The notes beneath the pieces were generated by a model. It made no database searches. It worked only from the letters and a program-made list of their open reading frames with translations, and was not told the origin of the DNA. Shown here piece by piece: positions 1 to 64,000 of a stretch of DNA of 64,000 nt. The DNA is from Cetorhinus maximus. Lineage: Eukaryota. Each line of letters opens with the position of its first letter. The first letter of the stretch is position 1. The stretch spans positions 23,126,001-23,190,000 of the forward strand of contig NC_135901.1 of the NCBI RefSeq assembly GCF_964194155.1. Reading direction: 5' to 3'. The translations under genes and the position numbers were made by a program.

Positions 1-388
1 GTCCCTCTTGCCTTAAAATCCACCACCATCACCCTCCTGAGAAGAAACAAACCTTTATCCCACCATCATTACAAACTACCACCCCATCTCCAAACTCCCT
101 TTTCTCTACAAAGTCCTTGAACTTGGTGTCCCCCAAGTATCTATCCTTGGCCCCTCCTATTTCTCATCTACAGACTGCCACTAGGCAACATCACCCAAAA
201 GCACCGTGTTAGTTTTCACATGTACACTGACAACGCCCAGCTCTACCTCACCACCATCCCTCTCCATTCCTCCACTGTTACTAAATTATCAAACTGCTTA
301 TCCGACACCAAGTACTGAATGAGCAGGAATTTTCTCCAATCAAAATTTGGGAAGACCAAAGCCATCGTCTTCAGTCACCACTTCGAAT
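1..388 (+). mobile_element. L2-clade LINE reverse transcriptase fragment (continues at 1332-1507)
   Basis: Degenerate GVPQxSILGPLLFLIY..PLG.I..KH.VSFHMY.D.AQLYL (RT motifs); resumes after the insert with PLPGNC.RLNHTVHNLGV.F. Confidence 0.75.
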
Positions 389-1331
389 TGTCAAGGAACT
401 ATCAGGTTTTTTCTGATGTTATTGTGGGATATTGTAAAGCAAGCTTATGGTTCTGTGTGTGTGGCTAATTTAATTAAACTAAAGACAATTAGACTGCAAG
501 GTTTAAATTATCAAAGGAGTGAGTTGTAAAAGAAGCATTTGAAATGGGGATGAGTGAGCTAGAATGAGGTCTCAGTGGATAAGGTGTGAAGGTAATTTAC
601 ATGTTTAGATAAATGAAGGAGTTGTTTGATTTTCAAAAGGATGGTATAATATTTACAACTGACAAGATAAGTCAGGCAAAGTGATTGCATTCGTTTTTCC
701 CAAAAGTGCTGGCCATAATAACAACGTGAAAGATTTTTGTATTCTGGGAAAAGTAACTTCTAAAGACAAAGAGAAACAATGAGATTTACAAATCAAAAGG
801 TATAAAATATATTTAAAGAAGGATGGAAAGTTGTGTGTGGTATGGCCATGTGAGACCTTGAAAGGTGCAACGTGTGAAACAGACAAGGGGGAAAAAGGCC
901 CGAGCCACCTTGAATAAGCTTGCTGTTCCAGTAACCAAGGTTGTGTTAAAAGCCTTTGGAATTCCACTGTCGAGTGGGTGCTTGTGTTAATAGTGCTGAA
1001 TGTCTTTATAAATTCAGAATCTATTTGGGCTTTTGCCTTAAAGGAAGTATGTAGATGATAGTCTGGTCAAGTACGAATTTTGAGAAATGCTTATAAGATT
1101 AAGTAACCGTGTAACTGTGATTTTGTGTGTATGTGTTTAAGTTTTTTCTTCTTTTGTTAATAAATACTTTAATTTAACCTTTAAAATCTCTGAAGGCGGT
1201 CGTGGACTCATTACTTCTGACTTCAGTGCACAAGCCTCCTTGTAATAAATGCAAATAGCAAAATCATTGTGATAGTTTGGCCAAGTCTCCCTTGTGGATT
1301 TGATCAACCTGGAAAATTCTGTTCCATAACG
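389..1331. mobile_element. Solo LTR-like insertion
   Basis: Interrupts the L2 fragment; imperfect terminal inverted repeats tgtcaaggaac / gttccataacg; TATA-like site at 801, AATAAA at 1159 and 1244; no clear TSD. Confidence 0.5.
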
Positions 1332-1507
1332 GCCGTGTGCATCCCTCTCCCTGGGAACTGTTGGAGGCTCAACCACACTGTTCACAATCTTGGTGTCAGA
1401 TTTAACCCCAAGATAAGTTTCTGACCACATATCCACACCATCACTAACACCAGGTATTTCAATCTCCATAATGTCGCCTGTCTCCACCCCACCCCAGCCC
1501 AGCTCAT

Positions 1508-1910
1508 ATGGGACACTTGCCTTTATTAATCGAGGCATAGAATATAAAAGCAGGGAGGTTATGTTGGAGCTGTATAAAATGCGAGTTAGGCCACAGCTGG
1601 AGTACTGTGTGCAGTTCTGGTCACCAAACTATAGGAAGGATGTGATTGCACTGGAGAGGGTGAAGAGGAGATTCACCAGGATGTTGCCTGGGCTGGAGCA
1701 TTTCAGCTATGAAGAGAGGCTGGATAGGCTAGGGTTGTTTTCCTGAGAGCAGAGATGGCTGATGGGGGGACCTGATAGTGGTGTACAAAATTATGAGGGG
1801 CATAGATAGGGTAGATAAGAATAAACATTTCCCCTTAGTGGTGGTGTCAATAACCAGGGGGCATAGTTTGAAAATAAAGGGCAGGGGGTTTAGAGGGGAT
1901 TTGAGGAAAC
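1508..1910 (+). mobile_element. CR1 (HER1-like) LINE ORF2 C-terminal fragment
   Basis: ORF 1471-1746: LAFINRGIEYKSREVMLELYK..VRPQLEYCVQFWSP..RKD...LERV.RRFTRM. Confidence 0.9.
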
Positions 1911-2075
1911 AGCAAGATCCCACATGCAATCTGATAATGAGCAGATAATCTGTATTTGTGATGTTAATTTGAGTGTGGAAGGGGATGTGTAAAGATCTGG
2001 TCTTTGTATGGAGATGTGAACCAAGGAAATGGTACCTGTGTGTAATAGTGGTACAGCTTTGATTTCACATTCAGA

Positions 2076-2150
2076 GCTGGAAATCTGAAATAAAAACAGA
2101 AAATGTGGGGAAAAACTCAGCAGGTCTGGTAGCATCTGTGGAGAGAGTTT
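2076..2150 (-). mobile_element. Penelope-like terminal fragment
   Basis: gctggaaatctgaaataaaaacagaaaatg...ctcagcaggtctggtagcatctgtggagagag, same family as copies at 10241, 29040, 45051, 62413. Confidence 0.6.
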
Positions 2151-2269
2151 GTTCAAAGAGGTAGGTTTGAAGGAGTGTCTTAAAGGAGAAAAGAAAGGCT
2201 CAAGAGGCCAGAATTAGATGAGCGCAGAGATCTCAGGTGTGTCCTTCTAATCGTTGACTTACACAGCCC

Positions 2270-2660
2270 CCAGATTCAGCAGCAACTCAATTTTAAAGTT
2301 CTCACCCTTGTTTTCAAATTCCTCGACACCTCACCCCTCCCTATTTCTGTCATCTCCTTCAGCCCCACAGCTTTCTGAGATCTCCGTGCTCATCTAATTC
2401 TGACCTCTTGAGCATCCCCATTTTCAATTGCTTCAGCATTAGTGGGCGTGCCAAGCCATGAGCTCTGGAATTCCCTTCAGAAATCTCTCCACCTCTGTGC
2501 CTTTCTTTCCTACTTTAAGACACTCCTTCAAACCTACCTCTTTGACCAAACTCCAGATCATTTGCCCCAATATCTCCTTATATGTCTCAGTGTCAGATGT
2601 TACTTGTAAAACTCCCATAAAACAACATACATCAAAGGTGTTATATAAATGTAAGTCAAT
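2270..2660 (+). mobile_element. L2 LINE 3' end
   Basis: FKVL.LVFK.L...P.Y...LLQP....R.LRSS-like coding remnant followed by L2-type tail ending tatataaatgtaag. Confidence 0.65.
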
Positions 2661-2820
2661 GTTGCAGACTTGGGCACACATTACCGTTTTAAATGTAAGT
2701 CAATGTTACAGGCTTGGACACACATCACCGTTATAAATGTAAGTCAATGTTGCAGACTTGGACACACATCACCGTTATAAATGTAATTCAATGTTACAGA
2801 CTTTGACACACATCACTGTT
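2644..2820 (+). repeat. 44-bp tandem repeat, 4 copies
   Basis: Unit aaatgtaagtcaatgttgcagacttggacacacatcaccgttat starts at 2647, 2691, 2735, 2779. Confidence 0.9.
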
Positions 2821-2849
2821 GCTTCATCACTGGATGAAGATCCTCTCAG

Positions 2850-3300
2850 TCACAGAATCACACAGAGCAGAAGAGGCCCTTCGGCCCATCGAGTCTGCAC
2901 CGACACGTGAGAACACCTGACCTACCTACTGAATCCCATTTACCAGCACTTGGCCCATAGCCTTGAATGTTATGATGTGCCAAGTGCTCATCCAGGTACT
3001 TTTTAAAGGATGTGAGGCATCCCGCCTCCAGCACCCTCCCAGGCAGCGCATTCCAGGCCATCACCACACTCTAGGTAAAAAGGTTTTTCCTCACATCCCC
3101 CCAAACCTCCTGCCCCTTACCTTGAACTTGTGTCCCCTTGTGACTGACCCTTCAACTAAGGGGAACAGCTGCACCCTATCCACCCTGTCCATGCCCCTCA
3201 TAATCTTGTACACCTCGATCACATCGCCCCTCAGTCTTCTCTGCTCCAACGAAAACAACCCAAGTCTATCCAATCTCCCTTCATAACTTAAATGCTTCAT
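2850..3300 (-). mobile_element. CR1 (HER1-like) LINE 3' end
   Basis: ORFs 3091-3300 and 2858-3067 (LFSLEQRRLRGD; WNALPG; FKKYLD); tail gatgggccgaagggcct..tgtgattctgtga. Confidence 0.9.
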
Positions 3301-3499
3301 CCCATCCTAACCTAACAATTTTGTGGAAGCCCCTTCACCACACGGGCTGCAGCGATTCAAGAACAAAACCCACCATCAATTTCTCAACAGGCAACAGGGG
3401 ATTGGCAATATGAGCTGGCCTTGCTACTGACTCCTATAAGCCCAACATAAATTAAAAGTATCTGCCTGTGTGAAACGGAATAACAGCTCCTACAAAAAT

Positions 3500-3900
3500 C
3501 CATGTTCCCCCAGCTCCCCGCCGCTCTCACTGAGGCTGCGCTCAGCCTGGAGCCGTACCGCGCATGCAGGCGGCTTCCGGGGGCGGGGCTTTCCTGCGCG
3601 TTGCTGCCCTTCTGATGGAGATAGGGCGTATTCACTCGCGCGGAGAGTCCTGGGTAGCTTCATCCGCCATTATTCATAAACTGTCCGTAGGGTAAGACGT
3701 CTGTTCCAGTACTTTTGATGCAGTCCGGTGTTTAATCCGAGCGGCCCGATACCCTTGATGTTTCTGCCAGTGACAGGACCGGGTGAGCAGCCGCCATCCT
3801 TATAGGGGCAATGGGCAGTCTGGCGCATGCGCGGCCGCTATCTCCATAGGGGCAGGGCGCATGCGCGGCCATCCTCGGACCGGATGCAGGAAGAAAAGAT
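3500..3900 (+). promoter_or_regulatory. CpG-island promoter of ZNF unit A
   Basis: CpG-rich; NRF1-like GCGCATGCGC at ~3823 and ~3857; ETS+GC box cttccgggggcgggg at ~3574; YY1-like ccgccat. Confidence 0.7.
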
Positions 3901-4100
3901 GTTGTGAATTTCTGCCCTGGATTCACAGTGAAATTCCTCTGGAAACTCCTTTTACAGGTGGTTAGAACAGGAGGATTCCCAAGCGGGAACCTCAAACCAA
4001 ATATCATGTCATGATCTGACAGTCACTCGATCATCAGGACCTGAATATCATCGGCCTCTGAATGTGGAAGGTGAAATGTCTGTGGGCAAAGATTTCAGAT
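3900..4100 (+). other. Promoter-proximal copy of the ZNF acceptor/leader module
   Basis: aactccttttacag then ..ctcaaaccaaatatcatgtcatgatctgacagtcactcga..ggacctgaatatcatcggcctctgaatgtggaagg, matching the ZNF exon head. Confidence 0.75.
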
Positions 4101-4309
4101 ATTAGACTGGGAAACTTTTAATGATGTTTTCAGGTTAAATGTGAGACCAATTACATCGATCTCATTGGGTAGGTTGAAGAATTTGTTCTATGCAGACAAA
4201 TTAACTCGTGTGCTTAAGTAAACATACTCGGCAGCTAAAAGAGCAAACCGTTGAGCTGTGTTATTCGTGAGAGTTACTATCCCAGTTTTGGGTAAAGTTT
4301 TTTTGTCCA

Positions 4310-5640
4310 TGTTGCAGTTCATTCAGCCCGTCATGTCCAAAATGGCCAATAAGTAGCCATCCAGCCTGATCCCAATTTCCAGATCTTGGTCTGCAGCCTC
4401 GTAGGTTAGGTCACTTCAAGTGTATCCGAGTGCCTTATAAATGTTATGAGGGGTTCTGTGTCTACCATCTTTTCAAGCAGTGGGTACAACTTCTCACCAC
4501 CCACTGGGTGAAAAAAAAATCCCTCGTATCTGCTCTAAACCTCCTATTTCTTTCCCTTCATTATGGACCCCTCCAACAAAGGGAATACTGCCTTCCTATC
4601 CAATCTATGGACCCCTCATAATTTTATACATTTTATTTAGGTCTCCCCTCAGCCTCCTCTGTTCCAAAGAAAACAATTCCAGCCTATCCATCCTTTCCTC
4701 ATTACTAAAATTCTCCATTCTTGGCACATCTTCTTATATCCCCCTCTGTAACTCTCTCTAGTGTGATCACATCCTTCCTGTACTGTACACAGTACTCTAG
4801 CTCTGGCATAACTAGTGTGTTATACCGTTCAAGCAGAACCTCCCTATTTTTATAATCCATGCCTCATTAGGGGTAATTATCCTGTATCCTTAATCACCTT
4901 ATCTACCTGCCCTGCTACCTTCAGGGATCTGTGGACATGAACTCCAAGATCTCTGTTCCTCTACAATTCTCAGTATCCTACCATCATGTGATCCTTTGCC
5001 TTCTTTTCCCTACAACTTTCTTCCGCACCATTAAGCACACAGCCATTTTTTGTATCATCATCAAACTTCTTATTCGTATGCCTACAGTTAAGCGTGAATC
5101 TAGTAAATAAACCATGAATGAAGGAACCAATACTGAGCCCTGTGAAACCCCACTGCAACCAGCCTTCCAGTCACAAAAAAACACCCATCAACCGTCATTC
5201 ATCACTTCCTGCCACTGAGCCAAATTTGGACTCAACTTGTAACTTGCTCTGGGGTCCCATCAGCTTCTATTTTTCTGTCCAGTCGGTCATGTGGGGCCTT
5301 GTCAATGTGGAGTGAATGTTTCCATTTGTGGGAGAATCCAAAATTAGGAGCCAGAAATACAAGATAGTTGTTGATAAATCCAATAGGGAAATATGGAGAA
5401 ATGTGTTTACTCAGAGAATGGTTAGAAAGTGGAACTCACTACCACAGGAAGTGGTTGTGGCAAAAAACTGAGATATTTTCAGAAGGAAACTAGATGAGTG
5501 CATGAGAGAAAAAGGAATAGAAAGATAAAGTGAGAGACTGAGCTGAGGTAGATGGAATTAAAGGAGAAGAGTGTGGAGTATAAAAGCCAGCACACACTAG
5601 TTGGGCCAATGGCCTCTTTCTATTCTGTATTTTCTGTAAT
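4310..5640. mobile_element. Old CR1 fragments (minus 4310-5305, plus 5306-5640)
   Basis: SGVSQGSVL / KFDDDTK RT remnants on minus; FTQRMVRKWNSLPQEVV on plus. Confidence 0.75.
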
Positions 5641-5662
5641 TTTATGTAAACTCTTTTTACAG

Positions 5663-6373
5663 GGTATTAGGAATCAAAGAAAAAGGAAAACCAATTATCG
5701 AGATCTGTCAGAGTCACTCGATTCATCAGGAACTGAATGTCATCAGCCCTTGAATGTGGAAGGAGAAATGTTTGTCCGTTCTGTCTGAGGGAAAAAAATT
5801 TCAAACATCAGTGTGACTGGAAAAGATACACACACACGTGAGTGAGGGTGTTCCAGTGAACGGATTATGGAAAGAGCTTTGACTAGTTACACAGCCTGAG
5901 AAAGCATCACACCATTTACAGCAGGGAGATCCTGTACATGTGTTGTGTGTGTGGACGAGGCTTCAACTGGTTATCAAACCCAGAGAGATACATGGACACC
6001 CACATCCAAGAGAAACCGTGGAAATGTGGGGACTGTGGGAAGGGTTTTTGTTGCCCGCCTGAGTTGGAAACCCATCGATACGTTCACACTGGGGAGAAGC
6101 CGTTCACATGCTCCGAGTGTGGGAAGGGGTTCATTAAATCATTCAACCTGCAGACACATCAGCGGGGAGAGGCCATTCACCTGCCCTGAGTGTGGAAAGG
6201 GATTCACTCGTTTGACCCACCTGCGGACACACCAGCGAGTTCACACTGGGGAGAGGCCGTTCACCTGCTCCGATTGTGGGAAGCGATTCGTTAAGTCATC
6301 TAACTTGCTGACACACCAGAGAGTTCACACTGGCGAGATGCCATTTGCCTGCTCTGAGTGGGGCTTGTTGTAA
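5663..6373 (+). pseudogene. C2H2 zinc-finger pseudogene A
   Basis: Acceptor at 5662; about 4 TGEKP-linked fingers; family start ATG replaced by CAA (6007); frameshift near 6160; truncated at ~6360. Confidence 0.85.
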
Positions 6374-7369
6374 CATGACAATTGGTTAACTTAATTGGAT
6401 CTCAAATTACTTACACCACCTTCTCTCATTATCTTAGACAGCAATACAATAGAACTGTTTCATACTATCCCTTTATCCGATTCCATAAAATCCCTTATAC
6501 AGTTTCAAATGTTGAGGCTAATCAGGGTTTGAAGGTCTCTCTTGCCAGTACATTTATCTTCATTGCACATTCTTCACATACAAAGCAATTAAGGTTTCAC
6601 ATTTTTACAGCAAATAAAACTCAAGTCTTTTACTATAACGATTGATTCATTATTGATTTATTAATTGTAATTCAATTGAGGCCCACTACTTATTCAATCA
6701 TCTGTTACTGACTGGTACCTAATTAATCCAGTAATGTTTAATTAATAGATTTGGTTAATACAAGATAGACTGGTTCAAAAAGACAGTTTGTGGAAGACAA
6801 TAGCTTTCTTACTAATCTTGATTGGATGGAACAATGGGCCTTATTCTTGAGCTGGATTTTGGCAGAATCTAATGTCCTGTAGCTTATCAAAATTAGAAAA
6901 GCATTTCTTTGTTTAAACAATTTCCATTGGGCCTGCAGTTTCTGGAAACATTTATGTTAAAGCAGTGTTTATGATAAAAAATAAAGATCCAGCCATATGT
7001 TAGAGTTTAAAATGGTTTCCTTGACCTTTTTATTTATAACAGTGAATACGGTATGAAAGTGATTGATTTTTAAAACTAAATTTGACTACCAAGGCCTACC
7101 TACAGTTTCATACATTACAACAGTGACTATACTTCAAAAGTACTTTATTGGCTGTAAAATGCTTTAGTAGGTCCTGTGGTCCTGAGAGACGTGACAGAAA
7201 TGCAGTTTTTTTCTAATTATCCACAAATTTGAATATGTTACACTTGGTCCCAGCATCAACATCATTGATCAGGATTGAATCTTAATTTTGTGCAATAGCC
7301 ATGTCTCTGACACCATTTTGAATGCTCTATAAAAATCCAAACACATTATATCCTGAATTAGGTGTTTTA

Positions 7370-8460
7370 AAGCACAGGGAGTTACTGTGATTTGGAATGC
7401 ACTGCCTGAAAATGGTGCAGAAAGCAGATTGGACTCTATCTTTCAAAAAGGAATTCGACAGATTCTTGAAAGTTAAAGAAAATTGCAGGGCTCTGGAATT
7501 AACTGGCTAGTTTCTCAAATATCTGGCATGAACAGGATGAACCAAATGGCCTCCTTCTGTGCTCTATGGGCCTTGTGTACATTTAATGTGAGTGGTGATG
7601 ACCTGGACTCCTCTTCCTATGAGTGTGCTAGAAGCAGAGATGATGGAATGATTTCAAAAGGAAATGGGATGAGCACTTGAGCCAAATAAACCTACAAGGA
7701 TCTGAGAATGGAACAGGCAATGTGACTGACTGGTTTTTCTCTACAGATTGCTGGCATGGACTCAGTGGGCTGAATGGCCCTATTCCCTATACTGAAGACT
7801 CAATGATCTAAAGAGAGGGATTTCAGCTGCTGGAGTCTCTCCAACTAACTGAAATCGTCATCCCTGGTGCCATTCGTATCAACCCTCTGTCCAGCCTTTC
7901 GAAGAACTTCACAAGTTTCCTTTAATGTAGAATCATGTGTAGGATTCCGTTCTAGAGGGATAGAATTGAAAAGCAGGGAGGTTATGTTCAACTTGTTTAG
8001 AACAGTGGTTAGATTACACTGTCAACGTTTGTGATCTCCATTTAGAAAAAATAAACAGAGGGACTGGAGAAGGTGCAACAAATATTCACAAGAGCGATAC
8101 CAGAACTGAGAGCATTTAACCATCAGGAAAGGCTGCGACTGCTTTTCTCTGGAAAAGAGAAGACTGAAGGGTGACCTGATGGAAGTCCTTAAGATTCTGA
8201 AGAAGTTCAGTAATCCAATGGAGATTTCTCGTGAAACGTTTTTACCCAGTGAGTGGTGAGAATGTGGAACTCAATTCCACAGCCATTGGTTGAGGGGAAC
8301 AGCATAAATAAATCTAAGAGGAAGCTAGATACAAATACGAGGGAGAAAGGAATAGAAGGATATGCTGACGGAGGAGATGAAGAGGGGTGGGTGGAGGCTC
8401 ATCTGGAACATAAATGCTGACATATACCAATTGAGCTGACTGGCCTGGCCCTGTGCTGCA
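7370..8460. mobile_element. Degraded CR1 3' fragments
   Basis: WNALP, LFSLEKRRLKGDL, FTQ.VVRMWNS remnants and CR1-type tails. Confidence 0.65.
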
Positions 8461-8756
8461 GACTCAAAGGAACAGAGACAAATGTATTTATTTTAGATCT
8501 ACCGGTAGTGGTAGGAAAAACACTATTTACTATCCAGGATAAATGTCATTCATCAGCTTTTGTGGATCATTTCAGTAGAAACATGCACTCCCAGGCTAAA
8601 AGAGCGTCCACCCACTGGAAGCAAAGTCATGAGACTGGCCAGCCCAGCAGAAAGAAACCCACTGACCCCCCCCACCCCACTTCACCAGCTGTCAGAATGA
8701 ACATGGTTCAGTCCTGGATGTGATTAATAGCAGCAATAACAGCAGAATCCCTGTAA

Positions 8757-10010
8757 TCACCTGTGAACTCGCTGGTGTGTCTGTAGGTGAGATGACTGAC
8801 TGAATCCCTTCCCACACACGGTGCAGGTGAATGGCCTCTCCCCAGTGTGAACTCGCAGGTGTGTTCGCAAGTTGAATGAATTAGTGAATCCCTTCCCACA
8901 CTCAGGGCAGATGAACGGCCTCTCTCCAGTGTGAACTTGCTGGTGTGTCAGCAGGTGGGATGACCGACAGAATCCCTTCCCACACTCAGAGCAGGTGAAC
9001 GGTCTCTCCCCAGTGTGAACTCGCTGGTGTGTATGCAGGGTGGATGAATCACTGAATCCCTTCCCACACTCGGAGCAGGTGAACAGCCTCTCCCCGGTGT
9101 GAACCCGCTGGTGTATCCGAAGGCTGGATGACGTTCTAAACCTCTTTATGCAGTGACAGCAGCTGAATGACCTCTCCTCAGTGTGAATGCGCAGGTGCAC
9201 TCTCAGATCTGCAGCAATTTTGAAGCCACTTCCACAGCCAGAGCATTTAAAGGGTCTCTCATTGGTGTGAGTGACATGGTGTGCCAGCAGGCTGGATGAC
9301 TGAGTGAATCGCTTCCCACACATGTTGCAGCTGAATGGCCTCTCCCCGGTGTGAACTCGCAGGTGGGTCCGTAGGGCGGATGAATGAGTGAATCCCTTCC
9401 CACACTCAGAACAGGTGAATGGCCTCTCCCCAGTGTGAACCCGCTGGTGTGTCTGCAAGTTGAATGAATTACTGAATCCCTTCCCACAATCAGAGCAGAT
9501 GAATAGACTCTCCCCAGTGTGGTGCATCAGCAGGTTGGATGACCGAGTGAATCCTTTCCCACATTCAGAGCAGGTGAATGGTCTCTCCCCAGTGTGAACT
9601 CGCTGATGCTTCCTCAAGGTGGATGAATCACTGAATCCCTTCCCACACTCAGAGCAGGAGAATGGCCTTTCCCCGGTGTGAACTCGCTTGTGTGTCAGGA
9701 GGTTGGATGAATGAGTGAATCCCTTCCCACACTCACAGCAGGTGAACGGCCTCTCCCCAGTGTGACTGCGTCGATGAATCTCCACCTTAGATAGGGATCT
9801 GAATCCCTTCCCACAGTCAGGGCAGGTGAATGGTCTCTCGCCGGTGTGAACGCCTTCGTGTTTCAATAAGTTGGATGAATTACTGAATCCCTTCCCACAC
9901 TCAGAGCAGGTGAATGGCCTCTCCCAAGTGTGACTGCGTTGATGAATCTCTAGCTCTGATGGGGATCTGAATCCCTTCTCACAGTCCCCACATTTCCACG
10001 GTTTCTCCAT
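8757..10010 (-). CDS. C2H2 zinc-finger protein B, 417 aa, 15 repeats (14 intact)
   Basis: Uninterrupted ORF from ggcaccATGG (strong Kozak) [10 protein letters not shown]; HTGERPF linkers; finger 6 has an in-frame 3-aa deletion. Confidence 0.9.
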
Positions 10011-10240
10011 GGTGCCAGTGTCCTTGTATCTTTCCAGGTTTGACAATCAGTTGAAGCCCGGTCCTCACACAGAACACGTGTACAGTCTCTCCCCACTGTG
10101 AAGGGTGTGATGTTTTTTCAGGCCCCAATAAATCAAGCGACTCTGTCAGATCTTGATGAGATGTTTGGTTTGAGATTTCTGTCTGCAAAATCTCCCCTTC
10201 TAAAACCCTGTAAAGGGAGTTTACAAAATTCATCAACGTA

Positions 10241-10443
10241 AAATAAAAACAAAATGCTGGAAAAACTCAATGTCTGAGAGCATCTGTGCAGAGAGAAACA
10301 GAGTTAATCTTTCAAGTCCATATGACTCATACGGACTTGAAACGTTAACTCTGATCTCTCAGGTGCTGTCAGACCTGCTGAGATTTTCCAGAATTTTCCA
10401 TTTTTATTTCAGATTTCCAGCATCCACAGTATTTTGCTTTTAT
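10241..10443. mobile_element. Fold-back (inverted) Penelope-like terminal element
   Basis: Arms gagttaatctttcaagtccatatga / tcatacggacttgaaacgttaactc centred at ~10326; flanking near-duplication aaaattcatca / aagattcatca. Confidence 0.75.
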
Positions 10444-11459
10444 AAGATTCATCACTGTCAGTACAGGATAGAAGTTCAAAAAAGACAACTCTAGTTTCTA
10501 TGGATCATTCTTTCCTCTCTCATTCCCCAAAAGTAACTCTATTCTCTCTTTGTTGTACATAATATTCACCCTAACCACTCTTCCGAAGCAGCGATTCATG
10601 CTGATCGACAGGTCCATGGTCATAGCTTCATGTTCTGGACACAGGGACCTGAAAATCTTTATGTGTGTATATGTGATAGACATGCATGAAACTAGATGAA
10701 AAATGTGTGATATGCAGTACTTCTTAATTAGAGATACAGTGGAAGGGGGATGTGAGGAAGAACTTTATGTCGGCAGTGAGAGGTCTTAATCTGCATCGCT
10801 GCCTATAAGGATGGTCGAAGCAGAGATGAATTATTGCAAAATGAAACTGGATGGGCACTTGAAGGAAATAAACTTACACAGGAACAGGGATATAGAGGGG
10901 GAATGGGATTGCCTCGATGGTTCTACAGAGAGTTGACATGGATTCGAGTTGCTGTGTCATGATGAGTCTATGATTGTAAATATGTACAATAATATATTAA
11001 AACAAGTAGAAATAACTATAAATATACTTTACTGCAGAACCATAAATAATATTTCTAATACGTACCTTATAACAGCACTAGACTTATCTCTGGCCTATAT
11101 TAATTTACCGTCCCCTTAAATGTCAGCCATCCCCTTGAAATGTGAACATTAGGAAGGAGGCCGTCCTCTTAGGCAGGCAAATAAACGTGTCAAGCTGAGA
11201 GAGCAAAAGATGTCAACGTCTTTAAGAGAGAGACAGAGAAAGAGAGAGACCTGGGCCAACCTTTCCAGACTCTGAACCCTCCCTGGGTTCACTTTCTTTC
11301 CCTTCAGCTCCTGCAAATCAACAATTTAAACCCAGAATTGGAAAAGAAATGGAAAGCGGGTGGAAAAAAAGTGTTTTACTCACAGATGTGGAACAGAGGA
11401 GGAAATTTAAGTGGGTGTGAAACTCATTGTCCAACTTACGCTTCAGACAATGGGGGAAA

Positions 11460-11900
11460 CTCCGTGTGGCCTTTGGCACAAAGCCCGCGCTCTGATTGGT
11501 TGGAACATCTGTGTCTTTCCGTTCCTCCAGTTATTCCTATTGGTCAAACTCTCGTATGAATCCAATGAGGAAGCGGAACCCGAGCCCACATGGGCAGGAG
11601 AGACTTTGACCTCCAGACGCGCTGAGCTATTGTCCAATCCGCAGTATCTTGCTTCTGTCACCAGTGTTATTCCTCCCAATGGTAGACTGTGCGCTGGGAA
11701 CGCCCCTTGAGTCATTGTGAAGTCCGCAATGAAATGCTGCCTGAATCAGCCAATAGGAATCATCCTGCTCCGCGGTGACGTCCTCGGGTTCCAATCTGCG
11801 CCAGACTCGCGGACACGGGAGCCCCGCCCTCACCCATTGTTCTCCCTCTCTCGAGCCAAGGTTGACGGCTTCGGCCAATGGGGAGCTCTGGAGGACCGGA
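11460..11900. promoter_or_regulatory. Candidate bidirectional promoter between divergent ZNF-B and ZNF-C
   Basis: CpG-rich; 8 CCAAT/ATTGG boxes (~11494, 11539, 11562, 11634, 11676, 11750, 11791, 11875); TGACGTC at ~11776; GC box at ~11822. Confidence 0.7.
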
Positions 11901-12089
11901 AGGACATTAATCCTCCAGCCAGTCAGAAGGTGGGCTCTGTGGCAATGAAGATGGAGATTCACAGGGATTAAATTTGTGTCCGAGATCTGTGAGTAAAAGA
12001 GTTTGTTTGTGTTAAAGAGAAAGAGAAGAGAAACAGGCAGGGTTTGGGAGGCTGAGGTTTTCAGGAGAAAAGAGAACATTTCAGTAATA

Positions 12090-12890
12090 GAGCAGTGAAG
12101 CGCAGAATTGTCGAGGAGGCCATTCGGCCCATCGTGTCTACACCGGCTCTCTGAACATTTTAATTTCGTGCCCATCTCCTGCCTTTCCCCCGTAACCCTG
12201 CAGATTGTATCTGTTTAGATAATCATCCAATGCCTCAACTGAACCTGCCTCCACCACACTTCCAGGCAGTGCATTCCAAAGCCTAACTACTCGCTGTGTG
12301 AAAAAGTTTTTTCTCACCTCGCATTTGCTTCTTTTGCAAAACACTTTAAAACTGTGCATTCTGGTTCTCGACCCCTTTACGAGCGGGAACAGTTTCTCCC
12401 TATCTACTCTGTCCAGACCCCTCATGATTTTGAAAACTTCTATCAAGTCTCCTCTGACCCTTCTCCTCGAAGGAAAACAGTCCCAACTTCTCCAATCTTT
12501 CCTCATAACTGAAGCGTCTCATCCCTGGAATCATTCTTGAAAACATCTTCTGCACTCTCTCCAATACGTTCACATCCTTCCTATAGTGTGGCACCCAGAA
12601 CTGCACACAGTACTCCAGTTGAGGTCTAACCAGTACCTTATATAAACTCAACATAACCTCCCTGCTCTTGCACTCTATGCCCCTTTTAATGATGCCTAGA
12701 ATACTGTATGCTTTAGAAACAGTTCTCTCTACCTGTCCTACCACCTTTAATGATTTATGTTCATATACACCCAGGTCTCTCTGCTCCTGCACACTCTTTA
12801 TGATGGTATCCTTTATTTTATACTGTCTCTCTGTGTTCTTTGTACCAAAGTGTGTCACCTCATGCTTCTCCGCATTGAACTTCATCTGCC
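12090..12890 (-). mobile_element. CR1 (HER1-like) LINE 3' part
   Basis: ORFs 12400-12885 and 12138-12506 are CR1 ORF2 C-terminus; CR1 tail at ~12100. Confidence 0.9.
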
Positions 12891-13546
12891 AGATATGTCC
12901 AGTGTTGTTATCTGCTACACTGGTATATTATTTATGGTTCTGTAGTCAAGTACATTCATTATTATTTCTAGTCTTGTAATATAGTACTGTAGCTACGCTA
13001 TGTATTTCCAGTCAGAATCCATAGTAGGCATAGTAGGAGTCCATTCGGCAACTTGAGTCCATGCCGACTATCTGTCGAGCAACCCAGTCAGTCCCATTCC
13101 CCCCTTTATATGCCCATAACCCTACAAGTTTACTTCCTTCAAGCGCCCATCCAATTTCATTTTGAAATCATCAATGATTTCCTCTTCCACCATCCTCATA
13201 TGGTGTGTGTTCCAGTTTATGATCACTTGCTGTCCAAATGAAGTTCTTCCTCACATCCCCCATTTATCTCTAATCAAGTAATATAGTACTATGCATAGGT
13301 GAACAGCCCGCATGAAGATTTTCAGGGTTCTGTGTCCTGGGTAGGAAGCAGTGAGCATGGATCTGTCATTCAGCATGAACTGGCACCGACAGGAGAACTG
13401 GGAGGGTGTATATTAGGGACAGCAGAATGAGATTTACAACCTTTCAGGAATGAGAGAAGAAAATATGTTTCATAGAAATTAGAACTGTCTGTTTTGAAAT
13501 TCTATCCTGTAATGACTGTGTTGACTCTTGTAAACTCCTTTTTCAG

Positions 13547-14920
13547 GATATTGGAAAGGGAGGATCTAAGGACAGAAATCTCAAAACAAACATCACGTTA
13601 AGATCTGACAGAGTCACTCGATTAGTCACAGTGTAAATATCATTGGCCTTTGAATCTAGACGGAAAAGTGTTTGTCTGTGCTGTCTGGTTCAAAAAATTT
13701 AAACGTCAGTGTGACTGGAAAAGCACCGAGACACACACACCCGAGTGAGAGTGTTCAGGTTACGCAGCCTGAAAAAGCATTACACCATTCACAGTGGTGA
13801 GAGTCTGTTCACATGTTCTGTGTGAGAACGAGGCTTTAACTGATCATCAAAACTGGAGGGACAAAAGGCAACCTACACCAGGGAGAAACCATGGAAATGT
13901 GGGGACTGTGGGAAGGGATTCAAAGCCCCATCAGAGCTGGAGATTCATCGACGCAGCCACACTGGGGAGAGGCCGTTCACCTGCCCTGATTGTGGGAAGG
14001 GATTCACTCAGTTATCCAACCTGCTGACACACCAGAGAGTTCACACTGGGGAGAGGCCGTTCATCTGCTCTGATTGTGGGAAGGGATTCACTCAGTTATC
14101 CAACCTGCTGACACACCAGAGAATTCACACTGGGGAGAGGCTGTTCACCTGTTCTGAGTGCGGAAAAGGATTCACTGATTCATCCCGTCTTCTAACACAC
14201 AGAAGGATTCACACTGGGGAGAGACCCTTCACCTGCTCTAAGTGTGGGAAGGGATTCGGGGATTCATCCAGCCTCCGGAGACACCAGCGAGTTCACACTG
14301 GGGAGAGGCCATTCACCTGCTCCGTGTGTGGGAAGGGATTCACTCGGTCATCCCACCTGCTGACGCATCAACAAGTTCACACTGGGGAGAGGTCACTCAC
14401 CTGCTCCATGTGTGGGAAGGGATTCACTCAGTTATCAACCCTGCTGAGACACCAGGCAGTTCACGCTGGAGAGAGGCCATTTCCCTGTTCTGTGTGTGGG
14501 AAGAGATTTGCTCGGTCAACCAGACTGCTGACACACCAGCGAGTTCACACTGGAGAGAGGCCATTCACCTGCACTGAGTGTGGAAAGGGATTCACTGATT
14601 CCTCAAGCCTGTGGAAGCACCGGCGGGTTCACACTGGAGAGAGGCCGTTCACCTGCTCTGTATGTGGGAAAGGATTCACTGAATCACCCAGCCTGCGGAC
14701 ACACCGACACGTTCACACTGGGGAGAGGCTGTTTATCTGCACTAAGTGTGGGAAGGGATTCACTGATGCATCCAGCCTGGGGAAGCATCAGTGAGTTCAC
14801 ACAGAGGAGAGAGGCCATTCACCTGCTCCGTGTGTGGGAAGGCATTCACTGAATCATCCAACCTGCTGAAACACCATGGCAGTCACACCAATTAGAGACC
14901 TTTTAGATACTTCGACTCTG
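13547..14920 (+). pseudogene. C2H2 zinc-finger gene C, start-less (open frame 13844-14794, 10 intact fingers)
   Basis: Family ATG changed to AGG at 13880; frame open to TGA at 14792 inside finger 11; first in-frame ATG at 14408; frameshifted 12th finger follows. Confidence 0.8.
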
Positions 14921-14922
14921 GC

Positions 14923-15945
14923 TGTTCATTGTATCATTTGGGGTTAAGTGTATGCAGGATTTGGGCTTTGATTGTTTGGTTACATGAGCACATATGAGCA
15001 CTTACTGACATAGAGCGGAGTGGAGTTACGAGGTATATATAATGTTTCACTCTGAGAATAAATCTGTACCAAGCAAAGATTAGCTCCAGTTTCTTCCTTC
15101 ACCATCAGGCTGTCAGGACTAAAACATGGTAACTGATTGTCTGATGGTGAAATTTTGAAACCAAAGGAAAATAAAATTTCAGACAGAAGTTACAATCCTA
15201 GTAGATTTTATGAGAAATGGCTGAAAGCAAGTGGGAATTGTCAAGGTCTGATAACTCAGAGTCTGGGCCATACGACCAGTGGAAGAATGAAGTGGATATG
15301 TGGACACGGGTTATGTTCCTACCAAGGAGGAAACAAGATTTGGACTTGGCATTGTCACTTCCTAATAAAAGTAAAATGAGAAGCAAAGTATTTTGTGAGC
15401 TGGATGCCTGTCAGCTGGAGACTGATGAAGGTTTGGATCTCCTATTCGGGCTCATTGAAGAGATTTACAAGAAAGATGATCTATTGGATGACTATAAAGC
15501 ATAGTTGGACATTGACAGGTTTTGAAAGAGGGTGAAAGCATCTTTAGCATAGATGGATTGGAACAGCACTAACAGGTGAATGAACCCCAGGAATGACCAG
15601 GGAACAATTAACAGGTGTTTCAGGTCTGACTCAAAATACCACGATGTGATAAACTGCCCAAAACAGAAAGTCAGGGTCCTTGAAATGATGTATGACACAG
15701 AGAATTCTGAGGCTGAAGATGATGATAATGAGCACTCTGAAGGAATTGTTCTGGTCACAAAAAGCTTTGATTCAGTCCAATAATGAATATGTTATTCACA
15801 GACTCAATCAACTGTTCTGTGTTAGATAGTGGCTGCACCTTGACAGTATGTGGATCAGATTGGTGCAAATATTGTCCAGACTCACCTCATGGTGAAGATA
15901 GACACAAGGTTAAGGAGTATGAAAGTTCTCCTTCATTTGATTTGA
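14923..15945 (+). mobile_element. Ty1/Copia-like LTR retrotransposon remnant (5' LTR, PBS, gag, protease)
   Basis: ~200-bp TG..CA LTR with AATAAA ending at 15126; PBS-like tggtaactga; gag YDQWKNEVDMW..LALSLP; degenerate knuckle CFRSDSKYHDVINCP; protease VLDSGCTLTVCG. Confidence 0.75.
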
Positions 15946-16344
15946 CATCACACATTGTCCTGAATCTTAAAGTAATTGGACTCTGATCATTAATATAACA
16001 GAATCTCATTATTGATGCGGTGGGATTCTGATTATTAATCTAACAGTATCCTGATTAGTAATACATTTTGATCCTGATTATTGAAGAAATCGGCTTTCCA
16101 GAAAAAAATGAATATCAACCTTTTCACAAGCTTTTTTTTGCAGCAGCAATTGGGCCTCAGCGAGTCGTTCATTAGGCCGCGCCGAACAACAAAAAACCGT
16201 AAAGATTTAAAGGGGCCACACAGCTGTCAGGAAGCAGTTGGAGCTACATGGCAGCCATTGCTGCCACAGAGCTCGCGAGCCCAAAATCTAATTTCTGATC
16301 CCACCGGGGGTCACTACCCTCAGTTTGGGAAGCCTGATTTAGAC

Positions 16345-16640
16345 TGAGACTAGAAAATGGGAACGGGCTTTTAAAGCTCTTGTCACAGTCTAAGCATTTA
16401 AACCTTCTCTCTCCAGTATGAACTCGCTGGTGTGTTTGGAGGCTGGATGACCGAGTGAATCCCATCCCACACATAGAGCAGGTGAACAGTGTCTCCCCAG
16501 TCTACATGCGCTGATAACTTTCTAACTCAAATGATTAATTGAATCCCTTTCCACTGTCCCCATGTTAACTCGGTTTCTCCCCAGTGTGACTGCGCTTGTG
16601 TCTTGACAGGCCAGATGATCAGCTGAAACCTCATCCAAGG
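16345..16640 (-). pseudogene. Zinc-finger gene relic
   Basis: [29 protein letters not shown]; upstream [16 protein letters not shown] like unit D. Confidence 0.8.
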
Positions 16641-16799
16641 AAAGGGGGAAAGAGTGGGGAGTGGGGTTAACCGGATTGCTCTTTGAAAGAGCTAGTGCAG
16701 ATTTGATGAGCCAAGTGGCCTCCTTCTGTGCTGTACTATGATGAGATCCTGTGATTCTACAACAGTATAATGGTTCACAATAAACACCATATGATCAAA

Positions 16800-17560
16800 T
16801 CATAAAGTTCAGAAGGTGGCCATTCAGCCCCTCATGTCTGTACTGTCTCTCTGAAAATGTTACCATTCTGTCCCAGCCCACTGATCTTTCTCCTGATCCC
16901 TGAAAATCTTTCCTTGTGAATTAAAAGTCCAAATCCCTTTTGAAAGTTACTGTTGGATCTGCTTCCACCAGTCATTCAGACAATGTGTTCCAGATCATCA
17001 GACCTCACTGAGTAAAATAATCTCTCCTCATCTCCATCCTGGATTTTTTGCCAATTGTTTTAAATCTGTTTTCTGCAGTTACCAACCATCCTGCCAGTGG
17101 AAACAGTTTCTCCCTATTTGATGAAAACTCCTTAAAAAAAAATGGCAAAAATGTCCACACCTCTATTAAATCACTCCTTAACCTTCCCTGCTCTAAAGAG
17201 AACCATCCCAGCTTCTCCAATCTCTCCACAGAACAGAAATCTCTAATCCCTGATACTATTCTGGTCAATTTTCTATGTACTCTCTCCAAGGCCTTCATAT
17301 CTTTCCTGAAGTGTGGTGCTCAGAACTGAACACAATATTTGAGCTGAGGAATAAAAAGTGATTGATAAAGATTCGGTGTGACTTCCTTGCTTTTGTATTT
17401 CATGTCTCCATTAATAAACAGAGGACCCCATCAGTTTATTTTATAAACAGTTTGATCAACTTTTCCTGCTACCTTCAAAGATTTGTGTCCATACACTCCC
17501 AGGTCACTCTGTTCCTGCACTCTGTTTAAATTTGTACCATTTGTTTGGTATATTTCCTCC
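16800..17560 (-). mobile_element. Old CR1 LINE 3' part
   Basis: ORF 17005-17298 KALERV.RK.TRI...LEKLGWFSLEQGRLRSDLIEV. Confidence 0.8.
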
Positions 17561-17564
17561 CCTA

Positions 17565-17830
17565 AAGGACATTAGTGAACTAGAGGTTATTTTACAACAA
17601 TCAGCAATAGTTTCATGGCACCATTATTGATACTAACTTCCACACAAAGACGGAAACATTTTCTGTCTGATTCAGGTCACTGTGTTTAAGTATAAACACT
17701 ATTTGGAAACTTATTGCTAAAAATGTCTGCAGAAGGTTTGTGGGAAATGTGGGAATTGAACCCACATTCCCAGATCATAAGCCTTATGAATACGAGTTCA
17801 GTGACGTTATCACTGTGCCACCATCTCCCC
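17565..17830 (-). mobile_element. tRNA-derived SINE remnants (same family as 19065-19530)
   Basis: A/B-box head gatggtggcacagtg...ggttcaattccc and central ctagttcactaatgtcctttaggg segment. Confidence 0.6.
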
Positions 17831-19045
17831 TCCATTTAGAGCAAGAAGGCACATGGGCAGCAGAGTTTTGAATGATTTTGTTTCCAGGTTGTTGGGGGGT
17901 GGGCGCAGGGTGAATGTGAGAGGCTGGCCAGGAATGTATGGGTATGAGGAGAATTTCAGCAGCAGATGAGCTGGGGTGGGGTGGAGATGGGTGACATTAC
18001 GGAGGTGGAAATATCTGGTATTAATGATGGTATNNNNNNNNNNNNNNNNNNNNNNNNNNNNNNNNNNNNNNNNNNNNNNNNNNNNNNNNNNNNNNNNNNN
18101 NNNNNNNNNNNNNNNNNNNNNNNNNNNNNNNNNNNNNNNNNNNNNNNNNNNNNNNNNNNNNNNNNNNNNNNNNNNNNNNNNNNNNNNNNNNNNNNNNNNN
18201 NNNNNNNNNNNNNNNNNNNNNNNNNNNNNNNNNGGGATCAAATATGACACCAAGATTGTGAAGAGTGTGGTTCAGTCTCAGACAGTTCCCAGGGAGAGGA
18301 ACGTACTCGGTAGTTAGAGAACGGAATTTGTAGTGGTGACCGAAGGCAACGGCTTTGGTCTTCCCAGTTTTTAATTCGACCAAATTTCTGCTCATCCATT
18401 ACTGGATGTCAGATAAGCAGTTTGATAATTTAGTAACAGTGGAGGAATGGTAGGGAGGTAAAACTGGGCATTGTCAGTGTGCAAGTCCAAACTAACATGG
18501 TGCTTTTGGATGATGTCGCCTAGTGGCAGCATGTAGATGAGAAATAGGAGGATCCAATAATAGATCCTTGGGGAAAACCAATTCAAGGACTTTGGAGAGG
18601 AAAGGGAGGTTGCAGATGGTGTGGTAGTTTGCAAGGAAAGTGGGATGAAGGGTTTTTTTTTCAGGAAGGGTGAGAGTGGTGTATTTAAAGGTGAGAGGAG
18701 CAAAACCAGAAGGGAGAGAGAGAGAGAGAGAGCACTGTTAACAATATCAGCAACACAGGGAAGATGGCTGGTCAGCAGTTTGGTAGGAATAGAGTTGAAG
18801 GACTTGGAGGTGGGTCTCCTGCAAAAGATGAGCTCTGACAGGGCATGATGGGAGATAGGAGAGAAACTGGAGAAAGATGTGAGCTCAGGGCTCGGACAAG
18901 GGGGAACTTTAGAGACAGTTTGGAAGCAGCAGAGGCAGCTGATTGAATTGTCTCAATCTTAGTGACAAAGAAGCTCCATGATCTCCTCACACTTGTTGTT
19001 GGTAAGGATGGAGGAGACAGAGGAGAGGGAGAGCCTTTCAAAAGG
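17830..19045 (-). mobile_element. L2 LINE fragments downstream of ZNF-D (spanning the gap)
   Basis: FFVTKIETIQSA; LLFLIYMLPLGDIIQKH; PLPGNCLRLNHTLHNLGVIFDP. Confidence 0.8.
18034..18233. other. Assembly gap (200 N)
   Basis: Run of n. Confidence 1.
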
Positions 19046-19064
19046 AATTAACTTATTTTTAAAG

Positions 19065-19530
19065 CAGGAGGTGCTGATGTTGTGGTATCTTCACTGGATG
19101 AATAATCCTGAGAGCCCCTGGTAATGTTCTGGGGACCTGGGTTCAAATCCCACCAAGGCATATGGTGAAATGTAAATTCAATAAAAATCTGGAACGAAAA
19201 GTTTAATGATGACCATAAAACCATTGTCGATGGTTGTAAAAACCCATCTAGTTCACTAATTCCCTTTAGGGAAGGAAATCTGCCGTCCCTACCTGGTCTG
19301 GCCTACTAGTAACTCCAGACCCAAAGCACCGTGGTTTATTTTTAAATGGCCTAGCAAGGCATTCAGTTGTATCAAAGCATTGTAACTAGGAATGAACCTA
19401 GACCTACACCACATGGACTGCAGCAGTTCAAGAAGGCAGCTCACCACCACCTTCCCAAGGGCAATTAGGGATGGGCAATAAATGCTAGCCTAGCCAGCGA
19501 GGCCCACATCCCATGAATGAACAAAAAAAA
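19065..19530 (+). mobile_element. Near full-length tRNA-derived SINE (SacSINE1/DeuSINE-like)
   Basis: B box gggttcaaatccc; central cctttagggaaggaaatctgccgtcc; tail aagggcaattagggatgggcaataaatgct..cccacatcccatgaatgaac(A)8. Confidence 0.8.
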
Positions 19531-19693
19531 TTCAACACACTGCATGTTTAGTACAAAGCTGATTTATTTTTCTCCTGTCAACAATATTTTCCCCTATAAC
19601 TGGTCAGGGGTTTACTCACCATGAATAGGAACAGACACCACTGAACATGGCTCAGTCCTGGATGTGATGAACAGCAAAATCTAATCACTGTAG

Positions 19694-20570
19694 TTACTCG
19701 TGAACTTGCTGATGTTTCAGCAGGTGGGATGATTGAGTGAATCCTTTCCCACACTCGGAGCAGGTGAATAGCTTCTCCCCGGTGTGAATTCGTTGGTGTA
19801 CAGTGAGTTGAGATGATTTCCTGAACCCAGTCCCGCAGTGAGAGCACCTGAACGGCCTCTCGTCAGTGTGAATACGTTGATGGGACATCAATTCCCAGGA
19901 AGTTTTACAGCACATCCCGCAGTCTGGGCATTTAAAAGGTCTCTCATCAGTGTGAACTCACTGGTGTTTCAGCAGGGTGGATGTTTGAGTGAATCCTTTC
20001 CCACATTTACAGCAGGTGAACGGCCTCTCCACAGTGTGAAGTCACTGGTGTACAATGAGTTGAGATGATCACTTGAACCCAGTCCTGCAGTGAAAGCACC
20101 CAAACATTCTCTCATTAGTATGAACACGTTGATGGGACATCAGTCCCCCAGAACTTTTAAAGCAATTCCCACAGTCCAGACAGTGTGAACTTGCTGGTGG
20201 GTCAGCAAGTTCGATGATCGAATAAATCCTTCCCACAGATGGAGCAGATGAATGGTTTCTCTCCAGCGTGAATGTGTCGATGAGTTTCCAGTTCAGATGG
20301 GTAACTAAGTGCTTCCTCACAGCCCCCACATTTCCATGGTTTCTCCCCGTGTATTTGCGCTTGTGTCTTGACAGGCCAGATGATGGGCTGAAGCCTGGTC
20401 CACACACAGAACACATGTAAAGTTTCTTCCCACTGTGAACGGTTCTTTTTACTTCCATGTTCAAAATCCAATGATAACCAAGTTACTATAAATTGGGCGA
20501 CTCCGTCAGATCCTGATGTGATGTTTGGTCTCAGTTTCCCTAATGCAAATCTTCTCCTTCTAACACCTCC
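19694..20570 (-). pseudogene. C2H2 zinc-finger pseudogene D
   Basis: About 9 fingers split over several frames (ORFs 20069-20464, 20202-20588, 19694-19915). Confidence 0.85.
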
Positions 20571-20574
20571 TCCA

Positions 20575-20960
20575 GCGCTTCTCTTCAACTGCCGGCTCCT
20601 CTCGCGCTTCTCTTCAACTCCCGACTCCTATCGCGCTTCTCTTCAACTGCCGGCTCCTCCCGCGCCCCTCTTCAACTCCCGACTCCTCTCGCGCTCCTTT
20701 TCAACTCCCGACTCCTATCGCGCCCATCTTCAACTGCCGGCTGCTCTCGCGCTTCTCTTCAACTGCCGGCTGTTCTCGCGCTTCTCTTCAACTGCCGGCT
20801 CCTCTCGCGCTTCTCTTCAACTGCCAGCTCCTCTCGCGCCCCTTTTCAACTGCCGGCTGCTCTCGCGCCCTTTTTCAACTCCCGACTCCTACCGCCTTTC
20901 TCTTCAACTCCCGACTCCTCTCGCTCCCCTAACTCCCGGCTCCTCTCGCGCTTCTCTTCC
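20575..20960. repeat. 29-bp CpG-rich minisatellite, ~13 copies
   Basis: Unit cgcttctcttcaactgccggctcctctcg with variants. Confidence 0.92.
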
Positions 20961-21299
20961 TTACTATTCAGAACGCGCTTACTATTGAGAAATATTGAAG
21001 AAAGTTACTAAAATGATTTGTGTCTTCCCCATCCACCTACATTCCTCACCTCCGGGCCCAACTTCCTTTTGTAGCTTCAAAGCTTATTTCTTGGTCAGTG
21101 CAAACATTTCCATTCTATTCTTTCTCCTTATAAACTGTCTTAGAATTCTCCTGATCAACCAGGTCATCGATATAAAGGGAATTAAAATCATTTGTGACAT
21201 CAGGAGGAAAGTAGAGGCTGCAATCATACCAGGATTGTATAGTCCCAAGACAAGGCCTGAATTGTGTACCATCCCCCACCAGGGCTGATTATCCACAGT

Positions 21300-22390
21300 G
21301 ACAATAGACCACTCTGGTTTAGTTGTAGGAGACAGAGGGTGATGACTGAATGATGCTTTAGTGACTGGAAGCCAGTGTCCTATGGCTTACCACAGGGATC
21401 TGTGCTGGGTCCCCTATTATTTGTCATTTATATAAATGACATAGATGACTATGTGGGGGGTAGGATTAGTAAGTTTGCGGATGACACAAAGTTGGCCAGG
21501 TGGTTAACAGTGAAGTTGAGTGTCTTGGGCTACAGGAAGATATAGACGGAATGGTCAAATGGGCAGATAAGTGGCAGGTGGAATTTAACCCTGAAAAGTG
21601 TGAGATGATACACTTTAGAAGGAGTAATTTGACAAGGAAGTATTCAATGAACGGCATAACACTAGCATGTTCTGAGGGACAAAGGGACCTTGGCGTGTGT
21701 GTGCATAGATATCTGAAGGCGGAGGGGCATGTTAGTGGGGTGGTGAAAAATATGGGACACTTGCCTTTATCAATCGAGGCATAGATTACAAAAGTAGGGA
21801 GGTCATGTTGGAATTGAATAGAACCTTGGTGAGGCAACAGCTGGAGCACTGTGTGCAGTTCTGGTCGCCACATTATAGGAAGGATGTGATTGCACTGGAG
21901 AGGGTGCAGAGGAGATTCACCAGGATGTTGTCTGGGATGAAACATTTATGTTATGAAGAGAGGATGGATAGACTTGGGTTGTTTTCGTTGGAACAGAGAA
22001 GACTGAGGGGCGACCTGATCGCTGTGTACAAGATTATGAGGGGCATGGACAGGGTGGATAGGGAGCAGCTGTTCCACTTAGTTGAAGGGTCAGTCATGAG
22101 GGGACACAAGTTTTAGGTGAGGGGCAGGAGGTTTAGGGGCGATATGAGGAAAAACTTTTTTACCCAGAGGGTGGTGACGGTCTGGAATGCGCTGTCTGGG
22201 AGGGTGCTGGAGGCGGGTTGCCTCACATCCTTTAAAAAGTACCTGGATAAGCACTTGGCACGTCATAACATTCAAGGCTATAGGCCAAGTGCTGGTAAAT
22301 GGGATTAGGTAGATAGGTCAGGTGTTTCTCACATGTCGGTGCAGACTCAATGGACCAAAGGGCCTCTTCTGCACTGTGATTCTGTGATTC
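21300..22390 (+). mobile_element. CR1 (HER1-like) LINE, 5'-truncated
   Basis: PQGSVLGPLLF.IYIND, KFADDTK, LEHCVQFWSP; (tgtgattc)n tail; very similar to 2850-3300. Confidence 0.92.
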
Positions 22391-23284
22391 ACTCAGTAAC
22401 ACTGGTTTGTTGTTACTTCTCTGCCAGATGTTCTTCAATGTGGATTTAAGGTTCAGAGAAAGGTTGGAATTGGATGGTCCAAACAGCTTGATCGGACAGG
22501 AAATGTCCCCATGAGAGTGTGTGCTGTGTACAACCTGACATCTACACAATCAGGCCCCACTTCTCCTGGAATAACATGAAGAATCTGCTGCTTTCTAGAT
22601 CTGTTCCTTTCCCCTCACTATTATCCTCTGATTGTTCATGAATTCCTAGTGTGCGTCATCTGCCAACATGCCTGTGGTCTCCCCTTTAAATACTTCCATC
22701 AGTCTTATCAATCAATAGCTGCTCTCACAGGGGTCAGTTCTGAAATACAGTCAGTCTGATTTTAAGGCTTCCTGGAGTAATTCACTGATCCAGATCTTCC
22801 CACCTAACACCAATCCATATCCTCATCTGAATTCTAGGTTTTAATATGAGTATGCTAGGTAGAGATTAATAGATTCCTGATTAACAATGACATAAAGTGT
22901 TATGGGATAATGTGGGCAAAAGGCATTGAAGTGTTCAATCAGCCATGATCATACTGAATGGTGAAGCAGGCTCGATGGGCTGAATGGCCTTCTCCTGTTC
23001 CGATGTGATTGTCCAATATAGAAAACATATATCATTTGATCCCTTTAAACCTGATTCAACACAACCCCTTCACAAATACAAGAGATTGCCTCTGAGGTCA
23101 GTTGTTCCTTTACAGTTTGTGTTGTTCTGAATGATGACAGTATTTACCTTCTCCCTGACCAGTCCTAACCCTTCTGCCGGTTCATTTATTGAAACCAGGG
23201 ACTCTCCTTGTTCTAATGGTGACATTCCCTTTTTGCCCAGTTATTCCTTTAAGTCAGCCCTTTAATTGTTTGTACATTGTTTCA

Positions 23285-36320: not shown

Positions 36321-36989
36321 TGATTGTTTGAAATGGATTTTTACATAATCACTTGGTAAGTGATCAGGTGTCAGTGAGCTTTGACAGAAAATTGTTCCAT
36401 TACCATCCTCACAGTGACTGTATCTTACAGATCAAATGATTATTTATCTCAGCCTTTCTGGAGACGATCACCAGAGAAGAGTGAAGACATTACAGTCCAC
36501 AACCCAAGCTCAGTGATACAAACATTTGATAAAAATTAAAATGCTGAGTATAGCAGAACAACGATGTGTTAGTCTGCTCCAGGTTTATCAAGAGAGATTG
36601 ATGATTATCAATCATAAGAAATAGGAACATTATCAAAACATATTTAAGTGTGAACAAGAATTCACCTTTGTTGTTAAATATTAACTGAATGTAACATCTT
36701 TCAGCTATGTGACATTAGCTCTTCCCCTCTACAGTCTAAAACTCAACAGAATCTTCCACTTGTTCCTATTTCCAGCCCTGATGGTTCAGAAAGCTTCCCT
36801 CAAACCCACACATTCGGGCTGACTAATGTTGATTTGTGTAAGATTATTAAAGGCTCCTGCAGCGCGACTTCCATTACTAACAGTCGGTCAAAGCTACATT
36901 TCAGACAGGGAATCAAGCCCAACAATTATTTTCTCTGCTCTGGGACAAGCAGCAGGATTTTTCTCCACACTCTCCAATCACCCGCTGCC

Positions 36990-37860
36990 AACAGAAAACA
37001 GCGACAGCACCTTCAATCAGCGGGTCACTGCCCATCTCTGGGATGCAAGATACTCCAACCGACTGTCCCTTTAGTTCTTTCCTTGTCTCCCCTTTCCCTG
37101 TCCCTGTATTTGTTTAAAACCTGTTACATCTCTAACATTTACCAGTTCTGTTGAAAGGTCATTGATCAGAGACATTAACTCTGTTTCTCACTCCACAGAT
37201 GCTGCCTGATCATTTGCTGAGCACTTCCAGCATTTTCTGATTGTAAAGTCAGGATTCACTCTGTACAGAGAACAAAAGGGAAGGTATGTGATGGAGAGCA
37301 AGGCAGGATGGATTAACTGACACAAGGAATGATGGGGAAGGCAACACTGAGCTGGTGATGGTGGACCCCAGGTGGTTCAGAATCAATGCTTTCACCTTCA
37401 CGGCCTGGGCTCGATGGTCGGTGACCAAAGGTTAACCAAACAAACCATTTTGTGTGAGAAACCTGTCTGTAGTCAGTGAGCTGAAGGGCAGCAATGGGTA
37501 AAGAGATGATTATCATCTAATTTGGAAAGCTGCCTGCCAGCTTCCCTGGTTGTTCGGATTCAGCGCTTTTACTGCCATGGCCTGGGTTCAATTGACCAGG
37601 GCAATACTCTTTCTTGGTGCTGTGTGGGCTGTCACCATTGACCAAAATTCCATATGAAATGAAACCAGGTCTGGCTGCAACTGTGGAGTGAGAAACAGAG
37701 TGAATCTTGCAGCTGGATGATCTTTCATCAGAGCTGGAAAAGTCAGAGATGTAACAGGTGAAAAACAAGGCAGAGGGAGGGAGTGAAAGGGCAAAAGGGA
37801 AGGATGTGATCAGTTGCAAGACATGAGACATAAAGAGATGATGGTGCAGGGCTAAATGTG
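36990..37860. mobile_element. Degraded Penelope-like termini (plus ~36990-37240; minus ~37650-37860)
   Basis: cagttctgttgaaaggtc..attaactctgtttctcactccacagatgctgcctga; minus cagctctgatgaaagatcatc..ctctgtttctcactccacag. Confidence 0.6.
37543..37603 (+). pseudogene. tRNA-Glu pseudogene
   Basis: tccctggt..ggattcagcgcttttactgccatggcctgggttcaatt..cagggca versus TCCCTGGT..GGATTCGGCGCTYTCACCGCCGCGGCCCGGGTTCGATT..CAGGGAA. Confidence 0.7.
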
Positions 37861-38209
37861 GGTGGAAATGGGATGGATTTTAATTTGTGCTGTTCAAACT
37901 GGCACAAATATCACTTCAGAACAACCAATCACAGCAGCTCTTTCAAAGCAGCACACTGGACTGAATGGCCTCTTTCTGTGCTGTAACTTTCTATAATTGG
38001 TTCATTTTCATCCTCACTCCGACTGCCTTCACAGTCATTCGATCATCTTACAACCCGTTACAGCAAAATCCACCTTCCTCCCTCTTCTGACCTCAGGAGA
38101 CAGCAAATTCAGTGAGAAGTTTTCCTGTCATTTAGCATGAGCATGGGATTTGGAATCAGATCTGGAAGGTTTTTATTCCATTTAACCGATAATTAATTTA
38201 CAGACTCTC

Positions 38210-38291
38210 AGTTCAAGCCAGAATTCTAACCTACGTGGGGAAATCCCAATGAATTTTAAATCCATCAGCTTAACCAGCCAGCCACTGCTAC
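38210..38291 (-). pseudogene. tRNA-Ser pseudogene
   Basis: gtagcagtggctggctggttaagctgatggatttaaaattcattgggatttccccacgtaggttagaattctgg. Confidence 0.72.
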
Positions 38292-38726
38292 AGTCCACAC
38301 AGAGACTTTAATGATGTCTGTACAAAATCAGAGAATAGTTACAGAGAAAAGGAATATCTGGCCATGTCTGTGCCTCTTCCCCCACCTTTCCCTGGTCATC
38401 CTGTCACTTAAAAGTACAGGACAAGAATCTATCCAATTCACTTTTGAATACTTGATGACTGAGCATCCACAGGCAACTGGGGCAGAAAATTTCAAAGATT
38501 CACCAGCCTTTGAGTGACTCACCTCAGTCCTAAATGGCTGACACATCACCTGGAGAATGTGAGCCCAGTTCTAAACGCTCCAGCCAGGGGAAAACAGCTT
38601 CTCAGAATATCACACTTTGTAAAAAGGAACAGAGGGACAAATGTCACAGACACAGACAGAGAGAGCAAGGCACGTCCCAGGAGTGATGCAACTTTTACTC
38701 ACGCTTAGATAAGCAAACTTTGATAT

Positions 38727-38799
38727 TGCTTCTGGATAGTTTTGAACCTGAGATTTTACACATGCTGGGCAAATATGATAACCACTGCACTACAGAAAC
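38727..38799 (-). pseudogene. tRNA-Val pseudogene
   Basis: 73 nt gtttctgtagtgcagtggttatcatatttgcccagcatgtgtaaaatctcaggttcaaaactatccagaagca. Confidence 0.75.
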
Positions 38800-40279
38800 A
38801 AGTGAAGGCCTTGGCTGCAATGAGCATATCTGGAATATTAAACTGTGCTGTTACGCAGCAGCACTCTAGGTCCCCGTTTCGGAGAAATGGAATTCAGCTG
38901 CTATTATCAGGAATGCTGCAGACAGATGTAATCATAAAATGGCATAGCACCATGTATCCATACAATGGCATAAGAGGCCCTTCCATCATCCGATCTCTGT
39001 CTCCTTTTTAAAAGAGCAAACAAATTAATTGCAATTTCCTTCTCTCTTTCAAAAAACCTGTGTCTTTTCTCCCATTCATTTAATTTCCCAATTCCCTTTT
39101 GAAAAAGGAGTTTCTGCAGAATCCATGCCTAGTTTGCCTTAATTCGCAGGGTTTCCCTGACCCAATGACATGAAGATTTGGACTTGGGTTCCGAATATAC
39201 TTTGATCAAAAAAATAACACTTTTGTAAATTCGATATGAGATCAGTTGCATAATTATATCATGGTCATATGGCAAACATCTCATTATTTCCGAGTTGATT
39301 TATACAATCTTATTACTTTTGCTCCACAACCCGTTAATCGAGGGTGTTATATTACAGAGGAAAATGATTATTAGAGTTTAACAGAGCCCTGCCAAGATCA
39401 CGTGTAAAATATTTTGTTTACTTTATTTGGTTTAAAATATTCTTGTTCTTGGAACAAAATCTTACACAGAATAAATATTTGTGTAGCAAACAGGGCAGTG
39501 CTCTGCTACCAGAATGTTTGGAGGATCCCAATGGTTAGACTGAGAGGCTATGTCACTTGTTGCAGGGAGACAACTGTTGGTTTCACCCTGGTGCCTCAGC
39601 TTGTTTTGAAATTCAAAATGTAGAAGTGTCCATCCAGCAAATGTCTCAGGCAGCAATGCAGTTAGCTTTTAAACAAAATTCAAGAACTTTACTGGGAACA
39701 GTTTTGAGAATGATGCGTTAATTATATTTGATCCCTCTTTGTTCCAGGTGAGAAGCTTTCTGGCGCATAAATCGCGTCCACATAGAAGACAGGAAGGAAG
39801 CCAGCAGATCTGCATTGCACCTCAGTTTCCATGACTCCCTTGGTCGCTTTTCCTGATACTCTATTCTGAAGACCGATTATTTAAAGGAATGATTCTGTAC
39901 CAGCTCTGCCATTTCCTCTGGTTCAATTACAGCATCATTTGCGTCTGTCTTTATGAGCACACTTTACTATGTGACATCTTACAGATGGTGAGCAACAATG
40001 TTTATCTGCATCGAAAACCCATTAACTTCTGTTGTTGACTGAATGAACTGCTAATATGCATGCCAAGTGAAACCAGGCAGGAACATTATCCAAGCTTGCT
40101 AATTTAGAGTGAGGAAAATTTGCATAATTCATATTTGCTGATCCCAATTGTGGAGAACAGAAAGTCCAGAGGTTAGTTCAGAACTTCCTTCTCCCGAGGT
40201 CTGTTCTAACAAGCTGTGTCCATCTGAGTTACATTTATACAGACTCACTCACTCAGTCACTGATCGGGTCTGACTGAGA

Positions 40280-41000
40280 TACAACAACAACTGCAACGGC
40301 TGATATTTATATTGAGCTTTTAACATAATAAAATGTCCCAAGGAGTTTCACAGGAGCATAAGGACATATTAGGTCAGATGACCAAAAGCTTAGTTAATGA
40401 AGTTAAGGTGTGTCTTAAATGAGGAAAGTGAAGTGAAAAGGTGGAGAGGTTTAGGGAGGTAAGTTCCAGAGTTTAGTGTCCAGGCAGCTGAAGGCATGGA
40501 CACCAATGGTGGAGCGATTAAAATCGGGGACGAGGGACATTATATTTAAATTCATTCATTGGATGCGGGCCTCACTGGCCAGGGCAGCATTTATTGCCCA
40601 TCCTTAATTGCTCTTGAGAAGGTGATGGTGAGCTGCCTTCTTGAACCTCTGCAGTCCACAGTGCTGTTAGGGAAGGAGTTCCAGGATTTTGTCCCAGCAA
40701 CAATGAAGGAACGGTGATATATTTCCAAGTTAGGATGGTGAGTGGCTTGGAGGGGAACTTCCAGGTCAAGATGTTCCCATGTGTTTGCTACCCATGTCCT
40801 TCTGGAAGGTGCTGTCTAAGGAGTCTTGGTGAGTTTCTGCAGTGCATCTTGTAGATGGTACACACTGCTGCAACAGTTTGTCGGCGGTGGAAGGAGTGAA
40901 TGTTTGAGGATGGGTTGTCAATCAAGTGGGTTACTTGGAGTGGGTAGTATCGAACTTCTTGAGCGCTGTTGGGTCTGCACTCACCCAGACATCCGGTAAT
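40280..41000 (-). mobile_element. L2 3' fragment (40280-40540) and 3' end of the SINE-partner LINE (40550-41000)
   Basis: Reverse complement of the 24560-25065 tail (TIYKMHCRN; caattaaggatgggcaataaatgctg). Confidence 0.8.
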
Positions 41001-41149
41001 GGTGCTCCATGTATTTACATATTCAGTTTGTTGTCATTTTCTCCTTTCTCACTCCAGATTACTTCAGTTCTCAAACCTTCCGTTACAAGTCCCAGCTCCC
41101 CAATCCTGCCACTGAATTTCCTTTCTCACTCCACTGTGTTGTTCCTTCA

Positions 41150-41900
41150 AATCAACCCTGCTGTCTGTCCTGAATGAATCCATTTCACTAACAAATGTTG
41201 AAATGTTTGCTCCACACCCACAGGGTTTCATCTGGTTAAAGCCACAAACAGAAAGATCCAGTTTTCTCCTAGAGTTTGACACAAATCAGCTTCCAAAATG
41301 ATGCAGAAGTTACAGCCAATGAAGGAGATCCGGGCTCAGCCCCGCCCCTCATTCGCTCCGATTGGTTGGAGGGCCATCCGTTCCCTCGCAGTCCTCGAAC
41401 CCCGCCCCCTCTTCCTATTAGTCCAGAGCTGCCGTCAATCACTCCCCAGTTCCTGTGAACTGGAGCATGCGCAGTGCGGGTGATGGCGGACAGTTGAGGC
41501 GGTTGTGTGGAAATTCTCAGCCGGTAAATTGCTGCCGGGCGGGTCATGAGGGAGGGAGGCAGTGGGATGGGAGTCTTCATAAACACCAGTGCGGGGCTTC
41601 TCCCTCCCGGGAACAGGTCCAGGTTAACGGACGCCATCCTGGGTCAGCGAGTGGAGGATGGTTCACATCAGAGGATGGGGGAGGGGGGACAATAAATAAG
41701 AGGTTACACTTTGGGCTCAAATCAATGAGGAATCTGGTCTGTGGGAAGGAAGGAAACCCTGGGAGGTGCGCGGGGAGGATTCAGAAACACCCGCTGGAGG
41801 CCCCAAACCCCTAACAACAACCTACACTGGAATCCTTACTTTCTGTGCCGCCATCTTGGTGAAACAACAGCGAGTGGGCGGGGCTACAGGGTCCCAGTGA
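41150..41900 (+). promoter_or_regulatory. CpG-island promoter of ZNF unit F
   Basis: CCAAT/ATTGG, GC boxes, NRF1-like agcatgcgca at ~41464, YY1 gccgccatctt at ~41847. Confidence 0.72.
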
Positions 41901-42784
41901 CCAGGAGAGAAAATGATTGATTCATTGATTATATTCTCCCTCTGCACAGAGAGGCTTGAGAACTCAACCTAGCCAGAATGGAGGGAAGGAGAAAACTGGC
42001 AGTTGGGGAAAGGAATGTTGGAGATGGTGTGATGAGTTTGGCAGGCTGACCAACAAAAATTAAAGGACACCCTGCCATGGGAGTCCATTTGAGTCGGTGG
42101 GAGGGTGTTGGGTGAGATGCTGACAGAGCTGTTGGAACAAAGAAACAGTAGGGGACAGGGTTCTGCACAATGAAAGGGGTCCAATTTAGGAGACAAACAG
42201 TGCCCAGCACCATGCAGCCTAGGATAGTTGACTTAAATACAGGGAAATCCCATAAATTAAGGGATGGCTGTTCACTCTGAGGTTTGGATTCCAGTACGAG
42301 GAGGAGGAAGAGTGTGTGGGATGAGGATTTACGGCTTTGCAGGAAAAAGTGAGGAAAACCGGTTCCATAGAAACTAGAATTGTCTGTTCAGAATTTCTGT
42401 CCTGCACTTACAGTGATGAGTTTTGTAAACTCCTTTTCCAGGGTATTAGAACTGGTGGATTTACAGACAGGAGGCTCAAACTGAACATCACAACATGATC
42501 TGACAGAGTCACTCAATTCACCTTTGAACGTGGAAGAAGAAATGTTTGTTTGTTCTGTCTGTGGGAAAAGATTTCAAACATCAGCGTGACTGGAAAAGCA
42601 CCGAGACACACACACCCGAGTGAGAGTGTTCCAGTGCACAAACTGTGGAAAGAGCTTTAACCAGTTACACAGCCTGAAAAAAAAATTACACTGTTTACAG
42701 TGGGGAGAAACCATACACGTGTTCTGTGCGTGGATGAGCTTCAACTGATTGTCCAACCAGGAGGGAGACAAACATACTGGCATC

Positions 42785-43375
42785 ATGGAGAAACTGTGGA
42801 AATGCGAGGACTGTGGTAAAGGATTCAATTCTTCATCTCGGCTGGAAATCCATCGACGCATTCACACTGGGGAGAAGCCATTCAGCTGTTCCGTGTGTGG
42901 GAAGGGATTCACTCAGTCATCTGGCCTTCGGTCACACCAGCGAGTTCACACTGAGAAGAAGCCATTCAGCTGCACAACCTGTGGAGAGAGGTTCAAGTCT
43001 TCATCCATCCTCACTGAACACCAGCGAATTCATACGGGTGGGAGACCATTCACTTGCTTCGTGTGTGGGAAGGGATTCACTCAGGTATTCGCCCTCCAGT
43101 CACACCACCGAATGCACACGAAGGAGAATCCATTCAGCTGTACTTCCTGTGGAAAGAGCTTCAGGCAGTCAATCGACCTCAATGAACACCAACGCACCCA
43201 CACTGGGGAGAAGCCGTTCACTTGCTCCATGTGTGGGAAGGGATTCCGTTGGTCATCCCAACTGCTGACACATCAGCGAGTTCACACCGGGAACAGACCG
43301 TTCACCTGCTCCTTGTGTGGGACGGGATTCACTCAGTCACAACACCTTCTGAGACACGAGCGGGTTCACAAGTGA
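42785..43375 (+). CDS. C2H2 zinc-finger protein F, 196 aa, 7 intact fingers
   Basis: ggcatcATGG Kozak; MEKLWKCEDC...HERVHK*; acceptor near 42441. Confidence 0.88.
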   Translation: MEKLWKCEDCGKGFNSSSRLEIHRRIHTGEKPFSCSVCGKGFTQSSGLRSHQRVHTEKKPFSCTTCGERFKSSSILTEHQRIHTGGRPFTCFVCGKGFTQVFALQSHHRMHTKENPFSCTSCGKSFRQSIDLNEHQRTHTGEKPFTCSMCGKGFRWSSQLLTHQRVHTGNRPFTCSLCGTGFTQSQHLLRHERVHK

Positions 43376-43819
43376 CTGCAGTGATTGGATTCTGCTGTTA
43401 TTGCTGCTGTTAATCACATCCAGGTCTGATAATCTGACAATATTTGGGTTGTTTCTGCTGATGTTAACAACCCTATAACTGACTGCAGTTTAATATTCTG
43501 GAGATGTCACAATGTCTCTTTTTAAAAATGCCATTTACAATCTTTCTGCTGAATTCAAGAATTCTCACCAGGAATTAGTTTGCAATAAAATTAGGAACTT
43601 TTGCTGCAATCCTAAATTGATCTTTGATGCAAAATCTACAATTCAATGTCTGAGAGGTTCCACTGGTTAACATCACCAATTAGAAAGTGCTGATTAATCC
43701 TTGCTAACAATTCTTACCGATTGCCACATTCTTCACTTGCCACCTCCATTTTGAAATTAAATTATCAAGGAACATGAAACAAAACAGTAAAATATTTTAC
43801 AGACACATCAATAAAAGCT

Positions 43820-44705
43820 TCATCAATCAACATTGATATTGATGAAGCTTGGAAGTCGCTGACTCAATCATTTCTGACACAGCAGCAGCAACATTTGGTA
43901 AAGGTGGAACCCACAACAAAGGCTGGTTTGAGACCTACTCAGCAAAGATGACATTTGTCTTTGAAGCAAAAAGCAAAGCCTACCTGATGCACAACATAAA
44001 CCCAACAGCTAGAACACTGCATAACTTGAAAGTAGCCAAGACATTTGTGCAAAAGACAGGGAGATGCAGTGTAAATAAACACTGGATCAGCCTACACTAA
44101 GAAATCCAAACTGCCTGTGGAATCTCCATGCTATGTATGATGGGATCAAGAGGGCGCTTGGTCCGACCATCACCCAAGTTGACTCCCTGAAATTGGCAGA
44201 TGGTGAAGTACTCACTGACAGAAGTCCTGCTGGGTTGAACACTATTGTGAGCTGTACTCCCATGAGACAGACACCTCCCAGTCTCTGTTTGACTCTCTCC
44301 AGCAGCTTCTTGTCATGGGTGAGTTGGACAAGGAAATTTCATCACGAGCTGGAAAAGGCCATTGATTGCTCAGCAAGCAGAAAGGCTCCTGGCTAGGATG
44401 GAATTCCAGCTGATATGCTCAAGCATGGAAAGTCCTATTTACTGCCACACCTTCATGACCTCAATTCCACAGGACATGCATGATTCAAAAGTCAGCATAT
44501 TATGCAAAAACAATTGTGGCGAAAGAGATTGCAACAACTGCAGGGTCATCTCACTCCTTAATGTCACAGGAACGACCTTCGCTAGGGTCACGCTTAAAAC
44601 ACTTTATCTACTTGCAGACTCAGTGTGTCCAGAAGCACAGTACGGTTTCTGTGCTGGCAGATCGGCAGTGAACATGATCACCATACGCCAGTTACAAGAG
44701 AAAGT
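43820..44705 (+). mobile_element. RTE-clade LINE fragment
   Basis: KAPG.DGIPA; IPQDMHD; DCNN.R.ISLL.V.G..FARV; PEAQYGF..GRS..MI..RQLQEK. Confidence 0.8.
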
Positions 44706-44920
44706 TCAACTGGTATTTAATCTAAAATGCTGCCAGCTTCTGTGCTGAGACAAGTGAAATGTTATAAATACTGTGTGAAAGTAAACCTTTAAGTATGAAT
44801 TACAATTGACTTGTAGAATTGTCAAAGGCTCCGAAAACTTGGATTCCCCAAAGATCAGCTTTAGCTTTGAAGTTATGTTTCTGAGATCACAAGCTGTGGG
44901 AAGCTCCATCCTCTTTAACT

Positions 44921-45155
44921 GCTCTTTGTCCTTTTGTCTATGACATCTTTTGGCTATCTCCACCTTTCACTGGCCCTCTATCCAGCTCTACTTGTCCCAC
45001 CTCCCCTCACCCTTAAACCAGTTTGTATTTCGCCTCTCTTCTATTTTTCCTTAGTTCTGTTGAAGAGTCATACGGACTCGAAACGTTAACTGTGTTCCTC
45101 GCCGCAGATGCTGCCAGACCTGCTGAGTTTTTTCAGGTATTTTTATTTTTGTTTT
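44921..45155 (+). mobile_element. Penelope-like terminus with minimal hammerhead motif and TSD
   Basis: ctctttaact duplicated at 44911 and 45156; hammerhead-like motif at 45052-45092. Confidence 0.75.
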
Positions 45156-46439
45156 CTCTTTAACTCTTTGGTCTAAGGAGGTTGAAGTTTACCCGTGAAA
45201 GCTGATTTTGTTTGTTTTATTTTTCTTCAGTTTTATTACAGTCATTTGGAAAGGTGCCTGAAGGAGAATGAAAAAAAAGTAAAATTGGGCAAAGCTGAAA
45301 AAAAACAACAGAATTGGAAACGCAAAGTTTAAGATGGTATTTGGTTTGTCTTTGACCTGAAAGGAAAAGTTCCGTAAAGTCAACATAATTGTGCACAATT
45401 TGAGAATGTTTGCTCCAAACCCTTTGAAAACAAGCAGAGGAGTTAACCCTCTCCACTGACAACATGGTGACGGATTGAACTAAAGACTTGCCTTTTAAAG
45501 ATTTGGTTTCATCCTAATTATTATCTTTCAAGACAAAGTGCTTGAGGAGGAGAGATATGGAAGTTATCTCCCAACTGATTGCAAATACTTGTGTCTCTGC
45601 TCTACAAATAACAGATTATGTGAATATTGAATTGGACAGTAAAGTTTCTCCAAAGCTCCCGAATGAGATAGAATGGTAATTAATGGGATGTCACAGCTAG
45701 AATAAAAGATAAAGAAAATCACAACACCAAGTGGGAATTGGAATAACTCACTCTGGGTATAGTTCAATAGAATAGATCAATCTGGTATCCATATCCATTC
45801 TAGTGAAAGTCAGGAACATGTAAATGAGACTCGTAAATTGATAGCTTTCTCTTGGAGATACTTGTATTCTTCCCTCTGAACTTTTTTAAAAACCTGAATT
45901 TGATAGTCTGGCCATTACGTGAGGCATTGGAACTTGAAAGGGGAGTTAAGTAAAGATGTTCAGACAGAGACCCCCCCCCCCTAATCTTTTGGTAGGATTA
46001 CCTGAAAGCCCAAAAGTGACTTGTATCAGATGGTCCATGGGGCATGATACTGGGATACCGCTGTGAGTGTGCAGATGTGATATGTTATTGTGGTGTAATT
46101 AACATGCGGAAATGCATGGTGAACCTGCACTGCAGACCAGACCCCGGACATGCTCAGCTGCTCAAACAGGACAACATAAAGTGATTCATGTGGTCAGTAT
46201 GAGGCAACATTTTAAATCATTAAGGTATTGACACATAGTCCATGGAAAAACTGACCTTAAACAATCAGAATAGAATTAAACACACTGGCATCTATCAGAG
46301 GGAGTAAAATTAAAGTGAAGACGGATTTAGAATATGGATTTAGAAAATATCCACAAGGTGGATGGCAGTGAACAGAGAGCTGGAGAATCTTTAAAGTCCA
46401 TGCATGAACTTTTGTTTGAACCATATGTATTTATGACAT

Positions 46440-47735
46440 GCCAACATGGTTTTGTGAAAGGGAAATCATGTTTGACAAATTTGCTAGAGTGCTTTAAGGA
46501 TATAACAAGCAGAGTTGTGAAAGGGGAGCTGGTAGACTTGGTGTATTTGGATTTCCAGAAGGCACTCAGTAAGGTACCACATAAAAGGTTATTGCACAAG
46601 ATAAGAGCTCACGGTATTGGGGATAATGTATTAGCATGGATTGAGGATTGGTTAACACACAGATGACAGATAATTGGGATTAATGGGTCTTTTTCAGGTT
46701 GGAAAGACGTAACTAGTGGAGTGCCGCAAGGTTCAGCTCTAGGGCCTCAATTATTTACAATCTATATTAATGACTTGGAGGAGGGGACAGAGTGTATTGT
46801 ATCCAAATTTGCTGGTGATACAAAAATAGGTGGGGGGGCATGTTGTGATGAGGACATAAGGAATCTGCAAGGGGATATGGACAGGTTGAGTGAGTGGGCA
46901 AAAACTTGGCAGTTGGAGTTTAATGTAGGAAAGTGTGAGGTCATGCACTTGGTAGGAAAAATCAAAAGGCAGACTATTATTTAAATGGAGAGAGACTCCA
47001 AAAAAGCACAGCCAGTGGGATCTGGGTGTTTTTGTGCATGAAACACAAAAAGTTAGCATGTAGATGCAGCAAGTAATTAAGAAGACGAATGGAATTTTGG
47101 CCTGTATTGCTAGGGGTTTGGAGTTTAAAAATAGGGAAGTCTTGTTCCAACTGTACAGGATGTTGGCGAGGCCACACCTGGAGTACTGTGTACAGTTTTG
47201 GTCCCCGTGTTTAAGAAAGGATATATTGGCCTTGGCGGTGGTTCAAAAGAGATTCACTAGACTGATTCCTGGAATGAGGGTTGACTTATTCAGAACGGTG
47301 AAACAAGTTAGGCCTTTATTCATGAGAGTTTAGAAGAATAAGGGGTGATCTTATTGAAATGTACAAGATCCTGAGGGGGCTTTACAGGATAGATGTTGAG
47401 AAGATGTTTCCACTAGTGGGAAATCTTGAACTAGGGGACATAGTTACAGAATAAGGGGACACTTATTTAAAACTGAGATGCGAAGGAATTTCTTCTCTGA
47501 GAGGATAGTGAATGTCTGGAATTCTCTACCTCAGAGAGTTGTGGAGGCTGGATCACTGAAAGTATTTATAGGTGAGGTAGATAGATTTTTAAAACATCGT
47601 GGAGCTGAGAGCTATGAGGAGCTGGCATGAAAGAGGAATTGAAGCTTGGGGCAGATCAGCCGTGATCTTATTGAATGGCGGGGCAGGCTTGAGGAGCCAA
47701 ATGGCCTACTCCTGCTCCTATTTCTTATGTTCTTA
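46440..47735 (+). mobile_element. CR1 (HER1-like) LINE, 5'-truncated
   Basis: QHGFVKGKSCLTNL, YLDFQKA, PQGSALGP; tail (tcttatgt)n. Confidence 0.92.
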
Positions 47736-47749
47736 ATCATTTAGAATTT

Positions 47750-48095
47750 TAAAAAAAATTCTTCATGGGATGTGGGCATTGCTGGCTCGGCCAGCATTTA
47801 TTGCCCATCCCGAATTTCCGTTGAGAACTGAGTGGCTTGCTCGGCCATTTAAGAGTCACCACATTGCTGTGGGTCTGGATACACATGTAGGTCAGACCAG
47901 ATAATCCTTTCCTAAAGAGCATTAGTGAACCAGATGGTTTTTTTTACAACAATCATCATTAGACTTTTAATGCCAGATTTTTGATTGAATATATATTTCA
48001 CCATCTGCCATGGTGGGATTCATACCCGGTGCTCAGAGCATTAGCCTGGGTTTCTGGATTATTAGTCCAGTGACGATACCATTATGCCACTGTTG
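47750..48095 (-). mobile_element. tRNA-derived SINE (same family as 19065-19530)
   Basis: Head, central domain and gggatgggcaataaatgctgg tail on the minus strand. Confidence 0.8.
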
Positions 48096-48596
48096 GTGGG
48101 GAGGATGAATCGAAGTTGATAGTTATCACATTTACTGGAAAAGGTTTTAATATTTATTCTTGGTGGCAGCTCAACAGTTTGGTTTGCTGATTCTGATAAT
48201 TCTAGTAGCTTTAGTATGTTATCTACGGTATGTAATCAAGAAATTGGGAAAACAATTTCGTAGTTTAGGAATAGCTGGGTTAGTCAGAAATCAGTTATGA
48301 GGAATCAATAAGGATATTCTCTTCTCAAGGTGTGGCGATCTGTAAAAAAATTATTGAACATTATAGGAATAGCTCCTTCCCTCTCGCTCATGGAGAAAGA
48401 TTCCATAGCAGCTTGCTGGGTGACAAACACAGGACAGACCTGTTCTCTCTGCCAAGGACATGTCTCTAGCACAGGCCCTGAAATGGAACATTTCTAACTC
48501 TGATATAATTCAATCTCATAACCCATACGTAAACCATTTGTCTGTGTAAAGGTTCAAACAGGCTCTTTTTGGACAAGTAAGAGGTTTCAAGGTGAT

Positions 48597-49428
48597 CCAC
48601 ACTTTGGCTTCAATATCCCCACACTCTGGCTTCAATACCCCCACACTCTGGCTTCAATACCCACACACTGGCTTCAACACCCACACTTTGGCTTCAACGC
48701 CCACACACTGGCTTCAACACCCACACTCTGGCTTCAACACCCACACACTGGCTTCAACACCCACACTCTGGCTTCAACACCTCCACACACTGGCTTCAAC
48801 ACCCACACTCTGGCTTCAACACCCACACTCTGGCATCAACACCCACACTCTGGCTTCAATACCCACACTCTGGCATCAACACCCACACTCTGGCTTCAAC
48901 ACCCACACACTGGCTTCAACACCCACACTCTGGCTTCAATACCCCCACACTCTGGCATCAACACCCACACTTTGGCTTCAATATTCCCACACTCTGGCTT
49001 CAATACCCCCACACTCTGGCTTCAATACCCACACACTGGCTTCAACACCCACACTTTGGCTTCAACGCCCACACACTGGCTTCAACACCCACACTCTGGC
49101 TTCAACACCCACACACTGGCTTCAACACCCACACTCTGGCTTCAACACCTCCACACACTGGCTTCAACACCCACACTCTGGCTTCAACACCCACACTCTG
49201 GCATCAACACCCACACTCTGGCTTCAACACCCACACACTGGCTTCAACACCCACACTCTGGCTTCAATACCCCCACACTCTGGCATCAACACCCACACTC
49301 TGGCTTCAATACCCCCACACTCTGGCTTCAACACCCACACTCTGGCTTCAATACCCCCACACTCTGGCTTCAACACCCACACTCTGGCATCAACACCCAC
49401 AGTCTGGCTTCAACACCCACACACTGGC
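48597..49428. repeat. 20-bp minisatellite, ~40 copies
   Basis: Unit tggcttcaacacccacactc with 22-bp variants. Confidence 0.95.
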
Positions 49429-49948
49429 TCACATCAGTGAATTGTTCAGAGAAGACGACAGCCACCAGCTACAGAGACCAGCACTCACTCTGTGTCATCT
49501 ATTTGTCCCTAGGGACCGGTAAGCCATTCTCATCTGTCACAGATTGTGTGTTTTTTTCTGTCCATTATGCATCATTTTTAAACAGTTGCTTCTTAATAAA
49601 CCAGCTGAAAATCACGTATGAGCTCGAGCCGCTTTTTTGGGTATTCTGTGACACCTGGATCAAAAATCTTCCTGACCACTGCATGCAGTTCCAGTCACCA
49701 TATTATAAAAAAGATATTGAGGCTTGAGAGAGGGAGCAGAGAAGATTCACAATGATGATACTAGAAATGTGTAGGTTTATATATTAGGAAAGGATTGACA
49801 GACTGGGTCTCTTGAGAAATGAAGGCTCAGGGGGATTTGATAGAGGTCTTTAAAATTATGAAAGGGTTTGATGGAGAAGATACAGAGAGAATGTTTCCAC
49901 TTGTGGGGAAGAGAATGACTAGAGACCATCAACGTAAGATAGTCAGTG

Positions 49949-52900
49949 TAAGGTAGAAAGAGGGATGAGGTCCTGCAAGCAGAATTTAAGGAGCTAAGAA
50001 GCAGATTAAAAAACAAGACCTCAAAGGTAGTAATCTCTGGATTACTTCCAGTGCCACTGACTAGTGAGTATAGAAGTAGGAGGTTCGTCCAGATGAATGT
50101 GTGGCTGGAGAGATGGTGCAGGAGGGAGGGCTTTAGATTTCTGGGACATTGGGACCGTTTCTGGGAGTGGTGGGACCTGTAAAAGGCAGATGGCTTGCAC
50201 CTGGACCGGAATGGGACCAACATCCTTGCGGGGAGGTTTGCTAGTGCTGTTGGGGAGGGCTTAAACTAACTTGGCAGGGGGATGTGATCCTGAGAGGAGG
50301 TTCAGCAGGGGGAGATGCACAGCCAAAATTAGAAGAGAGAGCAAGTGAGTTTGGAAGGAGTAGAAGTTATAGGTCAGTTAAGGCACAAGGGAGTTTGGCA
50401 AGATTGGATGGTATTTATTTTAATGCAAGGGGTCTGACGAATAAGGCAGATGAATTGAGGGCACAAATTAACACTTGGAACTATGATGTCATTGCTGTCA
50501 CAGACACATAGTTGAGAGAGGGGCAGGATTGGCAGCTCAATATTCCGGGATATAGGGTCTTCAGGCAAGACAGGGAAGGAGGTAAAAGAGGAGAGGGTAA
50601 CGCAATATTGATCAAGAAATCAATTACAGCAGTAAAGAGGGATGACATCTTAGAAGGCTCCTCAAATGAAGCCATATGGGTAGAACTGAAAAACAAAAAA
50701 GGAGCAATCACATTGCTGGGAGTGTACTATCAGCCCCCAAACAGTCGGAGAGAAATAGAAGAGCAGATATATAGACAAATTCCAGAGAAGTGTAAAAATA
50801 ATAGGGTAGTAATAGTGGGGAATTTCAACTTCCCCAGCATTAACTGGGTTAGTCATAGTGTGATAGGTTTAGGAATTCTTAAAATGCATCCAGGAGAGCT
50901 TTTTAAGCTAGTACATAGAAGGTCCTTCAAGAGAGGGGGCAGTCCTGGACTTAATTTTAGGAAATGAAGCTGGGCAAGTGGTAGAGGTATCAGTGGGGGA
51001 ACATTTTTCAGATAGTGATCATAACTCCGTTAGATTCAAGGTTGTTATGGAAAAGGACAAAGACGGGCCAGAAATCAGAGTTCTAAATTGGGGGAAGGCC
51101 GATTTAAATAAGATCAGATATGATTTGGCCAGAGTGGACTGCATCAGAGCAGTGGGACTCATTCTAGGAGGAAATAGGGAGAGTACAGGGCCAACATATT
51201 CAGGTATTGACAAAGGGTGGGACCAACAAATCCAGGGAACCCTGGATGTTGAGGGACATACAGGATTGGATAAAGAGAAAAAGGGAGGCTTATGGCAGAT
51301 AACGAAGGCTCAAAACAACTGAAGCCCTAGAGGAGTACAGAATGTGTAGGGGGAAACTTAGAAAGGAAATTGGGAGAGCAAAAAGGTGGCATGGAAAGAA
51401 CATTGGCAGCGAAAATAAAGGAAATCCAAAGTTATTTTTCAAGTACATTAAACAACAAAAAGACAACTAGGGAAAGATTAAGGACCATAGTGGTAATTTG
51501 TGTGTGGAGCTGGGAGACGTAGGTAGGGCTCTAAATGAATACTTTGTGTCGGTGTTCACAAGTGAGACGGACGGCATGGGTATGGAAATCAGGCAGAAGG
51601 ACTGTGATATAATTAAAGAAATTAGCATAGAATGGGAGGAGGTTCTAAGTGGTCTGGCAGACTTAAAAGTAGATGAATCTCCAGGTCTGGATGAAATGTA
51701 TCCCAGGCTGTTGAGTGAGGCAAGGGAGGAGATAGCAGGGGCACTGGCAATAATTTTCAATACCTCTCTGGCTACAGGAGAGGTGCCAGACGATTGGAGG
51801 ACAGCCAATGTGGTACCATTATTCAAGAAGGGAGGAAGGGATAAACCAGGGAACTACAGGCCAGTCAGTCTAACCTCAGTGGTGGGGAAACTATTGGAAG
51901 CAATTCTGAGGGACAGAATTAATCTACACTTGGAGAGGCAGGGATTAATCAAAGATAGTCAGCATGGTTTTGATAAGGGGAGGTCATGTCTGACCAATTT
52001 GATAGAATTTTTTCGAAGAGGTGACCAGATGTGTGGATGAGGGCAATGTATTTGACGTAGTCTACTTGGACTTCAGCAAGGCTCTTGATAAGGTCCCGCA
52101 TGGCAGGCTGATAACGAAGGTAAGAGCCCATGGCAATTTGGCAAATTGGATCCAGAATTGGCTGCGAGGCAGGAAGCAGAGGTTGATGGTCGAGGGGTGT
52201 TTCTGTGACTGGATGCCTGTTGTCCAGTGGGGTTCCACAGGGATTAGTGTTGGGTCCCTTGCTGTGTGTGGTATATATAAACAATTTAGACTTGAATGTT
52301 GGAGGGTAAGCTCGCAAATGACATGAAAATTGGTGGGGTGGTGAATAGTGAGGAGGATAGCCTTAGATTACAGGAGGATATAGATGGGCTGGTCAGATGG
52401 GTTGATCAGTGGCAAACGGAATTTAATCCAGATAAGTGTGAAGTGATGCACTTGGGCAGGACAAACAATACGCGATGAATGGTAAGACCCTGGAGAGTAC
52501 CGAGGATCAGAGGGACCTTGGTGTGCATGTCCATGGGTCCCTTAAGATAGCCGGACAGGTAGAGAATGTGGTTAAGAAGGCATGTGGGATACTTGCCTTT
52601 ATTAGCTGAGGCATAGAATATAAGAGCAGAGATGTTCTGCTGGAACTGTATAAAATGCTGGTTACGCCACAGCTAGAGTATTGCGTGCCATTCTGGAATC
52701 TGCATTATAGGAAGGATGTGATTGCACTAGACAGAGAGTGCAGAGGAGATTTACCAGGATGTTGCCTGGGCTGGAGAGTTATTAGTTATGAGGAGAGATT
52801 GGATAGACTGGGGATATTTTTCCTGGAGCAGAGGAGATTGGGGGGGGACATGATTGAGGTGTATAAAATTATGAGGGGCAATGATAGGGTAGACAGGAAG

Positions 52901-53228
52901 GAACCTTTCCCCTTGGTGGAGGGATTAATAACCAGGGGGCATAGGTTTTTGGTAAGGGGCAGGAGGTTTACAGGGGATGTGAGGAAGAACTTTTTCACCC
53001 AGAGGGTGTTGGGAACTTGGAACTCACTGCCTGAAAGTGTGGCAGAGGCAGAAACCCTCGTAACATTTAAGAAGTATTTGGACATGCGCTTGCAATGCCA
53101 TGGCATACAGGGCTATGGGCCTAGTGCTGGAAAATGGGATTAGAATAGTTCGGTACTTGTTTGACCAGCATAGACTTGATGGGCCTAAGGGCCTTTTTCT
53201 GTACTGTAGACCTCTATGACGCTATGAG
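49949..53228 (+). mobile_element. Long CR1 (HER1-like) LINE: ORF1 esterase end, ORF2 endonuclease and RT, degraded
   Basis: ORF1 VVISGLLPVP..WLERWC..GF.F.GHW..DGLHL; EN YFNARGL.NK.DEL, GVYY.PP, SDHN; RT GNYRPVSLTS, YLDFSKA; inserted in an older CR1 (49678-49948/53229-53340). Confidence 0.92.
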
Positions 53229-53754
53229 TTACCAAGAAATCCAACAGGGAATTCAGAAGAAACATCTTCACCCAGAGAGTGGTGAGAATATGGAACTCAC
53301 TACCACAGGGAATGGGTAAAGTGTATAGTACAGATGTCTTTCAGACAAGCATTTGAGATTTCTACGGCTCACTCAGGATTTTCTTTGAAAAGACTTGAAC
53401 CAATAAGGAAACAGGAGATATTTTGATGGGTTTGAGAGTGTGTGTATGGTGTCTGTGAGTGTGATTGCTGCTTTTCATTAGCTGCAATGCACCTTCCTCT
53501 ATCTGAGCAGATGATGTTGTGCAGCTTAGAATCCCATCAAGTGATTTGAATGTTGGTTAATTTATTGAAACCATGGACTTTCCCCGTTCTGAGGATGGCA
53601 TTGACGTTGGAGTGATATCCAAAGTTAACAAATTTATTGCAGAAACACCTTCAACTGGGAATCAGTGAATTAAGTGGAAAGATCACAGACAAGCGGTTCA
53701 GAACAGTGCACTGCGGGCGCAACAGCTCAATCACTAAACTGTAAATTCCTGAAA

Positions 53755-54420
53755 TAATCCCTGCTGTCTGCCCTGAATTAATCCATTTCTCTGACAAATG
53801 TTGAAATGTTTACTCCGCACCCACAGGGTTTCATCTGTTTAAAGCCACAAACAGAAAGGTCCAGTTTTCTCCTGGAGTTTGAGACAAATCAGCTTTGAAA
53901 ATGATGCAGAGTTTCAGCCAATGAGGGAGATCCGGGCTCAGCCCCGCCCCTCGTTCACACTGGTTGGAGGACCATCCGCTGCTGCTGGGTCCTCCAACTC
54001 CGCCCCCTCGTCTTATTGGTCCGGAGCTGCCGTCAATCAGCCAGGCGTTGTGATCTGGAGCATGCGCAGTACACATATGAACGGGTCATGTGGAAGCCCG
54101 TGAGAAACTGCGGGAGGGATGGAGCTGGAGGGAAAGTGTAGGCCCCAAACCCGCCCTCCCCACAGTAACAAACAGAGGCAGTCGTGTCAAATGTAAAGCG
54201 GGTGAGAAACAGCCGAGTGCGGAATAGTAATGGAGCCGGTGGGTTTGTGCCAACCCTTCACACACCCCAGATGGAGGCCTCAAATCCCAGATAAGAAGCT
54301 CCCGCTCTCGTGGTTGTAACGAAAAATAGCGATTGTTCCTCGGTCACAGGCCCGAATTAACGGCCGCCATCTTAATAAGGTCAATATTCAGCAGGCGCAT
54401 GTGCGGTCATCCCTGTCCCT
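53755..54420 (+). promoter_or_regulatory. CpG-island promoter of ZNF unit G
   Basis: Close paralog of 41150-41475; CCAAT, GC box, NRF1-like; YY1 gccgccatctt at ~54363. Confidence 0.72.
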
Positions 54421-54779
54421 GTCAACAGGAGAGAATGTTGTGAATTTCTATTCTGGACTGACTGGGATGGGATTTGGAAACTCCTTTCACTCCTTTTTAG
54501 AAGGGGAGGATTTACACAGCAAACTCAAACCAAAAATGATCTCTTTTGATATAGGTTTTTAAAATTCTGAATGGGGTGGCCTATCCAATACTGGGAGCCT
54601 TCTTCAGTTCTCTGCCCAAAGGCAGCTCTGACTGACAGCCTCACAATCTCCACCACCGGTAGGGGAAGGAGGCAGGTCCAGAATCCACCCCAGCCGGAGT
54701 TGGGATTTAATCCTGTGCTGTTGGCACCAACATGATCCACAACGGTCATCCAGCCGCATGTAATCCATGTTGTTGTGGC

Positions 54780-55030
54780 AACAGACATTTCTACATGCAT
54801 GTTGTAACCTGGAGCTATGGATAGTGATGGGATAGGTTCCAATTTCTTTCCATCTCATGCAGCTGACCAGAAATCTCTCCCATTGTTATTGTCTGCCGTT
54901 GGTATATGTTGGCAAGACTTACAGGTTGACACTCAATCTGTTTGGCTGAATAATAAACGCACCACCCTTGGCCATCAAGTCCTTGGGTGGGACTTAAACC
55001 TGGAGCTTCAGGCTCAGAGGCAGGGACACT
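54780..55030 (-). mobile_element. tRNA-headed SINE-like element
   Basis: ggaggttgtggtgcagtgg..tgcctctgagcc..ccaggtttaagtccc A/B-box-like head. Confidence 0.55.
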
Positions 55031-55360
55031 TCCACTGCACCACAACCTCCCGAAAACACAATAGAGACTAATAAATCCAACAGGGAAATAGGAGATCTTT
55101 CTTTCCTCAGGCAGTAGTTAAAATGTGGAACTCACTACTACTGGAAGTGGTTGACACAAATAACTTAAGGTGCTTTCAAAAGGAAACGATGAGAATATGA
55201 GATAAAAGGGATTTAAAAGATAAGCTGAAAGGCTGAGATGAGGTTGGCAGAACAGCAGGAGACTTGTGTGGATTGGAAACTCTTGCAGCGACCGGATGGG
55301 CCAAATGGCCCGTTTGTTTAATGTATATTATGTGTAATTCATTGTGAACTTATCTTACAG

Positions 55361-56807
55361 GGTATTAGAAGAGGAGGATTTGCAGTCAGGAAAAACAAAC
55401 CAAACCTCATGTCAAAATCTGAAAGTCACTCAATTCATCGGGATCTGAAGATTTGTACATCTGAAGGGATTTAATTGACCATCTCAGCTGGAAACTGGTG
55501 ACAGGCCGTTCACCACCTCCTGTGTGAAGGGATTGATACAGCTGGTAAACATGCTGACACGACAGTGAGCTCGCAATAGTGAGAGCCCGTCCACCTGCTC
55601 CTGTGTGGGAAGAAATTCATGTGTTCATCTAACCTGCTGGCACACCAGCTCGATCATGATCATGAGGATCCTCTTCAATGCTCTGACTCTGAGAAAAGCT
55701 TTGAAACCTCTGAGGAACTGGTCCAACACCAGCTCCTTCACATACACAAGAAGGCCGTTCAGCTGCTCTCACTGTGGGGAGTCGTTCAGCAAGTCAGTGC
55801 ATCTCACTGAGCACCAGCGAGTTCACACCAAGGACAGGCCGTTCAGCTGCTCCTAGTGTGGGAAGAGATTCACTCAGTCCTCCCATTACACTGAGCACCA
55901 ATTGGTTCACTCAGAAAAGAGACCTTTTAAATGTACTGAATGTGAGAAGACCTTTAAAAGAAGCATTAATCTGCTGAGACACCAGTGCATTCACATTGGG
56001 GAGAGGCCGTTCCCCTGCTCGGTATGTGGGAAGAGATTCACTCATTCATTCCACCTTATGATACATAAGTGAGTTCACACTGGAGAGAGACTATTCACCT
56101 GCTCCCTGTGTGGGAAGGAATACAGTCAGTCATCTGATCTTATGATACACAAGCGATTTCACATTGGGGAGAGACCATTCAGCTGCTCCGAGTGTGGGAA
56201 GGGATTCACTCGTTCAACCCATCTTTCAATGCACAAGCGAATTCACACTGGGGAGAGACCATTCCCTTGCTCTGTGTGTGGGAAGAGATTCACTCAGTCA
56301 TCCACCCTGCTAATACACAAGAGAGTTCATACCGGGGAGAGACCATTCATCGGCTTCGTGTGCGGGAAGAGCTTCCCTCGTTTATCCCACGTTTTGATAC
56401 ACGAACGCGTTCACACCGGGGAGAGGCCGTACATTTGCCCCGTGTGCGGGAGGGGATTTACTTGTTTACACCACCTGCTGAGACATCAGCCTGTTCACAC
56501 CGGGGAGAGGGCGTTCATGTGCTCTGTGTGTGGGAAATGTTTCACTGAGTTGTCCAGCCTCCAGAGACACCAACGCATCCACACTGGGGAGAGGCCGTTC
56601 ACCTGCTCCGTGTGTGGGAAGAAATTTGCTCAGTCATTTGATCTGGTGAGACACGAGCAAGTTCACACCAGGAAGAGGCTGCTCACCTGCTCCGTGTGTG
56701 AGAAGAGATTTACTTGCTCATCCAGCCTGCTGAAACACCAGCAGCTTCACATGCCACCGACAAAGTTGGATTGTGTTGTTGCTGCTGTGGATCATGTCCA
56801 GGACTGA
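55361..56807 (+). pseudogene. C2H2 zinc-finger gene G (5' fingers decayed; residual ORF 56142-56807 with 6 intact fingers)
   Basis: Stops at ~55854 and ~56070 in upstream fingers; ORF runs into the family 3'UTR motif. Confidence 0.75.
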
Positions 56808-58580
56808 ACCTTTTCTCCTTTCTAACTTCAGATTATTTCAATTCTCAGACCTTCTGTTACTCTCAAGGACAATTTCCAGTTCCCCATACCTTCCAGAGTA
56901 TTTTCTCTAGCCTTGGGATCCAGGGAATGTATCGGTAACACACGTGGGATCACTAAACACAAAACCCAATCTATTAATTACTTTCAGGGACTGGAGTTAG
57001 TGTGTGTCCCACAGCACCTCTCTCACCTTTGAACATCACACCTGTAAAGGAGGTTTAAATTTAAATCCTCATAAACTTAACAGGAACCAGCAGGCTGATG
57101 AGACTCTTTTAAACTGTTAGTGTGCTCCTGTACTGCTCTGTATTTTGCCTGTAATGGAAAATGCCTGAATCCTTTGTCCCAGTGGAACCTTTGCTGTTAT
57201 GAAATGTGGGAGAATATTAATGAGTCTCTCATCCTTGCCCATGTCTGCTGCAATTGTGTAGAAAGGGGATGTGTAAAAGAGCTGGTCTTCATATGGAGAT
57301 GTGAACCAAGGAAATGGTATCTGTGTGTGATAGTAACACAGGCTTGTGCTCACACCCAGAACAATGCACAGATATCCTTGTGGTTATGGTTTGAGCAGGG
57401 TCAGATCACGGATGTAGTGAACAAGTTAATTATAAATATCTCCAGTGTAGCTGCAGCTTTTTAGATCAGAGCTGGGGAGAAGAGAGCTCTGAATCCACTG
57501 TATTATCTGTTCTCTGGATTGGGTAACTACATTTTTTCAATATAACGGTGTTTTATTCAAGAAATACATTCACAGCTGAAAGACTGAATTGTAACTTACA
57601 GCAAGAAAATTCATAAAATTTAATGTAGAGATATAAAATCTAGTTAAAAACATGGGGAATATGTGACAATCTGTCATAACAAAATTCGGCAAACAAATGC
57701 AGCAGGTAACAGGGAAGCGGTGGACGAGATATTAGAGGAAGGAATATTGAATTAAAATTATATTAAAATTACAGACCAATCCACCATTCCTATATTACAG
57801 GCTCTGAAATATATAAATGATGACATTTATAAGTACTTCATTGAGGATTGGAACCATGGAAGGAATTACTCTGTATGATTGCAGTGCTGTTAATAAAGTC
57901 AGGAAAAGACAATCTGATGTTGTGAGCTTGATTATCTGGTGTCTGAAACCACAAGATTCAATATTTAGAGTCAACAAGATGAACAAGGAAACACATCACA
58001 GCCCAATACTCCAGCTCAATATTCACAGGAGAAAGTCTGTTATCGAACACCTCGAGTGGTCAGAACAGAGGAAGATCCCAACTGTAAGAAACCCTCCAAT
58101 CATTTGTAAATATCTTTCAAATGTCAACAGGTTCCAACTGTCAGTTTCCATTACATTGAAGTCAATGGAAGGTGAGAGCGGTTGAAGGTTCCATATTGAA
58201 ATGCAACTTCTTGTTATTGCCTAACATTGGTAGACGCAAGAATATCACACAAACATTTTAAATCCTCGTACCATAATTATCATAGTCATTTTCAGATTGG
58301 AAACTTAAACCTGCTGTTTCACTCTCAATCAGGAACATATCACAGTTTTACACCAATCCCTGATTTGACAGCACGTGTCCAGCATTCACCTTTGTTCTTC
58401 CTGACTCTAAACCCAGTTGTAAAGGAACTTTCTGTTCTGTGTCTAGGAGTTCTGAACCATGGAAGAGAGCGGCTGTGACACATTTCTTCCACACCTCAGG
58501 ATTAACCCATAAGTTCAGTCCTGGATGTGATTAACAGCAGCAATAAGGACACAACACAAACCCAGTCATCACTAGTGGAC

Positions 58581-59410
58581 TTACTGAAGTCTCAGAAGGT
58601 GGGATGAATCAATGATTCCTTTCCCACACATGGAGCAGGTGAATGGCCTCTCTCCAGTGTGAGTGCGTTGGTGTCTCAGCAGATCACTGCTGTTTTTAAA
58701 GCTCTCCTCACAGTCAGAACATTTAAAAGTTCTCATATCAGAGTGAACTCGCTGGTGTCTCAGGAGGTTTGATGAATGAGTGAATCCCTTCCCACACACA
58801 CAGCAGATGAACGGCCTTTCCCCAGTGTGAACCCGCTGATGTATTGTGAGATCAGATGATGTCTTGAACCCAGTCCCACATTGACAGCATCTGAACGGGC
58901 TCTCGTCAGTGTGAACACATTGATGGCGCATCAGTTCCCTGGAACTTTTATAGCAGTTTTTGCAATCTGGGCATTTAAAAGGTCTCTCATCAGAGTGAAC
59001 TCGCTGGTGTTTCAGCAGAGTGGATAAATCGGCAAATCCCTTCCCACACTTGCGGCAGGTGAACGGCCTCTCCCGGTGTGAACTCGCTGGTGTGTCAGTA
59101 GGTTGGAAGAACTGGTGAATCCCTTCCCACACTCGGAGCAGGTGAAGGGCCTCTCCCCAGTGTGAATCCGCTGGTGTTTCAGCAGGGTGGGTGACCTAGT
59201 AAATCCCTTCCCACATTCAGGGCAAGTGAACGGTCTCTCCCCAGTGTGATTTCTCTGGTGTGTACGTAGACTGGATAACTGAGTAAATCCCTTCCCACAC
59301 TCGGAACACATGAACGGCCTCTCCCCAGTGTGAATGCGTTGATGAATTTCCAGGTCAGATGGGTAATTGAATCCCTTCCCACAGTCCCCACATTTACACG
59401 GTTTCTCCAT
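58581..59410 (-). pseudogene. C2H2 zinc-finger gene H (9 intact fingers, one 1-bp frameshift)
   Basis: [10 protein letters not shown]; frameshift at ~59073 in the linker G-run; tenth finger ends LRLQ*. Confidence 0.75.
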
Positions 59411-60199
59411 GACATGGGGGTCCTTGTGTCTCTCCAGGCTGGATGATCAGTTGAAGTCTCGTTCACACAGAAGATGTGTATGGTTTCTCCCCACCGTGAA
59501 TGGTGTGCTGTTTTTTCAGGCTGTGTAACTGGTTAAAGCTCTTTCCATAGTCAGTTCACTGGAACGCTCTCACTTGGATGTGTGTGTCTTGGTGATTTTC
59601 CAGTCACACTGATGTTTGAAATCTTTTCCCTCAAACAGAACAGACAAACATTTCTCTTTTCACATTAAAAGGCTGATGATATTCAGGTCCTGATGAATCG
59701 AAAGACTCAGATCTTGAAATGATGTTTGGTTTGAGTTTCCTGTTTGCCAATCCTCACCTAACAATACCCTATAAAAAGAGTTCACAAAAGTCATCATGTC
59801 AGTCCAGGATAGAAATTCAGAACATAATTCAAGTTTCTGTGTAACATGTTTTCCCTCAAAGCTGTAAAACCCCATCCCACACCCCGTCTTCCCTGTGCAG
59901 ATTCCAGTTAAGTTTTTGTCCTCCATTCCCAGTTTTCTCCCTCCCTCTCCTCTGGCTGGGTCCAGTTCTCCAGCTCTTGTGTGCAAACTGAGAATAAAAT
60001 CAATTAATCAATCATTTTCTCTCCTGGTCACTGGGACCCTGAAGCCCTGATTACCCAATGTCCCCTCACCAAGATGGCCAGGGATGCACCCGGCTGGCTG
60101 AACAAGTCCTGCCCTCCTCTCTCAAATGGCAACCGGTAGTCTGAGTAACCTGGGCATATCACCAGGAAGGGAGCCCCACATCCCATGTCTGCCGATTTC

Positions 60200-62155
60200 T
60201 TAGGCAGTCGATCTGGATCAAGGATGACTTGTCTCCACTCTGGTTTGATGGGTTCTGAAATGGCTTATAAGTCCAATGCCTGATCTGCAGACACTGCTAC
60301 ATGCAGGACAGGTAGTGCCTAAAGGGTTGGGTAGATGGGTGGTTTGGAGGTTTGTGCACTCTCTCAATTGCCTCAACTTCACCTCTGTGTGTTCCCGACC
60401 AAGTTTCTCAATGTATTTGATACCTTCCCAAATGAGCCTTCTCCATTTTAACCAGTCACAATCCAGGGTCTCCCATGAGTTGGTGGGGACATCTGATCTC
60501 TTCAAGGGTGTGTTAAGGAGATTACTAAAGTGTTTCTGCTGACCTCCTGAGAGTCTCCTGCTGTGACCTGAGTTCCGAGTACAGCAGTTGCTTTGGGTGT
60601 CTGGTGTCAGGAATACGAACAACATGTCCTGCCCAGCAAAGCTGCTTTAGAGTGATTAGCGCCTCAGTGATGGGCAAGTTGGCTTGGAAGAGGACGCTGC
60701 TGTTGGACTGCCTTTCTTGCCACTGGATTTTGAGGATCTTGTGAAGGCACCGCTGGTGGGACTTCTCCAGTGTTCTAAGGTGCGTGATGTAGGTTGTCCA
60801 AGTCTCTGAAGCCTGTAGGAGCACGGGGATCACTGCTGCCCAGTAAACCAGAACCTGAGTCTCGGGTTTGACATCCTGGTCCTCAAATACTCTGTTCATC
60901 ATTCGGCTGAAGGCTGAGCTGGAACATTAGAGGCGATGAGGAATTTTGTCGTCCATGTCTGCCTTCATCAAGAGGAGGCTCCCAAGATACAGAAAATGGT
61001 CCATATTTTGAGGGTTCACCAATGTTCTTCAGCGACGGAGGGGGGAGTGGGGTGGGGGTGCTGGTAGGTAGTAAAACCAACAAGATAATGTGGGGAGATC
61101 CAACAACTTGTGGACACCAACATGCGTGGTTTCCTCAGCGCTATTAAGACAACCTATGACCCAAGCACTCAAGGGCCAACCACCGCGAGAGCCAAGCATG
61201 GAAGGAACTCATCAAGGACAGAGAGTCAACCAGTGCTCACTGGAGAGAATATTCTGAAGAGCTCCTCAACCAAGACACTGCCTTCGACTTGAATGTCCTC
61301 AACTCCACTCCTCAATAACCCGTCTGGCTCAGCCTCAGTGCTGTCACGTCCAGCACGAAAATGAAAAAACATTTGACAGCTGAAAACAACAAGACTTCTA
61401 GAGCAGATGGAATCCCTGCTGAAATTCTGAAACAGGGTGGTGTTACACTCCTGGCATGGCTGCACAACCTCATATCCCTCATCAGCGAAGAGGAGTCCAT
61501 GTCGGGGAATCTCTGGGACACTGCGATTGTGACTATATTCAGGAAGGGAGATAAATCCATTTGCAGTAATTACAGAAGAGTCTCCATGCTGCCTGCCACA
61601 GGGAAGATCATTGCAAGGATCCACCTCAATCACCTTCTCTTAATGGCCAAAGAGCCCCTTCCAGGTTCACAATGTGGTTTCCCCCATCGAAAGGCACCAC
61701 AAACATGATCGTTACTGTGTGGCAAACCTAAGAAAATTGCAAGGAACAGCGCCAACTGCTGTACTTGACCTTTTTTGTCCTCACAAAAGCCTTTTACACA
61801 GTCAAACTGTGACGTTTTATCCCGTATCCTCCTCAAATTTGCCACCAACTTCTGCCTACTCCACATTGACATGAAAGCCGTGAACCTCATCAACGGAACC
61901 ACCACAGACCCTATCTCAGTGAAGACTGGGATCAGACAAGGCTGTGTCATTGCACCAACCCTCTTCTCCATTTTTCTCTCTGCATTTCACCTTGAGCAAA
62001 TTACCCGTGGGCTTGGAGATAATCTACAGAGCAGACGTGAAACCTACACCACCTTCAAAACAAAACCAGAGTTAGTCCAAGCTCAGACATTGAGCTCCAG
62101 TATGCCGATACCGGATTTCTATGTTAAATCCATCCAAATACGTTGATTCCATGAC
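60200..62155. mobile_element. RTE LINE with inverted 5' segment
   Basis: Minus 60200-61080: C-terminus (SETWT, WAGHVVRI, CxxC..IGL.SH.RTH); plus 61085-62155: DGIPAE, NYR.VS.L, GIRQGCVIAPTLF, ELQYAD. Confidence 0.85.
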
Positions 62156-62412
62156 CGTTAATACTCTCTTGCCTCACAAACGTCTGGCAATCTGGGTTAT
62201 TTATTTTCAATTATCTGAATCTCAACTGAATTCCAAATTTCCACTATATTTTCTGTGAAGTGATTTCTGACATTGTTCCTGAACAGCCGAGTCTCAGTTA
62301 AACAAATAAATATCACTGATTTGTGCATTTAAATGGTAACAATTATTTTACGCTTAATTAGTTACGCAACAAAATTTTAAAAAACATAATAATTTTAGTA
62401 AAATAGTGTGAA

Positions 62413-62560
62413 TGCTGGAATTCTGAAATAAAAACAGAAAGTTCTGGAAATCCTCAGCAGGTTTGGCAGCTTCTGTGAAGAGAGAGAAACAGATTTAACA
62501 TTTCCAATCCAATATGATTCTTCTTCAGAACTGAGTATTTCCAGCATTCTGATTTCATTT
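62413..62560. mobile_element. Penelope-like terminus with inversion
   Basis: Minus-strand terminus ending at cagttCTGAAGA, joined to plus ctgagtatttccagcatt. Confidence 0.6.
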
Positions 62561-62679
62561 TAAACACATAATTGATGTAAACTTTATTGTCCTTACAGGT
62601 ATCTGGATGTAAATCTGATTTCAGACCTTCCTCTGAACAGTTTTCAAACTAACTCCAGCTCGTTGTCCATTCCTTCACT

Positions 62680-63130
62680 AAAGACCCGGATGGAAAACAC
62701 TCAGCACAAGTTGGCGGCGGCTGGTTGCCCGGGTAACCCGGGCCTGTCACCGGGGAGGAAGCCCCGTCCTCACTCCTCTCTTCCCACATCAAGATGGCCG
62801 CCTCTGCGCCTGGCTCCCTGAACAAGAGCCACCTTCCTCTCCCAAGATGGCGGCATCCGGTGAGCCCGGCTCCCAGTGCGCAGGTGCAGTGAGGGTGTGC
62901 GCTCTGAGCATGCTCAGTGTCAGTCATGGTGACAGAGTGAGGAGGAGCGGACGGTGAGGGAGGAGATTGTGAGCACAGGGTAGGAATGGAAACCGCGGCT
63001 GGACTGGGAACTGGATCAACTTCTGGGGTAGGCCCCAGGCCCTAGGCCCCGTGTTTACCCCGCGGTGACAGGCCCGGGGGGAGGGAGCGATGGAGCCGCC
63101 GGCTGGACGGGGAGGATTTGGAAACACTTT
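62680..63130. promoter_or_regulatory. CpG island between divergent ZNF-H and ZNF-I
   Basis: Two YY1-like caagatggc sites (~62790, ~62843); NRF1-like tgcgcaggtgca / gagcatgctc. Confidence 0.68.
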
Positions 63131-63142
63131 GTGGATCCGCAA

Positions 63143-63213
63143 AGCGGCTGCTCAGTTAGTGGTTAATGGAGATCAGAAACCCAGAGTCAGAGTGTCGAAC
63201 CCCACATTGGGTG
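63143..63213 (+). pseudogene. tRNA-Lys-like pseudogene
   Basis: cggctgctcagt...gtcgaaccccacattgggtg versus GCCCGGCTAGCTCAGT..TTCGAGCCCCACGTTGGGCG. Confidence 0.5.
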
Positions 63214-63689
63214 GTTGTTTTATTAAATATCGTTATTTATTATTTATTTACTGAAGAATATGTTCATATATTTGTTTTAAAGTCATTTTATAGCATTTGT
63301 GAAAAGACCTATTAAAATACAATCCCCTGATGTATTTCTGATGAGAATTTGACTGACGAGGTTTTGAAGAACAGTCAATCCTAACATGATTGTGTTTTAA
63401 TTTACTCCCTAATACCAGATTTCAGCTTGTATTTCAAAACTTAATTTAGAATGTCAGTCCAGCAGCAAATGGTAAAATGAGATATAAGACACCAGTTGCA
63501 CTTGAAACCATCTCTGACTTTTCGTGTCCGACACTGTCCTTGTGCTGATGCAGGAAGTACTTCCTCTGGTGTTGTGGCACAAATAAATGCAGCCTCTCCC
63601 GGGAACAGGCCCATGTTGGTGGTCTTCATGTTTCAGCGGCGAGCAGAGCACGTGTGGTCATTGTGGTAATGCAACACAGAGTGGGTGGG

Positions 63690-64000
63690 ACTTCAGGGGC
63701 CTGTGACCAGGAGAGAAAATTATTGACTCGTTGATTTTACTCTCACTCTGCACACAGGACAGAAAACTGAATTCAGCCAGTCTTGGGTGGGGGTGAGGGG
63801 AGCTTGGGGGGAAGCTCAGAGTGGAGACTTCAGATGGTGCAACAGGTTTGGATTCCAGCCTAGGGATGAGGGAGTGTGTGTGGGACAGGGATTTATAGCT
63901 CTGAGTAGATGAGAGGAAAAATGTTCCACAGAAACTAGAATTGTTTGTTCTGAATTAGTTTTGTAAATTCCTTTTCCAGGGTATTAGAAGAGGAGGATTT
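63690..64000 (+). other. Intron and acceptor of the next ZNF unit I (exon starts 63980)
   Basis: tgaccaggagagaaaat.. as at 41899 and 60015(-); ccttttccag|ggtattagaagaggaggattt. Confidence 0.8.

What the first reader, a model, noticed from the sequence alone, without database searches (positions are those of the whole stretch)
3500..64000. Array-only (KRAB-less) zinc-finger cluster amplified as promoter-intron-array-3' flank units
Seen: 8 arrays, 2 relics and a ninth start in 64 kb, in both orientations, sharing introns, leaders and 3'UTRs. The intact proteins are almost pure finger arrays with divergent recognition helices, and most copies are dead. Known: KRAB-ZNFs are a sarcopterygian/tetrapod system and some teleosts have FiNZ-ZNFs; both are linked to transposon repression. 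Inference: an independent birth-and-death ZNF system in cartilaginous fish whose effector mechanism is not evident from sequence.
Basis: partly seen in the sequence, partly recalled or inferred. Interest (0 to 1): 0.7.

Follow-up and report, generated by a model that had tools for sequence, protein, structure and literature searches.

The report
Shark chromosome of bare zinc-finger genes
This window is a slice of a chromosome, likely from a shark, that is packed with zinc-finger genes whose reading frames hold fingers only, with no room for a silencing domain, and that were recently copied in large multi-gene blocks; they likely bind transposon or other repeat DNA, but neither targets nor partner are tested.

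Summary
In detail: 8 finger arrays, a relic, duplicated leader exons and a ninth start lie in 64 kb. Only 2 of the 8 arrays are intact. The window belongs to a 65-Mb contig that carries arrays along its length.

No upstream effector exon can join in frame. All 55 intact ORFs with a locatable acceptor have a stop between acceptor and ATG, and the leader of dead fingers shows no codon signal. The genome's only KRAB match lies on another contig.

Two corrections. (1) Recent growth was by blocks of 60-80 kb: the window recurs at three other places, and some genes dead here are open there. (2) Contact residues diversified in the older radiation (dN/dS about 1.75) but are under purifying selection among recent copies (0.33-0.39).

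Transposon targeting, expression and the cofactor are untested. A readthrough tail and a leader RNA hairpin were tested and rejected.

Shark finger-ORF counts and array-only families in insects are in print. This scan has reported the same family many times, on this chromosome and in other genomes. Verdict: a real, under-described variant of known poly-zinc-finger expansions.

The parts
3400..3900 (+). CpG-rich promoter-like block of unit 1 (GC-box and YY1-like motifs; motif names recalled)
3958..4070 (+). Duplicated leader exon (acceptor AG, GT at its end), probably a non-coding internal exon
   Evidence: splicing inferred
5663..6373 (+). Unit 1 array exon, dead: start codon lost, frameshifted, truncated
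8757..10010 (-). Intact array-only CDS, 417 aa, 14 canonical fingers plus one with a 9-nt deletion; open in both duplicates examined
10011..10207 (-). Non-coding leader (dead finger, 4 in-frame stops) back to the splice acceptor
11400..11900 (.). CpG-rich block with CCAAT/GC-box motifs between the head-to-head units 2 and 3; likely shared promoter
   Evidence: function inferred
13547..14905 (+). Unit 3 array exon, dead: ATG lost, stop in finger 11, frameshift
16399..16631 (-). 3-finger relic
19694..20458 (-). Unit 4 (start type MEGK-like), dead: frameshift and several stops; acceptor region replaced by a 29-bp tandem repeat
29600..30100 (+). CpG-rich promoter-like block upstream of unit 5
30318..30433 (+). 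Duplicated leader exon of unit 5
   Evidence: splicing inferred
34642..35621 (+). Unit 5 array exon; ATG 34751; 5 fingers then frameshift; lacks 4 fingers (336 nt) present in two duplicates; 13-finger ORF intact in one duplicate
41150..41500 (+). Promoter-like block of unit 6 (CCAAT, GC-box, NRF1-like motifs; names recalled)
41590..41817 (+). 228-bp promoter-proximal block, much more uniform among units than its flanks; at least 135 copies; all 20 copies sampled by its core 28-mer have a finger array downstream
42442..42784 (+). Non-coding leader made of dead fingers, 3 in-frame stops; sub-block about 42578-42680 more conserved than the rest
42785..43375 (+). Intact array-only CDS, 196 aa, 7 fingers; open in all three duplicates examined
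43376..43430 (+). Shared 3' UTR block; not under coding constraint
53750..54400 (+). Promoter-like block of unit 7, 86% alike to 41149-41475
55361..56807 (+). Unit 7 array exon, dead here (stops, frameshifts); 14-finger ORF open in one duplicate
58575..59768 (-). Unit 8 array exon; ATG 59410; 4 fingers then frameshift; 9-finger ORFs in two duplicates
62700..63140 (.). CpG-rich block between units 8 and 9 (head to head)
   Evidence: function inferred
63980..64000 (+). Start of the ninth unit's array exon

Best explanation
These genes belong to a chromosome-scale family, likely of a shark, whose intact members encode C2H2 fingers alone, and they likely act as sequence-specific binders of transposon or other repeat DNA that block it directly or draw in a partner on the finger surface. 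Shown: each coding sequence sits in one exon behind a leader closed by stops, so no upstream domain can be attached. In the commonest type the start codon occupies a finger-linker position in a strong start context, and the fingers before it have decayed into leader. Shown: recent copies arose as 60-80 kb blocks in which single genes then died in some copies and lost fingers in others. Shown: contact residues -1, +3 and +6 changed faster than neutral sites in the older radiation and are now kept by purifying selection. Inferred: DNA binding, transposon targets and repression. Speculative: the family's conserved first finger (W before the first Cys, P+1, S+2, E+5) is the docking surface for a partner.
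For: In-frame stop between acceptor and ATG in 55 of 55 testable intact ORFs (27 of 27 families), with no alternative acceptor after the last stop. Leader mismatch by codon position is flat (0.157/0.147/0.163; 0.148/0.146/0.149), against 0.067/0.139/0.170 in the CDS. Purine at -3 in 40 of 42 leaders and G at +4 in 41 of 42. Pfam finds only zinc-finger-type matches in 3 proteins. One KRAB match in the genome, on another contig; none of the 150 scored SCAN matches is on this contig. Segmental copies and gene-by-gene death. dN/dS at -1/+3/+6 is 1.75 (bootstrap 1.31-2.27) in 11 older gene pairs. In the strictly homologous first finger, codon positions 1-2 of the contact codons mismatch at 39%, against 14% in the leader and 19% at third positions (42 leaders); the same positions of dead fingers mismatch at 10%. 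Non-structural codons have dN/dS 0.33-0.54 among recent intact copies. Analogy: zinc-finger ORF number tracks retroelement number across animals (PMC10547256, passages read).
Against: No binding, target or repression data. Among recent paralogs (36 genes, 8 families) contact residues are under purifying, not positive, selection: dN/dS 0.33-0.39, like other non-structural codons, so an ongoing arms race is not visible here. 42 of 60 nearby arrays are broken, and blocks were copied together with dead genes and LINE fragments, so much of the copy number may be passive. Older-pair dN/dS can be inflated by finger shuffling and conversion of scaffold codons, and related sequences are not independent. 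Hemipteran array-only expansions did not correlate with repeat content (PMC6444547, passage read). The first exon is not defined.
Confidence: 0.55

Rival explanations
1. The intact members are ordinary lineage-specific transcription factors or satellite/chromatin binders with targets other than transposons, and the diversification served host regulation.
For: Purifying selection on contact residues among recent copies. Two window genes are open in all copies examined, and the 14-finger gene differs by only 2.3-2.6% against 4-6% in the flanks. No repeat correlation for the insect analogue (PMC6444547, passage read).
Against: Faster-than-neutral contact change in older comparisons and high turnover match families with shown transposon targets (PMC10547256, passages read).
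Confidence: 0.22
2. The cluster is mostly passively amplified DNA: segmental duplication and gene conversion inflate a few functional genes, and most intact frames are just young.
For: 42 of 60 arrays broken. Blocks copied with dead genes. The 14-copy family shows weak constraint (class dN/dS 0.56-1.25 outside structural codons).
Against: Pooled non-structural dN/dS 0.33-0.54. Contact sites exceed neutral rates. The start motif is shared with named Heterodontus proteins.
Confidence: 0.13
3. The arrays bind RNA (for example retroelement transcripts) or other proteins rather than DNA.
For: No effector domain. That some C2H2 arrays bind RNA is recalled knowledge.
Against: Canonical linkers are conserved, and variation concentrates at the DNA-contact positions -1, +3 and +6.
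Confidence: 0.07
4. An unrecognised effector peptide is attached, from an upstream exon, the leader, or stop-codon readthrough into the shared 3' block.
For: The majority leader and the majority 3' block each read as an open frame; a few genes have lost the first stop and translate the tail.
Against: Stops close the leader in 55 of 55; no codon signal. The tail has pN/pS 1.07, and 35 of 67 tails are shifted or stopped.
Confidence: 0.03

Closest known systems
KRAB zinc-finger (KZFP) clusters of tetrapods (PMC2604467, PMC10380595; passages read)
   Same: Single-exon finger arrays, clustering, finger gain and loss, pseudogenes, positive selection at contact residues in older paralogs.
   Different: No KRAB and no in-frame upstream exon; the start codon lies in the array exon. 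PMC2604467 left open whether domain-less poly-ZF genes are real or mis-annotated; for this family the stops show they are real.
Cyprinid FiNZ-ZNF genes on zebrafish chromosome 4q (PMC10547256; section 4, passages and two supplementary files seen in part)
   Same: Hundreds of arrays concentrated on one chromosome in a fish; diversified contact residues.
   Different: FiNZ is a 28-aa domain on its own upstream exon; here no upstream peptide can be in frame. Transposon repression is shown for FiNZ genes, not here.
Hemipteran ZF271-like / APEZ expansions (PMC6444547; passages read)
   Same: Arrays with no other domain, tandem clusters, pseudogenes, unknown partner.
   Different: Insect, about 115 genes with variable exon structure; here likely thousands of single-exon arrays with a fixed start motif. 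Homology not tested.
Shark zinc-finger ORF expansions already counted or annotated (PMC10547256 supplement: 475-3586 ORFs in the 8 cartilaginous-fish assembly rows shown; NCBI 'zinc finger protein 850/721/239-like' of Heterodontus francisci)
   Same: Same family: identical start motif, first-finger signature and 3' tail in the Heterodontus proteins examined.
   Different: Counted or auto-named only. In searches I found no paper describing their array-only anatomy, start-codon origin or selection.

Membership tests
KRAB-ZFP | KRAB domain (PF01352) N-terminal to the array | tested here: not met
   One KRAB match in the genome, on another contig; none in 3 proteins
KRAB-ZFP | Upstream coding exon spliced in frame to the array exon | tested here: not met
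   Stop between acceptor and ATG in 55 of 55
KRAB-ZFP | Tandem C2H2 array in one exon, clustered, with birth and death | tested here: met
KRAB-ZFP | Positive selection at DNA-contact residues | tested here: inconclusive
   Met in older pairs (1.75), not in recent paralogs (0.33-0.39)
KRAB-ZFP | TRIM28-dependent repression of bound transposons | not testable with these tools
   No binding or repression data; presence of TRIM28 in this genome not searched
FiNZ-ZNF | 28-aa FiNZ domain on an upstream exon | tested here: not met
   No upstream peptide can be in frame; a FiNZ profile itself was not available to search
FiNZ-ZNF | Concentration on one chromosome | tested here: met
   7 of 20 spaced 10-kb samples from 5.5 to 61.5 Mb hold arrays; 96 of the first 100 listed start motifs are on this contig (list in contig order, 387 not listed)
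FiNZ-ZNF | Expression at zygotic genome activation and transposon derepression on knockdown | not testable with these tools
   Only contig-level runs of uncertain kind
Array-only poly-ZF expansions (ZF271-like type, a grade rather than a clade) | No domain besides the finger array | tested here: met
Array-only poly-ZF expansions (ZF271-like type, a grade rather than a clade) | Common descent with the insect family | not tested
   No tree built with outgroups
PRDM9-type arrays | KRAB-SSXRD-SET upstream and near-identical minisatellite fingers | tested here: not met
   No upstream frame; 84-nt repeats within an array match at only 64-78%

The most novel reading that the evidence does not exclude
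Sharks run a third vertebrate zinc-finger defence in which most of a 65-Mb chromosome encodes bare arrays, made by moving the start codon into the array, and repression is recruited through a family-specific first finger instead of a KRAB- or FiNZ-type domain, while conversion of a shared promoter-proximal block keeps hundreds of members co-regulated.
Probability: 0.25. Interest if true: 0.8.

Novelty: new variant of a known kind. Interest (0 to 1): 0.5.

Why it matters
Whether domain-less poly-zinc-finger genes are real or annotation gaps has been an open point (PMC2604467). This family answers it by sequence: they are real, numerous and under selection in a lineage with no KRAB-bearing arrays. 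If they repress transposons, vertebrates have a way to silence with fingers alone, and the fixed start region makes the family easy to knock down as a group, as was done for FiNZ genes. The weight is reduced because large shark counts and array-only families are already in print, the function is untested, and this scan has found the family repeatedly.

Tried and rejected
Expression: no RNA holder listed. The runs laid are guessed to be RNA, hold only part of the stretch and are contigs only. Contigs 95-99% alike cover the 7-finger array and the 228-bp block. Depth relative to a DNA-type run is 7-10 times higher after the acceptor at 42442 than before it. No GT-AG joint is among the 15 of 102 and 15 of 35 joints shown. 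Contigs cannot show level, start or strand, so expression and exon 1 remain open. One loose end was not found in the loci held.

Leader RNA hairpin (lead from e1-9511618): the majority sequence folds at -22.4 kcal/mol and the block is more conserved than the rest of the leader. But only 25% of changed pairs keep pairing, against 33% expected; there are 3 double changes; and the mean z-score is -1.5. Structure not supported.

Readthrough tail as effector: pN/pS 1.07, 23 one-base gaps, only 32 of 67 tails in frame and open. Rejected.

Conserved upstream ORF in the leader: no codon signal; only 8 of 42 keep both ATG and full length. Rejected.

The 228-bp block as coding exon or known RNA: one-base indels among copies; no Rfam match in the window.

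Protein search with the leader peptide found no candidate (uninformative). Whole-array searches are dominated by unrelated long arrays. The codon-model run did not print dN/dS; no branch-wise test was made. Extraction of the duplicates of unit 3 failed, so its copies are not assessed. PMC3205565 is not held. No structure or complex prediction was run; no motif prediction against transposons was possible. Three supplementary archives of PMC10547256 were not searched and may say more on shark arrays.
Full report
1. Observation. A six-frame scan finds 74 C2H2 motifs; 73 are in the arrays and one, at 60248, is a lone motif in a frame that looks like a retroelement end (recalled). A finger DNA model groups them into 8 arrays and a 3-finger relic. 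Self-comparison shows shared promoter blocks, intron ends, leaders and 3' blocks at 67-86%. Two arrays are intact: 8757-10010 (-), 417 aa, and 42785-43375 (+), 196 aa. Two are truncated by frameshifts after 5 and 4 fingers, and four are dead. Units 2/3 and 8/9 sit head to head around CpG-rich blocks. Over 464 kb, 38 of 59 neighbours have opposite orientation.

2. Scale and taxon. The window is G000:C24:23126001-23190000 on a 65-Mb contig of a 4.0-Gb genome. The 464 kb around it hold 60 arrays of 4 or more fingers, 18 of them intact. Seven of 20 spaced 10-kb samples, from 5.5 to 61.5 Mb, hold 13 arrays; a rough extrapolation is a few thousand arrays. The acceptor region gives 2503 first-look candidates, and the exact 30-nt start motif 487 matches. 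Named Heterodontus francisci proteins begin with the same MEKPWKC start or its MEGK-like alternative and carry the same 3' tail; none of the six listed has a KRAB annotation. Cartilaginous-fish origin is therefore inferred, not stated by the tools.

3. No effector can be attached. From 87 distinct ORFs with 5 or more fingers and a start, 57 ended cleanly at the terminal finger; the other 30 were dropped. For 55 of the 57 the acceptor could be placed. All 55 (27 families) have at least one in-frame stop between acceptor and ATG, and none has a pyrimidine-tract AG after the last stop. Among all 95 arrays examined, 3 were open to the upstream edge: one broken gene, one with a leader deletion and no ATG, and one without an acceptor. 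In 42 non-redundant long leaders, mismatch is flat across codon positions, unlike the CDS. These leaders are decayed fingers; their two shared stops are TGA in 33 and 36 of 42. The ATG sits where a finger linker has its TG residues, with a purine at -3 in 40 of 42 and G at +4 in 41 of 42. Pfam finds only finger-type matches. The genome has one KRAB match, on C34, which looks like a PRDM9 exon (resemblance recalled). SCAN matches are scattered, and none of the 150 scored (of 4987 candidates) is on C24. The shared 3' block is not a readthrough effector.

4. How the cluster grew. Window 2-63 kb recurs, inverted and collinear, at C24:18.42-18.49 and 21.14-21.21 Mb (the latter extends at least 80 kb). 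The part from 29.7 kb on recurs at 25.31-25.34 Mb, the limit of what I fetched. Substitutions are about 4-6%, and LINE fragments are included. Genes die copy by copy. Unit 5 has 13 fingers intact in one copy but lacks 336 nt and is frameshifted here. Unit 7 is open in one of four copies. Unit 8 has 9-finger frames in two of four. The two intact genes are open in every copy examined. The gene just left of the window has at least 25 copies at 95% or more. The recent unit of amplification is thus a multi-gene block; the shared cassette anatomy is the older layer.

5. Selection. Among recent intact paralogs (36 genes, 8 families, distinct variants counted once), contact codons have dN/dS 0.33-0.39, like other non-structural codons; the structural value is biased by the filter. 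In 11 disjoint older pairs (nucleotide identity 0.78 or more; 3 of 14 pairs dropped below that), -1/+3/+6 give 1.75 (1.31-2.27), or 1.62 (1.16-2.32) using synonymous sites of the same codons. This test is open to finger shuffling. The first finger avoids that problem: its contact codons mismatch at 39%, against 14% in the leader and 19% at third positions, while dead fingers show 10% at the same positions. Related sequences are not independent, so the p-values overstate the case. The pattern is episodic: older diversification, present conservation. The first finger keeps W-2, P+1, S+2 and E+5 in 35-40 of 42, residues rare in the other fingers; these genes were chosen partly by likeness to a first finger, so this is a lead only.

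6. Promoter-proximal block. Window 41590-41817 matches at least 40 places at 96-98% although the arrays behind them are only about 70-76% alike. A core 28-mer has 135 exact copies, the first 100 all on C24. In the best-scoring set the block differs by 1.3% where the adjoining intron differs by 16% (31 pairs). In a less biased set of 20 copies the figures are 5% and 19% (74 pairs), several copies have a different 3' continuation, and all 20 precede an array. Flanks differ among copies. Gene conversion is the simplest reading; selection is not excluded.

7. Mechanism. Shown: bare arrays, block duplication, gene-by-gene death, episodic selection on contact residues. Inferred: DNA binding with member-specific motifs, most likely on repeats, by analogy with KRAB and FiNZ families. 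The genome is rich in retroelements (RT and endonuclease fragments in the window; thousands of SCAN-like candidates). Without an effector domain, the options are steric blocking or a partner that binds the finger scaffold; I favour the latter weakly, with the first finger as candidate. Because the whole CDS is in the last exon, truncated alleles would likely escape nonsense-mediated decay (established knowledge, untested here).

8. Literature. PMC10547256 (abstract passages, section 4, found passages, parts of two supplementary files; three archives not searched) counts 475-3586 finger ORFs in the 8 cartilaginous-fish rows shown and lists shark chromosomes among finger-dense ones; the words shark and cartilaginous do not occur in its main text. 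PMC2604467 (passages) raises the array-only question. PMC6444547 (passages) describes array-only expansions in Hemiptera. PMC8455134, PMC11603059 and PMC10380595 (passages) note KRAB loss or absence in fishes. Searches gave no paper on the shark family's anatomy; the library lacks most subscription journals. Earlier notes of this scan report the same family and the promoter homogenisation; I treated them as leads and tested the points above myself.

9. Verdict. Real, correctly seen, partly reinterpreted; a new variant of a known kind; interest 0.5.

Noticed in passing
window 41590-41817: Promoter-proximal block 3.5 to 12 times more uniform among paralogs than the adjoining intron; it begins and ends with pieces of the standard promoter modules in swapped order. 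Contigs of related organisms carry the majority bases at the three listed sites where the window copy deviates.
   Followed up: partly
window about 42578-42680: Dead-finger leader segment more conserved (about 9% mismatch) than the rest of the leader (12-15%) and the intron (20%), with no protein or base-pairing signal; a DNA site or conversion tract is possible.
   Followed up: partly
window 50500-53200, 30600-34400, 21300-22400, 25700-26700, 46400-47700, 12100-12900: Broken non-LTR retroelement fragments; RT and endonuclease domains confirmed for three frames.
   Followed up: partly
window 48597-49429: 20-bp minisatellite, about 41 copies, also present in one segmental duplicate.
   Followed up: no
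window 20567-20959: CpG-rich 29-bp tandem repeat occupying the acceptor region of dead unit 4.
   Followed up: no
window 18034-18233: 200-N assembly gap; the two duplicates have only about 25 bases across it.
   Followed up: partly
L111 (G000:C34:9123034-9123144, -): The genome's only KRAB match, resembling a PRDM9 exon (recalled).
   Followed up: no
genome-wide: About 5000 SCAN-like candidates scattered over many contigs, probably SCAN-bearing LTR retrotransposons (inference); possible targets of the arrays.
   Followed up: no
window 55361-56807 and relatives: One subfamily has lost the usual stop and translates the shared 3' block as a short C-terminal tail.
   Followed up: partly
C24 outside the window: A 13-finger gene beside the window has at least 25 near-identical copies, 14 distinct intact ones in the set examined, with weak constraint.
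   Followed up: partly

What the first reader, a model, noticed from the sequence alone, without database searches (positions are those of the whole stretch)
42442..42787. 5' leader built from three fossil zinc fingers with family-wide shared TGA codons and a uORF
Seen: upstream of the start, the exon reads MFVCSVCGKRFQTSA*LEKHRDTH..FQC..CGKSFNQLHSL..YTCSV..FN*. The first TGA recurs at 5814, 13712, 42587 and 59606(-). The second lies exactly 39 nt before the start codon position in B (10049), C (13841), F (42746) and H (59449); it is CGA in E (34823) and TGG in A. In F, ATG 42542 to TGA 42589 is a 15-aa uORF in frame with the main ORF. Inference: the subfamily radiated from an ancestor whose first fingers were already dead, and the leader may now act as a shared translational control element. 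The first stop sits in a UGA-C context, which is known to be relatively leaky.
Basis: partly seen in the sequence, partly recalled or inferred. Interest (0 to 1): 0.7.

Follow-up and report, generated by a model that had tools for sequence, protein, structure and literature searches.

The report
Fossil zinc fingers in shark leaders
Hundreds of shark zinc-finger genes carry three dead fingers with shared stop codons in front of their likely start codon, and because this stretch now mutates like unselected DNA it is most likely an old inherited remnant, not a device that controls translation.

Summary
Window 42442-42784 is a spacer plus three dead C2H2 fingers ahead of a 196-aa, 7-finger ORF whose ATG replaced a finger-linker glycine. 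The start motif occurs 827 times in this genome. Sawshark and horn shark gene models end at the first stop, so the founder likely predates the split of modern sharks. In 87 paralogue pairs chosen on the ORF, the fossil changed at 0.98 of the neutral expectation (0.91-1.05); coding positions 1-2 of intact pairs at 0.40. There is no codon signature, the stops are kept no better than out-of-frame TGAs, and the uATG is in frame in only 14 of 81 intact genes (not in F's two closest paralogues). Best reading: an inherited, neutrally decaying 5' leader (0.8). Unexplained: tree-wide divergence is lower than in neighbouring sequence. The scan already noted this family at eight or more other places in this genome.

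The parts
42250..42441 (+). Intron end shared across the family, ending in a pyrimidine tract and AG (42440-42441); likely splice acceptor
   Evidence: Homology of most copies stops about 200 nt upstream; AG shows 1 change over 87 intact copies against about 5-6 per background site; public shark gene models join different upstream sequences at this point. No spliced joint seen in RNA-like contigs.
42442..42541 (+). Former protein spacer (frame VLELVDLQTGGSN*...; open in the family majority, shortened by about 21 nt in F), now likely untranslated
   Evidence: observed/expected change 0.97 in intact pairs
42495..42503 (+). 2-aa upstream ORF, out of frame, F-specific
42542..42589 (+). 15-aa upstream ORF (MFVCSVCGKRFQTSA*) = first half of fossil finger 1
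   Evidence: uATG kept in 61 of 81 intact and 60 of 94 broken copies (p=0.14)
42542..42628 (+). Fossil finger 1 with TGA (42587-42589) at helix position +3, followed by a length-variable CA run
   Evidence: TGA in 214 of 274 copies
42629..42713 (+). Fossil finger 2; first Cys is TGC here (42635) but TGA in 148 of 274 copies; +1 slip in the A-run 42677-42685
42714..42784 (+). Fossil finger 3 with TGA (42746-42748) at helix position -1, a -1 slip near 42737 and a 4-aa uORF from ATG 42734
   Evidence: TGA in 219 of 274 copies; CGA/CAA and coding in the short-leader sister subfamily
42785..43375 (+). Main ORF, 196 aa, 7 C2H2 fingers, no other domain; ATG sits where the sister subfamily has the Gly/Arg codon of the TGEKP linker, in a strong context (A at -3, G at +4)
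   Evidence: A at -3 in 78 of 81 intact copies; change per site drops at the ATG; positions 1-2 at 0.40 of neutral

Best explanation
This stretch is the decayed front of an older zinc-finger exon (spacer plus three fingers) that hundreds of shark genes most likely inherited from one founder, and it now mutates at the neutral rate as a likely untranslated leader. Inferred steps: in the founder, fingers 1 and 3 took nonsense mutations (finger 3 by CGA to TGA), the Gly codon of the next TGEKP linker became ATG in a ready-made strong context, and the shortened finger-only gene was then multiplied by tandem and segmental duplication with exchange between paralogues. Ribosomes would reach the main ATG by leaky scanning or re-initiation past about 3.7 mostly weak uATGs; any dampening would be a by-product. 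Slow shark mutation keeps the fossil legible.
For: Shown: 827 exact start motifs, nearly all listed ones on contig C24. First and last TGA in 214 and 219 of 274 sampled full leaders against 2 CAA each, so not repeated CpG decay; non-TGA states are scattered tips among TGA copies. A sister clade of 14 short-leader genes (support 0.98) keeps finger 3 coding with CGA/CAA and mostly GGG/AGG at the start position. In 28 intact-intact pairs chosen on the ORF, context-corrected observed/expected change is 0.99 (0.80-1.21) for the fossil, 0.40 (0.33-0.50) for ORF positions 1-2, with 3.1 against 0.2 indels per kb; pooled over 87 pairs 776/794 = 0.98 (0.91-1.05). Private mutations in a 33-copy clade: fossil 19.5 per kb, spacer 18.6, ORF fourfold sites 18.4, ORF positions 1-2 11.2. 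No codon-position signature in the fossil frame (p=0.14) but a clear one in the ORF (p=0.0009). In-frame TGAs kept in 0.79 and 0.83 of intact genes, other TGA triplets of the leader in 0.70-0.88. No copy of 274 is open from acceptor to start (longest 261 nt). Sawshark (P0024, P0180) and horn shark (P0025) models end at ...FQTSV, the first stop; a white shark model (P0027) ends at the last stop.
Against: Tree-wide, in 54 copies sampled without regard to the leader, the fossil shows fewer changes per site (5.2) than spacer (6.5, p=0.004), acceptor-proximal intron (6.9), ORF fourfold sites (8.7, only 20 sites) and farther intron (10.7); one search shows the same trend. A sawshark model is 93% identical in amino acids to copy L006 over 55 residues, high for unselected DNA even in sharks, though both are best-of-many picks. 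The uATG is kept slightly more often in intact genes (61 of 81 against 60 of 94, p=0.14). Splicing at 42442 and translation from 42785 were not observed directly.
Confidence: 0.8

Rival explanations
1. The fossil fingers carry a weak, diffuse or formerly stronger constraint at the nucleotide level (for example a family-wide protein-binding site on DNA or RNA), not centred on the stops.
For: Tree-wide change 0.5-0.8 of neighbouring regions; very high likeness of the best sawshark copies.
Against: Recent pairs allow at most about 9% constraint; private mutations equal those of neutral sites; the deficit is the same in broken copies; linkage between variants decays with distance (rho -0.11, p=0.0005), so mosaic exchange with other lineages can inflate the flanks; no folding signal (z 0.11) and no Rfam family at a meaningful E-value.
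Confidence: 0.1
2. The uORF ending at the first TGA is a selected, family-wide translational control element.
For: uATG present in 199 of 274 copies; the modal uORF is 15 aa (27 of 52 intact genes with the uATG); every leader examined has at least one uATG in intact genes (mean 3.7).
Against: uATG retention 0.75 is at the 60th percentile of all leader triplets and not significantly higher in intact genes; uATG load equal in intact and broken genes (3.66, 3.70); uORF lengths run from 6 to over 100 codons; stop-keeping TGA to TAA changes are not favoured (9 TAA against 11 TGG and 7 CGA at the first stop). The same data do detect constraint on the acceptor AG and on the ORF.
Confidence: 0.07
3. 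The TGA codons are read through or recoded (leaky UGA-C, or selenocysteine at the Cys position), giving longer proteins with extra fingers.
For: All three shared stops are TGA; one lies at a Cys; the first is followed by C in 123 of the 129 copies in the five commonest contexts.
Against: Frame kept in 14 of 81 intact genes, and 13 of those 14 need two or more recodings; indels at the neutral rate; no codon signature; context is UGA CUG G, not the UGA CUA consensus (PMC4359377, passages); no SECIS match in 41200-44000.
Confidence: 0.02

Closest known systems
Lineage-specific tandem C2H2 ZNF expansions: FiNZ-ZNFs of cyprinid fish (Wells et al. 2023, PMC10547256; passages read)
   Same: Hundreds of genes packed on one chromosome; one 3' exon holding the finger array behind a splice acceptor; many young duplicates and broken copies.
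   Different: FiNZ genes join an upstream 28-aa domain exon in frame to the fingers. Here no sampled copy is open from acceptor to fingers (0 of 274), so the protein is predicted to be fingers only. The main text has 0 hits for shark, Chondrichthyes or cartilaginous; its supplements were not read.
Human ZNF252 (PMC2865497; passages read)
   Same: A ZNF gene whose N-terminal part is broken by stops and left in the transcript outside the main ORF, with degenerate fingers in untranslated sequence.
   Different: A single decaying gene with dead fingers in the 3' UTR; here the broken front is the founder state of a family with at least 827 start motifs, shared with distant sharks.
KRAB-ZNF and KRAB-like ZNF clusters (PMC11603059; passages read)
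   Same: Tandem Kruppel-type fingers with TGEKP linkers, spacer between acceptor and first finger.
   Different: No KRAB or other effector match in the main ORF or spacer; that paper places the KRAB-ZNF origin in bony fishes.
Functional stop-codon readthrough, UGA CUA(G) (PMC4359377; passages read)
   Same: UGA followed by C.
   Different: CUG not CUA, explained by the finger's Leu codon; frame beyond the stop is not kept.

Membership tests
Tandem C2H2 (Kruppel-type) zinc-finger gene, Pfam PF00096 | Array of C-x2-C-x12-H-x3-H fingers with TGEKP-type linkers | tested here: met
   7 PF00096 stretches, E 2.8e-41
Tandem C2H2 (Kruppel-type) zinc-finger gene, Pfam PF00096 | Purifying selection on the finger ORF | tested here: met
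   Positions 1-2 at 0.40 of neutral, 0.2 indels per kb in intact pairs
KRAB-, KRAB-like or FiNZ-ZNF | N-terminal effector domain joined in frame to the finger exon | tested here: not met
   No open frame from acceptor to start in 274 copies; no effector Pfam in ORF, spacer or three other-shark models. Upstream exons of F were not located and no FiNZ profile was run.
Conserved regulatory uORF | uATG and stop kept above neutral background | tested here: not met
   60th, 73rd and 86th percentile of leader triplets; same as other TGA triplets; no intact-broken difference
Conserved regulatory uORF | Conserved length, frame or peptide | tested here: not met
   15 aa in 27 of 52; no codon signature; frame free
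Conserved regulatory uORF | Translated, and changes output of the main ORF | not testable with these tools
   Needs Ribo-seq and reporters
Functional readthrough or selenoprotein | Frame and codon constraint kept beyond the stop | tested here: not met
   14 of 81 in frame; neutral indels
Functional readthrough or selenoprotein | UGA CUA(G) motif or SECIS element | tested here: not met
   UGA CUG G; two chance-level Rfam hits only, E 0.77 and 0.81
5' untranslated leader | Present in the spliced mRNA upstream of the start | tested here: inconclusive
   Contigs of RNA-like runs of relatives cover it, no joint at 42442 listed; public gene models use the acceptor

The most novel reading that the evidence does not exclude
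The fossil fingers were co-opted early in shark history as a family-wide cis element, a tag on DNA or RNA or a built-in uORF brake, that sets the expression or chromatin state of a thousand effector-less zinc-finger genes at once and is still weakly maintained in some lineages.
Probability: 0.1. Interest if true: 0.7.

Novelty: new variant of a known kind. Interest (0 to 1): 0.3.

Why it matters
As a regulatory element it does not hold up. As natural history it is useful: a chromosome-scale shark ZNF family appears to descend from one truncated founder and to make finger-only proteins, which raises the question of how such proteins act without a KRAB- or FiNZ-like domain. The leader is also a ready neutral marker carried by hundreds of paralogues, good for dating duplications and measuring gene conversion in sharks, and it explains odd automated gene models that end at ...FQTSV or jump over this stretch. 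Five literature searches on shark or degenerate ZNF genes listed no paper whose title or abstract start describes this leader; subscription journals and supplements were not covered.

Tried and rejected
RNA evidence: no listed holder is on record as RNA. Contigs of five RNA-like runs of related organisms (four studies) cover the fossil; several low-depth contigs run across 42442 unspliced; none of the 7 joints or the 15 of 99 shown is at 42442 or skips the fossil; depth was not used. A loose end at 41590 that looked like a splice turned out to be genomic in 29 paralogous loci. First pair test chose partners on the leader itself, was biased and was replaced (87 of 90 pairs kept; 3 lacked upstream homology). 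Of 327 unique hits, 53 were dropped before the counts for covering under 80% of the leader or being under 76% identical; 20 of these are short-leader or deleted forms shown. Many loci were picked by patterns inside the leader, so searches also give samples picked by the ORF start or blind. Read-through protein search of F gave generic fingers and one catshark model. Repeated independent CpG decay rejected (CAA in 2 of 274 at each stop). Copy L320 on contig C37 lacks all three TGAs but is frameshifted and nested in the tree, so not an intact ancestor. 20 of 150 listed protein hits were looked up: none was from a ray, skate or chimaera; three named records (P0036, P0056, P0178) were left out of the cross-species argument because their independence from G000 is not shown.

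Full report
Setting. The window holds a cluster of tandem C2H2 zinc-finger genes among LINE-like fragments (the LINE label is recalled from the translations). It lies on a 65-Mb contig of a 4.0-Gb genome. The spacer peptide finds close matches in named shark gene models (Pristiophorus, Heterodontus, Scyliorhinus, Stegostoma, Mustelus, Carcharodon), so the genome is a shark's.

Observation. In F the segment starts at 42442 behind a pyrimidine tract and AG, runs through a 100-nt spacer, three broken fingers and reaches ATG 42785, which opens 196 aa with 7 fingers and nothing else.

Family. The start motif matches 827 times, the first-stop flanks 361 times, the finger-2 flanks 377 times; listed places are almost all on contig C24. 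From 2.0 Mb of fetched sequence I recovered 327 unique hits, 274 with a full leader, 116 of them with an intact ORF. First TGA 214, middle TGA 148 (TGC 90), last TGA 219 of 274; in a blind contiguous sample 19, 8 and 15 of 22.

Origin. Had the stops arisen many times by CpG decay, CAA should be about as common as TGA; it occurs in 2 of 274 at each site, and copies without TGA are scattered tips among TGA copies on a tree built with the three codons masked. A sister clade of 14 short-leader genes, which includes E, lacks fingers 1-2, keeps finger 3 open with CGA, CAA or related codons, has mostly GGG or AGG where the others have the start ATG, and reads MEGKS... from an ATG further up. So finger 3 was coding, its stop is likely CGA to TGA, and the start codon likely arose from the TGEKP linker. 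Sawshark models P0024 and P0180 and horn shark model P0025 end exactly at ...FQTSV, and white shark model P0027 ends at ...GQGFN; I see the protein ends, not the codons. Sawsharks and horn sharks lie on either side of the deepest split among living sharks (recalled, roughly 200-250 million years), so the founder is likely at least that old. A catshark model has Trp at the first stop, a state also seen in 11 of 274 copies here.

Is the leader selected? Positive controls work: ORF positions 1-2 change at 0.40 of the neutral expectation in 28 intact-intact pairs and the acceptor AG changes once over 87 intact copies. With partners chosen on the ORF and rates corrected for trinucleotide context from far flanks, the fossil stands at 0.99 (0.80-1.21) in intact pairs, 1.00 in 24 mixed and 0.95 in 35 broken pairs, pooled 0.98 (0.91-1.05, Poisson interval). 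Indels run at 3.1 per kb against 0.2 in the ORF. Codon positions in the old frame do not differ. Private mutations in a 33-copy clade are as dense in the fossil as in spacer and fourfold sites. The uATG, first and last TGA are kept in 0.75, 0.79 and 0.83 of 81 intact genes, within the range of other TGA triplets of the leader (0.70-0.88, leaving aside the polymorphic middle stop) and no better than in 94 broken genes.

uORF and readthrough. The uATG is in frame in 14 of 81 intact genes, and 13 of those have two or more stops before the start; F's closest paralogues L002 and L003 are out of frame by one base. The uORF is 15 aa in 27 of 52 intact genes that have it. The first stop reads UGA CUG G because Leu follows in every finger; the high-readthrough consensus is UGA CUA (PMC4359377). 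Rfam finds nothing real and the leader folds like its shuffles. Intact and broken genes carry the same uATG load (3.66, 3.70); the main ATG has A at -3 in 78 of 81 intact genes. Scanning past or re-initiating after these uORFs is inferred, not shown.

What does not fit. Across the whole tree the fossil has fewer changes than its neighbours (5.2 against 6.5 in the spacer, 6.9 and 10.7 in the intron, 8.7 at 20 fourfold sites), in intact and broken copies alike. I read this as genealogy: family-wide homology ends about 200 nt upstream, linkage decays with distance, the middle stop needs about 32 changes on the tree, and the excess in the flanks is in shared, not private, variants. Copies differ from the family majority by 3-21%, mean 11%. 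Whale and zebra shark differ by dS 0.061-0.111 over about 50 million years (PMC13100897), which by my arithmetic predicts 12-28% over 200-250 million years; the observed mean is at the low edge and the best sawshark copy (93% amino-acid identity to L006) is lower still, though it is a best-of-many pick and a directly measured shark rate is very low (7e-10 per generation, PMC10587355). Weak or ancient constraint is therefore not excluded.

Transcript. Public models join several different upstream sequences to this same point, which supports the acceptor. RNA-like contigs of relatives cover the fossil but show no joint at 42442 among those listed, so that the fossil lies in mature mRNA remains an inference.

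Comparison and verdict. The gene is an ordinary tandem C2H2 ZNF in a lineage-specific expansion like the FiNZ family but fails the test for an in-frame effector exon; ZNF252 is a single-gene precedent for dead parts left untranslated. Eight earlier notes of this scan on the same genome reach the same reading; they are not independent support. Inherited neutral fossil 0.8; weak diffuse constraint 0.1; selected uORF 0.07; recoding 0.02. Interest 0.3.

Noticed in passing
window 34650-35620 (+, gene E) and 20570-19690 (-, gene D); L268, L331, L334, L336, L339: Short-leader sister subfamily: fingers 1-2 deleted, finger 3 coding, start at MEGKS...; 14 copies form one clade. D has a tandem repeat in place of its acceptor region.
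   Followed up: yes
window 10240-10007 (-, gene B): Separate deletion of fossil fingers 1-2 that keeps the last TGA and the ATG; the 14-finger ORF is intact, so fingers 1-2 and the uORF are dispensable here.
   Followed up: partly
family-wide, position of window 42635: TGC/TGA polymorphism at the first Cys of finger 2 needs about 32 changes on the tree and linkage decays with distance, pointing to gene conversion or recombination among paralogues.
   Followed up: partly
P0180 (Pristiophorus): Gene model in which a truncated histone H2A frame is joined through a short exon to this spacer and ends at the first stop; P0024 shares the short exon.
   Followed up: no
P0032, P0043 (Heterodontus): Models jump from the spacer or finger 1 straight to the end of finger 3, giving an open frame into the fingers; could be a genomic deletion, a modelling artefact or real splicing of the fossil.
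   Followed up: no
window 3899-4113, 30254-30475, 54432-54540 and 63916-64000 (+): Truncated copies holding only the intron end and part of the leader, without a finger array directly behind.
   Followed up: no
window 55340-56810 (+, gene G): Same acceptor and spacer but a different set of decayed fingers, with in-frame TAG and TAA inside the array.
   Followed up: no
window 41300-41450 and 41550-42030: Promoter-like stretch with CCAAT-type and YY1-like motifs (labels recalled) shared by 17-43 of about 139 copies and echoed in a catshark model; exon 1 of F not located.
   Followed up: partly
contig C24, 0.3-13 Mb against 33.6-38.8 Mb: Leaders differ from the family majority by 14.5% near the contig end and 7.5% in the middle; fits a positional rate gradient but is confounded by how the copies were sampled.
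   Followed up: partly
274 sampled full-leader copies: 158 have a broken or startless ORF by my rule: high birth-and-death turnover. Out-of-frame uATGs overlapping the start occur in 40 of 76 intact and 23 of 61 broken genes with an ATG.
   Followed up: partly
window 48520-49520: About 1 kb tandem repeat open in three frames.
   Followed up: no
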